Shown: positions 1 to 64,000 of the stretch, piece by piece
How positions within the stretch are numbered: the first letter of the stretch is position 1
How the letters are laid out: each line of letters opens with the position of its first letter
Origin: an uncultured Thermoanaerobaculia bacterium
GTDB lineage: Bacteria; Acidobacteriota; Thermoanaerobaculia; Multivoradales; JAGPDF01
Reading direction: 5' to 3'
Assembly (NCBI GenBank): GCA_964471955.1
Contig: CAYYIK010000007.1
Span: forward strand, 2,729-66,728
Length of the DNA stretch: 64,000 bases
Program-made: the position numbers and the translations under genes
The notes under the pieces: generated by a model
Database searches by the model: none
The model's input: only the letters and a program-made list of their open reading frames with translations
What the model was told of the DNA's origin: nothing

Positions 1-24
1 CCGTCGGGGCCACTCGGGGAAGGA

Positions 25-60
25 AATTACCTCTGACTGAATTTTCGGGGGAGGGGCGGG
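25..60. repeat. Copy 1 of a 36-37 bp direct repeat with an AT-rich core
   Basis: The exact 20-mer AATTACCTCTGACTGAATTT (25-44) is followed by CGGGG and AGGGGCGGG. The same string recurs at 3290-3326. It is an AT-rich island in a very GC-rich window, and the core carries TGA in two forward frames. Confidence 0.8.
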
Positions 61-79
61 ATCCGGGTAACATCGGCGC

Positions 80-874
80 ATGTCCCCGGTGCCGCTCTCT
101 CCGGAGGCTTCCCGCCCGCGTCGCGATCGGACGGCGTGGCGCTGGCCGCTGGTGACGATCCTCCTCGCCGGCCTGTTCGCCGCTGCCTATTTCGTGACGC
201 TGGAGCGCTTCGTCGCCGCGGGCCGTGGCCTGGCGGCCGCTCCGGGGGCGGCAGTCGCCGGCCTCGAGCGGCTCTCGCGCGGCCTGCTGCGCGGTGAGGT
301 GACTCTGCGCTTCCTCTCCTCGGTCCCGGAGGTAGCCGGCTCGCCCGCCGGCCGTCTCGAACTGGCCACCGCCGAGGTCATCGAAACGATCACGCGCACC
401 GACGAGCGCAGCGCCCTCTGGGACCTCGTCCCGCTGGGCACGACGACGGTCGAGATCCGCGTGCCGGTCGTCTATCGCTACCACGTGCCGATGGACGGCG
501 ACTGGCGCGTGACGGTCAGCGGAGACCGCGCCGAGGTCGTCGCGCCGCGCCTCCGGCCCTCCCTGCCGCCGGCACTGCGTACCGACCGGATGGAGCGCCG
601 GGTCGAGAGCGGCTGGCTGCGTTTCGACGGGGCGGTCCGCCTCGCCGAGCTGGAGCGCCAGCTCGTCCCGCTGGTGGTGGCGCGGGCAGGTGATCCCCGC
701 CACCTCGCTCTGGCCCGCGAGAGCGCCCGCCGCTCCCTCGCCGGCTTCGCCCGCGGCTGGCTCCTGGCCGAAGGCGAGGCAGCCGGGGACATTCGCACCC
801 TGATCGTCCGCTTCGCCGACGAAGGGCCGGATACGGGGGCTCACTCTCCCGCTTTCCGCGTCGGCCGGGACTGA
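80..874 (+). CDS. Membrane-anchored hypothetical protein (pattern reminiscent of DUF4230-type proteins; family not verified)
   Basis: 264-aa ORF with ATG at 80. A basic N-terminus is followed by one hydrophobic helix (WPLVTILLAGLFAAAYFV). Third codon positions are GC-rich. The stop lies 6 nt before the patatin gene start. Confidence 0.7.
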   Translation: MSPVPLSPEASRPRRDRTAWRWPLVTILLAGLFAAAYFVTLERFVAAGRGLAAAPGAAVAGLERLSRGLLRGEVTLRFLSSVPEVAGSPAGRLELATAEVIETITRTDERSALWDLVPLGTTTVEIRVPVVYRYHVPMDGDWRVTVSGDRAEVVAPRLRPSLPPALRTDRMERRVESGWLRFDGAVRLAELERQLVPLVVARAGDPRHLALARESARRSLAGFARGWLLAEGEAAGDIRTLIVRFADEGPDTGAHSPAFRVGRD

Positions 875-880
875 CTCCGA

Positions 881-2077
881 GTGGATCCCGACGCCAGCGC
901 CGCAGCCGCTCCGGTCGACCGCCTGGCCCTCGTGCTCTCGGGCGGCGGCGCCCGCGCCGCTTACCAGGCCGGCGTGCTCGCCGGGCTCGCGAAGCTTCAC
1001 CCCGACCTCGCCCCGGCGATCTACACCGGCGTGTCGGCCGGGGCGATCAACGCGACCTTCCTCGCCGCGCACCCCGGCAGCTTCGTCGAGGCGACCGGGG
1101 ATCTGGTCGGACTCTGGCGCGCGCTGTCGATCGAGCGGGTGCTGCGCACCGACGTCGGGACGATTGCCGCCTCGTTCGCCCGCTGGGGCGGGCGACTGGT
1201 CTCGGGAGGACGCGGACGCGTCTCGCGCAAGGCGCGCGCGCTGGTGGATGGCTCGCCGCTGCGCGAATTCCTCGCCAGTCACCTCCAGGGCAGCGACGGC
1301 GCCATCACCGGCATCTCCCGCAATCTCGACGCCGGGCGGCTGCACGCGGTCGCCATTTCGACCCTGCACTACGGCTCCGGCGACACGTTCAACTGGCTGC
1401 AGGCCCGCGACGTCGAGCCCTGGTTGCGCCCGGGGCGACGGATCGTCCCCGCCCGCCTGGCGGTGGCGCACGTGCTCGCTTCGGCGGCGCTGCCGATCGT
1501 CTTCCCGGCCGTCCGTCTGCACGGGGGATGGCACGGCGACGGCGGCGTGCGGCTGACCGCCCCCTTTTCGCCCGCGATCCACCTCGGCGCGACGCGCATC
1601 CTGGCGGTGTCGACGCGGCGACAGCGCAGCGGTGAGGAGAGCGACCCGCGACGCCAGCGGCGCTACCCGTCGCCGGCGCAGATCGGCGGCCACCTGCTCG
1701 ACGCGGCATTCCTCGACCTGTTCGACGAAGATGCGCGCAGGCTCGAGAAAGTGAACCAGATCTGCCGCGCCCTGCCCGGCGCGAGCGACCTCGGCTTCCG
1801 GGTGATCGACACGCTGGTCGTCCGCCCGTCGCGCGACCTGCGACCGCTCGCGGCGCGCTTCGAGTCGCGGCTGCCGCGGGCGCTGCGCTTTGCCGGACGC
1901 GGACTCGGTGCCGGTGAAGGCGGAGCCGGCTCGATGCTCTCGCTCCTCCTGTTCATTCCGGAGTTTCTCGAATCGCTGATCGAACTCGGTCAGTTGGACG
2001 CCGCGCGCTATGGCGCCGGCGGCCTGCCCGCTCCGCCCGAGGAGTGCCGCAGCTCCCGAATCCCTTCCCCGGGTTGA
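881..2077 (+). CDS. Patatin-like phospholipase
   Basis: 398 aa, GTG start. It has the oxyanion motif LSGGGARAAYQAGVL (G-G-G-x-R), the nucleophile motif GVSAG (G-x-S-x-G), and the Asp-dyad motif GDGGV further on. Confidence 0.88.
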   Translation: MDPDASAAAAPVDRLALVLSGGGARAAYQAGVLAGLAKLHPDLAPAIYTGVSAGAINATFLAAHPGSFVEATGDLVGLWRALSIERVLRTDVGTIAASFARWGGRLVSGGRGRVSRKARALVDGSPLREFLASHLQGSDGAITGISRNLDAGRLHAVAISTLHYGSGDTFNWLQARDVEPWLRPGRRIVPARLAVAHVLASAALPIVFPAVRLHGGWHGDGGVRLTAPFSPAIHLGATRILAVSTRRQRSGEESDPRRQRRYPSPAQIGGHLLDAAFLDLFDEDARRLEKVNQICRALPGASDLGFRVIDTLVVRPSRDLRPLAARFESRLPRALRFAGRGLGAGEGGAGSMLSLLLFIPEFLESLIELGQLDAARYGAGGLPAPPEECRSSRIPSPG

Positions 2078-2120
2078 CCTCCTCCCCGCCGGCGGGAGAT
2101 GATTTGAACCGTGGTTCAAA
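2074..2120 (+). promoter_or_regulatory. Candidate sigma70-type promoter plus palindromic TetR operator overlapping the tetR start
   Basis: TTGACC (2074-2079), an 18-nt spacer, then GATGAT (2098-2103). A perfect 8+2+8 palindrome TTTGAACC-GT-GGTTCAAA (2103-2120) is centred on the GTG start at 2111. This geometry would give a leaderless or near-leaderless transcript. Confidence 0.4.
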
Positions 2121-2743
2121 CAGCGTCTCCCCTACGCGCGGAGGCCTCCGGCCCCGCCGCCGACCGGCGGCGGCGCGCGATCCTCGCCGCCGCGTCGCGC
2201 CTCTTCCGCGAGCGCGGCCTGCATGCGACCGGTATGCGCGAGATCGCCGCCGAGCTCGGGATGACGGCCGGAAACCTCTACTACTACTTTCCGTCCAAGC
2301 AGGATCTGCTCGCCTACTGCCAGGAGGCGACGCTCGACGAGCTGCAGGCGCTCGCCGTAGAGGTCGCAGCGAGCCGGGACGCCGCCGGCGAGCAGCTCGC
2401 CCGGCTGCTGCGTGGGCACGTCCGGATCCTCAACGAGTCGACGCCGGGCTCGCTCGCCCACCTCGAGCAGAACGAGGTCCCGGAGGCGCGGCGCGCCTCC
2501 CTGCTCGCCCGGCGCAAGCGATACGAAGAGGTCTTCCGGCGGCTGATCGAGGCGGGGATCCGCACGGGCGAGTTCCGGCCCGTCGATCCCGGCCTCGTCG
2601 CGCTGGCGATGCTGGGAGCGGTCAACTGGACCGTCCGCTGGTTTCAGGCCGAAGGCCGCAAGAGCGCCGACGAGGTGGGGCGGGAGTTCGCCGACCTGCT
2701 GGTCGCCGGCCTGAGGAACCTTCCGACGAGGAGCGACGCGTGA
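2111..2743 (+). CDS. TetR/AcrR family transcriptional regulator
   Basis: 210 aa. The N-terminal HTH signature is RRRAILAAASRLFRERGLHATGMREIAAELGMTAGNLYYYFPSKQDLL. Confidence 0.9.
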   Translation: MVQTASPLRAEASGPAADRRRRAILAAASRLFRERGLHATGMREIAAELGMTAGNLYYYFPSKQDLLAYCQEATLDELQALAVEVAASRDAAGEQLARLLRGHVRILNESTPGSLAHLEQNEVPEARRASLLARRKRYEEVFRRLIEAGIRTGEFRPVDPGLVALAMLGAVNWTVRWFQAEGRKSADEVGREFADLLVAGLRNLPTRSDA

Positions 2744-3282
2744 GCGCAGACTGCGAGATGGTGGTGCGCCGGCTGAAGGTCAACGGCGAGGAGCGGACGG
2801 TCGCCTTCCCCGTCCATCACACGCTGCTCGAGGTGCTGCGCGAAGAGCTCGGTCTGCCCGGCACCAAGCACGGCTGCGAACTCGGCGAGTGCGGCACCTG
2901 CACGGTACTGGTCGACGGGGCCCCGATCCTCTCCTGCCTCGCCCTGGCCGACGAGATGGAGGGTCGGGAGATCGAGACGGTCGAAGGGTTGGCGCGGGGC
3001 GGCGAGCTGCATCCGCTGCAGCGCACCTTCGCGGACCTCGGCGCCGCGCAGTGCGGCTACTGCACGCCGGGGATCCTGATGACCGCCAGGGCGCTGCTCG
3101 CCGAGAACGCCACACCGACGCGCCCGGAGATCCGCACGGCCCTGGCCGGCAACCTCTGCCGCTGTACGGGCTACCAGAAGATCCTCGAAGCGGTCGAAGG
3201 CGCTGCGGCGCTCGAGCGCGGAGAACCCTGGGAGCCGACCTCCGAGGCACTGCGCGGCTCCCCCGAGCCGGGGGAACAGTGA
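2740..3282 (+). CDS. Xanthine dehydrogenase family [2Fe-2S]-binding small subunit (CoxS/HcrC-like)
   Basis: This is the C-terminal part of the ORF-track frame 2044..3282. The GTG at 2740 overlaps the tetR stop (GTGA); an alternative ATG lies at 2758. Motifs: CELGECGTC (plant-type cluster), CGYCTPG and CRCTGY (second cluster). Confidence 0.9.
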   Translation: MSADCEMVVRRLKVNGEERTVAFPVHHTLLEVLREELGLPGTKHGCELGECGTCTVLVDGAPILSCLALADEMEGREIETVEGLARGGELHPLQRTFADLGAAQCGYCTPGILMTARALLAENATPTRPEIRTALAGNLCRCTGYQKILEAVEGAAALERGEPWEPTSEALRGSPEPGEQ

Positions 3283-3289
3283 CAATTTT

Positions 3290-3326
3290 AATTACCTCTG
3301 ACTGAATTTACGGGGTCAGGGGCGGG
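3290..3326. repeat. Copy 2 of the 36-37 bp direct repeat
   Basis: AATTACCTCTGACTGAATTT (3290-3309), then A, CGGGG, TC, AGGGGCGGG. It fills the 33-bp convergent gap between the small-subunit stop (3282) and the stop of the minus-strand small ORF (3316), and runs into the end of that ORF. Confidence 0.8.
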
Positions 3327-3510
3327 CGCCGAGGAGGCGGGCGGGCAGGAAGAGGACGGCTTTGAGCAGGGCGAAGACCCCTTCGACGGCGACGCCGAGC
3401 AGGCGGAAGGGGAGCAGCAGCAGCCAGACGATCGGGTAGAGGACGAGCGCCAGCAGGGCGAGCGGCCAGCAGAGGACGAAGAGCAGGAGCCAGAGCAGAA
3501 ACGTGAACAT
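3316..3510 (-). CDS. Small hydrophobic membrane protein (64 aa; two predicted helices)
   Basis: Protein MFTFLLWLLLFVLCWPLALLALVLYPIVWLLLLPFRLLGVAVEGVFALLKAVLFLPARLLGARP. The ATG at 3510 is preceded by GGTGGAGGGGG (Shine-Dalgarno, SD). Codon third positions are GC-rich as in neighbouring genes. It lies on the opposite strand between the small and large molybdoenzyme subunit genes. Confidence 0.6.
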   Translation of the reverse strand: MFTFLLWLLLFVLCWPLALLALVLYPIVWLLLLPFRLLGVAVEGVFALLKAVLFLPARLLGARP

Positions 3511-3587
3511 GTGCACCCCCTCCACCACCTTCTACGCAGCCGCCTCCGCCGGGTTCCAGCCGGCGGGCGGGCGGCGGGAGACCGGCC

Positions 3588-6155
3588 GTGGCTGATCCCG
3601 ATCGCGACGTCCCCGCAGCCGCGCCGAACGCGCGTCCGCTGCGCGTCGTCGGCACCCCCTTCCGCCGGGTCGACGGCTTCGCCAAGGTGACCGGACAGAC
3701 CCGCTACGCCGACGACCTGGACTTTCCGCGCACGGCGCACGTCAAGCTCGTGCGTTCGACGATCCCCCACGGGCGCATCCGCTCCATCGACCTCGAGGAG
3801 GCCGCGAGGCTCCCCGGCGTCCTCGGTTTTCTCACCGGACGCGACCTGCCGACCACCTTCGGCATCCTGCCGGTGTCACAGGACGAGCACCCGCTGGCGC
3901 TCGACCGGGTACGCCACGTCGGCGACCCGGTGGTCGCCGTCGCCGCGACGAGCGAGGACGCCGCCCACGCGGCGGCGCTGGCGGTGAAGGTCGACTACGA
4001 GCCGCTGCCGACCATCGCCACGGTCGAAGAGGCGATCGCGACGCCCGAGCCGCAGCTGCACGAGTACGCCGACCAGGGGAATCTGCACAAGGTCGTGTCG
4101 ATGGAGTTCGGCGACGTCGAGGCCGGCTTCGCCGCCGCCGATCGGGTTTTCGAGGACGTCTTCTTCTACGACGGAAACACCCATCTGCCGCTCGAGCAGC
4201 ACGCCACGGTGGCGCTGCCCGAGGGGGACGACCGGATCACCGTCTGGTCGTCGACCCAGACGCCGCACTACCTGCATCGCGCCCTGACCCGCGTGCTCGG
4301 CCTGCCGGCGTCGCGCATCCGCGTCGTCGCGACCCCCAACGGCGGCGGCTTCGGCGGCAAGAGCGACCCGTTCGGCCACGAGATCGTCTGCGCCGCGATG
4401 GCGCGCAAGCTCGGCCGTCCGGCGCGCATCGCGCTCACCCGCGAGGAGGTCTTCTACTGCCATCGCGGCCGCCACCCGGTGCTGATGCGCCTCAGGACGG
4501 GCGTCTCGAAGGACGGGGCGCTCACCGCGCAGACCCTGCAGACGACCCTCGACGGCGGCGCCTACGGCAGCTACGGCGTCGCGTCGACCTACTACACCGG
4601 GGCGCTCGAGACGGTCACCTACCGGCTGCCGAACTACAAGTTCGAGTCGATCCGCGCCTTCACCAACAAGCCGGCCTGCGGCCCCAAGCGCGGCCACGGC
4701 ACCCCCCAGCCACGCTTCGGCTTCGAGGTGCAGCTCGACAAGATCGCCGTGGCGACCGGGCGCAATCCGGCCGACCTGCGGCTCGCCGTCGTCGAGCAAC
4801 CGGAGACCATCACCGCCAACTGGCTCAAGCTCGGCACCATCGAGCTGGCGCGCTGCATCGAGGCGGTGGTCGCCGGGTCGGGCTACCGCGAGCGCTGGGG
4901 CAGGCTGCCGCGCGGGCGCGGCCTCGGACTCGCCTGCGGCTCCTATCTTTGCGGCGCCGGCCTGCCGATCTACTGGAACCACATGCCGCAGTCGGGCGTG
5001 GCGATCCACGTCGACCGCGGCGGCGGCGTCGCGGTCTTCTGCGGCGAGACCGAGATCGGCCAGGGGTCGGACTCGGTGCTCGCCGCAGTGGTGGCCGAAG
5101 TCCTGGGCGTCGAGATCGCCGACCTGCGGCTCCAGGTCGCCGACACCGCCTTCACCCCGGTCGACCTCGGCAGCTACTCTTCGCGCGTCACCCTGATGAT
5201 GGGGCAGGCGGCGCGCGACGCTGCGGAGAAGGTGCGCGCCACGATCGCCGAGGCGGTCGCGCGGCAGCTCGAGGTCGCCCCCGACCGGCTCGTCTTCGCC
5301 GACCGCCGCGTCTTCGACGCCGCCGATCCCGGGCGCGGCCTCACCTGGGAGGAGGCGGTGATCGCCGCCGAGGCCCGCTTCGGAACGATCGCCACGGCCG
5401 GCAGCTACACCCCTCCCCGCTCGCCCGGCAAGTACCGCGGCGCCGGCGTCGGCCCCTCCCCCACCTACTCCTACTCCGCCGCCGTCGTCGAGGTCGAGGT
5501 CGACGAGCACACCGGCATCTGGCGCCCGCTGCACGTCTGGGTGGCGCACGACATCGGCCGCGCCCTCAACCCGGCACTGGTCATGGGTCAGGTCGAGGGG
5601 GGCGTCTACATGGGTCTCGGCGAAGCGATGATGGAGGAGTCTGCCTTCCGCCGCCTGCCCAGGGCGCGCTCGCAGGCGCTGGTGCACAAGTTCCCCAGCC
5701 TCCTCGAGTACAAGAGCCTGACCTTCGAGGAGATGCCGCCGGTGACCACCTACCTGATCGAAGAGCCCGATCCGGCCGGCCCCTTCGGCGCCAAGGAGGT
5801 CGGCCAGGGGCCGCTGCTCCCCCTGCCGCCCGCCTGCGCCAACGCCATCTTCGACGCCGTCGGCGTGCGCGTCGACCAGGTGCCGATCCACCCGCACATG
5901 GTGCTCAAGGCGCTCGAAGCGAAGGCGAAGGGGAGCGAGCCCCGCTACGGCCCGGCGACCTTCCCCGAGGTCGACTTCGGCTTCACCCTGCAGGTGCCGA
6001 CTCCCTGGGAGGGGGGCGACGGCAGGGCGTCGAACGAAGAGGAGTTCAAAGCGGCCACCGGGCGCAAGTCCCGCGCCGGGACGATGACCGAGCGCAGCGA
6101 AGCGCTGCGCTCGGGAAGCGTCGCAGCCCTGACGACGAAGCTGAAGGAATCGTGA
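3588..6155 (+). CDS. Xanthine dehydrogenase family molybdopterin-binding large subunit (CoxL/HcrA-like)
   Basis: 855 aa, GTG start. The N-terminus RVVGTPFRRVDGFAKVTGQTRYADD matches the a/b-hammerhead signature. It has the NGGGFGGK motif and FGAKEVGQGP near the C-terminus. A C-terminal tail of roughly 85 aa (KGSEPRYGPATFPEVDFGF...KLKES) extends beyond the usual family end. Confidence 0.92.
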   Translation: MADPDRDVPAAAPNARPLRVVGTPFRRVDGFAKVTGQTRYADDLDFPRTAHVKLVRSTIPHGRIRSIDLEEAARLPGVLGFLTGRDLPTTFGILPVSQDEHPLALDRVRHVGDPVVAVAATSEDAAHAAALAVKVDYEPLPTIATVEEAIATPEPQLHEYADQGNLHKVVSMEFGDVEAGFAAADRVFEDVFFYDGNTHLPLEQHATVALPEGDDRITVWSSTQTPHYLHRALTRVLGLPASRIRVVATPNGGGFGGKSDPFGHEIVCAAMARKLGRPARIALTREEVFYCHRGRHPVLMRLRTGVSKDGALTAQTLQTTLDGGAYGSYGVASTYYTGALETVTYRLPNYKFESIRAFTNKPACGPKRGHGTPQPRFGFEVQLDKIAVATGRNPADLRLAVVEQPETITANWLKLGTIELARCIEAVVAGSGYRERWGRLPRGRGLGLACGSYLCGAGLPIYWNHMPQSGVAIHVDRGGGVAVFCGETEIGQGSDSVLAAVVAEVLGVEIADLRLQVADTAFTPVDLGSYSSRVTLMMGQAARDAAEKVRATIAEAVARQLEVAPDRLVFADRRVFDAADPGRGLTWEEAVIAAEARFGTIATAGSYTPPRSPGKYRGAGVGPSPTYSYSAAVVEVEVDEHTGIWRPLHVWVAHDIGRALNPALVMGQVEGGVYMGLGEAMMEESAFRRLPRARSQALVHKFPSLLEYKSLTFEEMPPVTTYLIEEPDPAGPFGAKEVGQGPLLPLPPACANAIFDAVGVRVDQVPIHPHMVLKALEAKAKGSEPRYGPATFPEVDFGFTLQVPTPWEGGDGRASNEEEFKAATGRKSRAGTMTERSEALRSGSVAALTTKLKES

Positions 6156-6170
6156 AGAGATCGTGAAGAG
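6149..6170. repeat. 11-bp perfect tandem duplication spanning the large-subunit stop codon
   Basis: ATCGTGAAGAG (6149-6159) is repeated at 6160-6170. The first copy contains the TGA stop at 6153-6155. Confidence 0.85.
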
Positions 6171-6330
6171 GAAAGAAGCAAAGGCCTTTTTGTTCAAGAC
6201 AAAGGCAAAGGCAGAAGCTTCCATAGAAGGGAAAAGAGGGGACTGGGGCGTGGGCTGGGCGGGTGAGTCGATTGCGGCGGGCCAGAAGCCGGGTGAAGCC
6301 TGGATTCCTTTCTCCGATGCCGAGGGCGAG

Positions 6331-6493
6331 GGGGCCGGGAAAGTTTCCCGGCAGGGAAGCTCGAAGGCCCCATCACCTGAGCGGTGGGCCGGCACTCCCG
6401 GTTCAGATCGGGGCCTGAGCGCAGGAGCGCACCCGCCGTCGTTGCCGGCACTCGTGCGCGCCGGTTCCCGGCCGGGGAACTTTCCCGGCCCCC
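6331..6493. repeat. Inverted-repeat pair (about 22 nt) inside the 405-bp repeat-rich spacer 6156-6560
   Basis: GGGGCCGGGAAAGTTTCCCGGC (6331-6352) matches the reverse complement of 6470-6493, GGGGGCCGGGAAAGTTCCCCGGCC. Each arm is itself nearly palindromic (CCGGGAAAGTTTCCCGG). Between them, GCCGGCACTC...CCGGTTC occurs twice, at about 6388 and about 6444. Confidence 0.75.
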
Positions 6494-6560
6494 TCGCTTC
6501 CACCTCCCGCTGAACGAGGACGAACATGTCCAGAACCAGGAAGTCCGAGAGGAAGCACCG

Positions 6561-7571
6561 ATGCTGAGAATGCCGGGGTTCCGGCTGCTGCGCCCCGAGA
6601 GTCTGGCGGAGGCGGCGGCCATGCTGGCGGGCGAGGGCGAGGGGGCGCGGCTGGTCGCCGGCGGGACCGACCTCTTCCCCAACCTCAAGCGCCGCCACCA
6701 GAAGGCGACGGCCGTCATCTCGCTCGCCCGCGCCGCGCGACGCGATCCGGCCCTCGCCGCGGTGTCGGTCGGGCCCGGTCCCGTCGGCGACTTGCGGCTC
6801 GGTCCGATGGCCCGCCTGTCGGCCATCGAGCGCGATCCGCGCGTGCGGGCCGGCTGGCCGGCGCTCGCCCGGGCGGTGGCGTCGATCTCCTCGCCGGTGC
6901 TGCGCAACATGGGGACGATCGGCGGCAACGTCTGCCTCGACACCCGCTGCACCTACTACAACCAGAACGAGGAGTGGCGGCGGTCGATCTCCTACTGCAT
7001 GAAGGCCGAGGGGAAGGTCTGCTGGGTCGCGCCCTCGTCGCCGCGCTGCTGGGCGGTGCAGAGCGCCGACTCGGTGCCGATGCTCATCGCGCTCGGTGCC
7101 CGCGTCCGTCTTCTCTCGGCCGCCGGCGAGCGCGAAGTGCCACTCGAGGCGCTCTACCGCGACGACGGGATGGACTACCTGACCCTGAGCCCCGGCGAGA
7201 TCGTCACCGGCATCGCGGTCCCCGCCGCATCCGCGGCCTCCCGGCTGCGCACCGCCTTCTTCAAGCTGCGCCGCCGCGGCTCGATCGACTTCGGCGTCCT
7301 GTCGGTCGCCGTCGCGCTGCGGCTCGAGGCGGATGTCGTCGCCGATGCGAAGATCGTCCTCGGCTCGATCGCGTCGTTCCCCTCCCCCGCCGCTGACGCC
7401 GCCGCCGAGCTCGTCGGCAAGCCGCTCACCGAGGAGACGATCCGCGCCGCCGCCGCGAAAACACGCACGGCCGCGACGCCGATGGACAACACCGACCTCG
7501 ACCCGCGCTGGCGCGGCCAGGTGACGCCGGTGTACGTCGAGCGCACCCTGCGCGAGGCGGCCGGTCTCTGA
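6561..7571 (+). CDS. Xanthine dehydrogenase family FAD-binding subunit with extra Cys-rich loop (HcrB-like)
   Basis: ATG at 6561 within the ORF-track frame 6384..7571; 336 aa. FAD motif LVAGGTDLFPNLK. A Cys-rich insertion C125-x4-C130-x15-C146-x7-C154-x8-C163 is absent from ordinary CoxM/XdhB-type subunits. Confidence 0.9.
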   Translation: MLRMPGFRLLRPESLAEAAAMLAGEGEGARLVAGGTDLFPNLKRRHQKATAVISLARAARRDPALAAVSVGPGPVGDLRLGPMARLSAIERDPRVRAGWPALARAVASISSPVLRNMGTIGGNVCLDTRCTYYNQNEEWRRSISYCMKAEGKVCWVAPSSPRCWAVQSADSVPMLIALGARVRLLSAAGEREVPLEALYRDDGMDYLTLSPGEIVTGIAVPAASAASRLRTAFFKLRRRGSIDFGVLSVAVALRLEADVVADAKIVLGSIASFPSPAADAAAELVGKPLTEETIRAAAAKTRTAATPMDNTDLDPRWRGQVTPVYVERTLREAAGL

Positions 7572-7573
7572 CC

Positions 7574-7590
7574 GGCCGCGCCGCGCGGCC
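7574..7590. terminator. GC palindrome in a 19-bp convergent gap (possible bidirectional terminator)
   Basis: GGCCGCGC-C-GCGCGGCC lies between the stop at 7571 (+) and the stop at 7591 (-). There is no U tract. Confidence 0.25.
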
Positions 7591-9219
7591 TCAATTCGCC
7601 GCCACCTCCGACCAGCGCAGCAGGTCGCCACGCTCGAAGCCGTCGCGGAAGAGACCCAGCGCGTAGAAGACGTTCACGGCGCCGGCGTTCTCGACCGCTC
7701 CGGCGTCCTCGTCCGGCGCGCCGACGGCGAGATCTTCGAACCCGTTGCCGTCGAAGTCGCCGGCGGCGAGGGCGGTGCCGAGCCGGTCCCCCGCCTCGGG
7801 AGTGCCGGGAGCCGTGCCGGCCTGGTTGAGCTCTACGTGGAACAGCGGCGCGCCCGCGGCCCGGCCGGTGAACGCGAAGGCGGAACCGGCGGCGTTCTGC
7901 CCGGCGACGTCGACGCCGTATCCGCCGACGACGAGGTCCGCCGTGGGGCCGGCATCGAATCTCCCGGCCGCCACCGCGGATCCGAAGTGATCGAAGCCGG
8001 CCGGCGAGCTTCCGGTGTCGGTTCGCTGGATCTTCCAGGCGAAGGTCGGCTCGAGGCCGCCGCCGGCGCCGCGCAGGACGTGGACCGATCCGGCGCTCGG
8101 CACGATGGCGGGCGCCTCGATGTCCTCGTAGAGCGAGCCCACCGCGAGGTCGTCCCGGCCGTCGCCGTTGAAATCCGCCGCCACCAGAGAGAAGCCGAAC
8201 CAGTCCTCGGCCTCCACCTCGGCCGGCACCGCCTGGCTCTGGGTGACGAAGCGCGCGCGGCTCGCACTCAGGCCGAGGCCGGTTCCGAAGATCACGGACA
8301 CGGCGCCGGCGTCCTCGAGGACGCCGATGTCCTCGCGCGGCGAAGCCACCGCCAGGTCGTCGTGCCCGTCGCCATCGAAGTCGCCCGCCGCGAGCCGCCA
8401 ACCGAAGCCGTCACCGGCCTCCTCGATCGACAGGTTGAGGTCCGCCTGGACCCAGATCTGGTCCGCCACCGGCGCGAAGTCGGGCGACAGGCCCGACGGC
8501 GACCCGTAGAGGACGTTGACGGCCCCCGAGTCGGCGACCGCACCGACGTCCTCGCCCGGTACGCCGATGGCAAGGTCGACGAAAGCGTCGCCGTTGAAGT
8601 TGCCCGCCGCCAGGGAGCGGCCGAATCCGTCCTCCGACTCGGCGACTCCCGCGACGCCCCCGGCGCCCTGGTGCCAGAGCTGGCTGCCGGCGGCGGTGAT
8701 CCCGGAGAGACCGCCGTGGAGCACCAGCACGGCGCCCCCGCTGTACGCCGTGCCGCCGGAACCGGGGACGTTGCGCCCGGGGATCCCCACCGCGAGGTCG
8801 TCGAAGCCGTCGTCGTCGAAGTCTCCGGCCACCAGCGCCGTGCCGGCCAGGTCCTCCCACTCGCTCGGACCGTGGGCGGTCCAGTCGATCGCCCACGTCT
8901 CCGACCCGCTCGGGTCGAGACCCGAGGCCAGCCCGTAGACGACCGTGACCTGCCCCCCCATCGAAGCCCCGGCCAGGACGGTCTCGCCCGGGGCCGCGAT
9001 CGCCAGGTCGTCGAAGCCGTCGCCGTTGAAGTCTCCGACCGCGAGCTCCCGCCCGAACAGATCGCCGGCCTCCGCGCCGTCCGGAACGCCACCCGCCCCC
9101 TGTTCCAGAATCTGTGCCCCGGCCAGCCCGAGCTGCGCGTGAATCGACGTGGAAAAGGCGAGCGCGCCCGCCAGCGAGAGGACGGCCGCCGGCCGCCCGA
9201 TCGATCGATCGAAACCCAT
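7591..9219 (-). CDS. Secreted FG-GAP/integrin-alpha-like repeat protein carrying the C-terminal GFExGD-W tag
   Basis: The start at ATG 9219 is preceded by AAGGGGGA (SD); the track ORF extends to 9315. Signal peptide MGFDRSIGRPAAVLSLAGALAFSTSIHAQ. There are at least 7 repeats of the type GDFNGDGFDDLAIAAPGE. The protein ends LFRDGFERGDLLRWSEVAAN. Confidence 0.88.
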   Translation of the reverse strand: MGFDRSIGRPAAVLSLAGALAFSTSIHAQLGLAGAQILEQGAGGVPDGAEAGDLFGRELAVGDFNGDGFDDLAIAAPGETVLAGASMGGQVTVVYGLASGLDPSGSETWAIDWTAHGPSEWEDLAGTALVAGDFDDDGFDDLAVGIPGRNVPGSGGTAYSGGAVLVLHGGLSGITAAGSQLWHQGAGGVAGVAESEDGFGRSLAAGNFNGDAFVDLAIGVPGEDVGAVADSGAVNVLYGSPSGLSPDFAPVADQIWVQADLNLSIEEAGDGFGWRLAAGDFDGDGHDDLAVASPREDIGVLEDAGAVSVIFGTGLGLSASRARFVTQSQAVPAEVEAEDWFGFSLVAADFNGDGRDDLAVGSLYEDIEAPAIVPSAGSVHVLRGAGGGLEPTFAWKIQRTDTGSSPAGFDHFGSAVAAGRFDAGPTADLVVGGYGVDVAGQNAAGSAFAFTGRAAGAPLFHVELNQAGTAPGTPEAGDRLGTALAAGDFDGNGFEDLAVGAPDEDAGAVENAGAVNVFYALGLFRDGFERGDLLRWSEVAAN

Positions 9220-9332
9220 GAGTTCCCCCTTTCGCCGCGACGGGTCGTGCCCGTCCCTCGCTTGCATCGCGAAAAGGGGAGAGACTGCGACAGTGCCATT
9301 CGGGGCGGCCTCCACGGCGCCGGACAGAGCGC

Positions 9333-9361
9333 GGGGCGACCCCGCGCCGCGGAGTCGCCCC
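9333..9361 (-). terminator. Hairpin downstream of the M16 peptidase gene (candidate terminator)
   Basis: GGGGCGAC (9333-9340) pairs with GTCGCCCC (9354-9361) around a 13-nt loop. It sits about 40 nt after the M16 stop on the minus strand and has no U tract. Confidence 0.3.
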
Positions 9362-9399
9362 GGGTGAGGCCGTCGACCGGCCGGCAGCCGCCGGCGAAC

Positions 9400-12159
9400 T
9401 CACTCGACGACGTTGCCCTCGTCGTCGAGCACGACGACCTCGCCGAGCTCACGCAGGCCGGCCTCGATCTTCGCCCGGTCGCCGACGACCAGGATCGCCG
9501 CGGCCTCCGGCTTCGCCCAGCGGTCAGCGGCGGCGCGCACCTGGTCGAGGGTGAGGGTCGCCAGCGCGTCGGCGGCCTCCTGCAGCTCACTCATCGGCAG
9601 CCCCTTGACCCACAGGTCGCCCACCTGCTGGGCGACGCGGCCGTACGCCTCGAACTGCTGCGCGTAGCCGCGCTGCTTGCGCTGACGCGCGCCCTCGAAC
9701 TCCTCGGGGCTGATCGGCCTCTCCCCGGCGAGACCGTCGAGCTCGCTGCGGAATTCGACGACCGACTCCTTCGTCTTGTCGGTCTGCACGCCGCCGCCGG
9801 CGTTCCAGAAGCCGCCGTGGCGGTACTGGCCGAGCTGCGAGAAGACGCCGTAGGAGTACCCCTTGTCTTCGCGCAGGTTGAGGTTGAGGCGGGTGCCGAA
9901 GCCGCCGCCGCCCCACACCGCGTCGGCGAGGTCGAGCGCATGGCGATCCTGCGTGCCGACCGGAGGCGCCGGCAGGAACTCGGCGACCACGGACTGCGCC
10001 GAGTCCTGGCGATCGACCAGGTAGATACGGCCGGCCGCCGCCGGCGCCGCCGGCGGGATGGCGATCTCGGGCGCGGCGCCGCCGCTCCAGCCGCCGAACT
10101 CGCGCTCCGCCAGGGCGAGCGCCTCGTCGAGCGAGACGTCGCCGACGAAGACGAGCGCCGAGCTTCCGGGACGCCAGCGCTCGGCGTGGAACGCGGCGAG
10201 GTCGTCGCGCGTGATGCCTTCGACGGTCGACGGAAGCCCCTGGGCCGGCCGGCCGTACGGGTGCCGGCGCCCGAAGGCGAGGATGCCGCGGACCCGGGCG
10301 GCGACGGCGTTGCCGTTTTTCGCCTGCTGGGCGAGCGCATCGAGGTGCCGCTGGCGCTCGCGGTCGAACTCGCTCTGCGGATAGACCGGGTTGCGGATCA
10401 CGTCGGCGACGATTCCGAGGGCCGCCGGCAGGTTGCGTTCGAGCACCTCGAAGGAGAGCGTGGAAGCCTCGCGCCCGGCGGCGCCGGTGAGCGACGTGCC
10501 GAGGTCGCCGAGCTCCTGCTCGATCTCGAGCGCCGTGCGGCTCGTCGTACCGAGGTCGATCATGGTCAGCGCCAGATGAGCGACCCCCTCCCTGCCGGCC
10601 GGGTCGGCGACGACGCCGGCGCGGGTGGTGAAGGTGACGGCGACCTTCGGCAGGTCGGCCCGCTCGACGACGAAGACCTCCAGTCCGTTGGCGAGGCGAC
10701 CCGCCGCGACGTCCGGCGCATCGAACGTCTTGTCCGCGCCGAGGTCGGGGATGATCGAGCGATCGATCGCCCCCGCCTCGGGCCGGCCCGACGTCTCGGG
10801 GTGGAAGCGCAGGGCGAGCCGGCGCGGCGTCGCGAGCCAGCGCGTCGCAGTCTCCCGGATGCTCTCGGGCGTCACCGCGGCGTAGCGCGAAAGATCCCAC
10901 TCGAAGCGGTCCGGATCACCGAGGAAGGTGTTGTACTGGTTGAGCAGGTCGGACTTGCCGCCGAAACCGCCGATCCGCTCGAGCCCCGAGACGAAGTTGA
11001 ACTCGTGCTTGACCCGGGCGCGCTCGAGTTCGGCGGCGGTCGGACCCTCCGCGGCGAGGCGGGCGATCTCGGCGACGATGCCCCCCTCGACCTCGGACAG
11101 CTCCACGCCGGGGCGCGCCGTGCCGATGACGACGAAGGCACCGGCAATCTCCTGCGAGATCTGGAAGGCGGAGACCGACGAGGCGAGCTGTCGGTCGTAA
11201 ACCAGGGCGCGCTGCAGGCGCGAGGAGAGCCCGTCGGCGAGGATTCCGGCGATCAGGTCGAGCTCGGCGTCGCCCGCCTCGTAGAACGGCGGGCTCGGCC
11301 AGGCCAGATAGACGCGCTCCTGCGGCACCCGGTCGGCGACCTCGATCACCTTCTCGCCGGGCAGCTCGGGGATCCAGCGCGCCGGCCGCGCCAGCGCCGG
11401 GCCGGGCGGAATCGGCCCGAAGTACTTCTCGACCAGGCGCTTCGCCTCGGCCGGGTCGAAGTCGCCGGCGATCACCAGCGAGAGGTTGTTGGGCGTGTAA
11501 TAGGTGCGGAAGAACTCCTTGACGTCGTCGAGCGTCGCCGCCGAAAGGTCGGCCATGCTGCCGATCACCGACCAGGAGTACGGGTGGCCGGCCGGGAAGA
11601 GATTCTCGGCGAGCAGCTCGAACCAGCGGCCGTAGGGCTGGTTCTCGAGCCCCTGCCGGCGCTCGTTCTTGACCACATCGCGCTGGTTGTCGAGCTTGGC
11701 GTCGTCGGTGACGTCGAGCAGGGTCGCCAGGCGGTCGGACTCGAGCCAGAGCAGGTTCTCGAGATTCGCCGAGGGGACGGTCGCGAAGTAGTTGGTGCGG
11801 TCAGTGTTCGTGGTGCCGTTGACGCCCCCCTCGAAGAGGTTGGCGCCGGCCCGCTCGACGTAGGCGAAGTACTCCTCCTTCGCGTTGGCCGAGCCCTGGA
11901 ACATCATGTGCTCGAAGAGATGGGCGAAACCGGTGCGGCCGGGCTTCTCGTTCTTCGAGCCGACGTGGAACCACTGGTTGACGTGGACCACCGGCAGCTT
12001 GCGGTCGACGTGCAGGATCACCTGCAGCCCGTTGGGCAGCGCGTACTTCTCGAACTCGATCTTCGGCACGTCGGGGGTCCCGGCAGCCGGGGCGGCCTGG
12101 ACGGCGGCCAGCGGCGCGAGACCGAGGCTCAGGGTGAGGGCGAATGCGGCGGTTCTCAA
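9400..12159 (-). CDS. M16 (pitrilysin/insulinase) family zinc peptidase, tandem double module, secreted
   Basis: 919 aa. Signal peptide MRTAAFALTLSLGLAPLAAVQA. The inverted zinc motif H-x-x-E-H appears in FAHLFEHMMFQGS. A second M16-like half follows. Confidence 0.9.
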   Translation of the reverse strand: MRTAAFALTLSLGLAPLAAVQAAPAAGTPDVPKIEFEKYALPNGLQVILHVDRKLPVVHVNQWFHVGSKNEKPGRTGFAHLFEHMMFQGSANAKEEYFAYVERAGANLFEGGVNGTTNTDRTNYFATVPSANLENLLWLESDRLATLLDVTDDAKLDNQRDVVKNERRQGLENQPYGRWFELLAENLFPAGHPYSWSVIGSMADLSAATLDDVKEFFRTYYTPNNLSLVIAGDFDPAEAKRLVEKYFGPIPPGPALARPARWIPELPGEKVIEVADRVPQERVYLAWPSPPFYEAGDAELDLIAGILADGLSSRLQRALVYDRQLASSVSAFQISQEIAGAFVVIGTARPGVELSEVEGGIVAEIARLAAEGPTAAELERARVKHEFNFVSGLERIGGFGGKSDLLNQYNTFLGDPDRFEWDLSRYAAVTPESIRETATRWLATPRRLALRFHPETSGRPEAGAIDRSIIPDLGADKTFDAPDVAAGRLANGLEVFVVERADLPKVAVTFTTRAGVVADPAGREGVAHLALTMIDLGTTSRTALEIEQELGDLGTSLTGAAGREASTLSFEVLERNLPAALGIVADVIRNPVYPQSEFDRERQRHLDALAQQAKNGNAVAARVRGILAFGRRHPYGRPAQGLPSTVEGITRDDLAAFHAERWRPGSSALVFVGDVSLDEALALAEREFGGWSGGAAPEIAIPPAAPAAAGRIYLVDRQDSAQSVVAEFLPAPPVGTQDRHALDLADAVWGGGGFGTRLNLNLREDKGYSYGVFSQLGQYRHGGFWNAGGGVQTDKTKESVVEFRSELDGLAGERPISPEEFEGARQRKQRGYAQQFEAYGRVAQQVGDLWVKGLPMSELQEAADALATLTLDQVRAAADRWAKPEAAAILVVGDRAKIEAGLRELGEVVVLDDEGNVVE

Positions 12160-12286
12160 GGCGGAGTCCTCCCGGGAAGTGGTCCAGCAGAATACGCGGA
12201 AAGGTCGCCCCGGGTTGCGTCGGGAGGGATCTCTCCGAGCACGGGCGCTGCGGATTCCCGCCGCCCGCTGCTATCCTCGTCCGGCC

Positions 12287-14353
12287 TTGCGTCCCCTTCG
12301 CCCCGCTCTCGCCCTGGCGTTGCTGCTCTTCGCCGCGCCGGTCTTCGCCGCGCTCCCGGAGCACGCCGAGCGGGTGGTCGACTACGACATCGAGGTGCGG
12401 CTCGATGCCGAGAAGCACGCGCTGACCGGCACGCAGCGACTGACCTGGCGCAACCCGTCGGACGATGCCGTCCCCGACCTCTGGTTCCATCTCTACCTGA
12501 ACGCCTTCCGCAACAGCGAGAGCACCTTCTTCCGCGAGTCCGGCGGCCAGCTGCGCAGCGATCGGACGGTGCAGGACAACTGGGGGTGGATCGACGTCAC
12601 CGCCCTGCGCCTGGCCAGCGGCGCGGACCTGCTGCCGGCGCTGACTTTCGAGGCACCGGACGACGGCAACCCCGAAGACCGCACGGTGGCGCGCGTCGTG
12701 CTCCCCGAGCCGGTCGCCCCGCGCGGCGAGATCACGCTCGAGATCGAGTTCCACGCCGTGCTGCCGCGCGTCTATGCGCGCACCGGTCACGCCGGCGACT
12801 TCCACATGATCGGCCAGTGGTTCCCCAAACTCGGCGTCTACGAGCCGGCCGGCATGCGCGGGCGCCAGACCGGCGGCTGGAATTGCCATCAATTCCATGC
12901 CCACTCCGAGTTCTACGCCGATTACGGCCGTTTCCGGGTCGCCATGACCGCGCCGGCCGACTTCGTCCACGGCGCCACGGGCCGCCGAATCGAGGTGCGC
13001 GACAATCCGGACGGCACGCGGACCTGGGTGCACGAGCAGGAAGACGTGCACGACTTCGCCTGGACCGTCGATCCGCGCTACGTCGAGGTGGTCGATCGCT
13101 TTGTCGCCGCCTCGGACGTGTCGGCCGCCGACCTCGCCGCAGCCGCCGCGCTGCTCGACCGGCCGGCCGAGGAGCTGCACCTCTCCGACGTCGAGATCCG
13201 CCTGCTGCTGCAGCCCGAGCACCGGGCGCAGGCCGATCGGCACCTGAGGGCGGCGAAGCTCGCCCTGCGCTGGTACGGGCTCGCCTACGGCCGCTACCCC
13301 TACCCGACCCTGACCATCGTCGACCCGCCGGCGCACGCCGGCGGCGCCGCCGGCATGGAGTACCCGACGCTGATCACCGCCGGGACCTCGATCGCGGTCG
13401 GGCGCGGGCCGTTCGCCCGCGTCCGGCTTCCCGAGATCGTCACCGTGCACGAGTTCGGCCACCAGTACTGGTACGGCCTGGTGGGCAGCAACGAGTTCGA
13501 GGAGTCCTGGCTCGACGAAGGGTTCACCACCTATTCGACCGAGCGCGCGCTGGCGGCCGGCTATGGCGAGGCGACCGCCAACGCCGAGCTGCCCGGCGGC
13601 CTGCGCATCGGCGCCTTCGACATGGCGCGCATGCAGAACGGCCCGGACCAGCGCTTCGACCGCATCCGCACGCCGTCCTGGGGCTTCTCGCGCTCGGGCG
13701 CCTACGGTTTCAACTCGTACGGCCGGCCGGCACTCGTCCTGCGCACCCTCGACGGCCTGCTCGGCGAGGCGACGATGGCGCGGGCCCTGCGCACCTACCA
13801 CGAGCGCTGGCGCTTCCGGCACCCGCGCTCGGAGGACTTCTATGCCGTGGTCGAGGAGGTCTCCGGGCGCGATCTCGACGACTTCTTCGCCCAGGTCGTC
13901 GAAGGCCCCGGCGTCTTCGATCCCGCGGTCGACCGGCTGCGGCACGAGATGGTCCGCACGCCGCGCGGCCGGATCGAACGCGGCGGCGTCGTGACGACGG
14001 TCGACGAGGCGATGGCGCGGCTCGAGGACGAGGCGGCGGAGCTCGACGTCCGCTCGATCGTCGAGCTGCGTCACCTCGGCGAGGTGCGCCTGCCGGTCGA
14101 GGTCGAGCTGCGCTACGACGACGACACCACCGAGCGGCGCACCTGGCAGGGTGAGGCGCGCTGGGTGCGCTGGGAAATCGTCGATCCGCGGCGGGTCGTC
14201 GAGGTCGTCCTCGATCCCGACCGCAAGCTGGCGCTCGACGCCAGCCGGCTCAACAACGCGCGACGCGAGGAGCCGGACCGTCGCGCCGCCGCACTCTGGT
14301 CGCTCCGCCTGCTGGCGTGGACACAGCGCCTGATGGGGATGGTCGGCCTGTGA
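12287..14353 (+). CDS. M1 family metallopeptidase (aminopeptidase N-like), secreted
   Basis: Motifs GMEYP (a GAMEN variant) and HEFGHQYWYGLVGSNEFEESWLDEG (HExxH-x18-E). The start is uncertain. TTG at 12287 gives a clean signal peptide (M)RPLRPALALALLLFAAPVFAA. In-frame GTG 12180 and TTG 12216 are alternatives. Confidence 0.82.
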   Translation: MRPLRPALALALLLFAAPVFAALPEHAERVVDYDIEVRLDAEKHALTGTQRLTWRNPSDDAVPDLWFHLYLNAFRNSESTFFRESGGQLRSDRTVQDNWGWIDVTALRLASGADLLPALTFEAPDDGNPEDRTVARVVLPEPVAPRGEITLEIEFHAVLPRVYARTGHAGDFHMIGQWFPKLGVYEPAGMRGRQTGGWNCHQFHAHSEFYADYGRFRVAMTAPADFVHGATGRRIEVRDNPDGTRTWVHEQEDVHDFAWTVDPRYVEVVDRFVAASDVSAADLAAAAALLDRPAEELHLSDVEIRLLLQPEHRAQADRHLRAAKLALRWYGLAYGRYPYPTLTIVDPPAHAGGAAGMEYPTLITAGTSIAVGRGPFARVRLPEIVTVHEFGHQYWYGLVGSNEFEESWLDEGFTTYSTERALAAGYGEATANAELPGGLRIGAFDMARMQNGPDQRFDRIRTPSWGFSRSGAYGFNSYGRPALVLRTLDGLLGEATMARALRTYHERWRFRHPRSEDFYAVVEEVSGRDLDDFFAQVVEGPGVFDPAVDRLRHEMVRTPRGRIERGGVVTTVDEAMARLEDEAAELDVRSIVELRHLGEVRLPVEVELRYDDDTTERRTWQGEARWVRWEIVDPRRVVEVVLDPDRKLALDASRLNNARREEPDRRAAALWSLRLLAWTQRLMGMVGL

Positions 14354-15237
14354 GGGCGCTCGCCCTGACCCGTCGCGGCCTGCGTCGGGCCGGCCGCGAG
14401 TGGCGCCTGGCGCTGCTGCTCTGGCTCACCCACTTCGTCGTGGCCGCGGTCGCTCTGGCGCCGGTGGCGGCGGCGCTCCTGGCGGCGCTCGGCGCAGCGC
14501 CCGAGGGGGACCTGCTGCTGGAGAGTCCGTCGCTCGCACTTCTCGTCGACCTGCTGCGCCAGGCTCCCGAGCTCGGCGCCCGCCTCGCACCGGCCCTTGT
14601 TGCCGCGACGGCGGTCGCCTGGGCCGGCGGCGCGCTGCTCGCCGGCGGGGTGCTCGAAGTACTGGTCACCGACGACCGGCGCCCGCTCCTCCACCGCTTC
14701 GGCCGCGGCGCCGGCAAGTTCGCCGGCCGCTTCCTGCGCCTCGGCCTCGTCGCCACGCTCGCCGCCCTCATCGCCGCGGCGCTGCTCGCCGGGCCGCTGT
14801 TCGCCCTGCGCGCCTCGCTCGAGTCGACCGGCCCGGAGGGGCTGCGCCTGGCCCTCGGCCCGGCCGGCCTGCTGGTCGCCCTCGCCGCGATGACGGCGGT
14901 GCAGATGGCGCTCGACCTGGCGCGTGTCCGGATCGCGCGCGACGACCGCCATGACACCCTGCGCGCGCTGCTCGGGAGCACCGCCACCCTGCTGCGCCAT
15001 CCGCTGCGGGTGTTCGACATCTGGGGCTGGAACGCGCTGGCGCGCGCCGCCGCCTTCCTGCTGGTCACCCTGGCCGCGCGCCCCTTCGGCGGCGGCTCGG
15101 TGCTCGCCCTCACCGCACTGCTGCTGGTGCAGCAGGCGGGCTTCTTCGTGCGCGCCGGCCTGCGCGTCGCCCTGTGGGAGAGCGAGGTCGCCCTGGCCGA
15201 GTCGCTCGACCGCGGCATCGCCCGGCCCCGCCCCTGA
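14350..15237 (+). CDS. Polytopic membrane protein, unknown function
   Basis: The GTG at 14350 overlaps the M1 stop (GTGA). 295 aa with several long hydrophobic segments (LALLLWLTHFVVAAVALAPVAAALLAAL and others). Confidence 0.65.
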   Translation: MRALALTRRGLRRAGREWRLALLLWLTHFVVAAVALAPVAAALLAALGAAPEGDLLLESPSLALLVDLLRQAPELGARLAPALVAATAVAWAGGALLAGGVLEVLVTDDRRPLLHRFGRGAGKFAGRFLRLGLVATLAALIAAALLAGPLFALRASLESTGPEGLRLALGPAGLLVALAAMTAVQMALDLARVRIARDDRHDTLRALLGSTATLLRHPLRVFDIWGWNALARAAAFLLVTLAARPFGGGSVLALTALLLVQQAGFFVRAGLRVALWESEVALAESLDRGIARPRP

Positions 15238-15246
15238 GCAGCTCCC

Positions 15247-15996
15247 TCAGGGAAGCGAGCCCGACCAGTGCGTGGTATCTCCGGTCTCGAAACCGTCGGC
15301 GAAGATGTCCGCCGTGCAGTAGAGAATCCGCACGTCGTCGAGATACCAGCCCATCCGGTTGACCACCGTGGTGGCGTGCAGCCTGAATTCGATGTCGATC
15401 GCAGGCATGCCGGCGAACGCGGAGAGATCCACCAGCTGCAGCTGCCAGTCGGGCGTCGGCGTGGCGTCCGGCACGAAGTACTGGCTCACCCCTTCGACGA
15501 AGACGTCGGCGCGATCGAAGGTCATGAAGACCTCGTACCAGTGGGCCCATTCGAGCGCGATCGGCGCCTGCAACGTGCTGAAGTCGAAGCTCTGCGACAG
15601 CGAGCTGTCCTGGCCGCTGTTCTGGTAGCAGCCGTCGAGATTCGTCCCCATGACGGCCGCGCCGTTGTACACCCCGGAGGGCTCGGGGCGCGGCGTGGTG
15701 TCGCACAGCTCGTAGACGCCCGTCGTCACCCCGCCGCGCTCCCAGTCGCCGAATCCGCTCTCGACCCAGCCCCCTTCGTCGACTTCGAAATCGGCGGCGT
15801 GGAACTCCGCGACACCCGTGCCCGGCGGGCAGACCATCCCCACCCCGTTCGCCAGGGCCGCCGGGGCGGCGGGTGACCGCCGGGCGCGCTGGTCGGCGAT
15901 CATCTCCTCGATCGGTGAGTCGGCGGCCAGAGGGAGCGGCAGCAATGCCGCCAGACAGAGGGGTGCGATCCACTTCGCGTTGCGAAAAGTGACCAT
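15247..15996 (-). CDS. Secreted hypothetical protein carrying the C-terminal GFExGD-W tag
   Basis: 249 aa. Signal peptide MVTFRNAKWIAPLCLAALLPLPLAA. The body looks like a jelly-roll fold (GWYLDDVRI). The protein ends IFADGFETGDTTHWSGSLP. Confidence 0.75.
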   Translation of the reverse strand: MVTFRNAKWIAPLCLAALLPLPLAADSPIEEMIADQRARRSPAAPAALANGVGMVCPPGTGVAEFHAADFEVDEGGWVESGFGDWERGGVTTGVYELCDTTPRPEPSGVYNGAAVMGTNLDGCYQNSGQDSSLSQSFDFSTLQAPIALEWAHWYEVFMTFDRADVFVEGVSQYFVPDATPTPDWQLQLVDLSAFAGMPAIDIEFRLHATTVVNRMGWYLDDVRILYCTADIFADGFETGDTTHWSGSLP

Positions 15997-16164
15997 GCGA
16001 CCTCCTTCCGGGGCCGGGCGCCACCGCCTTGCCTCGCGAGCCGATCGCGACCGGCGCTGTTCGGAACTGCGCCGAATCTAGGCCCTTCTCCTCGCCGCGT
16101 CAAACCGGGCGCGGATGCTACGATCGCGCCGTCCCGGCGGGCCTTCTCCCGCCGCGGAGGGACC

Positions 16165-17841
16165 ATGACCCGAGAGCGCGAAACGCTGGAGATGGACGTC
16201 CTCTTCGTCGGCGCCGGGCCGGCGAGCCTCGCCGGGGCCTGTCACCTGGCCCGGTTGCTCAAAGCCCACAACGCGCACGCCGCGACGCCGGTCGAACTGA
16301 CCCTCGCGGTGCTCGAGAAGGGCGCCGAGGTCGGTGCCCACGGCTTCTCCGGAGCGATCGTCGACCCGCGCGGGTTCCGCGAGCTGTTTCCCGAGAAGTT
16401 CGACCAGATCCCCTTCGAGGCCGAGGTGGGCGCCGAGCACCTCTGGTGGCTCACCGAGAGGCGCGCCCGCTCGCTGCCCGAGCCACCGCCGATGCAGAAC
16501 CACGGCAGCTACGTCGCGTCGCTCGGCCGGCTGGTCAAGTGGATGGCGAAGGAGGCCGAGGCGCTCGGCGTCGACGTCTTCTGCGAGTTTCCGGGCCGCG
16601 AGCTGCTGATGGAAGGCGACCGGGTCGCCGGCGTACGCACCGGGGATCGCGGCGTCGGCAAGGACGGGCGGCCGAAGCCGAACTACGAGCCCGGGGTCGA
16701 CATCCGGGCCGGCATCACCCTGCTCGGTGAGGGGCCGCGCGGCACGCTCGCCAAGCAGCTCGACGCCCGTCTCGACCTGTCGGCGGACGCCAATCCGCAG
16801 GTCTACGCCATCGGCATCAAGGAGGTCTGGGAGCTTCCCAGGGGGCGCTTCGAGGCCGGCGACATCTGGCACACCATGGGCTGGCCGCTGTGGCCCGACC
16901 TGTTCGGCGGCGGCTTCCTCTACGGCATGCAGGACGACCTGCTGATCACCGGCCTGGTCGTCGGGCTCGACGCCGAGAACCCGTGGACCGACCCGCACCT
17001 CGAGTTCCAGCGCTACAAGACCCACCCGGCGATCGCCTCCCTGCTCGAGAACGGGAAGATGGCGTACTACGGCGCCAAGGCCATCCCCGAGGGGGGGTAC
17101 TGGGCGATGCCGCGACTCGGCGGCGACGGCTTCTGCCTGATCGGCGATTCGGGCGGCTTCGTCGACGGCCAGCGGCTCAAGGGGATCCACCTGGCGATCA
17201 AGTCCGGCATGCTGGCCGCCGAGGCGATCTTCGCCGCCGCCGTCTCCGGCCGGCCGCTCGCCTCGGCGGGCACCGACTATCCGGCCCGCTTCGAAGCGAG
17301 CTGGGCGAAGCAGGAGTTGTGGAAGAGCCGCAATTTCCATCAGGGGTTCGAGCGCGGCGGTCTCGACGCGCTGATCAACGCCGGCCTCGGCGTGCTGACC
17401 GGCGGCCGCGGCTGGGGGGTCGTCGACCGCCTGCACTCGGTGGCCGGGCACGAGCGCCTGCTGCGCCTCGACAGCGAGCGCAGCGACCTGCGCCCCGCTC
17501 CGCCGGTGCCGGTCGACGGCGAGCTGACCTTCGACCGCCTGGCCGACGTCTACAACTCCGGAACCGCGCACGAGGAGGACCAGCCGGTGCATCTCCTGGT
17601 GGCCGACCTGTCGATCTGCGTCGACCGCTGCGTGCGCGAGTTCGCCAACCCCTGCACCCGCTTCTGCCCGGCCGCGGTCTACGAGATGGTCGACGATCCG
17701 ACGCAGCCGCGCGGCAAACGGCTGCAGATCAACGCCAGCAACTGCGTCCACTGCAAGACGTGCGACATCGCCGATCCGTACCAGATCATCACCTGGGTGC
17801 CGCCCGAGGGGGGCGGCGGGCCGAACTACGGTCGCATGTAG
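16165..17841 (+). CDS. Electron-transfer flavoprotein:ubiquinone oxidoreductase (ETF-QO)
   Basis: 558 aa. N-terminal FAD fold DVLFVGAGPASLAGA. The C-terminal 4Fe-4S region is CTRFCPAAVYEM...NCVHCKTCDIADPYQIITWVPPEGGGGPNY. SD GGAGGGACC precedes the ATG. Confidence 0.93.
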   Translation: MTRERETLEMDVLFVGAGPASLAGACHLARLLKAHNAHAATPVELTLAVLEKGAEVGAHGFSGAIVDPRGFRELFPEKFDQIPFEAEVGAEHLWWLTERRARSLPEPPPMQNHGSYVASLGRLVKWMAKEAEALGVDVFCEFPGRELLMEGDRVAGVRTGDRGVGKDGRPKPNYEPGVDIRAGITLLGEGPRGTLAKQLDARLDLSADANPQVYAIGIKEVWELPRGRFEAGDIWHTMGWPLWPDLFGGGFLYGMQDDLLITGLVVGLDAENPWTDPHLEFQRYKTHPAIASLLENGKMAYYGAKAIPEGGYWAMPRLGGDGFCLIGDSGGFVDGQRLKGIHLAIKSGMLAAEAIFAAAVSGRPLASAGTDYPARFEASWAKQELWKSRNFHQGFERGGLDALINAGLGVLTGGRGWGVVDRLHSVAGHERLLRLDSERSDLRPAPPVPVDGELTFDRLADVYNSGTAHEEDQPVHLLVADLSICVDRCVREFANPCTRFCPAAVYEMVDDPTQPRGKRLQINASNCVHCKTCDIADPYQIITWVPPEGGGGPNYGRM

Positions 17842-17873
17842 CCCTCCGCGGCCGGCCAGAAGGGAACGACTTC

Positions 17874-20099
17874 ATGCGCGCGACGACGAAATCACGGTGG
17901 ATACCCGGGATCCTGCTGGCGCTCTGCGCCACGACGCTGCCCCTGCCGGCCGCGGCCGCGACGGGCGAGACGCCGGGTGGCGAAGTCCCGTTCGAGGCGC
18001 TGTTCGATCCGGCCCTGATGCCTCGTCTGACGGGCCTCGCGTGGAATGACGACGGCAGCCGCTTTGCCGGAGTCTGGCGCGACGGCAAGCGGCGGGGAGT
18101 CCGGATCTTCGACGGCGCGACCGGCGCCGATCTGGTGACGGCCTTCGCCGACGAACTGATCGAGGGGCCGCCGGTGCCCGACGCCACGGCGGCGGCCGCC
18201 ACGCTCGGCAAGCTCTCCGGCTTCGCCTTCCGCCCCGGCTCGAACGAGCTGCTGCTGGTCGCCGACGACGACCTCTTCCTCTGGGACCCGGCGGGGCGTA
18301 CGGTCCGCCGCCTCACTCGAGGCCCCGCCGAGGAGGAGGGGGCGACCTTCTCCCCCGACGGCCGTCGCCTCGCCTTCTCGCGCGATGCCGATCTCTGGGT
18401 GCTCGACCTGGCCAGCGGCGGTGAGCGGCGGCTGACCGAGGACGGCCGCCCCGACGAGATCCTCAACGGCACGACCGACTGGGTCTACTGGGAGGAGATC
18501 TGGGGGCGCGACGCGACGGCCCTCTGGTGGTCGCCGGACTCGCGCTCGCTCGCCTACTACCGCTTCGACGAGACCGGCGTGCCGACCCATCCGCTCCTTG
18601 CGGAACGCGAAGTGACAGCGAAGGTGACGCTGCAGCGCTATCCCAAAGCCGGCGATCCGAATCCCGACGTCGCCGTGCGCGTCGTCGAAGTCGACAGCGG
18701 CGCGATCGTCGAGCTGGCGACCGGCGAGGCGCCGGGCGACTACCTGGCGCGCGTGCACTGGGCGAGCGACCCGGGTGCCGTGGCGGTCGAGCGACTCGAT
18801 CGCGACCAGACGCGGCTCGACCTGCTGCACTGCCGGGCCGACAGCGGCAGCTGCGTCGAGCTGGCGAGCCAGCAGGCCACGACCTGGGTCAATCTCTCCA
18901 AGGACTACCGCCCGCTCGACGACGGTGGCTTCCTGTGGAGCCACGAGGGGGGCGGCTGGCGGACGCTGCACCGCCACGACCGGCTCGGACGCAGCCGCGC
19001 CGATCTCCTGCCGTCCGGCTGGGCGCTCGAAGAGGTCGTGCAGGTGCTTTCCGAACGCGGCGAAGTCATCGTCACGGCACACCGCACGTCCGCGCTCGGA
19101 GCGCTCGGCCGCAGCGTGCTGGCGCTCGACCTGACGGGACGCAAGGCGCCTCGCCTGCTGGCCGACGGACCGGGTTGGCATGGCGCACATGTGGCGGCCA
19201 CCGGGACCTGGATCCACAGCTGGAGCGACGCCCATACCCCGACCGAGCTGCGCCTGCGCGACGCCGAGGGCGGGGAACTCGCTCTGCTGCCCGGCGGCGT
19301 CGAACTGCCCGCCGCGCTCGCCGCCCTGCCGCGCTGGGAGGTGACGACGATCCCGGCGGCCTCCGGAGCTGCGCTGCCGGCGCGTTTCATCCCGCCGGCC
19401 GGGGCGCCGGACGAGCGCCACCCGGCGATCACCTACCACTACGGCGGCCCCGCCTCCCAGGTGGTGATCGATCGCTGGGAGGGGCCGCGCGGGCTCTGGC
19501 ACCGCTGGATGGCGAGCCGCGGCTATCTCGTCCTGTCGCTCGACAACGAGGCCTCGCGCTTCTTCGGCAAGCCCGGCGAGGATCGGCTGCACCGCCGCTT
19601 CGGCGAGCTCGAGCTGGCCGGCCAGCTCGACGGCGTGCGCTGGCTCGGCAATCGGTCCGACGTCGACGTGCAGCGCATCGGCCTCTGGGGGTGGTCCGGC
19701 GGCGGATCGAACACGCTCTACTCGGTGCTCCACCGACCCGGTACCTGGAAGGCGGCGGTGGCCGGCGCGCCGGTGACCGACTGGCGCCTCTACGACTCGA
19801 TCTGGACCGAGCGCTACCTCGACACGCCGCAGGACAACCCCGACGGCTACCGCGACTCGTCGCCGATCAGCGCCGCCGAGAGCCTCGCCGACGCGGTGCT
19901 CCTCGTCCACGGAACCGGCGACGACAACGTCCACCCGCAGAACTCGATCGCCCTGATGGCGAAGTGGATCGCCGCCGGCAAGCGCTTCGAGGAGGCGATC
20001 TACCCGGACGAAAAGCACGGCTTCTCACCCGCGGCGGGCCGCCACTTCTATCGCCGGATGACCGACTTCTTCGACCACCAGCTGCAATCGGCGCGCTGA
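17874..20099 (+). CDS. S9 family serine peptidase (dipeptidyl-peptidase IV-like), secreted
   Basis: ATG at 17874 in track frame 16890..20099; 741 aa. Signal peptide MRATTKSRWIPGILLALCATTLPLPAAAA. WWSPDSRSLAYYRFDETGV marks the beta-propeller part. Triad motifs: GLWGWSGGGS (Ser), VHGTGDDNVH (Asp), DEKHGF (His). Confidence 0.9.
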   Translation: MRATTKSRWIPGILLALCATTLPLPAAAATGETPGGEVPFEALFDPALMPRLTGLAWNDDGSRFAGVWRDGKRRGVRIFDGATGADLVTAFADELIEGPPVPDATAAAATLGKLSGFAFRPGSNELLLVADDDLFLWDPAGRTVRRLTRGPAEEEGATFSPDGRRLAFSRDADLWVLDLASGGERRLTEDGRPDEILNGTTDWVYWEEIWGRDATALWWSPDSRSLAYYRFDETGVPTHPLLAEREVTAKVTLQRYPKAGDPNPDVAVRVVEVDSGAIVELATGEAPGDYLARVHWASDPGAVAVERLDRDQTRLDLLHCRADSGSCVELASQQATTWVNLSKDYRPLDDGGFLWSHEGGGWRTLHRHDRLGRSRADLLPSGWALEEVVQVLSERGEVIVTAHRTSALGALGRSVLALDLTGRKAPRLLADGPGWHGAHVAATGTWIHSWSDAHTPTELRLRDAEGGELALLPGGVELPAALAALPRWEVTTIPAASGAALPARFIPPAGAPDERHPAITYHYGGPASQVVIDRWEGPRGLWHRWMASRGYLVLSLDNEASRFFGKPGEDRLHRRFGELELAGQLDGVRWLGNRSDVDVQRIGLWGWSGGGSNTLYSVLHRPGTWKAAVAGAPVTDWRLYDSIWTERYLDTPQDNPDGYRDSSPISAAESLADAVLLVHGTGDDNVHPQNSIALMAKWIAAGKRFEEAIYPDEKHGFSPAAGRHFYRRMTDFFDHQLQSAR

Positions 20100-21148
20100 G
20101 CGGCCGGCGTCGCGAGCCAGTCCCGCAGGTCGCCGGCGACTTCGGCCGCGAGGGGTCGCCGGGCGGGGTCGGAGCGCAGGCAGGATCGCACCAGGCGACC
20201 GAATCGGCGGTCGACGAGCTGGCCGGCCGGCGGACGCTCCGCCGCGAGACCCGAGAGGACGAGGGCGAGCGGGCGGCCGGAACGGTTCCACAGTCGGCTT
20301 CCCGTGGCCGCCTCGAAGAGCAGCAGGCCGACGCCGTAGATGTCGGCCGGCGCTCCGACCGGCTGGCCGCGCAGCTGCTCCGGTGCCGCGTAGTCGAGCG
20401 TGAAGACCCACAGGTCGCTGCTCGAAGCGCGATCCCCTCCTTCGGCGATCAGGGCGGCGATGCCGAAGTCGAGCAGGTGCGCCCGTCCGTCCGCCCCGAC
20501 GATCACGTTGGAAGGCTTCACGTCGCGGTGCGCGACACCGTGGCCGTGCGCCCAGGCGAGCGCTTCGCAGACCTCCGCGATCCTCTCGACTCGCGCGTCG
20601 AAGTCCGACTCGGCGCGCGCCATCCAGGTCCGCAGGCTCTCGCCTTCGACCCACTCGGTGACCAGGTAGGGGCGCCCCGTGGGCGTCTCGCCGGCGCCGA
20701 GGAAACTCACGATGCCCGGATGAGAGAGCGACGCGAGAATCCTGCCTTCGCCGAGGAAGCGCCGCGCCAGGGCGCCGCCGGAAAACTCCCGCCGCAACAG
20801 CTTGAGCGCCACGGGCGGCCCCCCGACCCGCGGCTCGGCCCGGAAGACCTCGGCCGCCGCCCCGGCGCCGACCCGCGCGAGCCGGACGTAGCCGGGGACC
20901 TCCGGCGTGGCCCCGGCCGCGCCCGGGTCCGGCGACTCCGATCGCGTCACCAGGGCGAGCAGATTCGCGGCGTCGAGGTCGAGAACGGACCGGTCGGCGC
21001 CGAGCAGCGACGCCAGCCTTTCGGCGAGCGGGCGGTCCGCGGTGGCCAGCTCGGCCAGCCGGCGCCGGCGCGCTGCCGTTTCGAGATCCAGCAGCTCGTC
21101 GAGGAGCGGTTCGATCGCGCTCCAGGGAGGGCCGGGATCCGGGGTCAT
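20048..21148 (-). CDS. Ser/Thr protein kinase, short soluble form, translationally coupled to the ECF sigma factor
   Basis: The ATG at 21148 overlaps the sigma-factor stop (ATGA). 366 aa. Motifs VALKLL (Lys), HRDVKPSNVIV, DFGIA, YAAPEQ. No hydrophobic segment follows the kinase domain. The 3' end overlaps the convergent S9 peptidase gene by 52 nt. Confidence 0.88.
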   Translation of the reverse strand: MTPDPGPPWSAIEPLLDELLDLETAARRRRLAELATADRPLAERLASLLGADRSVLDLDAANLLALVTRSESPDPGAAGATPEVPGYVRLARVGAGAAAEVFRAEPRVGGPPVALKLLRREFSGGALARRFLGEGRILASLSHPGIVSFLGAGETPTGRPYLVTEWVEGESLRTWMARAESDFDARVERIAEVCEALAWAHGHGVAHRDVKPSNVIVGADGRAHLLDFGIAALIAEGGDRASSSDLWVFTLDYAAPEQLRGQPVGAPADIYGVGLLLFEAATGSRLWNRSGRPLALVLSGLAAERPPAGQLVDRRFGRLVRSCLRSDPARRPLAAEVAGDLRDWLATPAAQRADCSWWSKKSVIRR

Positions 21149-21723
21149 GCGGGATATCCGAGGCGTTCGAGCTCGAGGCGGAGGAAGGCGCGGGCCTTGC
21201 GCCAGTCGCGGCGAACCGTCCGCTCGCCGCGCCCGATCACCAGCCCGATCTCGCACTCGGTCATGCCGCCGAAGAAGCGCATCTCGACGATGCGCGCCAG
21301 CTCGGGCGCCGCCTTCTCGAGCTCGCCGAGAGCGGCGTCGACCGCCAGCAGCTGCCCCGCCTGCCAGGTCGCCGGATCGGCGATCTCTTCGGGCAGCGGA
21401 ACGTGGTGCGCGTCGCCGCCGCGCTTCCGGCGGTGGAGCCGCTCGGCTTCCGAGAGCAGGACCTGCCGCATGGCGCGCGCCGCCAGGCTGAAGAAGTGCA
21501 CCCGATCGACCGGAGTCAGGCGCGACGTCCCGCTCACCCGCAGGTAGAACTCGTGGACCAGCGCCGTCGTGTCGAGCGACGAACTGCCGCGAATCCGCCG
21601 CAGCTGGGCGCGCGCCAGCCGGGCCAGCTCGCCGTAGACGCGTTCGAAGACGCGGTCGAGGCTGGCACGGTCGCCGCCTCGCGCCGCCGCGAGCAGCAGA
21701 GTGAGATCCTCTTCGGTCTCCAT
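21145..21723 (-). CDS. ECF-type RNA polymerase sigma-70 family factor
   Basis: Region 2 (LVHEFYLRV) and region 4 HTH (MTECEIGLVIGRGERTVRRDWRKARAFL). ATG 21723 (METEEDL...) is preferred; the track ORF allows a GTG at 21804. Confidence 0.88.
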   Translation of the reverse strand: METEEDLTLLLAAARGGDRASLDRVFERVYGELARLARAQLRRIRGSSSLDTTALVHEFYLRVSGTSRLTPVDRVHFFSLAARAMRQVLLSEAERLHRRKRGGDAHHVPLPEEIADPATWQAGQLLAVDAALGELEKAAPELARIVEMRFFGGMTECEIGLVIGRGERTVRRDWRKARAFLRLELERLGYPA

Positions 21724-21724
21724 C

Positions 21725-21768
21725 GGGTGGGTCGCCGGCGCCCATGTTAGCGCCGGAGCGACCCACCC
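21725..21768 (-). terminator. Strong GC-rich hairpin between the S8 peptidase stop and the ECF sigma start (terminator/attenuator or translational-control candidate)
   Basis: An 11-bp stem (21725-21735 with 21758-21768), a 2-nt bulge, a 6-bp stem (21736-21741 with 21750-21755) and an 8-nt loop. On the minus strand, the arm nearest the start codon ends 1 nt before ATG 21723. Confidence 0.45.
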
Positions 21769-21782
21769 GCGGATGTCCTGCG

Positions 21783-24599
21783 TCACAGGGCGGTGGCCGA
21801 CCACTCCAGCAGATCGCCGCCTTCGAAGTCGTCCGAGAAGAGCGATGCCGGCAGGACGATCACCTGGAAGGAGACCGCGCCACCGGTGAGATTCGCCACT
21901 ACCAGGCCGAGCCAGTCACCGAGAGCCGCGGGATTGTTCAGGCCCCCCCGCTCGGTCGCGGTCCCGGAGCTGGAACGGTTGCGCGCCAGCACGTACTCGC
22001 TCTTGCGCTTCGTCCAGCTGGCGGAGTTCGCCGGATCGGAGCGGTATCCGTAGATGGCGAGGTCGGCGCTGCCGCTCACCGGGACGACGCGGACACGGCG
22101 ATGGCTCGCCGCCGGAACCCAGACGTCGAAGACCGAGAGGACGTTCGCGGCTGCGTGCGTCACCGGCCCGAGCGTGATCGGTGAGCTGGAGCTTCCGGCT
22201 CCCAGGCCGAGGTTGGTGAACTGCAGATTGTAGCCATCCGTGCCCGCGAACCGGTAGACGCGGTAGTGCTCCTGGGTCGTCGTCCGGTGATTGCCGTCCA
22301 CCGCGACGAAGTCGATGGCGCTGCCGGCGTAGGTCGACGTCTCGTTGACCGTCCGCACGCCGGGGTTGACGAACAGCGAGTGACTGGCGAGCTCGAGGTC
22401 GTGATCCGAGGTTCCCGCCGGACGGATTCCAACGGCGCGCCAGTAGTTGTTCGGCGACCAGTCGGCCGGAAAGACCGCGAGGTGGGTGCCCGTCGGCGCG
22501 GGCACCTGATCGGTATAGCCGACCTCGGGCACGATCCGGTACTCGCCGCGCCACCAGCCGGCGCCGAGCCAGGTGCCGCCCGAGCTCCAGTCGGACGAGA
22601 AGAGCGAGGCGCGGAAGCGGTAGGTCTCCGAGGCTGGAGCGATGAAGTCGATGATCTCGTAGGCGTTGCGGACGCTCGACGAGCAGGTGATCACCGTCGT
22701 GTTGTCGGCGCGATAGGCGCACAGGTCGATGTCGGCCGGCAGCGGGTCCGTGGTGTAGGCCGCGTTGGGGTTGGTCGACCAGGCGATGGCGAAGCGCACC
22801 CGCTCGCCCGCGTAGGCGTACTGCGAGTAGTTGATGGGGAACGTCGTCGTCGAACCGATGGACTGGACCGCCCAGTTGCCGCGCTCGGCCGAGGCCGCCG
22901 CCGCCGCGCCGACGATGCCACCCGCGCCGTCCTTGTCCGAAAGGCGCGTCGCCCCTTCGACGTTGTGGATCGCCGTCGCCATCAGCAGCGCTTTGACCGC
23001 CTCCGGGTCGTTCTCGATCGCCGGGTCGACTTCCATCACGTCGGCGGCGAGCGCCGTGACCATCGGTGCCGAGTAGCTGGTGCCGCTGCCGACGGGGCCG
23101 ATCCAGGGGCTGGAGGTCGTCGTGCTGGTGATCGAGGAGCCGACGCCGGCGATTTCGGGCTTCTCCTGCGTCCCGGTGCCGGCCGAGTTGTTCGGGTTGC
23201 CGAAGCTCGAGCAGTTCGACATCACGTCGCCGGTCCACGTCAGGCTGTCGAGGTCGTCGTAGTTGCCGACCGCCAGGATGTTGTGCCCCTTGGCGGGCGA
23301 GGTGACGTAGGTCGAGAAGTTGCCGCCGCACCCGTTGCCGAAGTTGCCCGCCGCAACGACCACCGTGTCGAAGTGGGAGCGCACGAAATAGTCCATCTGC
23401 CGATCGACACTCCAGAAGTTCGGGTTGTTGGCGCTGTCCCAGTACCAGCTGTTGTTGAGCACGCGGGCGTTGGACGACCCCCACTCCATCGCCGCCGACA
23501 TGACGCCGAAATCGGAGTAGCTGCCGTTGGCGCTGTGCAGGTCGACTTCGTCCGCCAGGCCGTGCTGCGTCGCGTCGGTGCTGCGCACCATGCCGCCCAC
23601 GGCGGTCGGATGGCTGGCGTAGGGCTGTCCGCAGGCGTAGCAGGCGGAGAGGGTGAGGAACGGATTGGCGAACGAGGCGCGCTCCCCCTCGGTGATCGAC
23701 ACCTCGACGCCCGTGCCGTCGTAGCCCACGTTGTTGGGCACCAGCATGTTCTGCGTCGGGCGCGCGTTGGCGAGCAGCGGGCCGCCCTGCCCCGAAGCGT
23801 CGTAGAGCGCGTCGATCTCGGGCCAGAAGGCGAGTTCCTCGAGGACCTCCCGGCGCCCTTCGAGCACGACGAGCGGGGAGAGCTCGCCGGCGAACGTGAT
23901 GTCGAGGTCGAGCGCCGTCACGCGGCCGAGGAAGTCGGCGCGCGCCGGCGCGATGAGCTCGCGGATCAGTCGCTGGCGCTCGGCGTCCTCGGCGCGCAGG
24001 GCCGCCTGGACCGCTTCGCGGTGCGCCTCGCGGCGCGGATCGACGATACGAAGATCGCCCGGCTCACCCTTGGAGAGCTCGGGGGCGGCGTCGGCGCGGG
24101 TCACCGGAGCGTCCGGATCCGGCTCGGCGGCCTCGCCCAGCGCGCTGCCGGCCTCGCGGCCGGTCGGCTTCGGAGCGAGTCGCTCGTCCGGCAGGGCCGA
24201 CAGGTCGACGGCGAGCCAGGCCGTGACGCGCAGGCGATCCGCCGGGCCGAGCTGGTCGAGGTGCCGGCGCAGGTCCGGGGTAACGGCGCCGTGGCGGGCC
24301 CGCCAGGCGTCTCCCGCCCGCCGGATCTCGGCGTAGCGGTCGACCACCCGCTCGCCGTCGAGCGCCACGCCGACGATCTCGCCGGTTGCCCGGTCGATCG
24401 CCTTGACGGTCTCGATCCGGCGGCCGTCGGCCAGCGTGTCGACGGTCGTCTCGATCTTCTCGATCGAGTCGGGATCCAGGCCCAGGGCGGCCGCCAGGCG
24501 ATCGCCGGCATCCTCCGCCCGGACGGGAGCCGCCAGGGGGAGCGCCCCCAGCAGCAATGAGGTGAGCAGTGCGGTTCTGATTCGACCGGAATTTCGCAT
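21783..24599 (-). CDS. Secreted subtilisin-like (S8 family) serine peptidase with long N- and C-terminal extensions and the C-terminal GFExGD-W tag
   Basis: 938 aa. SD GAGGAGGAATCG precedes the ATG. Signal peptide MRNSGRIRTALLTSLLLGALPLAAPVRA. Serine motif GTSYSAPMVTALAADV, His region ASHPTAVGG, and AAGNFGNG. The protein ends LFSDDFEGGDLLEWSATAL. The catalytic Asp could not be placed by eye. Confidence 0.78.
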   Translation of the reverse strand: MRNSGRIRTALLTSLLLGALPLAAPVRAEDAGDRLAAALGLDPDSIEKIETTVDTLADGRRIETVKAIDRATGEIVGVALDGERVVDRYAEIRRAGDAWRARHGAVTPDLRRHLDQLGPADRLRVTAWLAVDLSALPDERLAPKPTGREAGSALGEAAEPDPDAPVTRADAAPELSKGEPGDLRIVDPRREAHREAVQAALRAEDAERQRLIRELIAPARADFLGRVTALDLDITFAGELSPLVVLEGRREVLEELAFWPEIDALYDASGQGGPLLANARPTQNMLVPNNVGYDGTGVEVSITEGERASFANPFLTLSACYACGQPYASHPTAVGGMVRSTDATQHGLADEVDLHSANGSYSDFGVMSAAMEWGSSNARVLNNSWYWDSANNPNFWSVDRQMDYFVRSHFDTVVVAAGNFGNGCGGNFSTYVTSPAKGHNILAVGNYDDLDSLTWTGDVMSNCSSFGNPNNSAGTGTQEKPEIAGVGSSITSTTTSSPWIGPVGSGTSYSAPMVTALAADVMEVDPAIENDPEAVKALLMATAIHNVEGATRLSDKDGAGGIVGAAAAASAERGNWAVQSIGSTTTFPINYSQYAYAGERVRFAIAWSTNPNAAYTTDPLPADIDLCAYRADNTTVITCSSSVRNAYEIIDFIAPASETYRFRASLFSSDWSSGGTWLGAGWWRGEYRIVPEVGYTDQVPAPTGTHLAVFPADWSPNNYWRAVGIRPAGTSDHDLELASHSLFVNPGVRTVNETSTYAGSAIDFVAVDGNHRTTTQEHYRVYRFAGTDGYNLQFTNLGLGAGSSSSPITLGPVTHAAANVLSVFDVWVPAASHRRVRVVPVSGSADLAIYGYRSDPANSASWTKRKSEYVLARNRSSSGTATERGGLNNPAALGDWLGLVVANLTGGAVSFQVIVLPASLFSDDFEGGDLLEWSATAL

Positions 24600-24682
24600 C
24601 GATTCCTCCTCGCGAAAAGGCGTGATTCCATTCAGAGTAACGCCGACGCCGCGGCGAACCGGACACCGGCGCCGGCCCCGGG

Positions 24683-26305
24683 TCAGACCTGGCTCTCGAG
24701 CGGCAGCCTGGCGAGCAGCCAGGCGAGCAGGCGGCGCCAGGTGGAGGCGCGCGGTTCGCGGGTGCGCAGAGGCCGCTCGGGGTCGCCGGTCCAGACGACC
24801 CGCTGGCGCTCGATCGGACCGGCCGACGTGCGCACCCGCTGCGCCTCCAGCTCGACCTTCCAGCTGTAGGCGGGGTCGTACCCCCGCTCCAGCCGGGCGG
24901 CAACCGCCGCGGCGACCGGAGGCGCGTCGACGAAGAGGCCGATCTCCGTGTTGAGCACCACCGAGCGCGGATCGAGGTTCAGCGATCCGACGAAGAGGTG
25001 GCGGCGATCGAAGACCAGGACCTTCGAGTGGAGGCTGGCCCGCGACCGGCGCGACGGGCGGAGAAACCGCCCGTCGTCGTGCCCGCCGGGACGCAGTTCG
25101 TGCAGCTCGACGCCGGCCTCGAGCAGTCGCCGGCGCGTCGAGACGTAGCCCGAATGGGCGGCCACCACGTCGTTGGTGGCCAGGGAGTTGGTCAGGACCC
25201 GCACCCTCACTCCCCGCTCGACCAGCCGCGCGAGCTCGTCCGTCGTCGCCTCCGGCAGAGCCAGGTAGGCCACCTCGACCAGCAACTCCTCGCCGAGCAG
25301 CGCCGTCTCGCCGCGCAGCCGCTCGGCGATGACGCTGGTGACCTGCTCCGCCTCGCCGATCTTTCCGGGGTCATCCACCAGCAGTTCGACCGGCGCCCAG
25401 AACAGCTCCGGCACGATCCGGTCGAAAGCCGCGCCGGCCGTCTCGGGCGTCGGCCGGGAGGCGTACGGAATCCGCTCCTGGCCGGCCTCGAAGCGCTCGA
25501 GCGCCTGCCGGGCGCGCTCGAGCCGGCGGTCACGGGCGTGGGCCAGCTCCTCGATCGGTACCGCCCAGCGGCTGTTCCAGTAGCGGTCGAACGCCGCGCT
25601 CGAGTCGGCCGCCACGGGGCCCGCCGCGAGCAGGTCGAGGTCGCGGAAGTTGAGGTCCTCGGCCAGAAGGAAGTAGTGATCCGCCACGTTGCGGCCGCCG
25701 ACGATCGTCCAGCCGCCGTCGAAGATCCACTGCTTGTTGTGCATGCGTCGGTTGAGGCGGCGGAAGTCGGCGATGAACTCGATGGTGCGTTCGACCCAGG
25801 TGTCGCCCGGGCGGGTGCGAAACGGATTGAACAGGCGGACCTGGAAGTTGGGATGCCGATCGAGAGCGGCGAACATCCGCTCGTTGCGGAAGGTCGCGGT
25901 GTCGTCGAGCAGCACCCGGACGCGCACGCCGCGATCCGCGGCGGCGAGCAGCCGGCCGAGGATCAGGCGTCCCGAATGGTCGAGATCCCAGATGTAGGTC
26001 TGGACGTCGATCGACCTGCCGGCCAGCTCGATCATCGCCAGGCGGGCGTAGAGGGCGTCCTCACCCGTGGCGAGAGAGGCCACCCCGCTGGTGCCCGCCG
26101 GCGCCCCGACCCGCTGCCGGTCGAGCCGCCGGTCGAGCACTGTCCGCTCGCCGAACGGCTGCCGCGAGATCGCGGTCTCTTCGAGGGTGCGCGGGCCGCG
26201 CCAGGAGCTCGCGCAGCCGGGCAGCAGCAGCGCCGCCGTCCAAGGCAGAAGGCGCACCAGGGTGCGGCGGACGCGGATGCCGAGCGAGGGACGCATCGCC
26301 GGCAA
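24683..26305 (-). CDS. Phospholipase D / cardiolipin-synthase-like family lipoprotein (two HKD motifs)
   Basis: 540 aa. Lipobox LLLPGC. HKD motifs MHNKQWIFDGGWTIVGGRN and LHSKVLVFDRRHLFVGSLN. Confidence 0.85.
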   Translation of the reverse strand: MPAMRPSLGIRVRRTLVRLLPWTAALLLPGCASSWRGPRTLEETAISRQPFGERTVLDRRLDRQRVGAPAGTSGVASLATGEDALYARLAMIELAGRSIDVQTYIWDLDHSGRLILGRLLAAADRGVRVRVLLDDTATFRNERMFAALDRHPNFQVRLFNPFRTRPGDTWVERTIEFIADFRRLNRRMHNKQWIFDGGWTIVGGRNVADHYFLLAEDLNFRDLDLLAAGPVAADSSAAFDRYWNSRWAVPIEELAHARDRRLERARQALERFEAGQERIPYASRPTPETAGAAFDRIVPELFWAPVELLVDDPGKIGEAEQVTSVIAERLRGETALLGEELLVEVAYLALPEATTDELARLVERGVRVRVLTNSLATNDVVAAHSGYVSTRRRLLEAGVELHELRPGGHDDGRFLRPSRRSRASLHSKVLVFDRRHLFVGSLNLDPRSVVLNTEIGLFVDAPPVAAAVAARLERGYDPAYSWKVELEAQRVRTSAGPIERQRVVWTGDPERPLRTREPRASTWRRLLAWLLARLPLESQV

Positions 26306-26366
26306 GCCTAGCCCGGATCCGGGAAGGCCGCGCGGGCGAGAACCGGCTTGTCGGGGGCGCCGCCGT

Positions 26367-27617
26367 TCAGGCGTGCCGGCGCATCAGCAGGGCGCCGTTG
26401 GTGCCGCCGAAACCGAAGGAGTTCGTCAGCGCGACGTCGATCTTCGCCGCGCGGGCCGCGCCGGGGACGAAGTCGAGGTCGCACCCCTCGCCGGGCGTCT
26501 CCAGATTGATCGTCGCCGGCATCACCTGCTCGCGCACCGCCATCGCCAGGATGCCGCACTCGAGGCCGCCGGCGGCGCCGAGCAGGTGTCCGGTCGACGA
26601 CTTGGTCGACGACATCGCCAGCTTCTCGGCGTGGGCGCCGAAGACGTCCCGTACCGCGTGCACTTCCGCGAGGTCGCCCAGCGGGGTCGAGGTGCCGTGG
26701 GCGTTGATGTAGTCGACGGCCTCCGGAGCGAGCTCCGCGTCGGCGAGGGCATTGCGCATCACCGAGGCGGCACCCCTTCCCTCCGGGTGCGGCGCCGCCA
26801 TGTGGTAGGCGTCGCCACTCATGCCGTAGCCGACGATCTCGCAGTAGATCGGAGCGCCGCGGCGGCGCGCCCGCTCGTACTCCTCGAGCACCAGGATGCC
26901 GGCCCCCTCGCCGATGACGAATCCGTCGCGCTCCCGGTCCCACGGGCGGGAGGCGCGCTGCGGATCGTCGTTGCGCGTCGACAGGGCGCGCATCACCGAA
27001 AAGCCGGCGACGGTGATCGGCGTGATCGCCCCTTCCGACCCGCCGGCGATCGCCGCGTCGGCGTAGTCGTGCTGGATCAGGCGAAAGGCGTCGCCGACCG
27101 CGTGCAGCCCCGACGTGCAGGCAGTGCAGGGGGCGGTGTTGGGACCGCGGGCGCCGAAGCGGATGGAGACCTGGCCGGCGGCCAGGTTGACGATGACGCC
27201 CGGAATGAAGAACGGCGAAACGCGCGACGGGCCACGCTCGACCAGGGTGCTGTGCGTCTTCTCGATCATCGGGAAGCCGCCGATCCCCGAGCCGATGACC
27301 ACTCCGACGCGGTCGGCCAGCTCCTCGTCGATCTCGAGACCCGAGTCGTCCATCGCCATCTGGCTCGCCGCCAGCGCGTAGAGGATGAAGAGGTCCATCT
27401 TCTTGACCTCCTTCTTCTCCACCCAGCGCTCGGCTTCGAAGCCGGAGAGTTCTCCGGCGATACGCGTCTCGTAACCGGAGGTGTCGAAACGCGAGATCGC
27501 CCCGACGCCGCTTCGCCCCGCCATCAGACCCTCCCAGGTCTCGCGGGTTCCGATGCCGAGCGGGGACACCAGTCCCACCCCGGTCACGACGACGCGTCGT
27601 CGGTCACTTCTCGCCAT
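26367..27617 (-). CDS. fabF: 3-oxoacyl-ACP synthase II
   Basis: ATG at 27617 (MARSDRRRVVVTGVGLVSPLG) within the track ORF; 416 aa. Active-site regions APCTACTSG, INAHGTSTP and NSFGFGGTN. It follows acpP. Confidence 0.95.
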   Translation of the reverse strand: MARSDRRRVVVTGVGLVSPLGIGTRETWEGLMAGRSGVGAISRFDTSGYETRIAGELSGFEAERWVEKKEVKKMDLFILYALAASQMAMDDSGLEIDEELADRVGVVIGSGIGGFPMIEKTHSTLVERGPSRVSPFFIPGVIVNLAAGQVSIRFGARGPNTAPCTACTSGLHAVGDAFRLIQHDYADAAIAGGSEGAITPITVAGFSVMRALSTRNDDPQRASRPWDRERDGFVIGEGAGILVLEEYERARRRGAPIYCEIVGYGMSGDAYHMAAPHPEGRGAASVMRNALADAELAPEAVDYINAHGTSTPLGDLAEVHAVRDVFGAHAEKLAMSSTKSSTGHLLGAAGGLECGILAMAVREQVMPATINLETPGEGCDLDFVPGAARAAKIDVALTNSFGFGGTNGALLMRRHA

Positions 27618-27663
27618 GATGTCTCGGTGACTCGTTGCCGCCCGCCCGCCGGCGGGCGCGCAC

Positions 27664-27909
27664 TCAGTTCTTCTGTCCGGCGTGCTGCTCGATGTAGCTG
27701 ACGGCCTCGGAGACGCGGCCGATCTTCTCGGCATCCTCGTCCGGGATCTCGATGCCGAACTCCTCCTCGAAAGCCATCACGAGCTCGACGATGTCGAGGG
27801 AATCGGCTCCGAGATCGTCGGTGAAGCTGGCGTCGGCGGAAACCTCGTCGGCTTCCACGCCCAGCTGCTCGACGATGATGCTCTTGACCTTCTCGGCTAC
27901 GGTCGACAT
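27664..27909 (-). CDS. acpP: Acyl carrier protein
   Basis: 81 aa with the phosphopantetheine site [20 protein letters not shown]. Confidence 0.97.
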
Positions 27910-28018
27910 GTGATGCGTTCCTCCTTGAAGGGGGGCCCGGTCCGGGCCGGGCGATTTTTAGCACACTCCGCGCGGGCGAGTCCAACGCCGCACGGCGGCG
28001 CCGGAAGGGCCGCGAAGC

Positions 28019-28762
28019 TCAGATGTACAGGCCTCCGGAGACGTTGAGCACCTGTCCGGTGACGTAGCCCGCCTCGTCGCTGGCGAGGTAGACCACCGCC
28101 GCCGCGACCTCCTCGGCGGCGCCGAACCGGCGCAGCGCGATGTCCTCGAGCATGGCGGCGCGGGTCGCCTCGGGCAGGGCATCGGTCATCGCCGTCTCGA
28201 CGAAGCCGGGCGCCACGACGTTGGCCGTGATGCCGCGGCTCGCCAGTTCGCGCGCCACCGACTTGGTGAAGCCGATCAGCCCCGCCTTGGCGGCCGCGTA
28301 GTTGGCCTGGCCGGCGTTGCCCATCAGCCCGACCACCGAGGAGATGGTGACGATCCTCCCCCGCCGCCGGCGGAGCATGCCGCGCGAGATCTCCCGGGTG
28401 ACGACGAAGGTCCCGGTCAGATTGACGTCGATCACCGACTGCCACTGCTCCAGCGACATGCGGGCCAGCAGTCCGTCGGCGGTGATGCCGGCGTTGTTGA
28501 CCAGAATGTCGATCTCCGCCCACTCGGCCGGCAGCTCCCGGAGCCGGTCGGCGATCTCGCCGCCCTGCGCCAGGTCGAGGCGCAGCGTCGACGCTTCGCC
28601 GCCGGCTTCGCGGATGCGCGCCGCGAGCACCGCGAGCTTCTCCTCACCGCGGGCCGCCAGCACCACGCGCGCCCCCTGCGCCGCCAGCCGCGTCGCGATC
28701 GTCTCGCCGATGCCCTGCGACGCGCCGGTCACCAGCGCGGTTCTGCCGTCGAGTCGGAACAT
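28019..28762 (-). CDS. fabG: 3-oxoacyl-ACP reductase
   Basis: 247 aa SDR with TGASQGIG and the YAAAKAG catalytic motif. It sits between fabD and acpP. Confidence 0.92.
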   Translation of the reverse strand: MFRLDGRTALVTGASQGIGETIATRLAAQGARVVLAARGEEKLAVLAARIREAGGEASTLRLDLAQGGEIADRLRELPAEWAEIDILVNNAGITADGLLARMSLEQWQSVIDVNLTGTFVVTREISRGMLRRRRGRIVTISSVVGLMGNAGQANYAAAKAGLIGFTKSVARELASRGITANVVAPGFVETAMTDALPEATRAAMLEDIALRRFGAAEEVAAAVVYLASDEAGYVTGQVLNVSGGLYI

Positions 28763-28776
28763 GTTCGATTCGCTCC

Positions 28777-29703
28777 TCAGGCCAGCTTCGCCAGCCCGTC
28801 GGGCTCGGCGAGCGAGAATGCTTCGGCGTCCGGCACGATGCGGCGCACGAGGCCGGAGAGCACGGCTCCCGGGCCGACCTCGACGAAACGGGTGATGCCG
28901 AACTCCTCGCGCAGACGACGCACGGAATCGATCCAGCGCACCGGACCGTCGATCTGGCGGATCAGGGCGTCACGCGCGGCGGCGCCGGTGGTGACCGGAG
29001 AGGCGTCGATGTTGACCATCACGGGCACGGACGGATCGGCGAACCCGGCCGCCTCGAGGTCGGGCGTCAAGCCGCGGCGCGCCGGTTCCATCAGCGAGCA
29101 GTGGAAGGGCGCCGAGACGGGAAGCGGCAGGGCGCGCCGCGCGCCGCGCTCGCGGCAGAGAGCCATGGCGCGCTCGACCGCCGCGCGGTGGCCGGCGATC
29201 ACCGTCTGCTCCGGCGAGTTGTAGTTGGCCACCGCGCAGACCTCGTCGCCGGCCGCCTCGGCGGCCGCAGCCGCCACGGCCTCGGGCGCCAGGCCGAGTA
29301 TCGCCGCCATCGCGCCGACTCCGACCGGCACCGCCTCCTGCATCAGCTGGCCGCGCCGGCGCACCAGACGCGCCGCGTCGGCCAGGGCGAGGGTGCCGGC
29401 GACCACGTGGGCCGAGTACTCGCCCAGGCTGTGCCCCGCCATCGCATCGGCCGCGACGCCGCGCTCGGCCAGGACGCGGCCGATCGCCACCGAGACGGCG
29501 AGGATCGCCGGCTGCGTGTTGGCGGTCAGCTGCAGCTCCTCCTCCGGGCCGCTGGCGCACAGCTGCGCGAGGTCGAAACCGAGGGCCGCAGAGGCTTCGG
29601 CGAAGGCGGCGCGCGCGGCGGGAAACTCCGCCACCCAGGCGCTGCCCATGCCGACCTTCTGCGAGCCCTGGCCCGGAAAGACGAATGCGGTGCGCGGCGA
29701 CAT
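28777..29703 (-). CDS. fabD: Malonyl-CoA:ACP transacylase
   Basis: 308 aa with FVFPGQGSQKVGMG and the nucleophile motif GHSLGEYSA. Confidence 0.95.
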   Translation of the reverse strand: MSPRTAFVFPGQGSQKVGMGSAWVAEFPAARAAFAEASAALGFDLAQLCASGPEEELQLTANTQPAILAVSVAIGRVLAERGVAADAMAGHSLGEYSAHVVAGTLALADAARLVRRRGQLMQEAVPVGVGAMAAILGLAPEAVAAAAAEAAGDEVCAVANYNSPEQTVIAGHRAAVERAMALCRERGARRALPLPVSAPFHCSLMEPARRGLTPDLEAAGFADPSVPVMVNIDASPVTTGAAARDALIRQIDGPVRWIDSVRRLREEFGITRFVEVGPGAVLSGLVRRIVPDAEAFSLAEPDGLAKLA

Positions 29704-29736
29704 GCCTCTCCCCTCCCTGCGTCCAGCGGTGACGGT

Positions 29737-30762
29737 TCAGGCGCCGGCGTCGGCCGCCAGCGGGCCTCCGGCGGCCGCCAGCTCGGCGAGCTTGGCGCCG
29801 ATGCGGGTCGCCACGTCGGCGCGGCCGAACTCGACGGCGCGGCGCACGGCGTTGCGCACGGCGCGGGCGTTCGAGCGCCCGTGCCCGATGAAGCAGCCGC
29901 CGGCGACCCCGAGCAGCGGCACGGCGCCGTACTCGGCGTAATCGGTGCGGCGGGCGAAATTGGCGAACGCCGGCCGGGCCAGCCAGCCACCGAAGCGAGT
30001 GCGGGAACTGCGCAGCAGCTCTTCGCGCACCATGCCGACCACCAGCTCGGCCATCCCCTCGGTGGCCTTGAGCAGCACGTTGCCGACGAAGCCGTCGCAG
30101 ACCACCACGTCGACGCCGCCCGAGAAGACCTCGCCGCCCTCCACGTTGCCGACGAAGTTGAGCCCGGTGGCGGCGATCGCCGCGTGGGCGTCGCGCACCA
30201 CGTCGTTGCCCTTGACGTGCTCCTCGCCGATCGAAAGCAGGCCGATGCGCGGCCGCGAGGTGCCGATCACCTCGCCGGCGTAGAAGTGTCCCATCACCGC
30301 GAACTGGCGCAGATGCTCGGCCCGGCTGTCGACGTTGGCGCCGACGTCGAGCACGACGGTGCGGCCGCGCCGGTTCGGAAAGACCGCCGCCAGCGCCGGC
30401 CGGTCGACACCCGGTACGGCGCCGATGAGCAGCTTGGCGGCGACCATGGCCGCGCCGCTGTTGCCGGCGGTGACCATCGCATCGGCGCGCCCTTCGCGCA
30501 CCAGCTCGGCGCACATCGCGAGCGAGGAGCGGCGCTTGCGGCGCACCGCGGTGGCGGGCTCGTCCATGCCGACGGTCTCCGGGGCGTGCACGACCTCAAC
30601 GCGCCCGGACGCACCGCCCAGCTTCTCGATCTCGCTCTCGACGATCCCGCGGTCGCCGACGAGCAGAATCGACACGCCCTCCTCGAGCGCGGCCAGGAGA
30701 GCTCCCTGGACCGCGGCGCGCGGGGCGAGATCGCCCCCCATGGCGTCGACGGCGATCCTCAT
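29737..30762 (-). CDS. plsX: Phosphate acyltransferase
   Basis: 341 aa starting MRIAVDAMGGDLAPRA. It is in the conserved position after rpmF. Confidence 0.94.
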   Translation of the reverse strand: MRIAVDAMGGDLAPRAAVQGALLAALEEGVSILLVGDRGIVESEIEKLGGASGRVEVVHAPETVGMDEPATAVRRKRRSSLAMCAELVREGRADAMVTAGNSGAAMVAAKLLIGAVPGVDRPALAAVFPNRRGRTVVLDVGANVDSRAEHLRQFAVMGHFYAGEVIGTSRPRIGLLSIGEEHVKGNDVVRDAHAAIAATGLNFVGNVEGGEVFSGGVDVVVCDGFVGNVLLKATEGMAELVVGMVREELLRSSRTRFGGWLARPAFANFARRTDYAEYGAVPLLGVAGGCFIGHGRSNARAVRNAVRRAVEFGRADVATRIGAKLAELAAAGGPLAADAGA

Positions 30763-30787
30763 CCCGGCGTGCGGGGCGGGATCCGGA

Positions 30788-30973
30788 TCAGGACTGCGGG
30801 CCGGTCTCGACCACTTCCCGGCCGCGGTAGCTGCCGCAGCTCGGGCAGACGCGGTGCGGCAGCTTGCGCTCGCCGCAGCTCGGGCAGAGCGAGGTGCCCG
30901 GCACGGTCAGCGCATCGTGGGCGCGCCGCTTGTCGCGCCGGTGCTTGGAGTGGCGGTGTTTCGGATTCGGCAT
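30788..30973 (-). CDS. rpmF: 50S ribosomal protein L32
   Basis: 61 aa, [19 protein letters not shown], plus Cys-x2-Cys ... Cys-x2-Cys. Confidence 0.95.
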
Positions 30974-31004
30974 CGTCGGTCCCTCTCGGCTTCCTGCCTG
31001 ACCG

Positions 31005-31541
31005 TCAGTCGCGGTCGTCGTCGTTGCTGCTCCGCAGCGCGGCCAGCGCGGCCCAGCGCGGATCCGGCGGCGGCGCGGCGCAGCCGCACGGCCCCGGGTT
31101 CAGATTCGCTCCGCAGCGCGGGCAGAGCCCGGCGCAGTCGGGTCGGCAGAGCGGATGGGTCGGCAGGTTGAGCTGCACCTGCTCGGCGACCAGGAGCCCG
31201 CTGTCGAGCACGCCGCCGTCCACTTCGACCACCCCCAGCTCCTCCTCCCGCAACTCGCGCTCGCCGGCGACGGGACGCTCGCGCCCCTCGACCACCAGCA
31301 ACTCGAGCGGCAGGACGACCGCCTCTTCGGCCGGCGCCAGGCAACGATCACAGGGCACCGTCTGGCGCCAGGCCAGGCGCGCCGCCAGGACGTAGCCGGT
31401 GTCGATCCGCGTCAGAGTCCCGTCGACGGCGACCAGAGTCAGGACGACCTCCGGCCCCAGCTCGAGGGCTGCGGGTTCGAGAGCGATCTCTTCCTGCCAG
31501 CGAAAGGGCTCGTCGCGCGCGGAATCCAGGTGAATCTTCAT
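31005..31541 (-). CDS. yceD: YceD/DUF177 family protein
   Basis: 178 aa with C-terminal [17 protein letters not shown]. It is in the conserved position upstream of rpmF. Confidence 0.85.
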
Positions 31542-31582
31542 CGGCCGAGCCCTCCGCGGAGAGCCGACGAAGGGTATCGGAT

Positions 31583-32815
31583 TCAGCGGGTTGGGTCAAT
31601 CGCGGCGGCCCCGCCGGCGGGCCGCCCGTGGCACGGGACGAGGCGCACCCAGGCTCCGCCGGGACCCACCGCGAGAGAGGCGCGGCCGCAGCCGCGCAGC
31701 GGTTCGAGCAGTGCCGCCAGACGCTCGAACGGCCGCGCCTCGGCCGCCCCGAAGACGGGCACCTGGCGCAGCGCGCGGGCGATCCCGGCCGCCGCGGGGG
31801 CCATCCGGTCGGGGTCGGCCCCCGCCGCCCGGTCCAGCCCGGCGGCCAGCAGCGCCTCCGCGGCGGCCGCGAAGCGTGCCGCCGGTGCGAGAGCGGTGCG
31901 CTCGAGCGAGCGGATCCGCAGGTCCGCCTCGAACCGTTCCGGCACCTCGCCGCCCACCAGCTCCACGAGCTCCTCGCCCGGCAGGTCGAACTCCGCACCG
32001 CCGCGGGCGAACACGGCGATCCGGGGCAGGCCGAGCCGGTCCGCGCCTCCGGCCTCCACCAGCACTCCGCGCCGCCCTTCCCCCGCCGTCCGCTCGACCC
32101 ACCAGGCATCGGGCAGCTCCCGCCGCAGCCAGAACGGCCCTTCCGGCGCCAGGGGGCCGATCGCCGGAGGGTCGCCGGCGCGCAGTTCGAGGCGAGCCGG
32201 GGTGCCCGCCTCTCGCGGAACCCGGGCCAGCCGGTAGAGGCCGGCCGGCAGCGGCCCCGCGGGGCGGACGAGACGCACGAGGCCGAGCACGGGGCTCTCC
32301 GGCAGGCGGAGCGCCACCGCCGGAGGCGCCCCCGCGGGACCGCGCCGATAGCGCCAGAGCCGACCCTCCCAGCGGACCTCCTCCCCCTCCCCGACGGGGC
32401 CCCCGGCCAGCCAGGGGTTGCCGGCCAGCCGGCCCGCCCAGCGGGCCAGCACGGCCACCGTGGGCAGGAGGCGCGCGGCGGCGCGCACCCCGCCGTCTGC
32501 CGTCGTCACCACCACCAGCTCGCGGGACGGGGGGACGACGAACGGGCCGAAGCCGGGGATCGCCTCACCGGATCTCCCGGCGGGGCCGAGCCGGGCGATC
32601 CAGCGCCGCAGATCGCCGGTGCGCCGCTCGAGCCGGCGCAGATTCTGGTGCGGAAAGGGGAGCCAGACTCCGGCGACCACGTCGGGAGCGGCGAGCTCGG
32701 CCGCCAGAGAGCCCGAGACGGCCGCCCGCTCGCGGCCGCCGTACCAGAAGACGACGTGGCCGGCCGTGGCGGCGAGCAGCAGCAGGCCCAGCGCGATCCG
32801 GCTGCGCCGGCTCAT
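31583..32815 (-). CDS. Hypothetical protein with N-terminal membrane anchor or signal
   Basis: 410 aa starting MSRRSRIALGLLLLAATAGHVVFWY. Its start overlaps the stop of the upstream glycosyltransferase (ATGA). I recognised no motif. Confidence 0.6.
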   Translation of the reverse strand: MSRRSRIALGLLLLAATAGHVVFWYGGRERAAVSGSLAAELAAPDVVAGVWLPFPHQNLRRLERRTGDLRRWIARLGPAGRSGEAIPGFGPFVVPPSRELVVVTTADGGVRAAARLLPTVAVLARWAGRLAGNPWLAGGPVGEGEEVRWEGRLWRYRRGPAGAPPAVALRLPESPVLGLVRLVRPAGPLPAGLYRLARVPREAGTPARLELRAGDPPAIGPLAPEGPFWLRRELPDAWWVERTAGEGRRGVLVEAGGADRLGLPRIAVFARGGAEFDLPGEELVELVGGEVPERFEADLRIRSLERTALAPAARFAAAAEALLAAGLDRAAGADPDRMAPAAAGIARALRQVPVFGAAEARPFERLAALLEPLRGCGRASLAVGPGGAWVRLVPCHGRPAGGAAAIDPTR

Positions 32816-34185
32816 CGCCCCTCCGGGGCCCAGCCGAGGTCGGCCAGCGTCGCCGCCAGCCCGGGCAGCAGGTCGGGGGCGCTGCGGTCCAGGCCGAGGT
32901 CGGCGAAGTCCGCCGCCAGTCCGGCCGCCAGCGCCACCCGCGGGTCCCCCTCCGCCCCGGCGGCGAGCGGCGCAACGGCGACAGCGGGCGGCGGGGCCGC
33001 GGCCACGCGCGCGAGGGCCTCGCGCCAGCGCCTCGCCGCCGCGGGCAGGGCGTGCTGCCGCTCGACGTGCCGGCGGCCCGCCGCACCGACCGCGGCGCGC
33101 AGTGCCGGATCCGCGGCGAAGGCCTCGAACAGCGCCGCGAGAACCGGCGTCTCGCAGTCGTCGAGCGACACCCGGGCGACCGCGCCGGGCGGCACTTCGG
33201 CGAACGAGCCGGTATGCGAGACGATCGTCGGCACGCCGGCGGCGAGCAGGTGCAGCAGCGCCGCCGAGGTCTCGCCGCCGGTCGGGTGGCGCAGATTGAC
33301 CGCCACGTCGCAGGCCGCCATGGCGCCTTCGAACTCGCCGGCCGGCAGGCGCCCCGTCACCGTCACCCCGTCGGCTCCGTGCGCCGCGAGCAGCGCCGCG
33401 AGATCCTCGCGCGCCGGCACCTCGCCGACGATCAGGAAGCGGGCGTCGGGTCGCGAACGGCGCAGCCGCGCGAAGGCGGCGAGCGCCGGACCCAGCCGCT
33501 TCTGCGGCGTGACGAAGCCGAACGAAGCGAGCACGAAGGCGCCCGTCGGAAGGTCGAGGGCGCGGCGGGCCGCCAACCGCGCCGCGGCATCGACGGGCGC
33601 GACGGCCCCGGTGTCGACGGCGAACGGCACCACCTCGACGCGCGCCGCCGGCCGGCTGGCGAGCACCCGGTCGGCGGCGAAGCGGGAGTGGACGAGTACC
33701 GCGCGACTGCGATCGACCACCCGCTCGAAGAGCGGGAAGGACCAGATGTCGAGCGGATGGTGGGTGTCGAGCAGCCGCCGGGCGGCGCGCCGGCCGGTCT
33801 CCCCCGCCGCGTAGCGCATCTCCTCGACGTAGCCGGCGGGGTCCCCGGCGCCCAGCGTTCGTGCGCGGAAGAGGTGATGGAGCATGAATTCGTGCAGCAC
33901 CACGACTCCCGGCAGCTCGAGCAGCAGATCGAGCATGCCGGCATGGTGCGGCAGGCTGTTGCCGAGGTGGTACAGCAGCACGTCGTAGTCGCCGGCGCGC
34001 GCCGCCAGCTCGCGCACCGGCCGCGCGGCGAAGCGGTCGGCGAGCGCCGGCGGAGGCGGCGTCCGCCCTTCATGGTAGAGATCGATCGCGAGCCCGGTCG
34101 CGGCGAGCCCCGGCGCCAGCGTCGCGGCGTAGTCGGCGATACCCGAATCGAGCGGCGGCAGCGGCGAGACGAAGGCGATGCGCAC
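32812..34185 (-). CDS. Glycosyltransferase (GT-B fold, GT4-like)
   Basis: 457 aa, GTG start. N-terminus (M)RIAFVSPLPPLDSGIADYA. The C-terminal half resembles typical GT1/GT4 nucleotide-sugar binding domains. Confidence 0.78.
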   Translation of the reverse strand: MRIAFVSPLPPLDSGIADYAATLAPGLAATGLAIDLYHEGRTPPPPALADRFAARPVRELAARAGDYDVLLYHLGNSLPHHAGMLDLLLELPGVVVLHEFMLHHLFRARTLGAGDPAGYVEEMRYAAGETGRRAARRLLDTHHPLDIWSFPLFERVVDRSRAVLVHSRFAADRVLASRPAARVEVVPFAVDTGAVAPVDAAARLAARRALDLPTGAFVLASFGFVTPQKRLGPALAAFARLRRSRPDARFLIVGEVPAREDLAALLAAHGADGVTVTGRLPAGEFEGAMAACDVAVNLRHPTGGETSAALLHLLAAGVPTIVSHTGSFAEVPPGAVARVSLDDCETPVLAALFEAFAADPALRAAVGAAGRRHVERQHALPAAARRWREALARVAAAPPPAVAVAPLAAGAEGDPRVALAAGLAADFADLGLDRSAPDLLPGLAATLADLGWAPEGR

Positions 34186-34199
34186 GCGGCCGCTCCCGT

Positions 34200-35246
34200 T
34201 CAGACCGCCGCGAGCAGGCGCTCGACGACGCGGTCCCAGCCGATGGCCGCCACCCGCTCCCGTCCGGCGACGCCGAGCCGGACGGCCTCGTCGCGATCGT
34301 CGAACAGGCGGTCGAGCCGGGAGGCGATCTCGCGCGGCGAATCGGGGGCGCAGACGAACCCGTTGACGCCGTCGGCGACGAACTCGAGCACGCCGCCGGA
34401 GTCCGCGGTGGTGACGACCGGCCGCGCCGAGCGCATCGCCTCGACGGTGACGTAGCCGTAGTCCTCGTCGAACGGGGCATAGAAGACCGCCAGCGCGCCG
34501 GCGTAGAGCTCGATCAGGGTCGCGTCGTCGATCCGCCCCGGCAGCGCCACCCGGTCGCCCACGCCGAGTCCGGCGGCGAGCGCCGCGAGCCGCTCGCGGT
34601 CCGGCCCGTCGCCGGCGATGACCGCGCGCAGCGGCCGCCGGCTGGCGGCGATCGCGCGCACCAGCAGGTCGAAGCGCTTCATCGGGTCGAGGCGGCCGAC
34701 GGTGACCACGCAGTCGCCGGGGGGGTCGGCGCGGTAGCGCTCGCCGAGCGCCGGCGGCGGGTAGAGCACTTCGGCGTCGAGGCCGTTGTGGGCCTTGAGC
34801 CGCTCGGCGGTGTTGCGCGAGATCGAGAAGAGGCCGCGCGCCTCGCCGAGCGCCCGCTGGTCGACCGAGCGGATCATCGCCGCCACCTCCTCGTCACCGC
34901 GCTGGGCGCCGAAGTCGGAGAAGCGGGTTCCGGCCAGGTCGTAGACCTGGCGGAACTGGTGGATGAGCCAGACGACCTTGCGCGGATGGCGGACGACGTA
35001 GGAGGGGAAGCGCGTCGCGATCACCAGGTCGACCCGCTCGCCGGCCGCCTCCCCCAGCTCGACGAGCCGCCAGGCGAGGGCGCTGCGCAGGATCGCCTGG
35101 CGGTTCGACCAGTTGAACGGCAGGGCGACGATCTCGACCCGGTGACCCCGCCGCACCAGCTCGTCGCGCAGCGACTCGTAGAGCACCTCGGCACCGCCGC
35201 GGGTAAAGGGTACCTGGGCGGCGCAGATCGCGATGCGCGCGCTCAC
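34200..35246 (-). CDS. Glycosyltransferase (GT4-like)
   Basis: The GTG at 35246 overlaps the upstream stop (GTGA). 348 aa. N-terminus (M)SARIAICAAQVPFTRGGAEV. The E-x7-E region is YAPFDEDYGYVTVEAM. Confidence 0.8.
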   Translation of the reverse strand: MSARIAICAAQVPFTRGGAEVLYESLRDELVRRGHRVEIVALPFNWSNRQAILRSALAWRLVELGEAAGERVDLVIATRFPSYVVRHPRKVVWLIHQFRQVYDLAGTRFSDFGAQRGDEEVAAMIRSVDQRALGEARGLFSISRNTAERLKAHNGLDAEVLYPPPALGERYRADPPGDCVVTVGRLDPMKRFDLLVRAIAASRRPLRAVIAGDGPDRERLAALAAGLGVGDRVALPGRIDDATLIELYAGALAVFYAPFDEDYGYVTVEAMRSARPVVTTADSGGVLEFVADGVNGFVCAPDSPREIASRLDRLFDDRDEAVRLGVAGRERVAAIGWDRVVERLLAAV

Positions 35247-35671
35247 GCAGCCGGTCCGGGAGGCTCGGGACGGGGCGCCAGTTCTTCGATCCGGGCGCGC
35301 AGGCGCTCGATCTGGCGCTGCGCTTCGCGCTCCCGTTCGGCCAGCTCGACGATCAGCGCCGCGGCGGCCTGGTTGAACTCGTTCTGCTGTTGCATCACCG
35401 CGCGCGCGTGCCACTTGAATCCGAGGTGGTAGAAGAGTTTGCGGGCCAGGACGAGCAGGCGCCCGATGCCCGGCCGCGGTGAAACCGGCTGCGGCTCCTG
35501 CACGAACTCGCGCTGGCGCAGCTCGGCCAGCCGGGCGGCGAGCCCCTCGCCGCCCGCGCCGAGCGCCGCCAGCTCGCCGCGCCGCAGGCGCACGCCCGCT
35601 TCGAGCGCCGCCAGTGCCGCCGCGGCGGCTTCGCGCCCGGCGTCGCCCCCCTCGTCTCCGCTCGCCTGCAT
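35243..35671 (-). CDS. Hypothetical coiled-coil protein
   Basis: ATG at 35671 (MQASGDEGG...); the track ORF extends to 35761. It is Ala/Glu/Arg-rich with a heptad-like C-terminus (EREREAQRQIERLRARIEEL). It is the first gene of the minus-strand glycosyltransferase arm. Confidence 0.5.
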   Translation of the reverse strand: MQASGDEGGDAGREAAAAALAALEAGVRLRRGELAALGAGGEGLAARLAELRQREFVQEPQPVSPRPGIGRLLVLARKLFYHLGFKWHARAVMQQQNEFNQAAAALIVELAEREREAQRQIERLRARIEELAPRPEPPGPAA

Positions 35672-35814
35672 CGCCGCCAAGTCTACGGGAAGCGGCGCGC
35701 GACGCCGCTCCCACCCCGCCGCGCGCCGGAGCCACCCGGCCGGCCGGTGCCCCGGGGCCACCCGGCGGGTAGCTTGAGCGGGGAGCGCACCGCTCGCTCC
35801 CGAGGAGGAGTGGG

Positions 35815-36285
35815 ATGAGAGTCCGGGAGATTCTTCGCCGCGAAGTCCGGGTCGCCCGGCCCGAGAGCGACCTCGCCACCATCGGCCGCACCATGGACGA
35901 AATCGGCTGCGGCATCGTGCCGATCGTCAACGAGCGCGGCCAGGCGGTCGGTGTGCTGACCGATCGCGATCTCTGCCTGGCCCTGGCGCGCGCCGACCGC
36001 CGGCCCTCCGAGATCAGGGCGCGGGACGTGATGTCGGGCGACCTGTTCACCTGCGGCGCCGGAGATTCGATCGAGGAGGCGCTGGCGCAGATGGCGCTGC
36101 ACCGCGTCCGACGCCTGCCGGTGCTCGACGAGCGCCAGCAGATCATCGGCCTGCTGTCGCTCGACGACGTCGTCCTCTACGCACGCGCCCTGGCCACCGA
36201 AGATTTCACCGGTCCGTTCTACGCCGACATCGCGCGGACCCTGATGGCGATCTGCGAGCACCCGCTGCCCGCCCCGGTCCACTGA
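35815..36285 (+). CDS. CBS domain pair protein
   Basis: 156 aa with two CBS repeats (IVPIVNERGQAVGVLTDRDL and RRLPVLDERQQIIGLLSLDDV). Confidence 0.85.
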   Translation: MRVREILRREVRVARPESDLATIGRTMDEIGCGIVPIVNERGQAVGVLTDRDLCLALARADRRPSEIRARDVMSGDLFTCGAGDSIEEALAQMALHRVRRLPVLDERQQIIGLLSLDDVVLYARALATEDFTGPFYADIARTLMAICEHPLPAPVH

Positions 36286-36455
36286 GCCGGTCCGGGGGCG
36301 GCCCGCCGCGCCGCCGGCGACGATAGACTTGCCGGGTTCCGGCCGGCCGCGAGACGCGCCGGCCGCCGCCCCCGGAGGATCCGATCCCGTCTTCGCGCCG
36401 TCCCCGCATCGCCGTCGACCTGCGCGCCGTCGTCGCCGAGCCGACCGGCATCGGG

Positions 36456-37520
36456 GTGCACACCCTCGAATTGCTCGAACGGCTGGCGCGCGCCGGCGAG
36501 TTCGAGTTCGTCGGCCTCGCCCACCGCGAACCGCGACCCGCCGCCCGCCTGCGCGCCGCCGGCGTCGCGATCGAGTGGCAGCGCGCGCCGCTCGGCGTCG
36601 TCTGGCAGCAGCTCGTGCTGCCGCGCCGGCTCGCGGCGGGTGACCTCGATCTCTTCTGGTCGCCGCTGCAGACGCTCCCCGGACGGCTGCCGATTCCGGC
36701 GATCGCGACGATCCACGACCTCGCGGTGCTGCTCTACCCGGAGACGCTGCCGCTGCGGGTGCGCTGGAGCCAGATCCCCTTCCTCGCCACGACGGTCGAC
36801 CGGGCGACGCGCCTGATCGCGGTGTCGCGCGCGACCGCGGACGACCTGGTCGCCGCCTTCCCCGCCGCCGCCGGCAAGGTCGAGGTCATCGCCAACGGCG
36901 TCGACGCCGCCTGGCGCCCCGGCGAGGCCCCGGCGATCGCCGCCACCCGGGAGGCCCTGGGGGCGCCGGGTGGCTACCTGCTCTCGGTCGGCACGCTGGA
37001 GCCGCGCAAGAACCTCGACCTGCTGCTCGACGCCTGGCTGCTGCTGCGCGACGAGCTCGGCGAGGCGACGCCGCCGTTGCTGCTCTCCGGCTCCCCGGGC
37101 TGGAAGAGCCGCGCCCTCGACGCCCGGCTCGCCGCGCTCGCGCCGCTCGGCGTGCGCCGGCTCGGCCGGCTGCCGCTGGCCGACCTGCGGGCCGCCGTGC
37201 AGGCGGCCACCGTCTTCGTCTACCCGTCGCTCTACGAGGGGTTCGGCCTGCCGGTGCTCGAAGCGATGGCCTGCGCCGTACCGGTCGTCGTCTCGCGCAC
37301 CCCCGCTCTGCTGGAGGTCACGGGAGACGCCGGCTGCGCGATCGAACCGGACGACCCGGCCGGGCTCGCCGCCGAGCTGGCCGCTCTGCTCGCCGATCCG
37401 CGGCGCGCCGCCGCCTTCGGCCAGCGGGGCCGCGAGCGCTCGCTGGACTTGTCCTGGGACGCGGCGGCGCAGCGGCTCGGCGAGCTCTTCCGGGCGGTTC
37501 TCGCGGAGGGCCGGGCGTGA
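36456..37520 (+). CDS. Glycosyltransferase (GT4-like); the true N-terminus probably lies upstream (see finding)
   Basis: 354-aa ORF from GTG 36456, with YPSLYEGFGLPVLEAM (E-x7-E). The in-frame upstream peptide PRIAVDLRAVVAEPTGIG looks like the missing first beta-strand and Gly loop, but no ATG, GTG or TTG is available there. Confidence 0.8.
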   Translation: MHTLELLERLARAGEFEFVGLAHREPRPAARLRAAGVAIEWQRAPLGVVWQQLVLPRRLAAGDLDLFWSPLQTLPGRLPIPAIATIHDLAVLLYPETLPLRVRWSQIPFLATTVDRATRLIAVSRATADDLVAAFPAAAGKVEVIANGVDAAWRPGEAPAIAATREALGAPGGYLLSVGTLEPRKNLDLLLDAWLLLRDELGEATPPLLLSGSPGWKSRALDARLAALAPLGVRRLGRLPLADLRAAVQAATVFVYPSLYEGFGLPVLEAMACAVPVVVSRTPALLEVTGDAGCAIEPDDPAGLAAELAALLADPRRAAAFGQRGRERSLDLSWDAAAQRLGELFRAVLAEGRA

Positions 37521-38662
37521 CGACGATCGCCATCGACGCACGCAAGATCGCCGACTTCGGCATCGGCACCTACCTGCGCGGACTGATCGGCGCCCTGGCG
37601 CGCCTCGATCGCGACCACCGCTACCTCCTGCTGGGCGGCGCCGAGGGGGCCTCGGCGCTCCCCCTGCTGCCGGGCAACTTCCGCTGGATCGAGGAGAGGT
37701 CCCCCGGCTACTCCCTGCGCGAGCTGGTCACCGTTTCGCGCGCCGTCCGGCGCGAGCGGGTCGACCTCTTCCACGCGCCCCACTACGTCCTGCCGCTCGC
37801 TCTCCCGTGCCCGGCGGTGGTGACGATCCACGATCTCATCCACCTGCGCTTCCCGGAGCTGCGCAGCCCGCTCGAACGGGTCTACGCGCGCTGGATGATC
37901 GGCCGCGCGGCGCACCGGGCGGCGCGGGTGATCGCCGTCTCGCAAGCCACCGCCGGGGAGCTCGCCGGCCGCTTCGGGGTCGATCCGCAACGGGTCGAAG
38001 TCATCCCGAACGGCGTCGACGAACGGTTCCACCGCGAAGTGCCGGCGGCCGAGGTCGAGGCGACGCTCGCCGCGCTCGATCTCGCGCCCGGTTACCTGCT
38101 CTTCGTCGGCAATCCGAAGCCACACAAGAACCTCGATCGGCTGCTGGCGGCGGTTGCGCGCCTGGCCGGCCGGCCCGGCGGAGCGCCGATGCTGGTTCTG
38201 GCGGGCGACCGGGACGAGGCGTCGCCGCTGCCCCGGCAGATTGCCGCCGCCGGGCTGGTGCCCACCGTCCGCCATCTCGGCCACCTGCCCGACGCCGACC
38301 TGCCGGCGCTCTACCGCGGCGCGGCGCTGCTGGTCCAGCCATCGCTCTGGGAGGGGTTCGGCCTGCCGGTGGCCGAGGCGATGGCGCTCGGCGTGCCGGT
38401 CCTCGCCGCCGACCGCGGGGCCCTCCCCGAAGTGGCCGGCGACGCGGCGCGACTGGTCGACCCGGAGGACGTCGGGGCCATCGCCGCCGCCATCGCCGCC
38501 CTGCTGGACGATCCGGCGGCGCGCGCCGAGCTGTCCCGGCGGGGGCGTCAGCGCGCCGCCGGGCTGCACTGGGAAGCGGCGGCCCGCCGCACGCTGGCCG
38601 TCTACGAGGCGGTGCTCGGCGGCGGGGACGGAGCGCCGGCGCCGCGGGAGGGCGGGCGATGA
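37517..38662 (+). CDS. Glycosyltransferase (GT4-like)
   Basis: 381 aa. The GTG overlaps the upstream stop (GTGA). N-terminus TTIAIDARKIADFGIGTYLRG, plus QPSLWEGFGLPVAEAM. Confidence 0.85.
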   Translation: MTTIAIDARKIADFGIGTYLRGLIGALARLDRDHRYLLLGGAEGASALPLLPGNFRWIEERSPGYSLRELVTVSRAVRRERVDLFHAPHYVLPLALPCPAVVTIHDLIHLRFPELRSPLERVYARWMIGRAAHRAARVIAVSQATAGELAGRFGVDPQRVEVIPNGVDERFHREVPAAEVEATLAALDLAPGYLLFVGNPKPHKNLDRLLAAVARLAGRPGGAPMLVLAGDRDEASPLPRQIAAAGLVPTVRHLGHLPDADLPALYRGAALLVQPSLWEGFGLPVAEAMALGVPVLAADRGALPEVAGDAARLVDPEDVGAIAAAIAALLDDPAARAELSRRGRQRAAGLHWEAAARRTLAVYEAVLGGGDGAPAPREGGR

Positions 38663-39765
38663 GGGCTCCCGTCGGGCTCGTCCACGACTGGCTGACCGGC
38701 CAGCGCGGCGGCGAGAACGTCCTGGTCGAGATCGCCCGCCTCTTCCCGCGGGCGCCGATCCACACGCTCTTCCACTTCCCGGGCAGCGTTTCGCCGGAGA
38801 TCGAGGCGCACCCGATCGTCACCAGCTTCCTGCAGCGCGCGCCCGGGCTCGATCCCGGCTATCGCTGGTTCCTGCCGCTCTTTCCGTTCGCCATCGAGGA
38901 CCTGCCGACCACCGACCACCGGCTGCTCGTCTCTTCGAGTCACTGCGTCGCCAAAGGGGCGCGGCGCGGCCCCGGCGCCTTTCACCTCTGCTACTGCCAC
39001 ACGCCGGTGCGCTACGCCTGGGACCAGCAGGAGGCCTACTTCGGCGGCCGCGGCGCTCTGCGCCTCGCCCAGCGGCTGGTGCTCGCCGGCCTCCGGCGCT
39101 GGGACGTCGCCACCGCCGGCCGGGTCGATCACTACGTCGCCAACTCCCGGTTCGTCGCCGAACGGATTCGGCGCTACTACGGCCGCCGGGCGGACGTTCT
39201 GGCACCGCCGGTCGACACGGAGTGGTACCAGCCCGGCGGCGAAGGTCGGCGCGAGCACGTCCTGGTCGTCGCCGCCCTGGCCCCCTACAAAAGGGTGGAT
39301 CTGGCGATTCAGGCCTGTGAAAGGGCGGGACTCCCCCTGGTGGTGGTCGGCGAAGGCCCCGAGCGGGGCCGCCTCGAGAGGATGGCGGGGGGCCGGACCC
39401 GCTTCGCCGGCCGGGTCGATCCCGACCGGCTGCGCGAGCTCTACCGGGGGGCGATCTGCTTCCTGCAGACGGGCATCGAGGACTTCGGCATCGCCGCGGC
39501 CGAGGCCCTGGCCTGCGGCACTCCGGTGGTCGCCGCCGGCGCCGGCGGGGTGCTCGATATCGTGGTCGACGGCGAGCACGGACGGCTCTACGATCCGGAG
39601 GCCCCCGGGGCGGTGGATGCCGCGATTGACAATTGTCTCCGGATGGAGTTCAATTTCGTGAACCTACGGAGGCGGGCGGAGACGTTCTCCGCCGGGCATT
39701 TCGCCCAAGGGCTCAGGGAGATGCTCATCTCCCGCTGGCCGGACGCGGAGGGGATCCCGGTTTGA
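38659..39765 (+). CDS. Glycosyltransferase (GT4-like)
   Basis: The ATG at 38659 overlaps the upstream stop (ATGA). 368 aa. N-terminus MRAPVGLVHDWLTGQRGGENV, plus EDFGIAAAEALACGTPVV. Confidence 0.82.
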   Translation: MRAPVGLVHDWLTGQRGGENVLVEIARLFPRAPIHTLFHFPGSVSPEIEAHPIVTSFLQRAPGLDPGYRWFLPLFPFAIEDLPTTDHRLLVSSSHCVAKGARRGPGAFHLCYCHTPVRYAWDQQEAYFGGRGALRLAQRLVLAGLRRWDVATAGRVDHYVANSRFVAERIRRYYGRRADVLAPPVDTEWYQPGGEGRREHVLVVAALAPYKRVDLAIQACERAGLPLVVVGEGPERGRLERMAGGRTRFAGRVDPDRLRELYRGAICFLQTGIEDFGIAAAEALACGTPVVAAGAGGVLDIVVDGEHGRLYDPEAPGAVDAAIDNCLRMEFNFVNLRRRAETFSAGHFAQGLREMLISRWPDAEGIPV

Positions 39766-41189
39766 TCCAGCAGCGCCACCGCATCACCGCGGCGGTCCTC
39801 TTCGCGGGGGACGTCGTCGCAACGCTGGCCGCCTTCTTCGGCGCCTGGCTCCTCCGTTTCGAAGTCGAACTCGTTCCGCTGACCAAGAGCACGCCGGAGC
39901 TCGGCCGCTACGTCGAGCTGCTGCCGATCATCCTGCTGCTCTTCCCGCTGGTCTTCTACTTCCTCGGCCTCTACCGGCCGCGGCCGAGCGCCAGCCGGGT
40001 CGAGGAGGCGGTGGCCGTCCTCTCGGCGGTGCTGCTGGCGACCATCCTGCTGTCGGGCGTCGTCTCCTGGTACCGGCCGGCGCTGCGCCCCGGCAGCATC
40101 GAGTACTTCACCTACAGCCGCGCCTTCCTCGCCCTCTTCGCGGTGGTCCAGGTGGCGATGGTGGTGCTCGGCCGGGCCGCGGTGCGCTGGTTGCTGCACA
40201 GCGCCAGCGTCCACGCCGGCAGCGCGCAGCGCATCCTGGTGGTCGGCGCCGGCAAGCTCGGCCTCGAGATCACCTCCAAGCTGCTCGCCCACCGCGACCA
40301 CGGCCTCGAGGTCGTCGGCTTCCTCGACGACGACCCCAACAAGCTCGGCCGGCAGATTCTCGGCCGACCGGTGCTCGGCATGACGCGCGACGTCGAACGC
40401 GTCCTCGCCGAGCAGAAGATCGACCAGCTCTTCGTCGCCCTCCCCCTCGAAGCCCACAAGAAGATGATGCGCCTGCTGCAGGCGGTGGGCAGCGAGTGCG
40501 TCGAAGTCAAGCTCGTCCCCGACATCCTGCAGTACGCGACGATCAAGGCGACGCTCGAGGAGATCGACGGCACGCCGGTGATCAACCTCTCGCAGCTGCC
40601 GCTGCAGGGCTGGAACAGCCTGGTCAAGCGGCTGCTCGACGTCGTCCTGTCGGCCGCCGGCCTGGTGGTGCTGCTCCCGTTCTTCCCGCTGCTGGCGCTG
40701 ATCATCTGGCTCGACGACCGCGGCCCGATCTTCTACCGCCAGGAGCGCATGGGCCTCGACGGCCGCCCCTTCTGGATCTGGAAGTTCCGCTCGATGCGAG
40801 TCAACGCCGAGGCCTCCACCGGGCCGATCTGGGCCATCCAGGGGGATCCGCGGCGCACCGTCGTCGGCGGCGTGCTGCGCCGCTGGTCGATCGACGAGCT
40901 GCCGCAGCTGTGGAATGTGCTGCGCGGCGACATGTCGCTGGTCGGTCCCCGCCCCGAGCGCCCGACCTTCGTCCAGGAGTTCAAGCAGCGCCTGCCGCAG
41001 TACATGCTGCGTCACAAGGTCAAGGCCGGAATCACCGGCTGGGCCCAGGTGCACGGCTGGCGCGGCAACACCTCGATCCGCAAGCGGCTCGAGTACGACC
41101 TCTACTACATCGAGAACTGGTCGCTGGGGCTGGATCTGAAGATCCTCTGGATGACGCTCCGGCACGGCCTGCGCCACAACGCCCACTGA
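39762..41189 (+). CDS. Polyprenyl-phosphate glycosyl-1-phosphate transferase (WbaP/EpsB-type priming sugar transferase)
   Basis: The TTG at 39762 overlaps the upstream stop (TTGA). 475 aa. N-terminal TM helices are followed by the conserved C-terminal bacterial sugar-transferase domain (RMGLDGRPFWIWKFRSM...DELPQLWNVLRGDMSLVGPRPERP...YIENWSLGLDLKIL). Confidence 0.92.
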   Translation: MIQQRHRITAAVLFAGDVVATLAAFFGAWLLRFEVELVPLTKSTPELGRYVELLPIILLLFPLVFYFLGLYRPRPSASRVEEAVAVLSAVLLATILLSGVVSWYRPALRPGSIEYFTYSRAFLALFAVVQVAMVVLGRAAVRWLLHSASVHAGSAQRILVVGAGKLGLEITSKLLAHRDHGLEVVGFLDDDPNKLGRQILGRPVLGMTRDVERVLAEQKIDQLFVALPLEAHKKMMRLLQAVGSECVEVKLVPDILQYATIKATLEEIDGTPVINLSQLPLQGWNSLVKRLLDVVLSAAGLVVLLPFFPLLALIIWLDDRGPIFYRQERMGLDGRPFWIWKFRSMRVNAEASTGPIWAIQGDPRRTVVGGVLRRWSIDELPQLWNVLRGDMSLVGPRPERPTFVQEFKQRLPQYMLRHKVKAGITGWAQVHGWRGNTSIRKRLEYDLYYIENWSLGLDLKILWMTLRHGLRHNAH

Positions 41190-42694
41190 TGACCGACCAT
41201 CGCTTCGAGCCGCGGGCGCCCGCCGCCCGCCCGGCCATCGCCTCGTTCGCCGTCTTCGCCCTGGCCATGCTCGCCGCCGCCGGATGCCGCCGGCCCGAGG
41301 CTCCGGCCGCGGCCTCCACCGCCGCGACCCCGACGACGCCGCCGAACATCCTGCTGATCACCGTCGACACGCTGCGCGCCGACCATCTGTCGGCCTGGGG
41401 CTATCCCCGTCCCACCTCGCCGCGCCTCGACCAGCTCGCCGCCGAAGGGGCGCGCTTCGCGGCCGCCCAGGTACAGTGGCCCAAGACGGGGCCCTCCTTC
41501 GCCTCCATGTTCACCTCGACCTACCCGAAGGACAACGGCAACGTCCGCCAGGTCGGCATCCCGCTCCCCTGCGAGTTCACCACCCTCGCGGAACGCCTGC
41601 AGCGGGCCGGCTGGGCGACGCGCGCCGTGGTGGCCAACGGCGCGCTGGCGCGCGAGTTCAACTTCGACCAGGGGTTCGACGCCTACGTCGAGGCGTGGCA
41701 GAACCCGCACCCCGGGGGCGGCGATCCGATTCGCGCCGAGAACGTCACCCGCCTGGCGCTCGAGAACGCGGCCGAGTTGCCCGCCGACCGTCCATGGTTT
41801 CTCTGGGTGCACTACATCGATCCACACTTCCCCTATCGCGCCCCGGACGCCTGGCGCGACCGGTTCCAGGGGGACGAGCACTTCCGCGACGAGCCGCGCA
41901 TTCGGGTGCTCGACAAGTATTCGCAACAGCTGGCCGGCATCGGCAAGCGGCAGACCCTCGACGGCGAGGATCGCCTCGCCTTCTACGTGGCGCGCTACGA
42001 CGCCGAGATCGCCTACGCCGACGAACAGATCGGCGTCCTGCTCGACCGCCTGCGCGAGACGGGGCGAATGGCCGACACGGTGACCGCCTTCACTTCCGAC
42101 CACGGCGAGTCGCTCGGCGACCACGAGTACTACTTCGATCACGGCCGATTCGCCTTCCAGACCTGCCTGCACGTGCCCCTCGTTCTGCACTGGCCGGGGC
42201 GGATCGCGCCGGTGGTGCGCGAGGAACCGGTCGCCCTGCTCGACCTGGCGCCGACGCTGCTCGCCGCCGCCGGGCTGCTCCCCGAGACGGGTGCCTGGGC
42301 GCAGGGAGAGAGTCTCTGGCCGGCGCTGCGCGGCGGCGAGCCGGGGCGCCCGATCGTCTTCGCGGAAGGGGGCACCGCGACGAAGCGCCAGTGGATCAAG
42401 ACGGCGCGCGACGGCCGCTTCAAGCTGCAGCACACCAATCAGGCGGGCGAGCAGCGCTGGATCGCCGGCAAGGGGGTCGACTACGCCCTCTTCGACCTCT
42501 CCGCCGATCCCGGCGAGACGCGCAACGTCGCCGCCGAGCACCCCGAGGAGCTGGCGCGCCTGCAGCGCGCCCTCGCCGAGTGGTGGCGGCAGCCGCCGTT
42601 CGACGTTCGCACCGACGAACGGACCGACTGCGCCGCCGGCCGCGCCGTCGAGGCCGGCACGACCGAGCAGCTCGAGGCTCTCGGCTATCTCTGA
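41189..42694 (+). CDS. Sulfatase-like (alkaline phosphatase superfamily) lipoprotein with Thr at the nucleophile position
   Basis: The ATG shares 1 nt with the upstream stop. 501 aa. Lipobox LAAAGC. It has NILLITVDTLRADHL, and the site that normally reads C/S-x-P-x-R reads T-G-P-S-F (TGPSFASMFTSTYP). Confidence 0.8.
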   Translation: MTDHRFEPRAPAARPAIASFAVFALAMLAAAGCRRPEAPAAASTAATPTTPPNILLITVDTLRADHLSAWGYPRPTSPRLDQLAAEGARFAAAQVQWPKTGPSFASMFTSTYPKDNGNVRQVGIPLPCEFTTLAERLQRAGWATRAVVANGALAREFNFDQGFDAYVEAWQNPHPGGGDPIRAENVTRLALENAAELPADRPWFLWVHYIDPHFPYRAPDAWRDRFQGDEHFRDEPRIRVLDKYSQQLAGIGKRQTLDGEDRLAFYVARYDAEIAYADEQIGVLLDRLRETGRMADTVTAFTSDHGESLGDHEYYFDHGRFAFQTCLHVPLVLHWPGRIAPVVREEPVALLDLAPTLLAAAGLLPETGAWAQGESLWPALRGGEPGRPIVFAEGGTATKRQWIKTARDGRFKLQHTNQAGEQRWIAGKGVDYALFDLSADPGETRNVAAEHPEELARLQRALAEWWRQPPFDVRTDERTDCAAGRAVEAGTTEQLEALGYL

Positions 42695-42715
42695 GCCGGC
42701 GTCCTCTCCTTGGGT

Positions 42716-43074
42716 CTTCACCGGTTCGAGTGGGTGATCCCTTGTCGGGGCGGGACGGCTGGGCGGAACGACGCGTCCGGTTCAAGAGTGCGGACACAAG
42801 CTTCCAAAGAATGGAATGACGGCTCCCGGTGGAGTCTGGATCGGGCGTGGCGGGCTCGAAGCGACCGGAGTCCACCCCCGCCGTCTGGCCCCACCGGTCG
42901 CTGGCCGACCCCTACTCTGGCTTTTCCCCTATCTGGAAGCTTGTGTCCCCGGGCGTACACCTTGCGTCGGCATCGACCAGTTCGAGTTTCGGTGCCTGTC
43001 CCCGAGATAGGAGTCTTGGTGCCTGTCCCCGAAATACCGCCTCGCGGTGGCGCCACCCACTCGAACCGGGGAAG
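42716..43074. mobile_element. MITE-like non-autonomous element or structured non-coding element (359 bp)
   Basis: 21-bp terminal inverted repeats CTTCACCGGTTCGAGTGGGTG (42716-42736) and CACCCACTCGAACCGGGGAAG (43054-43074), with 1 mismatch. It is flanked by an identical 13-bp direct repeat GCGTCCTCTCCTT (42699-42711 and 43074-43086). A nested 15-bp perfect inverted repeat is GGACACAAGCTTCCA (42792-42806) with TGGAAGCTTGTGTCC (42934-42948). GC is lower than the surroundings, and there is no credible ORF. Confidence 0.55.
42991..43036. repeat. Two-copy direct repeat (27-bp period) inside the MITE-like element
   Basis: GGTGCCTGTCCCCGAGATA (42991-43009) and GGTGCCTGTCCCCGAAATA (43018-43036). Confidence 0.8.
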
Positions 43075-43085
43075 CGTCCTCTCCT

Positions 43086-44762
43086 TCAGCTTTCGACGAG
43101 AGATACAGCCGGCTCGGACCCGCGACCCCGGCGCAGCGCCAGGACGGCGAGCAGCGCCGCCAGGCCGAGCAGCACGGCGGCCGAGAGGCCATTCCAGAAC
43201 CCGACCTCGCCGAGGGCGGCGCCGAGGTTCGCCCACGCCAGCGTGGCGAGCGCCCAGATGGTGATCGTGGCTACGAAGAGCAGCGGCAGCAGGGTGAACA
43301 GATAGGGGCGGCGCCGGCGGCGCAGCCAGATGGTGAGCACCAGCAGGGTGAGCGCCGCCAGCAGCTGGTTGCTGGCGCCGAACAGGGTCCAGAACTTCGT
43401 CCAGGCCCCCTGCCCGCCGGCGAGCACGAACCAGACCGCCGGCGCCACCGTGGCCAGGGTGGCGATCGCCGCGCCGGTCCTGCCGCGCCAGCCCGACAGC
43501 TCCTGCAGCAGATAGCGGCCGAGCCGCGTCGAGACGTCGAGGGTGTCGAAGACGAACGTCGAGAAGGCCATGGCCCCGAACGTCACCGCGAAGGCGAGGT
43601 GCTGCTCCCCCACGACGAGGGCGAGGAAGCGCCCGATGCCGTTGCCGTAGATCGTCCCGGGCGACAGTCCGGCGATCGCCTCGGGGGGCGCGATCATGAT
43701 CGTCACCAGGGCGATCAGCGCGACGAACCCTTCCGCCAGCATGGCGCCGAAGCCCACCGGCTGACAGTCGCTCTCGCGCGCGATCTGCTTCGAGGTCGTC
43801 CCCGAACAGACCAGGCCGTGAAAGCCCGAGCAGGCACCGCACGCGATGGTGACGAAGAGGAAGGGAAAGAGTCCCCCCGTCACGCCGCCGGCGTTCCAGG
43901 CACGGAAGAAGGGCTGCTCGATCGACCAGCCGCCCAGCAGCACGCCGATCACGCCGGTGGCGAGCGCGGTGTAGAGGACGAAGCCACCCAGGTAGCCGCG
44001 CGGCTGCAGCAGCGCCCAGACCGGCACGACCGAGCCGAGGGCGCAGTAGACGAGGATCAGCACCGCCCAGGTCGCGTGATCGAACTGCAGCCAGGTCGAC
44101 ATCCGGGTGCCGGCCCAGCAGGCGGCGAAGGTGGCGGGGACGAAGATCGCGGTGACCAGCCAGAGCGGCGGCGCCAGGAAACGCTGCACCAGGCCGAGCA
44201 GCAGCGACAGCCCGAGGTAGAGCACCGCCGCCGCGGCCACCGCGCCGCCGGCGTGGAAGCTCGTTCCGCCCTCGCGCAGCTCTTCGGTGCCGGCGACGAA
44301 GCTGCCCGCCGTGATGTCGGCGAAGGCGACGATCACGTAGACGAGGGCGATCCAGATGAACAGCATCATCGCCCGCCCGGCGAGCGGTCCGAGCTCGTGG
44401 CGGGTGATCTCGGCGATCGAGTCGCCGCCGTGGCGCACCGAGACGGCGAGCGCCGAGAAGTCGTGCACCGCGCCGATGAAGACGACGCCGAATGCGATCC
44501 AGGCGAGGCAGGGGCCCCAGCCGAACGCCTGGCAGGCGAGGATCGGCCCGGCGATCGGTCCGGCCGCGGCGATCGCCGAGAAGTGCTGCCCGAACAGGTA
44601 GAAGCGACGGGTGGGAACGAAGTCGACGCCGTCGCGTCGCGACACCGCGGGCGTGGCGCGGCCGTCGTCGAGGCGGAACTGGCGTGCCACCCAGCCGCCG
44701 TAGAAGTGGTAGGCGGCGGCCAGCAGGCCGAGCAGCGCGACGCTGAGCAGTGTGAGGGACAC
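43086..44762 (-). CDS. cstA: Carbon starvation protein A (CstA family peptide/pyruvate transporter)
   Basis: 558 aa, GTG start. The conserved N-terminus is YHFYGGWVARQF...FVPTRRFYLFGQHFSAIAAAGPIAGPILA, and the protein is polytopic. Confidence 0.92.
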   Translation of the reverse strand: MSLTLLSVALLGLLAAAYHFYGGWVARQFRLDDGRATPAVSRRDGVDFVPTRRFYLFGQHFSAIAAAGPIAGPILACQAFGWGPCLAWIAFGVVFIGAVHDFSALAVSVRHGGDSIAEITRHELGPLAGRAMMLFIWIALVYVIVAFADITAGSFVAGTEELREGGTSFHAGGAVAAAAVLYLGLSLLLGLVQRFLAPPLWLVTAIFVPATFAACWAGTRMSTWLQFDHATWAVLILVYCALGSVVPVWALLQPRGYLGGFVLYTALATGVIGVLLGGWSIEQPFFRAWNAGGVTGGLFPFLFVTIACGACSGFHGLVCSGTTSKQIARESDCQPVGFGAMLAEGFVALIALVTIMIAPPEAIAGLSPGTIYGNGIGRFLALVVGEQHLAFAVTFGAMAFSTFVFDTLDVSTRLGRYLLQELSGWRGRTGAAIATLATVAPAVWFVLAGGQGAWTKFWTLFGASNQLLAALTLLVLTIWLRRRRRPYLFTLLPLLFVATITIWALATLAWANLGAALGEVGFWNGLSAAVLLGLAALLAVLALRRGRGSEPAVSLVES

Positions 44763-44836
44763 TCGGGCGCGGATCCTACGCCGAGTCGGCGCGCGCTGGG
44801 GCGCCGGCCGCGTGCTAGCATCCGCGGACTTCGCCG

Positions 44837-46327
44837 ATGAGCCGAGAGAAGAAGCCCCCCGGGCTGGGTCAGGCGCTGATCCCCGTCCTCGTCCTGATCG
44901 CCCTGCTGGCGTCGTCCGTGCGCCTGTTCGGCGACGGCTCGTCGAGCGGCCCGAACCAGATCGCCCTCATCCTCGCCGCCGGCGTGGCCAGCCTGATCGG
45001 CATGCGGCTCGGCTTCTCCTGGCGCGAACTCGAAAGCGGCATCGTGCACGGCATCTCGCTGTCGATGGGTGCCGTGCTCATCCTCTTCGTGGTCGGCTCG
45101 CTGATCGGCACCTGGATCCTCGCCGGCATCGTGCCGACGATGATCTATTACGGTCTCCTGCTGCTCAGCCCGGGGATCTTCTACGCCGCGAGCTGCGTCA
45201 TCTGCGCCCTGGTTTCACTGGCCACGGGCTCGTCGTGGACGACCGCCTCGACGATCGGCATCGCCCTCATCGGCGTCGCCACGGCGCAGGATCTCCACCT
45301 CGGCCTGACCGCCGGGGCGATCATCTCGGGTGCCTACTTCGGCGACAAGATGTCGCCCCTGTCCGACACCACCAATCTCGCCCCGGCGATGGCGGGGACC
45401 GACCTGTTCACCCACATCCGGCACATGGTCTGGACGACGGCTCCGAGCATCGTGATCGCGGTGATCGGATTCGCCGTCGCCGGATGGCTGGGCACCACGC
45501 CGGACGAAGCGCGCAATCTCGAGGAGATCCTCGCCGCCCTGCGCTCGACCTTCGAGATCGGGCCGCACCTCCTGCTGCCGGCCGCGCTGGTGATCTTCCT
45601 GGTGGTCAGGCGGGTGTCGGCCTTCCCGGCGCTGCTGATCGGCGCCCTGGTGGGCGGCGTCTTCGCGATGATCTTCCAGCCGCGCGCCGTCCTCACCTTC
45701 GTCGGCGAGACCGACCTGCCCGCCGGAGTGGCGCTGCTCAAGGGATTCTGGATGGCCCTGTTCGACGGATTCCGGCTCGAGTCGGGGCACGAGACGCTCG
45801 ATGCCCTGCTGACCCGTGGCGGCATGTCGAGCATGCTCAACACCATCTGGCTGATCCTCTCGGCGATGATGTTCGGCGCGGTGATGGAGAAGACCGGCAT
45901 GCTCGCCGAGATCGCGCGCAGCATTCTCGCGCTGGTGCGCGGCACCGGCTCGCTGATCGCCGCGACGCTCGGCACGTCGATCGGCATGAACGTCCTCGCC
46001 TCGGACCAGTACATCGCCATCGTCCTGCCGGGCCGGATGTTCCGTGCCGAGTTCACGCGGCGGGGCCTGCACCCGAAGAACCTGTCGCGCGCCCTGGAGG
46101 ACGCCGGCACCCTGACCTCGCCGCTGGTGCCGTGGAACACCTGCGGCGCGTTCATGGCGCAGACGCTCGGCGTGGCGACCCTGACCTACCTGCCGTTCTG
46201 CTTCTTCAACCTGCTCAATCCGCTGATCTCGGCGGGCTACGGCTTCACCGGCTTCACCATCGAGCGGCTCCCCGCCGGCGAAGAATCGCTGTCGGCTCCG
46301 GAGACCGCGCCCGCCGGTCCCGCCTGA
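44837..46327 (+). CDS. nhaC: Na+/H+ antiporter NhaC family transporter
   Basis: 496 aa polytopic membrane protein. Its N-terminus and overall pattern (GPNQIALILAAGVASLIG..., GSSWTTASTIGIALIGV) match NhaC-type antiporters. Confidence 0.82.
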   Translation: MSREKKPPGLGQALIPVLVLIALLASSVRLFGDGSSSGPNQIALILAAGVASLIGMRLGFSWRELESGIVHGISLSMGAVLILFVVGSLIGTWILAGIVPTMIYYGLLLLSPGIFYAASCVICALVSLATGSSWTTASTIGIALIGVATAQDLHLGLTAGAIISGAYFGDKMSPLSDTTNLAPAMAGTDLFTHIRHMVWTTAPSIVIAVIGFAVAGWLGTTPDEARNLEEILAALRSTFEIGPHLLLPAALVIFLVVRRVSAFPALLIGALVGGVFAMIFQPRAVLTFVGETDLPAGVALLKGFWMALFDGFRLESGHETLDALLTRGGMSSMLNTIWLILSAMMFGAVMEKTGMLAEIARSILALVRGTGSLIAATLGTSIGMNVLASDQYIAIVLPGRMFRAEFTRRGLHPKNLSRALEDAGTLTSPLVPWNTCGAFMAQTLGVATLTYLPFCFFNLLNPLISAGYGFTGFTIERLPAGEESLSAPETAPAGPA

Positions 46328-46328
46328 G

Positions 46329-47543
46329 TCAGGACTTGCTCTCGCGCGAGCGGGGGAAGAAGTCGCCGAGGGCACCGAAGCCGCCGGGAGCAGGGGTCGC
46401 GCCGGCGGACTCGCCGGCCGCCCCCTCCTCACCGCCGCGCGCCAGCGCCAGGGAGATGCGACGCGTCTCGGGCGAAATCGAGAGCACGGTCACCTCGACC
46501 TGCTGGCCGGCCTTCAGCACGTCGCGGGCGTGACGGATCTCCCGCTTGCCGAGCTCGGCGAGCTCGGAGACGTGCAGCAGGCCGTCGACCCCCGGCGCCA
46601 GCTCGACGAACGCGCCGAAGCTCTCGAGCCGCGCCACCCGCCCGCTGCGCCGCGCGCCCGGCTCCAGCTTCGCCGCCTCGCCGAGCCACGGATCGGGCGT
46701 CAGGGCGCGGCGCGACAGCGAGATCCGCTCCCGCCCCCGCGCGTCGGGCGGCGCGATGGCGAGGATCTGCACTTCGACCTCGTCGCCGATTCGCAGCACC
46801 TCCTGCGGATGCTCGATCCGCCCGTGGCCGAGCTCGGAGACGTGCAGCAGCCCCTCGAGGCCGCCGAGGTCGACGAAGGCGCCGTAGGAGGCGAGCGAGG
46901 TGACGGTGCCGCGCACCGTCTTGCCGACCTCGATGCGCGCCCGCGCCGCCTCGGCCTTCGCCTTCGCCTCCTCCTCGAGCAGCGCGCGGCGCGAGAGGAC
47001 GAGGTTCATGCCGCGGCCGCGCCCCTCTTCGAGACGGGTGATGCGGAAGTCGAGCCGCTGGCCGACCCAGGTCGACGGATCCTCGACGTAGCGGCTGTCG
47101 AGCTGCGAGATCGGACAGAAGGCGCGCTGTCCGGAGACCGAAACCTCGACGCCCCCCTTGACCACCGCCTGGACGACACCGGCCACCGGCAGGCCATGCT
47201 CGTACGCCTGCTGCAGCTCGGCGGGCGCCGCCGGGCCGCGTCCGGCGCGCACCCTCAGGACGGCCACGTCGTCCTCGATCGACGCCACCACCCCCTCGAC
47301 GACGTCACCCACCGCGACGGTGACGATGCCTTCGTCGTCGGTGAGCTGGGTGAGTGGAATCACCCCCTCGGCCTTGCCCCCCAGGTCGACGAAGACCGAC
47401 TCCTCCCCCACGCCGACGACGCGGGCGCTCACCCGCTCGCCCACCGCCGGCGGCGCCTTGCGGGTCTCGGCCTGCCGACTCTCGAACGCTGCGAGGATGG
47501 CGGCGAATTCGCCGTCTCCGGAATCTCCAACGCGACGCTTCAT
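46329..47543 (-). CDS. S1 RNA-binding domain protein (four S1 repeats, RpsA-like but shorter)
   Basis: ATG 47543 is preceded by GGGAG; the track ORF extends to 47843. 404 aa. It has repeated S1 signatures (GTVTSLASYGAFVDLGGLEGLLHVSEL; GRVARLESFGAFVELAPGVDGLLHVSEL). Confidence 0.85.
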   Translation of the reverse strand: MKRRVGDSGDGEFAAILAAFESRQAETRKAPPAVGERVSARVVGVGEESVFVDLGGKAEGVIPLTQLTDDEGIVTVAVGDVVEGVVASIEDDVAVLRVRAGRGPAAPAELQQAYEHGLPVAGVVQAVVKGGVEVSVSGQRAFCPISQLDSRYVEDPSTWVGQRLDFRITRLEEGRGRGMNLVLSRRALLEEEAKAKAEAARARIEVGKTVRGTVTSLASYGAFVDLGGLEGLLHVSELGHGRIEHPQEVLRIGDEVEVQILAIAPPDARGRERISLSRRALTPDPWLGEAAKLEPGARRSGRVARLESFGAFVELAPGVDGLLHVSELAELGKREIRHARDVLKAGQQVEVTVLSISPETRRISLALARGGEEGAAGESAGATPAPGGFGALGDFFPRSRESKS

Positions 47544-47652
47544 GGGGAACTCCCGCCCGGCGGCCGCAGCACCGGACCGCGGTGCGCGATCGGGGGAGCC
47601 GCCGGTAGCGCCATTGTAGCGGCGGGCGCGTGTCGGCAAGTAGGATCGGCAG

Positions 47653-47961
47653 GTGGAAGCCGCCGACTTTCTCCCGCTGCTCGGTAGCCGGTTCCAGGTC
47701 GACCGCTCCGGCCCTACGATCCACCTCGAACTCGTCGAGGTACGACGCTCGCCGCCGGGCAGCGAGGCCGAGGCGCGGCACCGTGCCGCCGCCGGCATCC
47801 GGGAAGAACCGTTCACCCTGCTCTTTCGCGGCCCGCGCGACACTCCCCTCGACCAGCGGATCCATCGCCTCGAGCAGGACCGGCTGGGGACGCTCGAGAT
47901 CTTTCTGGTACCCGTGCGGCCCGACGACCGGGGGCCTCTTTACGAGGCGGTCTTCAACTGA
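47653..47961 (+). CDS. Small conserved hypothetical protein (resembles the roughly 100-aa family ending ...YEAVFN, possibly DUF6916; name from memory, unverified)
   Basis: 102 aa, GTG start. Pattern F.PL.G..F.V...L.LVEV...PF.L.F.GP...L.Q....L....LG.LE.FLVP....YEAVFN. Its 3' end overlaps the convergent GNAT gene by 8 nt. Confidence 0.65.
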   Translation: MEAADFLPLLGSRFQVDRSGPTIHLELVEVRRSPPGSEAEARHRAAAGIREEPFTLLFRGPRDTPLDQRIHRLEQDRLGTLEIFLVPVRPDDRGPLYEAVFN

Positions 47962-48454
47962 CCGGACGCCATTCGAGGAGCCGGTAGACCTCGCCCGCCG
48001 CGCCGATCTCGCGGAAGCCGAGTCGGTCGTACAGGGCGCGCGCCGGATTGAAGCGCTCGACGTGGATGGTCAGAGGAACCCCGACGGCTCCGGCCTCGCG
48101 TTGAAGGTCTCCGATCAGGCGGGTTCCGGCGCCGAGCCGGCGGAACCCGGGGAGCAGCGCGATGTCGACCAGCCGGATCTCTGCCGGCCGTCGATCGACA
48201 TAGAGGCGCCCCGCGGCATGGCCGTCGATTTCGACGACCTGGAAGCTGCACCCGGGATACTGCAGCCGCCACCAGCGATCCTGCGCCTCGAACTGCTGGC
48301 GCAGAAACGCCTCTTTCTGCGCCGCCGTCCACGCGACCGGCGCGAGTTCCTCGGCTCGGGTAGAGGCGTAGACGCCGAAGAGGAACTCCCGATCCGCAGC
48401 CGTCACCGGCCGCAGCGCCAGCGACGCCTTCGGCTCAGGCCTCGTCGCCGACAC
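47954..48454 (-). CDS. GNAT family N-acetyltransferase
   Basis: 166 aa, GTG start. The acetyl-CoA region is LLPGFRRLGAGTRLIGDLQREA, with NPARALYDRLGF at the C-terminus. It is the last gene of the long minus-strand operon. Confidence 0.82.
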   Translation of the reverse strand: MSATRPEPKASLALRPVTAADREFLFGVYASTRAEELAPVAWTAAQKEAFLRQQFEAQDRWWRLQYPGCSFQVVEIDGHAAGRLYVDRRPAEIRLVDIALLPGFRRLGAGTRLIGDLQREAGAVGVPLTIHVERFNPARALYDRLGFREIGAAGEVYRLLEWRPVS

Positions 48455-49220
48455 TCTCGACAGTCATCACCAGCGAGGCGAGCGCCGCGGGAAATGGCTC
48501 CTCCTCCCCTGGCAGGTACCGCTCCAGGTCCCAGGCCCCCTCGGTGAGGCCGAGGAAGTAGACGCCGGCCTGGAGTCGTGGCACGCCACCTTCCTTGCCC
48601 AGAGTGAGCCTGGCCCGGCGCCGGACTCCCGAGTCCGGGATCGCCGTTCGATCGGTCGGCCGCCGGTCGCCGGCCGCCCCGTCAACGCGCACTTCGAGCA
48701 CCAGCGGGTCGTACTCGTCGAGCCAGCTGCGGAACCGGATCGGCGACGACGCACCAGAGGCTCTCCGGTAGCTCCAGGCGTGGAACGGGAGCTGTCGCCC
48801 CAGCTCGTCACGCACCAGGACGTCGAGATCGATCTCCCGCGGCGGTGTCACGCCGCGCTCCGGACCCGCGAGGAGGCCCTGGACGCGGATCCGGACGCTC
48901 CCTGCGGCGAGTCGCGGGTCGCCTGCCGGCAGCGAGAAGGCGGGCACGACGATCGACTCGGCCGCGAACGGCCGCTCCTCGTCCGCCTCGAGCGGCACCG
49001 ATACGGGCCACCGCGGTGTCGCGAGTGCGTCGCTGCCCAGCAGGTAGCCGACGGAGAGGGCCGCAGCGGCAGCCGTTTCTCTCTTCGTCGTGGCGGCCAG
49101 CGCCCAGCCGGGCGACAGCGCCAGTGCCCCTCCGGCGACCAGCAGCTCGCGCCGGCCGAACGGCGTCGAAACCCACGCCGGTTCGTGTGAAGACTTCGCC
49201 CTGCGTTCCTCGTGGCTCAA
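48435..49220 (-). CDS. Hypothetical exported protein with a twin-arginine-like signal
   Basis: The TTG at 49220 is preceded by GAGGAG and overlaps the methyltransferase stop (TTGA). 261 aa. The signal is FGRRELLVAGGALALSPGWALA. I recognised no domain. Confidence 0.6.
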   Translation of the reverse strand: MSHEERRAKSSHEPAWVSTPFGRRELLVAGGALALSPGWALAATTKRETAAAAALSVGYLLGSDALATPRWPVSVPLEADEERPFAAESIVVPAFSLPAGDPRLAAGSVRIRVQGLLAGPERGVTPPREIDLDVLVRDELGRQLPFHAWSYRRASGASSPIRFRSWLDEYDPLVLEVRVDGAAGDRRPTDRTAIPDSGVRRRARLTLGKEGGVPRLQAGVYFLGLTEGAWDLERYLPGEEEPFPAALASLVMTVESVGDEA

Positions 49221-49786
49221 GATCCACTCCTCGGCGGCGAGGCCGCCTCCGGCTCCGGCGGCGCCCCGACCCGCCAGAGCCGGATCGTCCGCGGCGTCCC
49301 GTCGCCGTCGACGAAGCGCTCGGTGCGCGCCGGCTCCGGGGACTTCAGAGCGAAGCTGTGGGAGACGATGCGCGTCCCCGCCGGCAGCTCCGCGATCAAC
49401 CGATTGCCGATCCGTTCGGTCGACCACTCGACCAGGTAGAGAGTGATGACCGTCGCCTCGCGCGGAACCAGGTCGCTGGCGTCGCGGACCTCGAAACGGG
49501 TGCTCGCCGCGACGCCGGCCCGCTCGGCCTCCTCGCGGGCCCGCTCGACCCAGAACGGCTCGACGTCGTAGCCGATTCCGCGCGCGCCCCGGCGCGCCGC
49601 CGCGATCACGATCCGGCCGTCGCCGCAGCCGAGATCGCAGACGACGTCGTCCGCGCCGACCTCGGCCAGGTCGAGCATCCGTTCCACGACCTCGGGCGGC
49701 GTCGGCACGTACGGAGCCAGCACGTAGCGTGGAGCGACCGGTCCGTTGTCCGGTGTGATCGAGTCTGCGACGGCGGCGATCGTCAT
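49217..49786 (-). CDS. Class I SAM-dependent methyltransferase
   Basis: 189 aa with motif I VVCDLGCGDGRIV and an acidic loop GYDVE. Its start is 1 nt after the stop of the third tail-collar gene. Confidence 0.78.
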   Translation of the reverse strand: MTIAAVADSITPDNGPVAPRYVLAPYVPTPPEVVERMLDLAEVGADDVVCDLGCGDGRIVIAAARRGARGIGYDVEPFWVERAREEAERAGVAASTRFEVRDASDLVPREATVITLYLVEWSTERIGNRLIAELPAGTRIVSHSFALKSPEPARTERFVDGDGTPRTIRLWRVGAPPEPEAASPPRSGS

Positions 49787-49787
49787 C

Positions 49788-50309
49788 TCAGGTCCGCGGC
49801 GGGAAGACGCCCTGCAAGGCGATCGCGAAGTAGCACGTCAGGTACGGCTGCATGTTGTTGTGCGGCTGGTCGCCGCCGCCAGGAGCCAGGGCCTGGTCCG
49901 ACGCGCTCGCGTTCGGAGACGCCTGATACAGAGCTCCTCCGCCGGAGAGTGCGAAGGACGCAGAGGCGCTCGCAACATTGGTGTCGGCCAGGTCGACGAC
50001 GTTGGCGCGCAGAGTGTGGGAATGCGCGGGAATCTCCGATTGAAGGAGCGAAACCGTCTCGCTGCCTCCCGTCTCCCCCAGGTCGTGCAGGGACAATCCC
50101 GGGCCTTGTCCCGGCTGCATCGGTGCGCGACCCTGAAGGTCCGGCAGTGCGAAGTTGCTCTTGCCGTTGCCTCCGTATGTCGTGCCGAGCAGCGAAAAGA
50201 GCGCCGTATTCTGCGACAGGGGAAGAAGCTGCCCGTCGCACCACGCCCAGCCCTTCGGGGCGAAGTTGAACGGGAAGATCCGGATCTCAGCGACGAAGGG
50301 ATCTGCCAT
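49788..50309 (-). CDS. Phage tail-collar domain protein (MdpB/COG4675-like), paralogue 3
   Basis: 173 aa: MADPFVAEIRIFPFNFAPKGWAWCDGQLLPLSQNTALFSLLGTTYGGNGKSNFALPDLQGRAP...QPYLTCYFAIALQGVFPPRT. Confidence 0.9.
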   Translation of the reverse strand: MADPFVAEIRIFPFNFAPKGWAWCDGQLLPLSQNTALFSLLGTTYGGNGKSNFALPDLQGRAPMQPGQGPGLSLHDLGETGGSETVSLLQSEIPAHSHTLRANVVDLADTNVASASASFALSGGGALYQASPNASASDQALAPGGGDQPHNNMQPYLTCYFAIALQGVFPPRT

Positions 50310-50321
50310 GACGTCTCACTC

Positions 50322-50825
50322 TCAGGCCGGGCTCGGGAAGATTCCGAACAACGAAATGATGAAATTGACGCAGAGATAGGGCTGGAAGTTCGTGTGCGGC
50401 TGGCTGCCGCCCGTCGACCCGATCGCCGCAGCATTCATGTTTCCGCTCGGAGCGTCGTTGATGTACGGGGTGACGTTGAAGGAGTTCGCCGGGAGATTGC
50501 CCGAAGCGTTGATCTGGTCCCCGGTAACTCCGGCGGCGAGCAGCGGATGGCCGTGCGCCGGAATCTGCTGAATCGTGAGCGTGATCTCCTCCGCGCCTCC
50601 GGTCTCCGCGAGGATGAATCCGCTCCCCTGATGAATCGGAATCCGCCCGCGCAGGTCGGGCAGCGCGAAGGTGGACTGCCCGTCGCCTCCGTAGGTGGTG
50701 CCGATCAACTGGAACAACGTCTCGTTCTCCGAGATCGGCAGCAGCTGACCCTCGCACAGCATCCAGCCTGCCGGCGCGAAGTTTCCGCCGAACATCCGGA
50801 TCTCTCCAACGTAAGGTTGCGCCAC
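50322..50825 (-). CDS. Phage tail-collar domain protein, paralogue 2
   Basis: 167 aa. The GTG start is preceded by GAGGAGG, which overlaps the upstream stop. MAQPYVGEIRMFGGNFAPAGWMLCEGQLLPISENETLFQLIGTTYGGDGQSTFALPDLRGRIP...QPYLCVNFIISLFGIFPSPA. Confidence 0.9.
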   Translation of the reverse strand: MAQPYVGEIRMFGGNFAPAGWMLCEGQLLPISENETLFQLIGTTYGGDGQSTFALPDLRGRIPIHQGSGFILAETGGAEEITLTIQQIPAHGHPLLAAGVTGDQINASGNLPANSFNVTPYINDAPSGNMNAAAIGSTGGSQPHTNFQPYLCVNFIISLFGIFPSPA

Positions 50826-50835
50826 GACGGCCTCC

Positions 50836-51336
50836 TCAGTTCGGGCTCGGGAAAATGCCCTGGAGGGCGATACAGAAGCTGATCGTGAGGAACGGCTGCA
50901 TGTTCAGATGCGCCTGGCTTCCTCCGACGGCGGTCACGGTGGCGGAGCTCATGGCGACCAGGGATGCCGGCGCGTGGTAAGCGTTGTTGGCCCCTCCGAG
51001 GACCCTTCCCGCCGGATTCACGTTGCCGCCGGTCGAGGCCGAGGAGACCGCCAGCACATGCACGTGTTGCGGCATCTCCGCGATCGACAAGGTGTGGGCC
51101 TGCTCTCCCCCGCGCTCACCGAGCGTGTGCGCCGATCCGACGTGAATCGGGGCGCGCCCGCGCAGGTCGGGCAGCGCGAAATTGACGCGGCCGTCGCCGC
51201 CGAAGGTCGTTCCCAGGAGAGAAAACAGGGCCTGGTTCTGATTGATCGGCAACAGCTGGCCGTTGCAGAGGGCCCAACCCTTGGGAGCGAACTGGAAGCT
51301 GAACAGTCGAACTTCGCTCAGGAACGGTTCGGCCAT
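50836..51336 (-). CDS. Phage tail-collar domain protein, paralogue 1
   Basis: 166 aa with SD GAGAGGAAG. MAEPFLSEVRLFSFQFAPKGWALCNGQLLPINQNQALFSLLGTTFGGDGRVNFALPDLRGRAP...QPFLTISFCIALQGIFPSPN. Confidence 0.9.
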   Translation of the reverse strand: MAEPFLSEVRLFSFQFAPKGWALCNGQLLPINQNQALFSLLGTTFGGDGRVNFALPDLRGRAPIHVGSAHTLGERGGEQAHTLSIAEMPQHVHVLAVSSASTGGNVNPAGRVLGGANNAYHAPASLVAMSSATVTAVGGSQAHLNMQPFLTISFCIALQGIFPSPN

Positions 51337-51372
51337 GGTCTTCCTCTCATCCGCGACTCGTGCACCAGCGCG

Positions 51373-54300
51373 TCACGGCAGCGGGCAGGCAGCGCCGCCC
51401 GGGGTATTGACGAAACCGCCGCCCGTAGGCACGGTATTCGACGCGATCGCCGAGGGCACTCCGTCTCCCGAGTTCCGCGCGATCAGGTAGTTCTGGACCG
51501 CGGTGTTGTCGTTGTTGGCGCCCGCGTATCCGCGCAGCGCAACGGTCGTCGCCTGCCGCTGGCGGAGTCGGATGTCTTCGCCTCCCGCCGGAATGTCGCT
51601 GGGCGCGCCCGCGGTCGAAACCGAGTTCTGGAGAGCCCCGGCTCCGCCCGCGTCGAGGCAGATCTGGTAGGTGTCTCCGGGCACTGTGCCGGCGTTCAGG
51701 TGAATCCCGTTCTTCGGGATCGAAGCGGTGGCCGGATTGGTACCCGGAAGCGTGATCAGATTGCCCGTGATCGTGGCGTTCAGGGCGCCGGGCTGCGCCG
51801 TCGCCCCGCCGCCAGTCAGCAGCTCGATGCCGAAGTTGTTGTACCAGCGGATCGTGTTGCCGCTGATCAGCGCGTCGATCGCCCCCTGGCCGACGCTCTG
51901 GATTTTGAGCGCCGATCCCTCCAGCGATCCGGAGTTGGGCGTCGCGGCCGCGCCGATCGTATTTCCCTGGAACGTCAGATCGAGGCTGCCCACGCCGGTC
52001 GGCTTGACGATCAACACCGCCGGCCCGACCGCGTCGCGGAAGCTGTTGTTCTGAACGACGAACGTGTCCGAGCTCGTGGCGCCGGCGAAGAAGGAAACTC
52101 CACCGCCGCCCGTCGCGATTCCGCCGTGGTTGTTGCTCAGCGTATTGCCCGTGAAGGCGAAGGTGAAGGCGCCGTTCGAGTTGTTGTTGACCTGGATCAG
52201 GTCGCCACGGGCGGACGTGAAGGCTCCATTCTGGACGGTGACGTTCATCGTCGCGCCAGCCGAACCGAGAGTCTCGAAGTAGGCCCCGTCGTTGCCGTCG
52301 GACAGGCTGTTGGCGCCGATCGTGACCCCGGAGAGAGTCACCGTGAGCGCTCCAGCGGTGTTGACGATCCTGAGATTGTCTTCGAAACCGCCGCTCACGT
52401 TGCAGTTCGTGAAGGTCGCCGTACCGGTCAGCTCGCTGAACCGGATACTCCCCTCGTCCGCCGCGGCGCTGTTGCCGTTGACGCCGTTGACGACGCTGTT
52501 GTCGAGGTTGAAACCCGTGACGGAAGCGCCGCGAATCGCGAAGTCGCCGAAGTCGTCGAGCTGCATCCAGGAGAACGACGGGTTCAGCGTGCTGGTGAGC
52601 GAGATACCGGTGCTCGTCGCGTTCCGAATCGTGCCGCCGGTCGCGGCCGAGCCCGTTCCGGAGACGATGAGCCTGCCTGCACCTCCCGTCGCATTGAGGA
52701 TCAGGCCGTTGGCCGGATCAGCAGCGGCCGTCGCATTTCCCGAGCTGATCGACCGGAAGCTCAGGTTCGAGGTCCCGATCGGCGTGCTGGTCACCCGCAA
52801 TGCGGTCGCGCTGACCGAGTCGATGGTGTTGATTCCGGTGATGTTCAAACCGAGCGCGTTGGTGTTGCTGGTCGCCGCGAAGCCCTCGCCGGTGGTGGTG
52901 TCGATGTCGAGTCCGCCGCTGAAGGTGATCGCCCGGCTGCCGGCGTTGCCGTTGAGCAGGATGCCGGCGCCGTTCTCGTCGACGGCGCCCGAGAGCAGCA
53001 AGTCGTCGCTCGCGTCGTCTCCGGCCCAGGTCGTGATCGAGACGGCTCGCGCCGTCGCCGAGTTGTTGGTGATCGTCCCGGCGTAGTTGATGCGGCCGTT
53101 GCCACCGCTGACGTTGAAAGCGGGTCCGGCCGCTCCCGCCGCGGTCGTGATCGTGCTGCCGGCGCCGGCGGTGAACTGGGCGTCGAAAGCCGGATTGATC
53201 GCGTCGAGCACCGTCGCCAGCGAGACGCCCGTCGTCGTCGTGTTCGTGCTCCGAATCGTGGTCAGCGGCAGCGAGGCGGTCAGGTTGGAAAGGTCGACCG
53301 CCGGACCGCCCGTCGCTTCCGCCATCCCCACGCCCGCGCCCACCGACACGCGCGTACCCGTTCCCGCACCGACGTTCACGGCGCCGGTGCCGCTGACGCG
53401 GATCGCGGCGCCGTTGTCGGCGAAGACGTCGAGGTCGGTGAAGGCGAGGTCGCCCGAGACGTTGGTCAGAACCAGACCGCTCGCGCCGACGCCGTTGCCC
53501 GGCGCGCCGACCACCGTGGCGCCGCCCGCGACCTGCTGATAGGCGCCTCCCGGCGTGGCGTCGAGCGTCAACGGACCCGTGAGCACCAGGCCCGAGCCGC
53601 CGGTGTTGCCGGAGACCACGTTGTCGTCGAAGGCCGTGACCTGAACGGTGCCGTTGGTCCTCGCCACGTCGAGGCCGGTGCCGCCGGCGGTGATGCTGTT
53701 GTCGTGGATCGAGAGCGTCAGCGTCCCGGTGCCGCCGGCGTTGACGTCGATCCCCTCGGCACCGGAGGCACGCACGGTGTTGTTCGCGATCGTCAAAGCG
53801 CCCGACCCGCCGAAGGCGCCGGTGAGCGTGACGTCGACGGCGTTCGCGTTGCCGGCCAGATTCAGGCCGACGATCTCGGTCGGGATCAGATCGGTGGCCA
53901 TCACCGCGCTGCCGCCGACCGTGGTGTTGTCGAGCATCGGCCGGGTACCCGGTGCGATCAGCACGACGGGCGAGGCACCGCCGTTCAGCACGACCGGGAT
54001 CGAGAGCCCCGCCCCTTCGCCCACCAGATGCTGACCCGCCTTGAGCGTGATGCCGGCGTTCTGCCCGGTGGTGGCGCCGTCGCCGTTGTAGACGAAGATC
54101 CAGTCGTTGGCACCCGAGGCGGTCTGCGCTTCGACCAGGGTGTCGAATGGATCGATCGAACGTCCGAGACCGCCGGCGGTCGCGTCGTTGCGGACGTACC
54201 AGACCCGCTGGAGGAACGAAATCGTCACCGTGCCCTGGACGCTCACGTCGCCGTCGGAGACGTTGTACGTGAAGCTGTCGTCGACCGTTCGCCCGGCCGG

Positions 54301-56514
54301 CGACGTGTAGCTGAACGTGCCGTCCGAGGCGACCGCGACCACCGCGCCGGCGGTCGCCGTACCGAGCGACGTGGTCAACGCCGCCGGGCCGTCCGGATCG
54401 CTGTCGTTGGCGAGCAGGTTCCCCGCCGCGAAGACGTAGGGACCGTTCGCGTCCGGCCCGGGATCGATTGCCGCGACCCGCAGCCGGGTGTTCGAAATCG
54501 TCTGGAACGACTCGCCGGTGATCACCGGAGGATCGTTGACCGGCGTAACGGTGACGCTCTTCGACGCCGTGTTGCTCGGATCGGCGCCGTCGTTCGCGAC
54601 GAAGGTGACGAGGCGGTCCGGCAGGGCCGTCGGGCTCTGGGAAGCGTTGGCGTAGAGGACCGAGCGCAGGCAGCCCTGGTAGACCGCGACCGTCGCCGTT
54701 CCCGAGATCGCCAGCGCGTGGCCCGGCGCGGAGACGACGAGGCCCGGGCAGGTTGTGCCCGGCGCAGCGACCGAGAGCGCCTCCTGGCCGCCGTTCTGCG
54801 GATTCGTCAGCGACACGATCGCCGAGACGAGATCCGCGTCGTCGGCGTCGGTGACGTTCAGCGCACCGTCGACCACCACCGCGCCGGCGTCTTCGACGAA
54901 CGAGGTCGCGCCGCCGCTGGTTGTGACCACCGGTACATCGTTGACCGCGGTGATCTCGACCGTCGACGTCGCGGCGGCGCTCGACTCGACGCCGTCGCTC
55001 GCGCTCCAGGTTACCGTGCGGTCGGACGGGTCGGGATCCTCCGAGCTGTTCTCGTAGGCGACCGAGCGCAGCGCCGCCTGCCAGGCAGCGACGGTATCGA
55101 GTCCGTTCAGGGCGAGGGTGCCGGTCGCCGGCGCGAAGACGCCGGTGATGCTGGGCGTGTTCGTGAACGACAGGACGTCTTCCCCGCTCTGGAAGTTGCC
55201 GGTGATCTGCACCGTCGCCGAGACCAGATTGGCGCTGTCGACGTCGCTGACCGTGAGCGCGGCGTCGACCGCGGTCGGCGGATCGTTCTCGGTGTAGGCG
55301 AGCGTGCCGCCGGCGACGACGACCGGCGGCGCGCGGTCGATCACGATCCGGGCGCGGGCCGTGGCCGGGCCGATCGGCGCGCCCGAGGCGTCCACCGTCG
55401 GGTCTCCCGCCGCCGCGGCGATCGTGTAGGCGAAGTCGTCGACGCCGTTGAAGCCGGCCGGCGGCGTGTAGACGAAGTGCCCGTCGGCGGCGACGTCGAC
55501 GCTGCCCCCCTGGCTGGTTGCCTGCCCCGCCGCCGGCACCGCGGCGAGCGAGTCGCCGTCCGGATCGGTGTCGTTGCCGAGCAGCGCGGGCAGCGCCGCC
55601 GTCGAGCTGTCGATCGGCTGGTCGGTGACCGTCCGGTAGACGTCGGGTCGTGCCAGCGGCGTCGTGCGCACCGAACCGGCGACCAGCGCCAGATTGGAGT
55701 CGAGGATGTCCGCGAGCTCGACGCCCGTGGCGCCGCCACCGGCGTTCGAGATCGTGATCCGGTAGCGAATGGTGTCTCCCGGCACGACCGCGCCGGGAAT
55801 CGGATCCCCGGCCGGCGTGCGGTCGACCTTGAGCGCCGCGAGTTCGGGAGCCGCCGTGCGCAGCTCCGAGAGCATCAGCGCCGGCGTCGCTTCCCCCGAC
55901 TCGACGCGAAGGACGATCGCGCCCACCGCGGAGAGATCCGCCGGCGTCGCCGCGCCGGGCGCCTGCGCCAGGCTCGAGAAGTCGACGAAGATGTCGACGG
56001 GAGCCGCGATCGCCGGCAGGACCAGGGCGCCGCGCGACACCGAATCGGCGTCCTCGTAGATCTCGAGCACCAGGGAGGTGCCCGCCGCCGCCGCGTCGAT
56101 GGTGAAACGGAAGGCGCCCGCGCCGCCGGCGGTCAGGTCGACGCCGCCCAGCCCGGCCGGGTCGATCGCGTCGGGGTCGCTGTCGCCGTCCCAGATCACG
56201 AAGACCGCACCGCGCGAGTCGGGCGTGGTCGCGGTGACGCCGACGTCCAGCGCGCCGCCCGCCACGCCGGCGGTGACCGGCCCCGCTCCGGCGAAGCGTT
56301 GCACCCGCAGTCCGCGGTTCTGACCGAGGATGTCGGCGCCGCCGGTGACCGCGTTGCTGGCGCCGCCGGGCGGATCCGAGATCACGGTCTGGTTGGTCGT
56401 GAACTGATCGACGACGACCTGGCCGGCGACCGGTGCGGCGGCCAGGACCAGTCCGGCGACGAGTGCGGCGAGCGCGGCGGGCCGTCGCGGCGAGGGTCTC
56501 ATGGCGCCTCTCAT
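51373..56514 (-). CDS. Giant secreted protein (1713 aa): unknown N-terminal domain, DUF11-like and cadherin/VCBS-like modules, then a long right-handed parallel beta-helix region
   Basis: The ATG overlaps the upstream stop (ATGA). Signal peptide RRPAALAALVAGLVLAAAPVAG. Modules seen: GDTIRYRITISNAGGGATGVELADIL (DUF11-like); NDTDPDGDSLAAV...GFNGVDDFAYTI (cadherin/VCBS-like); repeated ...VSDVDS.NLVSATV.I...AL.SV.Y.N... modules; and many Gly/Asn/Thr-rich beta-helix turns (NNTVRASGAEGIDVNAGGTGTLTLSIHDNSITAGGTGLDV). Confidence 0.85.
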   Translation of the reverse strand: MRGAMRPSPRRPAALAALVAGLVLAAAPVAGQVVVDQFTTNQTVISDPPGGASNAVTGGADILGQNRGLRVQRFAGAGPVTAGVAGGALDVGVTATTPDSRGAVFVIWDGDSDPDAIDPAGLGGVDLTAGGAGAFRFTIDAAAAGTSLVLEIYEDADSVSRGALVLPAIAAPVDIFVDFSSLAQAPGAATPADLSAVGAIVLRVESGEATPALMLSELRTAAPELAALKVDRTPAGDPIPGAVVPGDTIRYRITISNAGGGATGVELADILDSNLALVAGSVRTTPLARPDVYRTVTDQPIDSSTAALPALLGNDTDPDGDSLAAVPAAGQATSQGGSVDVAADGHFVYTPPAGFNGVDDFAYTIAAAAGDPTVDASGAPIGPATARARIVIDRAPPVVVAGGTLAYTENDPPTAVDAALTVSDVDSANLVSATVQITGNFQSGEDVLSFTNTPSITGVFAPATGTLALNGLDTVAAWQAALRSVAYENSSEDPDPSDRTVTWSASDGVESSAAATSTVEITAVNDVPVVTTSGGATSFVEDAGAVVVDGALNVTDADDADLVSAIVSLTNPQNGGQEALSVAAPGTTCPGLVVSAPGHALAISGTATVAVYQGCLRSVLYANASQSPTALPDRLVTFVANDGADPSNTASKSVTVTPVNDPPVITGESFQTISNTRLRVAAIDPGPDANGPYVFAAGNLLANDSDPDGPAALTTSLGTATAGAVVAVASDGTFSYTSPAGRTVDDSFTYNVSDGDVSVQGTVTISFLQRVWYVRNDATAGGLGRSIDPFDTLVEAQTASGANDWIFVYNGDGATTGQNAGITLKAGQHLVGEGAGLSIPVVLNGGASPVVLIAPGTRPMLDNTTVGGSAVMATDLIPTEIVGLNLAGNANAVDVTLTGAFGGSGALTIANNTVRASGAEGIDVNAGGTGTLTLSIHDNSITAGGTGLDVARTNGTVQVTAFDDNVVSGNTGGSGLVLTGPLTLDATPGGAYQQVAGGATVVGAPGNGVGASGLVLTNVSGDLAFTDLDVFADNGAAIRVSGTGAVNVGAGTGTRVSVGAGVGMAEATGGPAVDLSNLTASLPLTTIRSTNTTTTGVSLATVLDAINPAFDAQFTAGAGSTITTAAGAAGPAFNVSGGNGRINYAGTITNNSATARAVSITTWAGDDASDDLLLSGAVDENGAGILLNGNAGSRAITFSGGLDIDTTTGEGFAATSNTNALGLNITGINTIDSVSATALRVTSTPIGTSNLSFRSISSGNATAAADPANGLILNATGGAGRLIVSGTGSAATGGTIRNATSTGISLTSTLNPSFSWMQLDDFGDFAIRGASVTGFNLDNSVVNGVNGNSAAADEGSIRFSELTGTATFTNCNVSGGFEDNLRIVNTAGALTVTLSGVTIGANSLSDGNDGAYFETLGSAGATMNVTVQNGAFTSARGDLIQVNNNSNGAFTFAFTGNTLSNNHGGIATGGGGVSFFAGATSSDTFVVQNNSFRDAVGPAVLIVKPTGVGSLDLTFQGNTIGAAATPNSGSLEGSALKIQSVGQGAIDALISGNTIRWYNNFGIELLTGGGATAQPGALNATITGNLITLPGTNPATASIPKNGIHLNAGTVPGDTYQICLDAGGAGALQNSVSTAGAPSDIPAGGEDIRLRQRQATTVALRGYAGANNDNTAVQNYLIARNSGDGVPSAIASNTVPTGGGFVNTPGGAACPLP

Positions 56515-59444
56515 GGCACGACGGCGCTCCAGCGCGAGGTATCGCCCGTCTCGAATCCGTCATTGAACAGCAGCGGCGAGGGCCGCACGTAGAGCTGATC
56601 GAAGTGCGCGGTAAACAGGGCGTCCGTGGTTGTCCTGGCCTCGATCGTCCAGCGAGCCGAGGCGGTGCCGGCGGGCGCCCGCTGCGGGTCGACCAGTTCG
56701 AGCCAGGCTCCGGCCGAGTCGAAGAACGGCTGGGCGACTTCGACCGAACCCGCCGTTCCCGTGCAGCCGGCGCCGGTGAAGTACTCGACGCGTCGCGCCA
56801 CGGTCACCGGCGTGCCGGCGCTGGCGGCGATCCGCACGCGGGTCACCAGCTCATAGTCGGCGGCGACCAGCGGCGTGCACTGGGCGACGGAGAATTCCGA
56901 CGGACCCTGCGGCGGGCCGAGCAGCGGATCGATCCGCAGCGCCCCCGAGACCGGCGCGTCGTCGAGGTCGACGGCCGGATCGTGGATCACGTCGCCGGTG
57001 CCCTCGGGCGTCGCCTGCCAGGCCCGCAGGTCGCAGTCGAAGTGGCCGTTGAGCAGGCGATTGCCCGCATCGATCCGGAATCCGAGCTCGTGCTCGTCGT
57101 CGCCCGAGGGGGTCGAATCGCCGTCGAGCGGGTTGCCCGCGACGTCCTCGAGCGTCGGGCAGACCAGCAGCCGGTAGGGGCGGTCGCCGAGCGCTTCGCC
57201 GAAGGTCACGGTCGCGACCGACGGAGAAGCCTGATAGACGACTGCGGTGGCGTCGATCGCCACGTCGTCGCCGGCCGGTGGCCCGCACAGCGCGGTCGAG
57301 AACGCGCCGTCGGGACCGGTCGCGAACAGCCGGTAGTTGTCCGGGTTGGTGACGTCCTCGGGGTCGGCGTCGCCGGCCGGATCGGCCATCTCCTCGCTGA
57401 ATTCGAGCGCGAGCGCGGTCGGCGTGGCGAGCACCGTGTCGCACTCCGCGATCTCGCCGTCGGGGCTCGCGGGGACCGAGTCGACGATCACGATCGTCGG
57501 TGCGGTGAGGTCGAGCGCCACCGTCTCGCAGTCGTCGTTGTCGCCCGGGACCGGGTCGGGCCCGTTCGAGCCGTCGTCGGCGATCGAAGCGCAGTTGTCG
57601 ATCTCGGTCGTGCCCGGCGGCAGCGGGTCGTCGAGCTCGACGGCGAAGACGGCGATGCCCGCGCCGCCACCGCCATCGAGAGATCCGATCGCCAGATCAC
57701 AGGCGGTGCCGGCGGGTGCACCGTCGGCGCACGACCAGCCGGCGGTCGAGGCCGCGGCGTCGAAGGTGGTGTCGACCGGCACCGTCTCGGACAGGACGAC
57801 GCCGACAGCCGTCTGGTTGCCGGCGTTCGAATAGGCGAGATCGAAGGCGATCGTGTCACCCGGGAACGGCACGCCGCCCGAATAGCTCTTGACAATCGCC
57901 AGGTCCGGCGCGGCTTCGATCGGCGTGGAGTCCTCGGCGCCGTTGTCGCCCGGGTTCGGGTCGGCACCGTTGGCGCCGTCGTCGGCCACGCTGGCGACGT
58001 TGACCACCTCGCTGACGCCGGCGGGCAGCGGCGTCTCGACTTCGACGGCGAACGTCGTCGAGCCGCTCCCCCCGCCCGCCACCGCACCTACCGCGTACGT
58101 GCAGGCGGTGCCCTCGGGCGAGCCGTCCGGGCACGACCAGCCGGGCGTCGAAGCCGCGGCGTCGAAGACCGTGAACGGCGGCACGAGCTCCGACAGTACG
58201 ACGCCGGTCGCCCCCTGGTTGCCGCCGTTCGACCAACCAAGCGCGTACGGGATCGTGGAACCAGGAGTCGACGTGATCCCGCCGTCACTCTTGGTCAGCG
58301 CGAGGTCCGGCTGGGCGTCGACAGGCGTGGTGTCCGAGGCCGAGTTGTCGCCGGGATTCGGATCGGCGCCGTTGACGCCGTCGTCGGCGATCGAGGCCGT
58401 GTTGGCGATCTCGGTGACGCCGGCGGGGACCGGATTCGCGACGGTAACCGCGAAGGTCGCCGAGCCCGAGGCGCCGCCGCCGACGAGCGAACCGACCGCG
58501 AGCGTGCAGACCGCGCCCGGATTGCCGTCGGGGACGCACAGCCAGCCGGCCGTCGACGCGCCCGGGGCGAAGACCGCGTTGGCCGGAACGGTCTCGCTGA
58601 GCGTCACGCCGGTCGCCTCCTGATTGCCGTCGTTGGCGTAGGAGAGGACGTAGGCGACGGTCGCGCCCGGGACCGCCGAGATTCCGCCGTCGCTCTTGGC
58701 CAGGGTCAGGTCGGGCGCGGCGTCGACCGGAGTGGTGTCGGTCGAGCTGTTGTCGGCCGGCGTCGGGTCGGCGCCGTTGGCACCGTCGTCGGCGATCGTC
58801 GCCGTGTTCGAGATCTCGTCGAGCCCCGCCGGCACCGGCGAGTCCACAGTGACCGCGAAGGTCGCCGAACCCGCAGCGCCGCCGCCGGCGAGCCCGCCGA
58901 CCGTCAAGTTGCAGACCGACCCCGGGTTGGCGTCCGGAACGCAGATCCAGCCCGCGGTCGAGGCGCCGGCGTCGAAGGTGGTGCTCGCGGGCACCACTTC
59001 GCTCAGCGTCACGCCGCTCGCCGCCTGGTCGCCGTCGTTGGCGTAGGCGAGCAGGTAGGCGACGGTTCCGCCCGGAACGACCGAAACGCCGCCGTCGCTC
59101 TTGGCCAGGCTGAGATCCGGCTGGGCAACGACCGGTGTGAGGGTCGGGTCCTGGGCGCCCGGCTCGCCGGGATCGTCCGTGAGCAGCGTGGCGGCGTTGG
59201 TCGCCTGGATGGTCGCCTGATTGGTCACCTCGACGACTCCGGCCGGCAGCGGCGTGTCGACGGTCACCAGGAACTCGATGGTGACCGCGCTGCCTGCCGG
59301 CAGGATGCCGATCGACGTGTCCTGCGCCCACGCGGTCGCGGCGGCGCCGAAGGCCGCGCCTGCGATCAGCCATCTGCGAAGCCACGCGTGCCGCGAAACC
59401 AACCGCTCGCTCCTTCCGTCGACGACGGGATGCGGACGCAGCAT
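56511..59444 (-). CDS. Secreted DUF11-repeat protein (4 full and 1 partial repeat of about 133 aa) with an Ig-like and a CenC/CBM4_9-like domain and the C-terminal GFExGD-W tag
   Basis: ATG 59444 is preceded by GGAG; the track ORF starts at TTG 59468. Signal WLRRWLIAGAAFGAAATAWAQD. Repeats read PDL.LAKSDGG......G.TVAY.L.YAN.G.Q.A.GV.LSE.VP, each with two Cys. Then NGHFDCDLRAWQ (CBM-like). The protein ends LFNDGFETGDTSRWSAVVP. Confidence 0.88.
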   Translation of the reverse strand: MLRPHPVVDGRSERLVSRHAWLRRWLIAGAAFGAAATAWAQDTSIGILPAGSAVTIEFLVTVDTPLPAGVVEVTNQATIQATNAATLLTDDPGEPGAQDPTLTPVVAQPDLSLAKSDGGVSVVPGGTVAYLLAYANDGDQAASGVTLSEVVPASTTFDAGASTAGWICVPDANPGSVCNLTVGGLAGGGAAGSATFAVTVDSPVPAGLDEISNTATIADDGANGADPTPADNSSTDTTPVDAAPDLTLAKSDGGISAVPGATVAYVLSYANDGNQEATGVTLSETVPANAVFAPGASTAGWLCVPDGNPGAVCTLAVGSLVGGGASGSATFAVTVANPVPAGVTEIANTASIADDGVNGADPNPGDNSASDTTPVDAQPDLALTKSDGGITSTPGSTIPYALGWSNGGNQGATGVVLSELVPPFTVFDAAASTPGWSCPDGSPEGTACTYAVGAVAGGGSGSTTFAVEVETPLPAGVSEVVNVASVADDGANGADPNPGDNGAEDSTPIEAAPDLAIVKSYSGGVPFPGDTIAFDLAYSNAGNQTAVGVVLSETVPVDTTFDAAASTAGWSCADGAPAGTACDLAIGSLDGGGGAGIAVFAVELDDPLPPGTTEIDNCASIADDGSNGPDPVPGDNDDCETVALDLTAPTIVIVDSVPASPDGEIAECDTVLATPTALALEFSEEMADPAGDADPEDVTNPDNYRLFATGPDGAFSTALCGPPAGDDVAIDATAVVYQASPSVATVTFGEALGDRPYRLLVCPTLEDVAGNPLDGDSTPSGDDEHELGFRIDAGNRLLNGHFDCDLRAWQATPEGTGDVIHDPAVDLDDAPVSGALRIDPLLGPPQGPSEFSVAQCTPLVAADYELVTRVRIAASAGTPVTVARRVEYFTGAGCTGTAGSVEVAQPFFDSAGAWLELVDPQRAPAGTASARWTIEARTTTDALFTAHFDQLYVRPSPLLFNDGFETGDTSRWSAVVP

Positions 59445-59503
59445 AGAGACTCCGCAGGCGCGATACAAGCGTCACGCGACGGTTTCGTCGTGGCGCGCGC
59501 GGC

Positions 59504-59532
59504 TTGACGTGCGGAGAGCGACGCCGTACGGT
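59504..59532 (+). promoter_or_regulatory. Candidate sigma70-type promoter for the 59573 gene
   Basis: TTGACG (59504-59509), a 17-nt spacer, then TACGGT (59527-59532), about 40 nt upstream of ATG 59573 (SD GGAAGGGAG). Confidence 0.3.
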
Positions 59533-59572
59533 TGCCGCCGCCGCTGGGCGCGGCAACGCTGTGGAAGGGAGC

Positions 59573-60208
59573 ATGATGCCTACCGGAAGAGTCCTCAGTC
59601 TCCTCGTCGCCGGGCTGCTCGCCGCCGGGCAGCTGCGCGCCGCCGAGCTGCTGCCCAACGGTCGATTCGACGACCCGGGAACGGGAACCGCCGGCTGGGT
59701 GGCAGTCGATCCGTTCTCGAACCTCGCCTGGGACGGTAGCCGCGACGCCGATGGTTGCGCCGGCTCCGGCTCCGCCGCCCTGACCAACAGCGCCACTACT
59801 TCCGATGCCGGGGCGCGCTTCGCCAGCTGCGCCGCCGCGGTCCCCGGCGCCACGGATTACGGCTTCGGCGCCTCGATCCTCTTCCCGATGCAGGAGCGCG
59901 AGGGCTCGGCCTCCGTCGCCGTCCACTGGATCGAGGGTACGGGGTGTGCCGGCGCCGTGCTCGGCACTTCGAACACCCCCCCCGCGCTGTCGTCGATCGA
60001 AGAGGTGTGGATCTCCCTCGCCGGCACGGCGACGGCGCCGGCGGCGACCGGCAGCGCGCTGATCGTGGTAACCCTGACCAAGAAGGTCGGCGGCTCCGAA
60101 CTCACGGCGCGGCTCGACGAGGTGGCGCTGCGGCCGCCCGGCGAGATCTTCGGCGAGGGCTTCGAGGTTGGCGCCGTCTGTCGCTGGACCGCCGCTGCGA
60201 CCGACTGA
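59573..60208 (+). CDS. Small secreted CenC/CBM4_9-like protein with a variant of the C-terminal tag
   Basis: ATG 59573 within the track ORF 59504..60208; 211 aa. Signal peptide MMPTGRVLSLLVAGLLAAGQLRA. AELLPNGRFDDPGTGTAGW is a CBM-like start. The protein ends IFGEGFEVGAVCRWTAAATD. Confidence 0.8.
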   Translation: MMPTGRVLSLLVAGLLAAGQLRAAELLPNGRFDDPGTGTAGWVAVDPFSNLAWDGSRDADGCAGSGSAALTNSATTSDAGARFASCAAAVPGATDYGFGASILFPMQEREGSASVAVHWIEGTGCAGAVLGTSNTPPALSSIEEVWISLAGTATAPAATGSALIVVTLTKKVGGSELTARLDEVALRPPGEIFGEGFEVGAVCRWTAAATD

Positions 60209-60259
60209 GCCCACACCGGGCTTCCCCCGACTCGACACCCCGCCGTGCGCCGCCCGGGG

Positions 60260-63109
60260 TCAGCGCGGCAGGCGGGCCAGCAGCGGATCGTGGTCGCTGG
60301 CGCGCTCGGCGTCGGGGCAGTCGGAGTCGAGGTGCACCGCTTCGATGCGTGCTCCGCGCGCCAGCGACGGCGACACGAGGAGATGATCGATCGCCGCCGA
60401 GCCCCCTTCGAAGGAGAAGGTGTAGCGCTCCTCGGGCGCCAGGCGCAGGACCAGGTTCTCGAGCGGCGGCCGGCCGATCTCGCGCATCGGTTCGCTGCCC
60501 GCGACATCGTTGAAGTCGCCGATGACGATCAGCCGCGCCGTCGGATCGGCGGCGAGACGCGACATCGCGAAAGCGCGTACCTCGCGCGCCTGGGCGAGGC
60601 GGCGCGCCGCGGTCGGCCGGCGTGGCGGCTGGACAGCGCCGAAGGCGCGGTCGTCCTCGTACTTCGAGGACCAGTGGTTGACCACGACGACGACCGGCCG
60701 CCAGCGACGGAAAAAGCGGCGCCCGGTCGGCACCTCGACCTCCACCACCAGAGAGCGACGCACCCCCTCACCGTCGGCCCCAGAAGGCGCGAATGCGGCC
60801 GATGCCGGCGCGAGCCGGGCCGGGTTGACCTCCAGCCGTCCGTCGGCGCCGAAGCGCGCCTCGGTCCTCGCATCGGGCTGGCCGCGCGGTGCGAAGCGGA
60901 CGCGCGCCGGATCGAGCAGCAGAGCGACCCGGATGTTGCCCCCCGGCTGCCCCCCCTCGCGGTCGGCTTCGGGGTCGATCTGCACGGCCCGATAGGTCGG
61001 CCCGCCGGCCCGCTCGATCGCCGCTACGAGCTTCGCCAGCGTCCCTTCGGCGGAGACGACAGCGTCGCCGCCGCGCGGACCGGAGTCGTCCTGAACCTCC
61101 TGCAGCGCCACCAGCTCGGGCGCTCCGAGGCCGCGCACGATCCGCGCCGCGAGGCGCTCGAAGCGGTCCTCGTCGTCGGCCGCCGAGAGGTTGTAGAGGT
61201 TGTACGACGCGATGGCGAAGCGCCCCGGCTCGTTCTCCGAGCGCGCCGGGCGCGAGCAGGGGGCGCCCGACGGGAGAATCTCCGGCGGCGCGAGCGGCTG
61301 CAGGCGGTAGTTGGAGAAGGCGTAGTCGACGATTCCGGTAAGCGGTCCGGCCACCCGGTCGCCCACCGCGGCGCGCGGCATGCCGCCCGCCAGGCGTCCG
61401 GAGACGAAGACGCGCGCCAGCGGGCCGCCGCCATCGCGCAGCGCCAGGGCCCCCCCGGCCGCCGACGCACCACTCGACGGCACCCCTTCGGGCAGGACGA
61501 CGATCTCGCCGAACGAGCGGGTGGCGCCGGCCACCACGCTCTCGGGCAGCGTGGCGCGCATCCCCTCGAGGCTCTCCCAGAAATCGATCGCGTCTTCGCC
61601 CGGCTGAAAGAGCGCCAGCGCGTCGTCGTCGACCTGCGGCGGGATCTCGAGCTCATACCAGAGCAGCGGCGGCTCGGGCAGCGCCGCGCCCGCCGGCACG
61701 AATTCGAACGCCGCCAGCTCGAGCGTCGTCACGCTCAGCTGGTCGCGCCCGGGGACCCGCTCGAGGAGCCGGCCGCCGACCCGCACTGTCGCGCCGACCG
61801 CGACGCCGTCCAGCCGCGCGGCCGCGACGAAGAGCCCCTCGGAGGTCCGCGGGTCGCCGTCCGGCCGCGTCGACTCGATCCAGAAGCCGCGATCGCGCGG
61901 GCGATCGACCCGCGCGGTCACCGTCCCCTCGATTCCCGTCACCCAGCGTCCGGCCAGCGGCGAATGGTGACCGGCGCCCTGCAGGTCGGCGATCGTCAAC
62001 GGCGAGAAGTCGACCGCGAAGGCGAGGACCTGGGTCACCTGCTCGGCGGGCGAGAAGTTGTCGTCCGACACGACGACCAGCGAGCTGCGGCCGTCCGGCA
62101 GCCGAGGTCCGAAAGCGATCCCTTCGAGGTTGTCCAACCGCAGGCCGAGGCCGGCGAAGTCGAGCAGCAGGAGTTTGCCGGCGGCGCGCGGCGGCGGCTC
62201 GGGCAGGCGGTCGAAGTCGGCCACCGGCGCGGCGCCGGCGAGGTCGACGAGGAAGAGCCTCGCTTCGACCCCCACCCCTTCGACGTACTGCCGCTCGAGC
62301 GCCAGCAGACGGCTGGGCGAGAGCGCCAGCAGATCGACCAGGCCGTTGACCCGGAAGGCCCCCTCGCCCGGCGGCGTGCCGCGGATCGGCTCGACCGCGA
62401 GGACGAACTCTTCCGGCGGCGCCTCCGGTGCGGTGAGGTTCCAGCGCAGCAGGCGCGCCGAGGCGGCGACCCCGAAGTCGGCCTCCGGTCCGTCCTGGGC
62501 CAGCGCCGACTCGGTGGCCCCGAACAGGAATCGGCCGTCGGGCGAGCGCGCCAGACTCTCGAAACCGAGGTTCTCGCGCACGCCGCGACTCCCCCGGTCG
62601 TCGGGCAGGAAGCGGTCGCGCAGGGGCAGATCGCGACGCCAGCGACCGCCGCGATCGAACTCGGCGACGAACGGCGCCAGGCCGACCTTGGCCTCCCCCT
62701 CCGAGCCGACGAAGAGGGCGTCCGGCGCGAGGGCGAAGCCCTCCGGATCGAGGCTTCGGGGGGGGAACGGCCGGCCCAGCCGGTCGGCGAGGGGGATCTG
62801 GCCGACGACCGACACCCCATCCGGAGGGAGCCGGCCGGAGGTCAGGTCGACGCGCAGCCGCATCACCCGCGCCGGACCGTGGACGCTGCGGTCGTCGCTC
62901 ATCGCCAGGAACTCGCCGCTCGCCGGATCGAACGAGAGCGAGGAGAGACCGCCCACCGGAACCCCGTCGAACGTCGTGCCGCGCGGCAGCTCCGCGGCGC
63001 CGATCCACTCGAACGAAGTCGGGACGGCGATTTCGGCGGCGGCGGCTGCGGCGGCGAAGAGAGAGAGGATCGCCGCGAGGGCGAAGCGCGGCGGCGGGCG
63101 ATCGGGCAT
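60260..63109 (-). CDS. Secreted multidomain nuclease/phosphatase: N-terminal phytase-like (esterase-like) beta-propeller plus an ExeM/NucH-like extracellular endonuclease (EEP fold)
   Basis: 949 aa. Signal peptide FALAAILSLFAAAAAAA. GGLSSLSFDPASGEFLAMSDD marks the phytase-like part. IADLQGAGHHSPLAGRWVTGIEGTVTA...GFWIES marks an ExeM/NucH-type OB-like module. The C-terminal EEP motifs are ASYNLYNL, LVALQEVQD, VVNHWSSK, GDFND and ASDHDPLLARL. Confidence 0.82.
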   Translation of the reverse strand: MPDRPPPRFALAAILSLFAAAAAAAEIAVPTSFEWIGAAELPRGTTFDGVPVGGLSSLSFDPASGEFLAMSDDRSVHGPARVMRLRVDLTSGRLPPDGVSVVGQIPLADRLGRPFPPRSLDPEGFALAPDALFVGSEGEAKVGLAPFVAEFDRGGRWRRDLPLRDRFLPDDRGSRGVRENLGFESLARSPDGRFLFGATESALAQDGPEADFGVAASARLLRWNLTAPEAPPEEFVLAVEPIRGTPPGEGAFRVNGLVDLLALSPSRLLALERQYVEGVGVEARLFLVDLAGAAPVADFDRLPEPPPRAAGKLLLLDFAGLGLRLDNLEGIAFGPRLPDGRSSLVVVSDDNFSPAEQVTQVLAFAVDFSPLTIADLQGAGHHSPLAGRWVTGIEGTVTARVDRPRDRGFWIESTRPDGDPRTSEGLFVAAARLDGVAVGATVRVGGRLLERVPGRDQLSVTTLELAAFEFVPAGAALPEPPLLWYELEIPPQVDDDALALFQPGEDAIDFWESLEGMRATLPESVVAGATRSFGEIVVLPEGVPSSGASAAGGALALRDGGGPLARVFVSGRLAGGMPRAAVGDRVAGPLTGIVDYAFSNYRLQPLAPPEILPSGAPCSRPARSENEPGRFAIASYNLYNLSAADDEDRFERLAARIVRGLGAPELVALQEVQDDSGPRGGDAVVSAEGTLAKLVAAIERAGGPTYRAVQIDPEADREGGQPGGNIRVALLLDPARVRFAPRGQPDARTEARFGADGRLEVNPARLAPASAAFAPSGADGEGVRRSLVVEVEVPTGRRFFRRWRPVVVVVNHWSSKYEDDRAFGAVQPPRRPTAARRLAQAREVRAFAMSRLAADPTARLIVIGDFNDVAGSEPMREIGRPPLENLVLRLAPEERYTFSFEGGSAAIDHLLVSPSLARGARIEAVHLDSDCPDAERASDHDPLLARLPR

Positions 63110-63193
63110 CGGGCTCGGGCTCCTGGGCGGTGACGGGCGAGTTTATCCGAGGGCCGGGCAACCCGCCCCCCCGCTCGCCCGTAAAATGTCGCA

Positions 63194-64000
63194 GTGAGTC
63201 ACTCGAAGCGCCGCCGCAGCGCCCGCCGCCCCGACCTGCTCCGGCGCTCGAAAGAGGCGCTGTCGCGCTACGCCGAGGGGTTCGATCCGTCGACGCTCGG
63301 GCGCTACGTCGAGCGCGACGCGCCGCGCGTCTACTCGGTGCTGCTGCGCGAGCGCGCCGGCGAGGCCGAGGGGCGCAAGGGCGCCGACCGGTTCTTCCTC
63401 GTCGTCCGCCTCCTCTTCCAGTCGATCTCCGAGAAGCTCTCACCGCCGCGGCGGCTGATCTTCCTGCTCTCCCTCGCGGCCGCGGCGCTGGCGATGATCG
63501 ACATCCGCTTCACCTGGAACGAAGCGAACTTCGAGTTCTCGCCCGGGTCGACCCTCTACGTGGTCGCGATCGCCGGCCTGCTCTACCTGCTGGCCGGCGA
63601 GCTGGTCGAACGCGTGCTGGTGCGCGACGAGCTGCAGGTGGCGCGACAGATTCAGCAGGAGCTGCTGCCGCGCACGCCGCCGATCCTCACCGGCTGGGCG
63701 GTGGCCCACTCCTGGCGCACCGCGGCGGAGATCGGTGGCGACTATCATCACTTCCAGACCCTGCCCGATGGCCGCCTGGCGATCGTCGTCGCCGACGCCT
63801 CCGGCCACGGCATGGCGGCCGGCCTGCTGATGGCGATCGCCGACACGACGCTGCGCATCGGCCTCGAGCAGGATCCGACGCCGGCGACGGTCGCCGATCT
63901 GCTCCACCGCGCCCTGCACCGGGCCGGCAACCGGCGCAGCTTCCTCACCCTCTTCTACGGCCGGCTCGACCCGGCCAGCGGGGAGCTCGACTACGTCTGC
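63194..64000 (+). CDS. PP2C/SpoIIE-family serine phosphatase (RsbU-like), 5' partial, runs off the window end
   Basis: Not in the ORF track because there is no stop in the window. GTG at 63194, and the frame stays open to 64000. Two hydrophobic helices are followed by ARQIQQELLP...AAEIGGDYHHF...LAIVVADASGHGMAAGLLMA, the classical SpoIIE/PP2C signature. Confidence 0.85.
   Translation, partial: MSHSKRRRSARRPDLLRRSKEALSRYAEGFDPSTLGRYVERDAPRVYSVLLRERAGEAEGRKGADRFFLVVRLLFQSISEKLSPPRRLIFLLSLAAAALAMIDIRFTWNEANFEFSPGSTLYVVAIAGLLYLLAGELVERVLVRDELQVARQIQQELLPRTPPILTGWAVAHSWRTAAEIGGDYHHFQTLPDGRLAIVVADASGHGMAAGLLMAIADTTLRIGLEQDPTPATVADLLHRALHRAGNRRSFLTLFYGRLDPASGELDYVC

Follow-up and report, generated by a model that had tools for sequence, protein, structure and literature searches.

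Gene cluster surrounding the spacer

We analyzed a 64,000-nt stretch of DNA from an uncultured Thermoanaerobaculia bacterium, which is referred to at its full length as the window. Its G+C content is approximately 72%, and its proteins matched sequences in metagenome-assembled genomes of Thermoanaerobaculia (Acidobacteriota), one record naming the genus-level group JACTMI01. The spacer described here lies within a cluster of the following features:

~2108–2743: TetR-family gene, first of the cluster
2740–3282: hcrC, 2Fe-2S subunit
3288–3509, minus strand: small conserved ORF
3588–6155, plus strand: hcrA-like gene, molybdopterin-binding large subunit (Pfam Ald_Xan_dh_C, MoCoBD_1, MoCoBD_2)
6156–6560, plus strand: hcrA–hcrB spacer, 405 nt, between the hcrA stop codon (ending at 6155) and the hcrB ATG (6561)
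6561–7571, plus strand: hcrB-like gene, FAD-binding subunit with a Cys-rich insertion (Pfam FAD_binding_5, CO_deh_flav_C)

The product of hcrA gave its top NCBIfam score with model TIGR03194 (767 bits vs. a cut-off of 995), and that of hcrB reached 253 bits with TIGR03195. Each of the three subunits, HcrC included, scored best with the NCBIfam model for its own subunit, in all cases below the curated cut-off. The closest solved structure for HcrB is 1rm6_B, the beta subunit of 4-hydroxybenzoyl-CoA reductase (E = 7e-52). We conclude that the cluster encodes a 4-hydroxybenzoyl-CoA-reductase-like molybdenum enzyme, whose substrate is not certain because of the scores under the curated cut-offs. 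A likely operator of the TetR-family regulator, TTTGAACCGTGGTTCAAA, is located upstream of the cluster at 2103–2120.

Sequence and predicted fold of the palindromic core

The spacer can be divided into an A/G-rich 5′ part, a palindromic core and a short leader preceding hcrB:

6192–6320 (approximately), plus strand: A/G-rich 5′ part, decayed copy of a second repeat family ("X")
6326–6497: core imperfect palindrome, 172 nt
6326–6358, plus strand: left arm of the long inverted repeat, 33 nt, containing the 17-mer palindrome at 6335–6351
6359–6420, plus strand: left inner hairpin, with helix 2 (6359–6374/6406–6420) and helix 3 (6378–6388/6395–6404)
6424–6462, plus strand: right inner hairpin, with helix 4 (6424–6432/6454–6462) and helix 5 (6435–6438/6446–6449)
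6465–6497, plus strand: right arm of the long inverted repeat, 33 nt, containing the 17-mer at 6472–6488
6498–6560, plus strand: hcrB leader, 63 nt, unstructured, with the Shine–Dalgarno-like sequence GAGAGGAAG at 6547–6555

The first-pass annotation had given the spacer the same limits, which proved right, and had described two near-palindromic 17-mers with reverse-complementary surroundings that could form a long-range stem. Both 17-mers, CCGGGAAAGTTTCCCGG (6335–6351) and CCGGGGAACTTTCCCGG (6472–6488), are present at these positions; CCGGGAAAGTTTCCCGG is a perfect 8-1-8 palindrome, and the two centers are 137 bp apart, corresponding to ~13 helical turns. The inverted repeat is longer than had been claimed, with arms of 33 nt that are 94% complementary and separated by 106 nt. 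It is the top-scoring inverted repeat of the entire 64-kb window. The 172-nt core shows 70% identity to its own reverse complement. A 26-mer taken from one arm matched the two arms only, and no match was obtained in 100 shuffled sequences. The repeated motif reported between the arms was likewise recovered: GCCGGCACTC occurs at 6388 and 6444, and each copy is followed downstream by CCGGTTC and then CGGGG.

The earlier suggestion of a structured RNA agreed with the fold prediction. The segment 6320–6503 gave a folding energy of −125 kcal/mol, compared with −91 ± 4 kcal/mol for shuffled sequences (z = −8.0), and the opposite strand gave z = −7.4. Neither the 5′ part (6156–6325) nor the 3′ leader (6490–6600) folded better than shuffled sequences (z = 0.2 and 0.5, respectively). 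Thus, the structure is confined to the palindrome. The consensus fold is a three-way junction, in which a 33-bp closing stem surrounds the two inner hairpins. With 28 contiguous pairs and five more, the predicted closing stem reaches the length of ~20 bp or more that applies to RNase III substrates. A search of Rfam 15 matched no family for the region even at E = 10, and no match at gathering thresholds was found in the whole window. The top Rfam match was the plant hairpin MIR1437, with 32.7 bits against a threshold of 168, which we consider a generic long-hairpin match.

The 5′ part, the leader and possible coding or transcription signals

The purine richness noted in the first-pass annotation is reflected in a GC skew of +0.22 and an AT skew of +0.30 (6001–6400). 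The sequence AAGCTTCCAWAGAAKGGAA, for which no occurrence in the window is expected by chance, was found at 6215, at 42798 and, on the minus strand, at 42924. Local alignment of the 5′ part to positions 42780–42960 yielded z = 5.6–6.7. By this similarity, the 5′ part is a diverged copy of the inverted-repeat element at 42781–42948, which gives substance, for this portion of the spacer, to the earlier idea of a decayed mobile element.

The spacer had also been said to contain a single ORF (6163–6513, plus strand, 116 aa). This did not hold, as several other ORFs overlap it on both strands, and ORFs of such lengths are common in DNA of 72% G+C. We rejected the 116-aa ORF as a gene: it had no homologue among 5.8 billion proteins and no Pfam family, its substitutions were distributed 14/9/13 over the three codon positions and thus showed no periodicity, and gene callers never called it in related contigs. 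An N-terminal extension of HcrB from a GTG at 6384 was dismissed as well, since every homologue starts with MLR and a separate Shine–Dalgarno sequence precedes the start at 6561. The 13-codon mini-ORF at 6526–6567 was not retained as a leader peptide, because the whole leader is replaced in two of the related lineages described below (B and C).

A scan of 5900–6800 revealed no sigma-70-like promoter beyond chance. The only candidate for an intrinsic terminator in the same interval was a single weak site at 6289–6303, which equals the chance expectation. The right arm of the palindrome is followed by CTTCCACCTCCCG with no run of T residues and does not have the form of an intrinsic terminator. 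Two GGCAC sites were inspected by eye for a sigma-54 −24/−12 motif, and their spacing does not fit.

The long spacer as a derived state

In approximately 60 of the ~75 relatives in which both genes were located, hcrA and hcrB overlap (ATGA) or lie at most 23 nt apart. The locus L016 is an example of such an overlapping or abutting arrangement. Long hcrA–hcrB spacers are sporadic among the relatives and mutually unrelated. The L013 spacer comprises 471 nt and carries palindromic repeats that differ from those of the window, a beta-lactamase-fold gene is inserted at the L012 junction, a small ORF lies between GGGAGAGGGGCCGGGG palindromes in L111, and L106 and L143 have further long spacers. No homology was detected between the window spacer and the long spacers of L012, L013, L093, L106, L109, L111 and L143 (all z < 3). 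Judged from this comparison, the 405-nt spacer appears to be a clade-specific insertion into a gene pair that is translationally coupled in most relatives. L093, the HcrB of which is 85% identical to that of the window, has an unrelated spacer of 82 nt and no hairpin. As this relative is as close as lineage C, one of the hairpin-bearing lineages, and does without the hairpin, the latter is dispensable.

Conservation of the hairpin in four lineages

The hairpin was found only at the hcrA–hcrB junction, in four lineages of one clade. Lineage W consists of the window, L001 and L002; lineage A of L036 (MAG_60) and L183–L190, with L003–L011 and L189 as partial contigs; lineage B of L193; and lineage C of L194, GCA_045862895.1. 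The conservation in close relatives on which the first-pass annotation had made its proposal depend is therefore present, at the same locus in each lineage. The element is 96–99% identical among the closest lineages and 83% identical in the most distant one.

To place these values, we compared the element with its surroundings. Between W and A, hcrA is 94.9% identical (89.8% at third codon positions) and hcrB 86.0% (75.1% at third positions). Within the spacer, the corresponding values are 96.5% for the element and 96.8% for the leader, but 79.0% for the 5′ part (Fisher p = 5e-7 for element vs. 5′ part). Between A and B, third codon positions are 97.2% (hcrA) and 91.9% (hcrB) identical and the element 99%, while spacer positions 6159–6313 are at 77% and, as a part of these, positions 6236–6313 at 68%; the leader of B is unrelated sequence and cannot be aligned. 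Between W and C, HcrB has 80% amino acid identity, third codon positions are 67–71% identical, and the element is retained at 83% between two flanks at 41–50%, the level of random alignments. The leader, 97% identical in W and A, has been replaced by unrelated sequence in both B and C.

The conserved block (6314–6499) ends a few bases past the right arm and ~12 nt outside the left arm, which is 100% identical in W, A and B. The distance of the element to the hcrB ATG is 46–71 nt in every lineage, and that from the hcrA stop codon varies from 170 to 333 nt. Directly 5′ of the hairpin lies a hypervariable segment (6236–6313) with 68–70% identity in the pairwise comparisons of W, A and B and no indels. 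The 5′ part evolves at or above the neutral rate. A DGR-like directed mutagenesis of the hypervariable segment was considered and discarded: its transition bias and its count of tri-allelic sites are what ordinary substitutions, arising independently, would produce, and the window ORFs scanned include no reverse transcriptase. The aligned spacers show that the hairpin has kept its site through the rewriting of its flanks.

Within the element, CCGGCAC is kept in both inner hairpins, and the junction and loop sequences are invariant. Conservation is even over the whole 172 nt, with no concentration on the two 17-mer sites. Unpaired positions are conserved as strongly as paired ones, which suggests that, beyond pairing, the primary sequence is recognized by a factor. 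All spanning assemblies, at least 11 contigs obtained from different samples (window, L001, L036, L183–L188, L190, L193 and L194), show the element in one orientation. Many short-read contigs end inside it; these ends fall at its center and at various other interior points, away from the inner edges of the arms.

Covariation and strand preference

Seven sites of the element vary among W, A and B, none of them in a compensatory manner; two are one-sided changes that retain a G–U pair on the plus strand. The change of G to A at 6477 results in a perfect stem in A and B, and that of C to T at 6437, in helix 5, retains a wobble pair. When lineage C was added, five pairs were found to be altered on both sides and still paired, four of them in the closing stem and one in helix 4 (A–U to C–G), and a further pair was lost through deletion in both arms. 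Of 500 shuffles, only 2 matched the five doubly changed pairs, and sliding the partner by 1–3 columns left 0–1. Helix 2 shows almost no variation across the four lineages; helix 3, broken in lineage C, is therefore not supported. Each 17-mer is self-palindromic in W, A and B; lineage C has lost this property and keeps the pairing from arm to arm. Thus, what has been retained is the long stem and not two separate palindromic sites.

The results for the two strands are conflicting. The plus strand folds better by 1–5 kcal/mol in W, A and B, and the minus strand by 4–7 kcal/mol in two lineage C copies. An assignment of the strand by G–U vs. A–C pairs was abandoned, because the lineages disagree. 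With no consistent strand preference, the symmetry could be selected in DNA. Moreover, template-switch correction of quasi-palindromes can yield compensatory changes in close inverted repeats without selection. The covariation thus demonstrates that the symmetry is maintained; given the conflicting strand results and the possibility of template-switch correction, it does not by itself establish RNA as the functional form. The same five pairs and the presence of the hairpin at one locus in four lineages are consistent with the structured-RNA proposal of the first-pass annotation, which had named covariation among homologous spacers as one of its tests.

Copy number and relation to mobile repeats

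We searched the 64-kb window for a second copy with a 26-mer at up to three mismatches, with blastn under permissive settings, with a degenerate family pattern and with two covariance models, none of which detected one. Weak covariance-model matches at 37520, 55111 and 7551 were discarded as lying in coding sequence or being a plain GC hairpin. Related loci amounting to 513 kb contained no further dispersed copy. In a collection of 185,579 species-representative genomes, the arm pattern occurred at 76 loci, one of which is the orthologous locus in a Thermoanaerobaculia genome; the other 75, each a lone palindrome in an unrelated taxon, were taken as chance matches. Viral contigs, plasmids and phages yielded isolated palindromes or nothing.

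The spacer of lineage C (L194) comprises 549 nt and contains three hairpins in a row:

3496–3551 of L194: H0, a hairpin unrelated to the element
3573–3720 of L194: E1, a paralogue (33 bits) that shares the three-way architecture and has arms related to those of the window, but differs in its interior
3783–3954 of L194: E2, the orthologue of the window element (107–136 bits)

E1, in tandem with E2, is the one paralogue found, and its presence indicates that the family was duplicated at least once, which is repeat-like behavior. Of the copies that the first-pass annotation had proposed to count, a paralogue exists in lineage C, and none lies elsewhere in the window or in the 513 kb of related loci. 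On present evidence from these searches, the family is not a dispersed, multi-copy one.

In its build, the element corresponds to a MITE, as it has terminal inverted repeats around a short non-coding segment (172 nt, within the limit of ~500 bp), and to a REPIN, as two inverted REP palindromes in the window form a hairpin. Neither the multiple dispersed copies of a MITE nor the high extragenic copy number of a REPIN was found in the sequence searched. A target-site duplication is missing as well; the flanks GATGCCGAGG and TTCCACCTCC share no direct repeat, and none surrounds E1 or E2. A Pfam scan of ~34 window ORFs revealed no transposase, RAYT (Y1) or recombinase. With one orientation in all spanning assemblies and no recombinase in the window ORFs scanned, the element does not have the properties of an inverton either. 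It is best filed as an element of REPIN/MITE-like build that lacks the copy number of these families and is fixed at its locus.

Comparison with known intergenic hairpin elements

The Correia elements (CREE/NEMIS) of Neisseria are non-coding, ~100–157 bp long and bounded by inverted repeats of ~26 bp (PMC2649163). They often lie between or 5′ of genes and are co-transcribed with them; their repeats form a hairpin in the mRNA that RNase III binds or cleaves, which alters transcript stability (PMC2649163). CREE, which number 100–250 per genome and are confined to Neisseria, are defined by the 26-bp Correia repeat and a conserved core, and they are able to give rise to promoters and to contain an IHF site (PMC2649163). 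The window element resembles them as a short non-coding inverted-repeat element between genes, and their mRNA-hairpin mechanism, the parallel with the best documentation, is the one proposed here. It differs in being single-copy in the sequence searched, in belonging to Acidobacteriota and in having no promoter, and is thus set apart from the CREE class by host and copy number.

REPINs are extragenic, vertically inherited and clustered (PMC3116915). They consist of REP doublets that form hairpins, and RAYT transposases mobilize them. The 17-nt palindrome in each arm, the spacing of the two units by 137 bp and the tandem cluster in lineage C are similar features. However, REPINs occur in hundreds of copies together with a cognate RAYT, neither of which was found in the sequence searched here, and the palindrome within each arm is not conserved in lineage C.

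Stable hairpins in transcribed operon spacers are also represented by the REP/BIME and ERIC palindromes of enterobacterial operons and by the intercistronic stem-loop of the Rhodobacter puf operon. By shielding the upstream mRNA from 3′ exonucleases or by providing sites for processing, these hairpins give neighboring cistrons different levels of expression. They are, however, short stems of 10–15 bp or members of large repeat families, in contrast to the 33-bp stem of the window element, which closes a 172-nt three-way junction at a single locus.

Proposed function and alternative explanations

We consider a REPIN/MITE-like hairpin that is transcribed with hcrA and hcrB and acts on the processing or stability of their mRNA as the leading explanation, with a probability of roughly 0.4. 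The segment 6326–6497, which has become a fixed feature upstream of hcrB in this clade and is single-copy in the sequence searched, would be transcribed within the hcrA–hcrB mRNA. Read-through transcription is suggested by the lack of a detectable promoter or terminator, by the Shine–Dalgarno sequence of hcrB and by the need for hcrB together with hcrA. It would place a 33-bp duplex in the message. Duplexes as long as this one are classical substrates of RNase III and block exonucleases, and the hairpin may serve as a processing site for RNase III, as a barrier to exonucleases, or as both. The hcrA and hcrB halves of the message would thereby be uncoupled, the stability of each being set by the hairpin, and hcrB would be translated from its own Shine–Dalgarno sequence.

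The main rival to the mRNA hairpin is a selfish or neutral palindrome of the REPIN/MITE type that has no function for the host and landed in a tolerant intergenic site, its arms being kept complementary by template-switch correction or the locus being refreshed from other copies. We regard this as possible, if doubtful. In architecture, the element matches a REP doublet that folds into a hairpin (PMC3116915), and the spacer of lineage C, with E1, E2 and an unrelated third hairpin, resembles repeat clustering. Other lineages have unrelated hairpin repeats or inserted genes at this junction, a decayed copy of another repeat makes up the 5′ part of the spacer, strand asymmetry is absent, and L093 lacks the element. 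On the other side, neither the window nor the 513 kb of related loci contains a further copy; the arm pattern led to the orthologous locus only among the 185,579 species representatives and to no such element in viral contigs, plasmids and phages. There is also no target-site duplication, nor a transposase, RAYT or recombinase among the ~34 window ORFs, and 83% identity at one orthologous site beside flanks at random level is hard to explain without selection there.

The even primary-sequence conservation could also reflect regulation of hcrB at the DNA level, the 17-bp palindromes being operators of a dimeric regulator that loops the DNA, with or without an internal promoter. The perfect 8-1-8 symmetry of CCGGGAAAGTTTCCCGG, the ~13 helical turns (137 bp) between the centers, conservation that goes beyond pairing, the fixed position relative to the hcrB start and the TetR-family gene in the cluster would all suit such operators. 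This is nevertheless improbable: the arms of lineage C have lost their own palindromy and are still mutually complementary, conservation covers 172 nt evenly and is not focused on two sites, the scan gave no sigma-70-like promoter, the window contains no further occurrence of the motif, and the likely TetR operator at 2103–2120 differs in sequence. We attach still less weight to a free-standing small RNA or to a ligand- or protein-responsive cis-regulatory RNA formed by the three-way junction in the hcrB 5′ untranslated region. The fold is common to the orthologues and the paralogue E1, junction and loops (e.g., CCGGCAC in both inner hairpins) are invariant, and the element lies 46–71 nt upstream of hcrB in every lineage, but no Rfam family matched even at E = 10, helix 3 lacks conservation, the element has neither a promoter nor a terminator at its ends, and the leader with the ribosome-binding site that would be regulated is replaced in B and C. 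Moreover, the 33-bp closing stem far exceeds those of known riboswitches. An inverton, in which the inverted repeats would be recombination sites around a flippable segment of 106 bp, is very improbable. Inverted repeats of 33 bp around a short segment and the many short-read contigs that end inside the element would be expected of one, yet every spanning assembly has the same orientation, the contig ends do not coincide with the inner edges of the arms, and no recombinase gene was seen among the window ORFs scanned. That the spacer encodes the 116-aa protein has a negligible chance: the frame remains open in lineage A as in the window, but the absence of homologues in 5.8 billion proteins and of a Pfam family, the even substitutions over codon positions (14/9/13) and the silence of the gene callers argue against it.

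A stronger version of the mRNA hairpin explanation is that a locus-specific, vertically inherited cis-acting RNA module, comprising the three-way junction, a closing stem of RNase III type and loop motifs that do not vary, has replaced the ancestral translational coupling of hcrA and hcrB and controls the output of hcrB, which would make it a new, clade-confined family of regulatory RNA. We consider this unlikely. The flanks are 68–77% identical where synonymous sites are 92–97% identical, and the hairpin itself could drive this fast turnover, for example as a hotspot of recombination or template switching.

Implications

The hairpin is most likely an ordinary kind of element acting on mRNA and not a new system. 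Should the selfish reading be true, the finding would be an ordinary one as well: a further family of palindromic repeats, set apart by nothing but its low copy number. A practical warning also applies: GC-rich hairpins of this type interrupt short-read assemblies reproducibly at the same place and give rise to spurious ORFs.

To our knowledge, almost no RNA biology has been characterized in Acidobacteriota. If the RNA-level reading is correct, the locus would be a clear natural case in which an operon lost translational coupling to an insertion and then kept part of the inserted DNA as a means of post-transcriptional control. The comparative series would trace the order of these events, from coupled genes via a short spacer and a single hairpin to three hairpins.

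Hairpins and insertions at the hcrA–hcrB junction

The spacer between hcrA and hcrB, which encode 4-hydroxybenzoyl-CoA-reductase-like subunits, is also occupied by hairpins in lineage C. In L194, the locus of GCA_045862895.1, it spans 549 nt (3452-4000) and contains three strong tandem hairpins in the order H0, E1, E2, where E2 is the orthologue of the window hairpin, E1 its tandem paralogue and H0 an unrelated hairpin with two copies of GGGACTGTCCC. The fold of this entire spacer scored z = -8.7. Across further lineages (L111, L012, L013, L106, and L143), the junction has repeatedly received unrelated insertions, three of which are listed here with the locus interval in which they lie.

L111, 2459-3000: small ORF with CTCCCCTCTCCCACCGGGAGAGGGGCCGGGG palindromes on both sides
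L012, 4514-6000: gene of the beta-lactamase fold
L013, 5530-6000: hairpin repeats of the GCTGGGACGGGGACA type

In short-read assemblies of many separate samples, at least 16 contigs terminate within these hairpin elements (L002-L011, L014, L015, L189, L191, L192, L195, and L196), and the window-equivalent end positions include 6361, 6374, 6404, 6407, 6410, and 6471. Such breaks could be an artefact of the assembly graph or the result of coverage loss at a GC-rich hairpin. The assembly k-mer size, which we take to be 31 for these contigs, exceeds the length of the exact inverted repeat, so coverage loss seems the more likely cause.

Other repeats and the upstream cluster

A second intergenic region of approximately 400 nt with nested inverted repeats lies between convergent genes at ~42.8 kb.

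42695-43100: second intergenic region
42716-42753 and 43037-43074: outer arms, 38 nt, 76% complementary
42792-42816 and 42924-42948: inner arms, 25 nt, 84% complementary
42700 and 43075: 12-nt direct repeat CGTCCTCTCCTT

The direct repeat looks like a target-site duplication. The motif GGTGCCTGTCCCCGA[GA]ATA occurs twice within the region, and the inner element has a paralogue in the 5' portion of the hcr spacer.

Two features were found in the cluster upstream of hcrA.

2103-2120: perfect 8-2-8 palindrome TTTGAACCGTGGTTCAAA where the TetR-family gene begins
3288-3509, minus strand: hydrophobic ORF of 73 aa between hcrC and hcrA

The palindrome, which is unlike those of the hcr spacer, is a plausible candidate for a TetR operator. 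The ORF shares 98-99% nucleotide identity with lineage A, and in L013, L016, and L194 the equivalent position carries a called gene of 64 aa; no Pfam family was found for the ORF. Its position on the opposite strand implies that hcrC and hcrA do not form one simple transcription unit.

Divergence and probable recombination around the hairpin

At the upstream edge of the spacer, the hcrA stop codon is spanned by an 11-nt tandem duplication (ATCGTGAAGAG x2, 6149-6170) that is not present in lineages A and B. The downstream edge carries a mini-ORF.

6526-6567: mini-ORF MSRTRKSERKHRC, 13 codons, with its own GAGGA ribosome-binding site

The stop of this mini-ORF overlaps the hcrB start (ATGcTGA), and lineage A retains it with one synonymous change. 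We nevertheless consider it probably fortuitous, since lineages B and C have unrelated sequence in place of the entire leader.

Both flanks of the hairpin (6236-6313 and 6498-6560, with their equivalents in L184 and L193) have changed much more quickly than synonymous positions. Comparison of lineage A with lineage B gives 92-97% identity at third codon positions, against 68% identity with zero indels for segment 6236-6313, and the leader 6498-6560 is unalignable. Judging from its initial 77 nt, which are W-like, that is, resemble the window lineage, the lineage B spacer is a mosaic.

Gene content downstream of hcrB differs as well.

7591-9315, minus strand: FG-GAP repeat gene

The window, L193, and L194 all carry this gene; it is missing from lineage A (L183-L188), where an M16 peptidase gene directly follows hcrB. 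This difference adds to the evidence for recombination mosaics around the hcr locus.

Follow-up and report, generated by a model that had tools for sequence, protein, structure and literature searches.

Can the direction in which a molybdenum-containing enzyme works be read from a cysteine loop in its FAD subunit? This question is raised by an operon lying in the 64,000-nucleotide stretch of contig CAYYIK010000007.1 that was analysed here as a whole (the window). The first-pass annotation had likened the loop to the additional [4Fe-4S]-binding insertion of 4-hydroxybenzoyl-CoA reductase (HcrCAB) of Thauera aromatica, and had concluded that the enzyme is probably reductive and not an aerobic hydroxylase. 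The operon, arranged as TetR-gamma-alpha-beta (2111-7571), contains the following elements:

2111..2743, forward strand: TetR-family regulator of 210 aa, with which the conserved module begins (Pfam TetR_N and TetR_C_24)
2758..3282, forward strand: gamma subunit, 174 aa (ATG at 2758), two [2Fe-2S] clusters predicted (Pfam Fer2 and Fer2_2)
3588..6155, forward strand: alpha (molybdopterin) subunit, 855 aa (Pfam Ald_Xan_dh_C, MoCoBD_1 and MoCoBD_2)
6156..6560, no strand: non-coding alpha-beta spacer with no consistent reading frame; its GC content is 64%, that of the window 72%
6561..7571, forward strand: beta (FAD) subunit, 336 aa (Pfam FAD_binding_5 and CO_deh_flav_C)
6933..7049, forward strand: predicted Hcr-type [4Fe-4S]-binding insertion, from the Cys125 to the Cys163 codon, recognised by gapless alignment to HcrB and by the invariance of its cysteines

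All xanthine oxidase family domains of the alpha, gamma and beta subunits score above the Pfam cut-offs, and the set of cofactor motifs is complete: the four-cysteine loop, the FAD motifs, eight cysteines for two [2Fe-2S] clusters, found in the two usual motifs of gamma (CELGECGTC...C and CGYC...CRC), and a molybdopterin subunit with Hcr-type motifs. The small-large-medium order of the subunit genes matches the order hcrC-hcrA-hcrB (gamma-alpha-beta) of Thauera. The spacers are unusually long here (405 bp between alpha and beta, 305 bp between gamma and alpha); in relatives the alpha-beta gap ranges from 0 to 1200 bp, and the spacer of the window shows sequence similarity only to that of the closest relative, L005. 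No Rfam match was obtained anywhere in the window, spacers included.

The beta reading frame begins with the ATG at 6561 and ends with the stop codon at 7569-7571, and its 336-aa product contains five cysteines in total (Cys125, Cys130, Cys146, Cys154 and Cys163). Positions 6933-7049 translate as CLDTRCTYYNQNEEWRRSISYCMKAEGKVCWVAPSSPRC, with the cysteines spaced 5/16/8/9; hence, retranslation agrees with the subunit length, the 16/8/9 spacing and the nearby Cys125 reported previously. The first match of a phmmer search of the PDB was the beta subunit of 4-hydroxybenzoyl-CoA reductase (1RM6_B, E=7e-52), aligned with no gap across the loop, so that Cys125/130/146/154/163 correspond to Cys117/122/138/146/155 of HcrB, and 23 of 43 loop residues (53%) are identical to those of the Thauera protein. 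Since the 1RM6_B chain has cysteines at 122, 138, 146 and 155, the residue numbers and the spacing that the first-pass annotation had given proved to be correct. Judged by this alignment, the loop and the HcrB insertion are homologous, as had been proposed, and chance is excluded. The shorter subunits of CoxM/CutM, QorM, NdhF and similar type (278-296 aa) align to beta in two stretches that skip residues 126-167, which bears out the earlier statement that ordinary CoxM/XdhB subunits lack the loop.

The conservation of the loop cysteines, on which the earlier claim also depended, was found to be strict, as all five are invariant in 120 of 120 database homologues (65-100% identity) and in 80 loci from GTDB genomes (48-87% identity), together some 200 homologues spread over three phyla. 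In the distant relative L087 the first cysteine is replaced by alanine while the remaining four are kept, which fits Cys130, Cys146, Cys154 and Cys163 as the ligands; these four are proposed to hold the [4Fe-4S] cluster whose binding by the loop we infer from sequence. The 16/8/9 spacing recurs unchanged in beta subunits from other Hcr-like clades. In addition, a Foldseek search with the AF2 model of beta (pTM 0.85, with the loop itself at pLDDT 36-69) gave 1RM6_B as the top match (TM 0.77/0.80).

The step from the loop to reductive chemistry, however, does not stand by itself. The oxidative PaoABC also carries a cluster loop at this point of the FAD subunit, and UcdCFO, which is reductive, has none. 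The other half of the earlier claim, that the enzyme is not an aerobic hydroxylase, is supported independently by Gln740 of the alpha subunit, which the first-pass annotation had not noted. Alpha has these further features:

5805..5807, forward strand: codon (CAG) of Gln740, in the column of the catalytic Glu according to the alignment to HcrA and XDH
5928..6152, forward strand: C-terminal extension of alpha, aa 781-855 (~75 aa), missing from HcrA and most representatives
6009-6023, forward strand: EGGDG motif of the extension, aa 808-812, invariant

The catalytic Glu of the family (bovine Glu1261, Rhodobacter capsulatus Glu730) activates Mo-OH. It is essential for hydroxylation in the xanthine oxidase family (PMC10420851, PMC3624778). 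In the alignment, the FGAKEVGQG stretch of alpha lies opposite ...GAKEASEG of HcrA (Glu726) and ...KAVGEPP of R. capsulatus XDH (Glu730). Glutamine was found at position 740 in 117 of 120 database matches and is invariant among the orthologues L001-L084; in 127 aligned sequences, the column is occupied by Glu in 118 cases and by Gln in only 4. To judge from these sequences, a conserved Gln in place of the base that every hydroxylase of the family possesses does argue against an ordinary hydroxylase. It is, however, no signature of reductive chemistry, as HcrA itself retains the Glu.

The C-terminal extension of alpha was found neither in HcrA nor in most of the aligned representatives. Its P.P.EGGDG core is conserved in all three phyla, and the AF2 model is confident up to this region only (pLDDT 82-90 at aa 781-820, below 56 beyond). 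The idea that the EGGDG tail supplies an acidic residue in lieu of the lost Glu is weakened, since the Gln-bearing clades P0125 and P0163 are free of the tail.

The best NCBIfam models for the three subunits are all of the Hcr type, namely TIGR03194 for alpha (767.5 bits, equivalog cut-off 994.55), TIGR03195 for beta (252.7 bits, equivalog cut-off 404.55) and TIGR03193 for gamma (179.1 bits, cut-off 257.8). In agreement with this, the top PDB match of alpha was 1RM6_A (E=1e-163), to which the AF2 model of alpha could be superimposed by Foldseek with TM 0.80/0.89. Alpha also carries the KRGHG and GAKE motifs of the Hcr-like group and an active-site insertion at aa 456-468. In a neighbour-joining tree of alpha representatives, built without support values, it falls into a 16-member Hcr-like group, all members of which have RGHG, GAKE and the active-site insertion; its identity to HcrA is 39%. 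Because all three subunits score below the cut-offs, because of this alpha identity, and because neither a benzoyl-CoA gene nor a ferredoxin occurs in the 64 kb, the enzyme is, on sequence criteria, not an orthologue of HcrCAB. It belongs to a widespread orthologous family of its own, which appears to branch within the Hcr-like radiation and is found in metagenome-assembled genomes of Thermoanaerobaculia, Planctomycetota and Burkholderiales. The alpha identity of 58-95% across these three phyla indicates a functional enzyme under selection.

The relatives of this family differ in their genomic surroundings. In the gene cluster of the sister clade P0122 (51% identity) there are BcrB-, BcrA/D- and Had-like genes, all below the curated cut-offs, and the gene for the alpha subunit of an indolepyruvate:ferredoxin oxidoreductase, which is above its cut-off. 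The beta subunit of this clade, although encoded amid benzoyl-CoA-reductase-like genes, reaches no more than 259 bits with TIGR03195, close to the score of the window protein, so the beta cut-off is evidently strict. P0125 (49% identity), the nearest other Gln-bearing clade, is accompanied by a PaaK-type CoA ligase and 2-oxoacid:ferredoxin oxidoreductases. The loop with its 16/8/9 cysteines is retained in the beta subunits of both clades.

Clustering of the neighbours in 56 loci with 10-kb flanks revealed that only TetR-gamma-alpha-beta is conserved across loci; no 4-hydroxybenzoate-CoA ligase, benzoyl-CoA reductase or ferredoxin gene is conserved near the operon in this set. In the 64-kb window, no benzoyl-CoA pathway gene (CoA ligase, benzoyl-CoA reductase or box) was found, nor any ferredoxin (a six-frame scan for CxxCxxCxxxCP returned none), and the companions envisaged in the first-pass annotation are thus missing from this stretch. 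A TetR orthologue directly upstream of gamma is present in 29 loci among those with enough flank, in all three phyla, and the nearest solved relatives of the regulator include the acyl-CoA-sensing KstR2, Mce3R and FadR. In 10 Planctomycetota loci the orthologous operon adjoins boxB and boxC, which encode benzoyl-CoA-metabolising enzymes. Both the acyl-CoA sensors among the TetR relatives and the box adjacency are consistent with a CoA thioester as substrate. The boxB product is an epoxidase requiring O2, which suggests that at least some of the hosts are not strict anaerobes. In one subclade of Thermoanaerobaculia, the operon contains an inserted amidohydrolase gene, with more of them nearby, a hint that substrates of another class may be used. 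The neighbours in Burkholderiales (MnmC, Sir2) and in the other Planctomycetota are housekeeping genes. A literature search for a connection of Hcr with these phyla or with box genes yielded nothing useful.

The explanation that we prefer, and to which we would give about an even chance, is that the loop sits in the FAD subunit of a cytoplasmic Mo-flavin-FeS enzyme of an Hcr-like family other than HcrCAB, acting reductively on an aromatic substrate, probably a CoA thioester. A low-potential donor, such as a ferredoxin-like protein encoded elsewhere, would deliver electrons to the surface [4Fe-4S] cluster, from which they would pass to FAD, the two [2Fe-2S] clusters and finally Mo, where an oxygen function would be stripped from the substrate; the TetR repressor may be released by the same CoA thioester. 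This substrate may or may not be 4-hydroxybenzoyl-CoA, and the earlier caution that it cannot be deduced from sequence is upheld. As a further suggestion, which we offer with reserve and regard as fairly improbable, the TetR-linked family may derive from 4-hydroxybenzoyl-CoA reductase, having exchanged Glu for Gln, gained the EGGDG tail and adopted a chemistry undescribed for xanthine-oxidase-family enzymes, for example an aryl-CoA dehydroxylation or deoxygenation whose product would enter the O2-dependent Box pathway in hosts that are not strict anaerobes.

The simplest competing view, namely that the operon encodes a genuine 4-hydroxybenzoyl-CoA reductase, draws on the Hcr models and 1RM6 being best for all three subunits, on the identical cysteine spacing and the Hcr-like group motifs, as well as on the HcrA/HcrB labels that these proteins carry in IMG. 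The sub-cut-off scores weigh less heavily against it given the strictness of the TIGR03195 cut-off seen in the sister clade amid benzoyl-CoA-reductase-like genes, and where boxB and boxC adjoin the operon the product could be benzoyl-CoA. Nevertheless, all three subunits do fall short of the cut-offs, alpha shares only 39% identity with HcrA, has Gln at the position of Glu726 and possesses an extra conserved tail, neither the ligase nor the reductase was found around the operon, be it in the window or in the 56 loci, and the NCBI PGAP names are generic only, so this identity seems rather doubtful. An oxidative dehydrogenase or hydroxylase, for instance of N-heterocycles or aldehydes, in which the [4Fe-4S] cluster would be the electron exit to ferredoxin or another acceptor as in PaoABC, we consider unlikely. 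PaoB and the Methylobacillus AOX are indeed oxidative with a cluster loop at the same site, the family is present in Burkholderiales and Planctomycetota, and the amidohydrolase within the operon of the Thermoanaerobaculia subclade belongs to a class of typical companions of heterocycle hydroxylases. However, the Glu required for hydroxylation is replaced by Gln, the loop matches the Hcr type without gaps (E=5e-23) and the Pao type only with indels (E=0.09 to 2.5e-4), and PaoC is a distant match for alpha (181 bits against 550). Moreover, gamma matches the PaoA profile (218 positions) from position 60 onwards, the absent first ~59 positions being presumably the PaoA export signal.

It may also be asked whether the operon is a decaying paralogue, inactivated by the Glu to Gln exchange and eroded between alpha and beta. 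The lost Glu and the long spacers of 405 and 305 bp would agree with such decay, but it is contradicted by three intact ORFs, by the conservation of alpha over three phyla, where Gln740, the five loop cysteines and the cofactor motifs are all invariant, by a cognate regulator conserved with the operon and by many clusters of close homologues in metagenomes, which leaves it very improbable. Some other identities were dropped. AtcABC (1-testosterone hydratase/dehydrogenase), prompted by a match to a Sterolibacterium metagenome-assembled genome, was set aside, no steroid genes being found nearby, while furoyl-CoA dehydrogenase HmfABC, picolinate dehydrogenase and similar enzymes, for which no conserved companion genes were found here, are all hydroxylases relying on the Glu base by the family mechanism.

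The Hcr-type loop marks a radiation much larger than 4-hydroxybenzoyl-CoA reductase, one large branch of which, automatically annotated as HcrA/HcrB in metagenomes, has neither the catalytic Glu nor benzoyl-CoA pathway neighbours; hence, metagenomic claims of anaerobic 4-hydroxybenzoate degradation that are based on such KO assignments may be over-calls. The Gln-bearing family also offers a natural experiment on the role of the conserved Glu in reductive versus oxidative Mo chemistry.

Among the known systems, CoxM/CutM, XdhB, QorM and NdhF share with beta the FAD_binding_5 and CO_deh_flav_C fold and the FAD motifs, but at 278-296 aa have no equivalent of residues 126-167; the enzymes to which they belong work in the oxidative direction and possess the catalytic Glu. 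PaoABC of Escherichia coli (PaoB, 5G5G_B) and the Methylobacillus AOX (5Y6Q_B) come closer, having a four-cysteine loop at the same insertion point, between the GGN motif and the next helix, although the cysteine spacing is different; both are oxidative and periplasmic and presumably keep the catalytic Glu, whereas the gamma subunit of the window is devoid of the N-terminal region of the PaoA profile. A [4Fe-4S] cluster loop in the FAD subunit is carried by oxidative periplasmic enzymes of the PaoABC type (bioRxiv 10.64898/2026.07.15.738685). The xanthine-oxidase-family urolithin C 9-dehydroxylase UcdCFO of Enterocloster is a reductive phenol dehydroxylase whose FAD subunit is devoid of a [4Fe-4S] loop (PMC11760930); reductive chemistry in this family can therefore proceed without the loop. 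The closest counterparts are HcrCAB (PDB 1RM6/1SB3) and HbaBCD of Rhodopseudomonas palustris, with the same three subunits in gamma-alpha-beta order and the gapless 16/8/9 beta insertion (53% loop identity), HcrCAB being the best structural and profile match for each subunit among solved structures and NCBIfam models. Compared with HcrCAB, the window family is set apart by Gln740 and the ~75-aa tail of alpha, by a conserved upstream TetR gene, by an operon with no benzoyl-CoA reductase, CoA ligase or ferredoxin genes nearby and by its hosts, uncultured Thermoanaerobaculia, Planctomycetota and Burkholderiales. To our knowledge, 4-hydroxybenzoyl-CoA reductase is the only characterised enzyme type with an Hcr-type loop; among xanthine-oxidase-family enzymes, it serves as the textbook example of inverted electron flow.

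The genes of the putative molybdoenzyme, which consists of a Mo-pterin (alpha), an FAD (beta) and a [2Fe-2S] subunit (gamma), are arranged as follows:

2111-2743, + strand: TetR regulator
2758-3282, + strand: gamma subunit, eight Cys for two [2Fe-2S] clusters
3588-6155, + strand: alpha subunit, Ald_Xan_dh_C and MoCoBD_1/2 domains
6156-6560: alpha-beta spacer, 405 bp, non-coding, 64% GC versus 72% in the window
6561-7571, + strand: beta subunit, FAD_binding_5 and CO_deh_flav_C domains (Pfam)

For all three subunits the best NCBIfam model is a 4-hydroxybenzoyl-CoA reductase (4-HBCR) equivalog, with scores under the curated cut-off in each case (beta 252.7/404.55, alpha 767.5/994.55, gamma 179.1/257.8). 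The closest solved relative of alpha is HcrA of the Thauera aromatica enzyme HcrCAB (1RM6_A, E=1e-163; runner-up 4e-72), onto which its AF2 model was superimposed with a TM of 0.80/0.89. Among the closest solved relatives of the TetR protein are KstR2, Mce3R and FadR, all of which are sensors of acyl-CoA thioesters. The gamma-alpha gap measures 305 bp (3283-3587); at the same site a Thermoanaerobaculia subclade (L001:5762-7375, L004, L007, L009, L015, L029) carries an Amidohydro_3 gene, accompanied by two further amidohydrolase genes downstream. The alpha-beta spacer gave no match in an Rfam search and is similar to that of the closest relative (L005) only, the gap at this place being 0-1200 bp long in relatives. 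In two Acidobacteriota relatives (L019:8862-10000, L041:8794-10000) the translated gap ORF appears serine hydrolase- or beta-lactamase-like, with an SVSKLF motif.

The beta ORF (ATG at 6561, stop at 7569-7571) encodes 336 aa with only five cysteines, Cys125, 130, 146, 154 and 163, and 6933-7049 spans exactly the first to the last of their codons. The first-pass annotation had equated this loop with the [4Fe-4S] insertion of HcrB; its peptide and 16/8/9 spacing agree with the translation, and the four HcrB residue numbers it cited are correct, the cysteines of the 1RM6_B chain being Cys 117, 122, 138, 146 and 155. The homology of the loop is likewise firm. In a phmmer search of all PDB chains, beta matched 1RM6_B best (E=7e-52), in a single stretch with the loop ungapped, whereas the FAD subunits of CoxM/CutM, QorM, nicotinate dehydrogenase and glyceraldehyde oxidoreductase (278-296 aa) matched in two stretches, skipping residues 126-167. 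The loop region as sole query again retrieved 1RM6_B without gaps (E=5e-23; 53% identity over 43 residues). All five cysteines are invariant in 120 database homologues (65-100% identity) and in 80 loci from GTDB species genomes (48-87%). Cys130, 146, 154 and 163 are the putative ligands, and this fits the distant Hcr-like relative L087, which has Ala at the first Cys and keeps the other four. For the beta subunit as modelled by AF2 (pTM 0.85), the best fold match is 1RM6_B (TM 0.77/0.80); confidence is low in the loop itself, as expected for a model built without the cluster. As a database finding, the loop is already covered by automated Hcr annotation.

The 80 loci, obtained by scanning GTDB genomes with beta, all come from MAGs, and database matches to alpha and beta are metagenomic throughout as well. 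Beta identity is 57-87% in Thermoanaerobaculia and other Acidobacteriota, 49-58% in Planctomycetota (with one MAG, L033, labelled just Proteobacteria) and 48-53% in Burkholderiales and Betaproteobacteria; alpha identity ranges from 58 to 95%. TetR-gamma-alpha-beta is the only gene set conserved across the loci. In a neighbour-joining tree of alpha representatives, computed without support values, the window protein falls within a 16-member Hcr-like group in which HcrA and its representative P0143 branch off at the base; all members share KRGHG (RGFG in others), GAKE (GAKG in others) and an active-site insertion. The window alpha, P0121 and P0125 form a clade with Gln at the catalytic position, whose sister is the Glu-bearing gamma-alpha fusion P0122 (Ignavibacteriales). 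The P0122 cluster contains BcrB-, BcrA/D- and Had-like genes (best NCBIfam matches, each under the curated cut-off), an acyl-CoA dehydrogenase and, above cut-off, an indolepyruvate:ferredoxin oxidoreductase alpha subunit. P0125 neighbours a PaaK-type CoA ligase, aconitase-like subunits, 2-oxoacid:ferredoxin oxidoreductases, enoyl-CoA hydratases and a TetR_C_24 regulator. Since the beta subunits of all these clades have the 16/8/9 loop, it is a trait common to the whole Hcr-like radiation, from inside which, among enzymes in anaerobic aryl-CoA contexts, the window enzyme is descended.

The search for benzoyl-CoA pathway genes and a ferredoxin proposed in the first-pass annotation came out negative for the 64-kb window, where neither a benzoyl-CoA reductase nor a box gene, an aryl-CoA ligase or a ferredoxin motif was detected. 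The enzymes boxB and boxC, benzoyl-CoA epoxidase and dihydrolase, belong to the oxygen-dependent benzoyl-CoA pathway. Their genes adjoin the operon in 10 Planctomycetota loci (L024, L025, L030, L032, L034, L035, L038, L044, L053, L062), lying divergently upstream (L024:3173-6381; boxB TIGR03225, 705 bits, above cut-off; boxC TIGR03222, 689 bits, cut-off 712). In L024 panD lies beside them, and an ORF of the same cluster occurs in eight of the other box loci. Through this adjacency the family is connected with benzoyl-CoA metabolism, but in a single lineage; neither it, nor the Amidohydro_3 insertion, nor the TetR acyl-CoA-sensor relatives are conserved family-wide.

The remainder of the window encodes a patatin-like lipase, peptidases, glycosyltransferases, transporters, adhesin-like giants, a housekeeping fatty-acid synthesis cluster (plsX, fabD, fabG and fabF types; 26367-30762, -) and an ETF:quinone oxidoreductase (16165-17841, +), which points to quinone-linked respiration of the host. 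An ECF sigma factor (21145-21804, -) adjoins a Ser/Thr kinase-domain ORF (20048-21766, -). Gene calls at 17.9-20 kb (region 17892-21804) are uncertain because long ORFs without Pfam match overlap there on both strands. Three tandem small phage-tail-collar ORFs adjoin two large proteins, a 1713-aa cadherin/Big_9 and a 985-aa DUF11-repeat protein (49788-51336, 51373-56514 and 56511-59468, all -).

Alignment of FGAKEVGQG of alpha (855 aa) with GAKEASEG of HcrA (Glu726) and KAVGEPP of R. capsulatus XDH (Glu730) puts Gln740 (CAG, 5805-5807) where this family has its catalytic Glu. This Glu activates Mo-OH and is described as indispensable for hydroxylation; in the D. gigas enzyme, exchanging the corresponding Glu for Ala abolished all activity (PMC10420851, PMC3624778). 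The alignment comprised 127 sequences, of which 125 were full-length representatives of clusters at 50% identity and the other two the window protein and HcrA. Glu occurs in 118 of them and Gln in four: the window protein, P0121 as the representative of its family, P0125 (49% identity) and P0163 (40%). That the enzyme is a dead paralogue is nevertheless highly improbable: Gln740 is kept in essentially every orthologue among 84 loci from three phyla and in 117 of 120 database matches. Alpha also bears a C-terminal extension of ~75 residues (aa 781-855, nt 5928-6152), which HcrA lacks; its P.P.EGGDG core is conserved across three phyla, the first ~40 residues are confidently modelled by AF2 and the rest is probably disordered.

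The reading we prefer, plausible with the balance about even, is that of a cytoplasmic, TetR-controlled, Hcr-derived molybdoenzyme. Low-potential electrons would enter at the loop cluster and reach Mo by way of FAD and the two [2Fe-2S] clusters; at Mo an aromatic substrate, probably CoA-activated, would be deoxygenated. Motifs suggest the cofactor chain, phylogeny and context the flow direction and substrate class. A true 4-HBCR seems rather doubtful. IMG does label these proteins '4-hydroxybenzoyl-CoA reductase subunit alpha/beta' (NCBI PGAP uses generic names only); HcrA, however, keeps Glu, so that Gln740 is a change relative to 4-HBCR too. Less probable still is an oxidative enzyme whose electrons leave through the cluster, as the Hcr-type loop, the nesting among Hcr-like enzymes and the missing hydroxylase base favour a role that is reductive or, at the least, not that of a hydroxylase.

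The proposal that the loop makes the enzyme reductive holds as regards loop type, but not as proof of flow direction. The FAD subunit of the E. coli aldehyde oxidoreductase PaoABC is reported to contain a [4Fe-4S] cluster (bioRxiv 10.64898/2026.07.15.738685); PaoB (5G5G_B) and a Methylobacillus aldehyde oxidase subunit (5Y6Q_B) have four Cys in the same region, although with indels and other spacing relative to beta. Conversely, the reductive urolithin dehydroxylase UcdCFO has no loop (PMC11760930). Within the Hcr-like enzymes, the window enzyme is set apart as a variant by the Gln substitution and the tail, both previously unreported, and by the TetR linkage and phyletic spread.

Follow-up and report, generated by a model that had tools for sequence, protein, structure and literature searches.

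A short C-terminal tail shared by unrelated exported proteins of Acidobacteriota as a putative address or docking tag

The question raised by this locus is whether a short sequence that closes several otherwise unrelated exported proteins acts as an address for them. The window (the whole 64-kb stretch of DNA that was analysed, 64,000 nucleotides) encodes five unrelated exported proteins that share the same C-terminal tail of 18-19 residues. In a six-frame translation of the whole window the skeleton F-x3-F-x7-W occurred exactly five times, and in all five copies a stop followed 18-19 codons later, within host open reading frames (ORFs) of 234-1178 codons. Such a spacing to the next stop holds for only 1.4% of the window's codon positions, which puts the chance of this placement for five out of five copies at about 5e-10. 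A stricter form of the motif had 0 occurrences in 100 shuffles of the window. The tails are alike as protein and not as DNA: their nucleotide identity was 53-76%, and identical residues were encoded by differing synonymous codons. Three peptides quoted in a preliminary description of this DNA were recovered exactly, each on the minus strand and each running into a stop, and the two further tails it had placed at 56511-60208 proved real, the last being a looser copy that retains F1, F5, E6, G8 and W13 as well as the stop distance. The features are listed in Table 1.

Table 1. Tagged exported proteins of the window and their C-terminal tails, in positions of the window.
Feature	Position	Strand	Basis or remark
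FG-GAP exported protein, integrin-like beta-propeller repeats	7591..9315 (longest ORF)	-	Pfam FG-GAP E 1e-53, 6 repeats
Tail LFRDGFERGDLLRWSEVAAN + stop	7591..7653	-	End of FG-GAP protein; translation and motif scans
249-aa exported MAM/CBM-type beta-sandwich	15247..15996	-	AF2, Foldseek; signal peptide ...LPLPLAA, then DS
Tail IFADGFETGDTTHWSGSLP + stop	15247..15306	-	End of 249-aa MAM-like protein; translation and motif scans
Exported subtilase, 938 aa	21783..24599	-	Pfam Peptidase_S8 E 3e-18; signal peptide ...LAAPVRA, then ED
Tail LFSDDFEGGDLLEWSATAL + stop	21783..21842	-	End of S8 peptidase; translation and motif scans
Exported protein, 4 DUF11 repeats + C-terminal CBM-like domain	56511..59468	-	Pfam DUF11 x4, E 2.5e-46
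Tail LFNDGFETGDTSRWSAVVP + stop	56511..56570	-	End of DUF11-repeat protein; motif scans
Small exported CBM-like protein	59504..60208	+	Sequence; no Pfam match
Looser tail IFGEGFEVGAVCRWTAAATD + stop	60146..60208	+	End of small CBM-like protein; motif scan

The passengers were confirmed to be different from one another, by Pfam for the FG-GAP, Peptidase_S8 and DUF11 proteins and by AF2 and Foldseek for the beta-sandwich of the 249-aa protein. The best Foldseek matches of the latter were the InhA2 MAM domain, the meprin MAM domain and CBM35/22/27; its Pfam match, to InhA-like_MAM, was weak, and an exact sequence look-up returned no identical record. For the S8 peptidase, a protein from a public assembly (P0270) was 100% identical. 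Tagged homologues of the FG-GAP gene were present at three other loci (L056, L104 and L110), and the C-terminal domain of the DUF11 protein shared 30% identity with a small tagged protein of locus L122. The small CBM-like protein matched no family in Pfam or NCBIfam. Plausible Sec signal peptides were read from the sequences of all five tagged proteins. The FG-GAP protein likely starts at M33 (near nt 9219), with the signal peptide MGFDRSIGRPAAVLSLAGALAFSTSIHA, then Q; the DUF11 protein likely starts at MLRPHP... (near nt 59444, signal peptide ...ATAWA, then QD), and the small CBM-like protein at MMPTGRVLSLL... (near nt 59573, signal peptide ...QLRA, then AE). The preliminary description had counted five tagged proteins among about a dozen exported ones; the five stand, and the total counted here is 10. 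Its untagged exported set holds for the M16 and M1 peptidases, a giant protein (cadherin/Ig in the window annotation) and a nuclease (phytase-like/EEP), and fails for an S9 peptidase, which was not found in the window.

Elsewhere, a scan of species-representative genomes gave at least 136 strict matches to the motif. The stop lay exactly 18 codons after the Phe in 69 of the 136 matches listed, and within 13-24 codons in about 105. Among short-protein matches the motif was no more than 24 residues from the C-terminus in 107 of 116, and an exhaustive protein search placed 37 of 41 single-copy matches at the C-terminus. By the first and the last of these counts, the C-terminal enrichment on which the preliminary description had staked its reading is extreme. 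The consensus of the tail is [LIV]F-A-D-G-F-E-S-G-D-T-S-A-W-S-x-T-V-P-COOH. Residues outside the search pattern were also conserved in the 69 listed tails of exact length (S7 in 52, T10 in 49, S14 in 57, V17 in 45 and P18 in 58), as were the acidic residues D3, E6 and D9; there were no basic ones. The aromatic residues F1, F5 and W13 are invariant, and D3, D9 and G4 vary in looser copies. Among the window tails, LFNDGFETGDTSRWSAVVP is nearest to the global consensus. The five close with SEVAAN, SGSLP, SATAL, SAVVP and TAAATD, with departures from the consensus at the extreme end (AAN, TAL, ATD). A short form, ...IFxDGFE-COOH, which consists of the first half of the tail only, was seen in at least one metagenome-assembled genome (MAG) labelled Xanthomonadaceae; short-form endings vary between E, EG, ESG and EDP. 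A strict need for the ...VP-COOH end is doubtful, because the window tails deviate from it and the Xanthomonadaceae-labelled MAG uses the first half alone.

Among the matches listed, the C-terminal copies were nearly all from Acidobacteriota (Thermoanaerobaculia, Holophagae): 93 of the 109 bear the label Acidobacteriota, Thermoanaerobaculia, Holophagae or Multivoradales on their source records, and the remainder are from MAGs that are unclassified or carry other taxon labels, one of them Crocinitomicaceae. The DNA matches of the window itself (66-70%) and its best labelled homologues are Thermoanaerobaculia-like acidobacterial MAGs. The carriers can be dense, with five in the 64 kb of the window and nine of the 18 genes in a 23-kb part of L122, and tandem tag-tag arrangements were present among profile matches. 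A profile of the tail alone scored 45-60 bits, with E as low as 6e-11 against 5.8e9 proteins; a 42-column tail alignment used as a homologue query gathered short fragments only. An exhaustive profile search returned 7,314 representative clusters (50% identity) at E<=1e-3, internal jelly-roll copies included; its top list is skewed to proteins with multiple internal copies of the motif because scores add up. No model for the tail came out of Pfam or NCBIfam when whole proteins and isolated tails were compared at thresholds up to E=10, and no paper on it was found in the open-access papers and preprints searched.

The carriers are as varied elsewhere as in the window. Among the matches listed, 75 carriers held at least 52 Pfam families, including S8, M14, M28 and C25 peptidases, PAD_porph, FG-GAP repeats, beta-helices, BNR repeats and cytochromes. 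By a crude heuristic, N-termini resembling signal peptides were found on 68 of 80 carriers (85%), compared with 173 of the 456 ORFs nearby (odds ratio 9.3, p 2e-15). The tail is a conserved, self-contained element that ends at a free C-terminus on dozens of unrelated passenger folds. Its spread over secreted proteins of Acidobacteriota, the lack of a family entry and its occupation of the position of known sorting signals suggest that it is probably an address.

The orthologues bear on both truncation and position. The same tail closes P0001 and P0002, the nearest relatives of the 249-aa protein, and the S8 orthologues P0271-P0277 (58-67% identity). Continuation into an additional domain, which the preliminary description had named as grounds for abandoning its reading, was not seen in the orthologues of either protein. 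In the window the stop of each tag directly adjoins the next gene, which leaves no space for a hidden domain. In more distant homologues of the MAM-like and S8 families other tails are swapped in at the same C-terminal position. Members of the MAM-like family end in the tag, PEP-CTERM, an IPTL-type tail, other tails with a transmembrane segment and RRR, or YLPIIFK, and members of the S8 family in the tag, a tag variant or YLPLIRR. Judged from these sequences, swapping in two independent families gives independent support for the view that the tail occupies a sorting-signal position. The earlier claim that the tail is a sorting signal is partly supported, by the C-terminal constancy, the retention in orthologues and the exchange of tails at one position; the function itself is not supported by any result.

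The tail resembles several known signals without matching any. As with PEP-CTERM/exosortase, IPTL-CTERM, LPXTG/sortase, GlyGly-CTERM/rhombosortase and MYXO-CTERM/myxosortase, a short C-terminal region recurs on unrelated signal-peptide proteins. A tripartite C-terminal signal consists of a motif, a hydrophobic transmembrane segment and an Arg-rich cluster (10.1101/2023.06.07.544157). The tail has the signature motif near the C-terminus of signal-peptide proteins with many carriers; like the tripartite signals it is restricted by lineage, and its numerous carriers in a genome are dispersed on the chromosome. It shares its slot with PEP-CTERM and IPTL-type signals, as the MAM-like homologues ending in those tails show, and in L122 an IPTL-CTERM protein occurs together with tagged proteins. 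Unlike the tripartite signals, however, it has no transmembrane segment, ending five residues after W13 (S-x-T-V-P), and no terminal Arg/Lys cluster, the last residue being Pro in 58 of the 69 listed tails. An exosortase-type signal was ruled out because the tail has neither a membrane helix nor an Arg cluster, and no sortase-like enzyme linked to it was found in the neighbourhood survey described below.

The C-terminal domain (CTD) of T9SS substrates is likewise a non-membrane C-terminal element on Sec-exported cargo, and the cargo itself is much alike (C25, PAD_porph, M14 and S8 peptidases, adhesin repeats and beta-helices). The T9SS CTD, however, folds into an Ig-like domain some 70-100 residues long and is found in Bacteroidota, whereas the tail has 18-19 residues, was left unpacked at low confidence by AF2, and is carried by Acidobacteriota (93 of 109 listed C-terminal copies so labelled or labelled as subgroups). 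Models of the T9SS CTD in Pfam and NCBIfam gave 0 matches on the five window proteins and 75 other carriers. Identity with the CTD was rejected, since the tail is not a folded domain of that size and does not follow its occurrence in Bacteroidota/FCB. In the outer-membrane beta-signal the last strand of a beta-barrel finishes on an aromatic residue, as a rule Phe; this signal was dismissed on account of the terminal Pro (58 of 69 listed tails) and passengers that are soluble folds, not barrels. Type I secretion substrates have no N-terminal Sec signal peptide, and this signal was rejected on the Sec-like N-termini of five of five carriers in the window and 68 of 80 elsewhere. A second short tail, of Chloroflexota type (...[VL]Y[LM]P[LA][IV]x[RK]-COOH), occupies the same position in S8 and MAM-like orthologues. 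Like the tag it is short and has no full membrane helix; unlike the tag it is hydrophobic and basic, and its sequence is unrelated. Few of its carriers are labelled; those that are belong to Chloroflexi/Anaerolineae, and the lineage appears distinct. We know of no description of this tail.

The sequence of the tail has a counterpart in jelly-roll domains. Its motif, F-x-D-G-F-E-x-G-D-x-S-x-W, is the first strand of jelly rolls of the CBM4_9/LamG/PF14099 type, and weak profile matches align the tail to positions 1-22 of the models CBM_4_9 and NTTRR-F1. The motif is internal in Chloroflexota, Actinomycetota, Armatimonadota, archaea and some Acidobacteriota, where it begins complete jelly rolls of about 185 aa that close with ...YFDDV.V and often stand in tandem arrays; some genomes hold both the C-terminal and the internal form. 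In tagged proteins the opening-strand motif F-x-D-x-F-E...W is present and the beta-sandwich of about 130-190 residues that would follow it is absent, the stop coming 18 residues after F1. Compared with jelly rolls, the tagged proteins miss the remaining ~165 domain residues, gain the conserved ...S-x-T-V-P-COOH ending, and carry the tail after many passengers that are not jelly rolls. The preliminary description had not noticed that jelly rolls open with this motif as their first beta-hairpin. In AF2 predictions the tail is not packed against the passenger in two models. Residues 235-249 of the 249-aa protein had pLDDT below 50 and did not pack on the domain (core pLDDT 80-96), and residues 924-938 of the S8 peptidase were also below 50 after beta-sandwich domains at 86-91; no defined hairpin was given for the tail of either passenger.

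The most likely reading is that the tail is a putative address or docking tag recognised in trans. That it is a modular tag of this kind, 18-19 residues long at the C-terminus of Sec-exported proteins, we consider somewhat more probable than all other explanations together. Once the signal peptide had been removed in the periplasm, a partner would recognise the flexible tail and either bring the protein onto or through the outer membrane or attach it to some component of the surface or matrix. With neither a membrane helix nor a basic cluster, the tail would give a sortase or exosortase embedded in the membrane nothing to hold for processing, and would have to be recognised as a soluble peptide. 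The most natural mode would be augmentation of an acceptor protein by a beta-strand, because the tail has the sequence of the first beta-hairpin of CBM4_9/LamG jelly rolls, with alternating F1/F5 and W13/V17. More tentatively, and with rather less than even confidence, we propose a sorting or surface-display system of Acidobacteriota, so far undescribed, for which the tail would be the substrate signal. It would recognise a soluble strand or hairpin derived from a jelly roll, probably by strand augmentation onto an acceptor in the outer membrane or at the surface, and not a tripartite signal anchored in the membrane.

Because a common jelly-roll domain opens with this motif as its first beta-hairpin, docking by strand complementation has to be weighed beside a sorting signal. 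Here the tail would be a permanent docking tag, kept on the mature extracellular protein, and an acceptor jelly roll on a surface or matrix scaffold would take it up in place of its own absent first beta-hairpin. This is a sub-case of the address or docking tag that puts the stress on assembly rather than translocation, and we regard it as possible but much less probable than the general reading. Homology in sequence to the first strands of CBM4_9/LamG/Polysacc_lyase-type domains agrees with it, tandem duplicate tags suggest avidity, the short form retains just the first strand, and a terminal Pro would resist carboxypeptidases. Against this, no acceptor that lacks its own first strand was found, all the multi-repeat jelly-roll proteins found carrying theirs, and AF2 predicted no hairpin. 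Cohesin-dockerin pairs and the donor-strand exchange of chaperone-usher and type V pili are analogies of mechanism only, in which a terminal strand or module binds an acceptor fold in trans; the dockerin is a Ca2+-binding module of ~70 residues, and the tail, unlike the pilus systems, has no pilin-like passengers.

Binding that needs no protein partner is unlikely. The acidic D-G-F-E-S-G-D segment would bind Ca2+, polysaccharide or LPS, or more than one of these, and so retain enzymes in a capsule or EPS. The conserved D3, E6 and D9, with no basic residues, would suit such a role, as would the structural Ca2+ site to which the equivalent N-terminal strand contributes in jelly-roll CBMs; EPS-type glycosyltransferase clusters are present in the window and related loci. 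However, the invariant residues are aromatic (F1, F5 and W13), not acidic, and 18 residues are very few for an autonomous lectin. A part in maturation or turnover rather than location, as a folding cap, a pro-segment or a C-terminal degron for periplasmic tail-specific (PDZ) proteases, is more unlikely still. A fixed length at the free C-terminus, the flexibility of the tail in models and the several peptidases among the carriers speak for it, but a fold-specific cap or inhibitor is at odds with at least 52 unrelated families, mostly non-enzymatic repeats; the terminal Pro and the variable short-form endings are unlike known PDZ/Tsp ligands, and swapping with surface-anchor signals suits location better than turnover. 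Least probable is a tail without function, left over from truncated jelly rolls, produced by errors of assembly or gene calling, or reflecting a repeat in the DNA: origin from a lost domain without any sorting role is conceivable because the motif opens a common, widespread domain and both forms occur in some genomes, but the exact 18-residue length in 69 of 136 listed matches, conservation up to the last residue, retention in orthologues down to 58% identity and carriers in independent assemblies from NCBI, ENA, JGI and Logan all speak against it, and DNA repeat and gene truncation were rejected on protein-level conservation and the lack of downstream coding space.

Partners were sought among the genes that flank the tag, by all-against-all clustering of ORFs in 120 loci and by counting the Pfam families of 109 flanking ORFs. 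The families flanking 100 tagged genes offered no candidate for recognising or processing the tail, full annotation of the window found no relevant machinery there, and the membrane-protein neighbours without a family were mutually unrelated when compared among loci. The sole recurrent neighbours were pairs of an ECF sigma factor (PF07638) and a Ser/Thr kinase, at 13 of 120 loci; such a pair also adjoins the S8 gene of the window. As specific partners these were set aside, their recurrence being judged consistent with how common such genes are throughout these genomes.

Acidobacteriota rank among the most abundant bacteria of soil and sediment, and export and display large sets of peptidases, adhesins and cytochromes; the lineages that carry the tail are mostly known from metagenomes only. 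For these carriers the tail, which has no model in the curated libraries searched (Pfam and NCBIfam), provides a simple sequence rule for predicting the surface and secreted proteome and a handle for finding its machinery. If the proposed sorting system is real, it would add a third kind of bacterial C-terminal sorting signal to the sortase/exosortase and T9SS CTD types, with the Chloroflexota-type ...YLPLI[RK]-COOH tail as a possible parallel case; if strand augmentation holds, the tail would be a very small portable tag for display or secretion. C-terminal address tags need not fit the design of motif, membrane helix and Arg cluster that present search strategies look for.

Translation reproduced on the minus strand the three tail peptides quoted in the preliminary description, each followed directly by a stop codon, and two further copies, one of them looser, proved to be real (see table). 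Because long spurious open reading frames (ORFs) are common at the 72% G+C of the window, tail position was tested explicitly. The F-x3-F-x7-W skeleton occurred five times in the entire six-frame translation, and all five matches lay 18-19 codons ahead of a stop, closing ORFs of 234-1178 codons. Only 1.4% of window codon positions lie at such a distance from a stop (p ~5e-10 for five of five), and a stricter tail pattern gave no matches in 100 shuffles. The occurrence of the tail in the window is thereby confirmed and is highly non-random. A DNA repeat was ruled out as the source of the tags, since their DNA identity was 53-76% and identical residues showed synonymous differences, which places the conservation at the protein level. 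Truncation of longer proteins would leave a hidden domain downstream; directly past each tag's stop lies another gene, either the next in the row or a convergent one, and such a domain is absent in the window.

Tagged carriers, neighboring features and related loci (positions in the window unless another locus is named; terminal residues directly precede the stop).
Feature	Position	Strand	Remarks
FG-GAP protein	7591-9315	minus	Tail 7591-7653
249-aa MAM-like protein	15247-15996	minus	Tail 15247-15306
708-aa ORF	17892-20018	minus	After kinase, different frame; no Pfam match
Ser/Thr kinase	ORF stop at 20048	minus	After ECF sigma gene; stop just past kinase domain
ECF sigma factor (PF07638)	21145-21804	minus	Directly downstream of tagged S8 gene, slight overlap
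S8 peptidase	21783-24599	minus	Tail 21783-21842
EPS/O-antigen-type cluster	~31500-43000		GT1/GT4 glycosyltransferases 32812-34185, 34200-36146, 36456-37520, 37517-38662
Bac_transf priming transferase	39633-41189		Part of EPS/O-antigen-type cluster
Three tandem phage-tail-collar genes (PF07484/Gp10_C)	50836-51336, 50322-50825, 49788-50309	minus	After cadherin/Big_9 gene
1713-aa cadherin/Big_9 protein	51373-56514	minus	
DUF11 protein	56511-59468	minus	Tail 56511-56570; in operon-like row 49788-59468; stop overlaps start of cadherin/Big_9 gene
CBM-like protein	59504-60208	plus	Looser tail 60146-60208
Dense tag cluster, L122 (ENA ERZ25039527 contig_66388)	3.5-21.2 kb		Adjoins Calx-beta protein with IPTL-CTERM tail, 21714-22859
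Short-form gene end, L124	~6948		LELFSNGFE
Short-form gene end, L124	~10720		AIFADGFEDP
Short-form gene end, L124	~13802		DDDIFADGFEG
Short-form gene end, L124	~15427		GPQIFSDGFE
Short-form gene end, L124	~19973		PPDIFRNGFESG

Among the window carriers, Pfam bore out the FG-GAP, subtilase and DUF11 (four repeats) assignments, and AlphaFold2 with Foldseek identified the 249-aa protein as a MAM/CBM-type beta-sandwich (best matches: InhA2 MAM domain, meprin MAM and several CBMs). Plausible Sec signal peptides were read from the sequences of all five. Ten exported proteins were counted in the window, half of them tagged; those lacking the tail are an M16 peptidase, an M1 peptidase, a PLD lipoprotein, the 1713-aa cadherin/Ig protein and a phytase-like/EEP protein. 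Both of these peptidases had been named as untagged before, together with an S9 peptidase that was not found in the window, either by Pfam on called ORFs or by tblastn with the S9 peptidase of a related locus (L121). A public Logan assembly contains, on a contig of 5.4 kb, a protein (P0270) that matches the S8 protein at 100% identity; no exact copy of the 249-aa protein is on record, the closest match (P0001) being 90% identical. The best labelled homologues of the window are Thermoanaerobaculia-like, with DNA matches to such MAGs at 66-70%, and the source is probably a bacterium of this kind. Metabolic genes, the EPS-type glycosyltransferase cluster and the three phage-tail-collar genes make up the remaining window content.

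A back-translated pattern, F-x-D-G-F-E-x-G-D-x3-W, was scanned against one genome per prokaryotic species and returned at least 120 loci with at least 136 matches. Among the 136 listed, a stop fell exactly 18 codons past the Phe in 69 and within 13-24 codons in ~105; against uniform positions in ORFs of ~550 codons this C-terminal enrichment has p ~1e-150. Within these 69, conservation extends to positions that the pattern left free: S7, T10, S11, A12, S14, V17 and the site preceding F1, which is hydrophobic; 58 of the 69 end in Pro. Of 109 C-terminal copies among the matches listed, 93 belong to records that bear the label Acidobacteriota, Thermoanaerobaculia, Holophagae or Multivoradales, and the other 16 to MAGs that are unclassified or carry a different taxon label. 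Listed matches from Chloroflexota, Actinomycetota, Armatimonadota, archaea and CPR were all internal or ran off the fetched locus, so that, among the matches listed, the taxonomic split between C-terminal and internal copies is sharp. The strict pattern is an undercount, because looser variants in L122, a locus where 9 of 18 genes in 23 kb close with the tail or such a variant, keep only F1, F5, W13 and the length. Against 5.8 billion proteins, a tail-only profile scored 45-60 bits, with a best E-value of 6e-11. Its exhaustive search of 1.84 billion cluster representatives gave 7,314 proteins at E<=1e-3, internal copies included; the 120 top hits newly listed there include 41 single-copy proteins, of which 37 bear the motif at the extreme C-terminus.

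The claim that the passengers vary widely held well beyond the window, with 52 Pfam families on 75 carriers among the genome-scan matches listed, including FG-GAP, InhA-like MAM, S8, M14, M28 and C25 peptidases, PAD_porph, beta-helices, BNR and multihaem cytochromes. This repertoire resembles the cargo of T9SS or PEP-CTERM. By a crude heuristic, signal-peptide-like N-termini were present on 68 of 80 complete carriers listed versus 173 of 456 neighboring ORFs (odds ratio 9.3, p 2e-15). AlphaFold2 modelled the core of the 249-aa protein at pLDDT 80-96 and the C-terminal beta-sandwiches of the S8 protein at 86-91; in both models the final 15 residues fell below 50 and were not packed on the domain. 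Given this placement and the diversity of passengers, the models indicate that the tail is not part of the passenger folds.

Comparison of homologues shows that two unrelated passengers swap lineage-specific tails at one position, with known sorting signals among the alternatives. In the MAM-like family the closest relatives (P0001, P0002) retain the tail, homologues labelled Thermoanaerobaculia carry DUF11 repeats and an IPTL-type tail in its place, others have PEP-CTERM or different tails composed of a TM helix and Arg residues, and another group closes ...YLPIIFK. All S8 orthologues at 58-67% identity retain the tail, in the family-specific flavor LFSDDFESGD..EW; two at 47-48% have the variant ..FESNST.AW..T.P, and most of the rest (41-48%; Chloroflexi or Anaerolineae in the few that bear a source label) close ...[VL]Y[LM]P[LA][IV]x[RK]. 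The ending ...[VL]Y[LM]P[LA][IV]x[RK](R/K)-COOH (e.g. DLRVYLPLIRR, HVLYLPIIFK) occupies the tag position in both families (S8 orthologues P0279-P0306, MAM-like homologues P0026-P0030; the few with a source label are from Chloroflexi/Anaerolineae) and may be a separate, previously undescribed address tag. Of the indirect arguments for a putative role of the tail as an address tag, this exchange, with known sorting signals at the same slot, is the strongest. A plain substitute for IPTL-CTERM was rejected, as both tail types occur together in L122.

Internal motif copies open a jelly-roll domain of ~185 residues closing ...YFDDV.V, often in tandem with a period of 185-290 residues. These domains match CBM_4_9 weakly, the motif falling on model positions 1-3; further weak matches were to Polysacc_lyase, Laminin_G_3 and 3-keto-disaccharide hydrolase. 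Homology thus links the C-terminal tail to the first beta-hairpin of concanavalin-like jelly rolls; compared with a jelly roll, the tail lacks the remainder of the domain and has gained a conserved S-x-T-V-P ending. The tail behaves as a module. Two complete tags follow each other in tandem, with a spacing of 21-25 residues, at the C-termini of proteins P0174, P0176, P0182, P0185, P0195, P0200, P0213, P0218, P0225, P0239 and P0243, and in P0162, P0164 and P0196 a ~70-residue mini-domain opening with the motif precedes the tag. At locus L124 (GCA_035444205.1, DAOMOD010000009.1, a MAG labelled Xanthomonadaceae), 5 of 16 neighboring genes close with the tag's first half only (...[IL]F-x-[DN]-G-F-E plus 0-3 residues), which, if the MAG label is right, would place a short form of the tail outside Acidobacteriota. 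This form and degenerate endings in the window (AAN, TAL, ATD) argue against a strict need for ...VP-COOH and suggest that the core of the tail is the first strand.

No recognition or processing machinery was found in the listed genome-scan loci, the flanking ORFs or the 64-kb window, where no exosortase or PEP-CTERM gene was seen. When all ORFs of the 120 loci listed were clustered, the only recurrent neighbors were pairs of an ECF sigma factor (PF07638) and a Ser/Thr kinase-TPR protein, at 13 loci; the same pair adjoins the window's S8 gene at 20048-21804, and there the kinase ORF and the 708-aa ORF beyond it may be one kinase-TPR gene that is split or frameshifted. Pfam assigned 128 families to 109 flanking ORFs, and no family had over three members; polytopic membrane proteins of no assigned family beside tagged genes at three loci showed no kinship to one another. 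Missing linked machinery is uninformative and was not counted as a negative, because carriers of PEP-CTERM and T9SS signals are likewise typically scattered without a linked enzyme.

A T9SS-type domain was rejected, the 18-19-residue tail being far too short. Sortase/exosortase-type signals are defined by three parts, including a membrane helix and a basic cluster (10.1101/2023.06.07.544157); the tail lacks these two, which would preclude inner-membrane retention for processing, and this class was also rejected. Pfam and NCBIfam contain no model for the tail, in scans of full-length proteins and of isolated tails alike, even at E=10; the sole weak library matches place it at the start of domain models (5-22 of the 155 positions in NTTRR-F1). 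Full-text searches of open-access papers and preprints, motif strings included, returned no description. The tail is thus without prior description in the libraries and literature searched. It is a conserved, flexible, modular and lineage-restricted C-terminal element on Sec-exported proteins, in the slot of a sorting signal. The earlier sorting-signal reading is supported in part, by the modular, C-terminal, subset-marking and slot-swapping properties seen in sequence comparison. The tail probably belongs, as a new variant, with the address tags known from the C-termini of exported bacterial proteins; the chance that it marks a system of new mechanism is fair, though less than even. After export it would be recognized in trans. 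Its residues are arranged as in an amphipathic beta-hairpin from a jelly roll, one strand bearing F1 and F5 and the second W13 and V17, which favors beta-strand augmentation onto an acceptor as the most natural mode. The outcome may be translocation, surface attachment or scaffold assembly.
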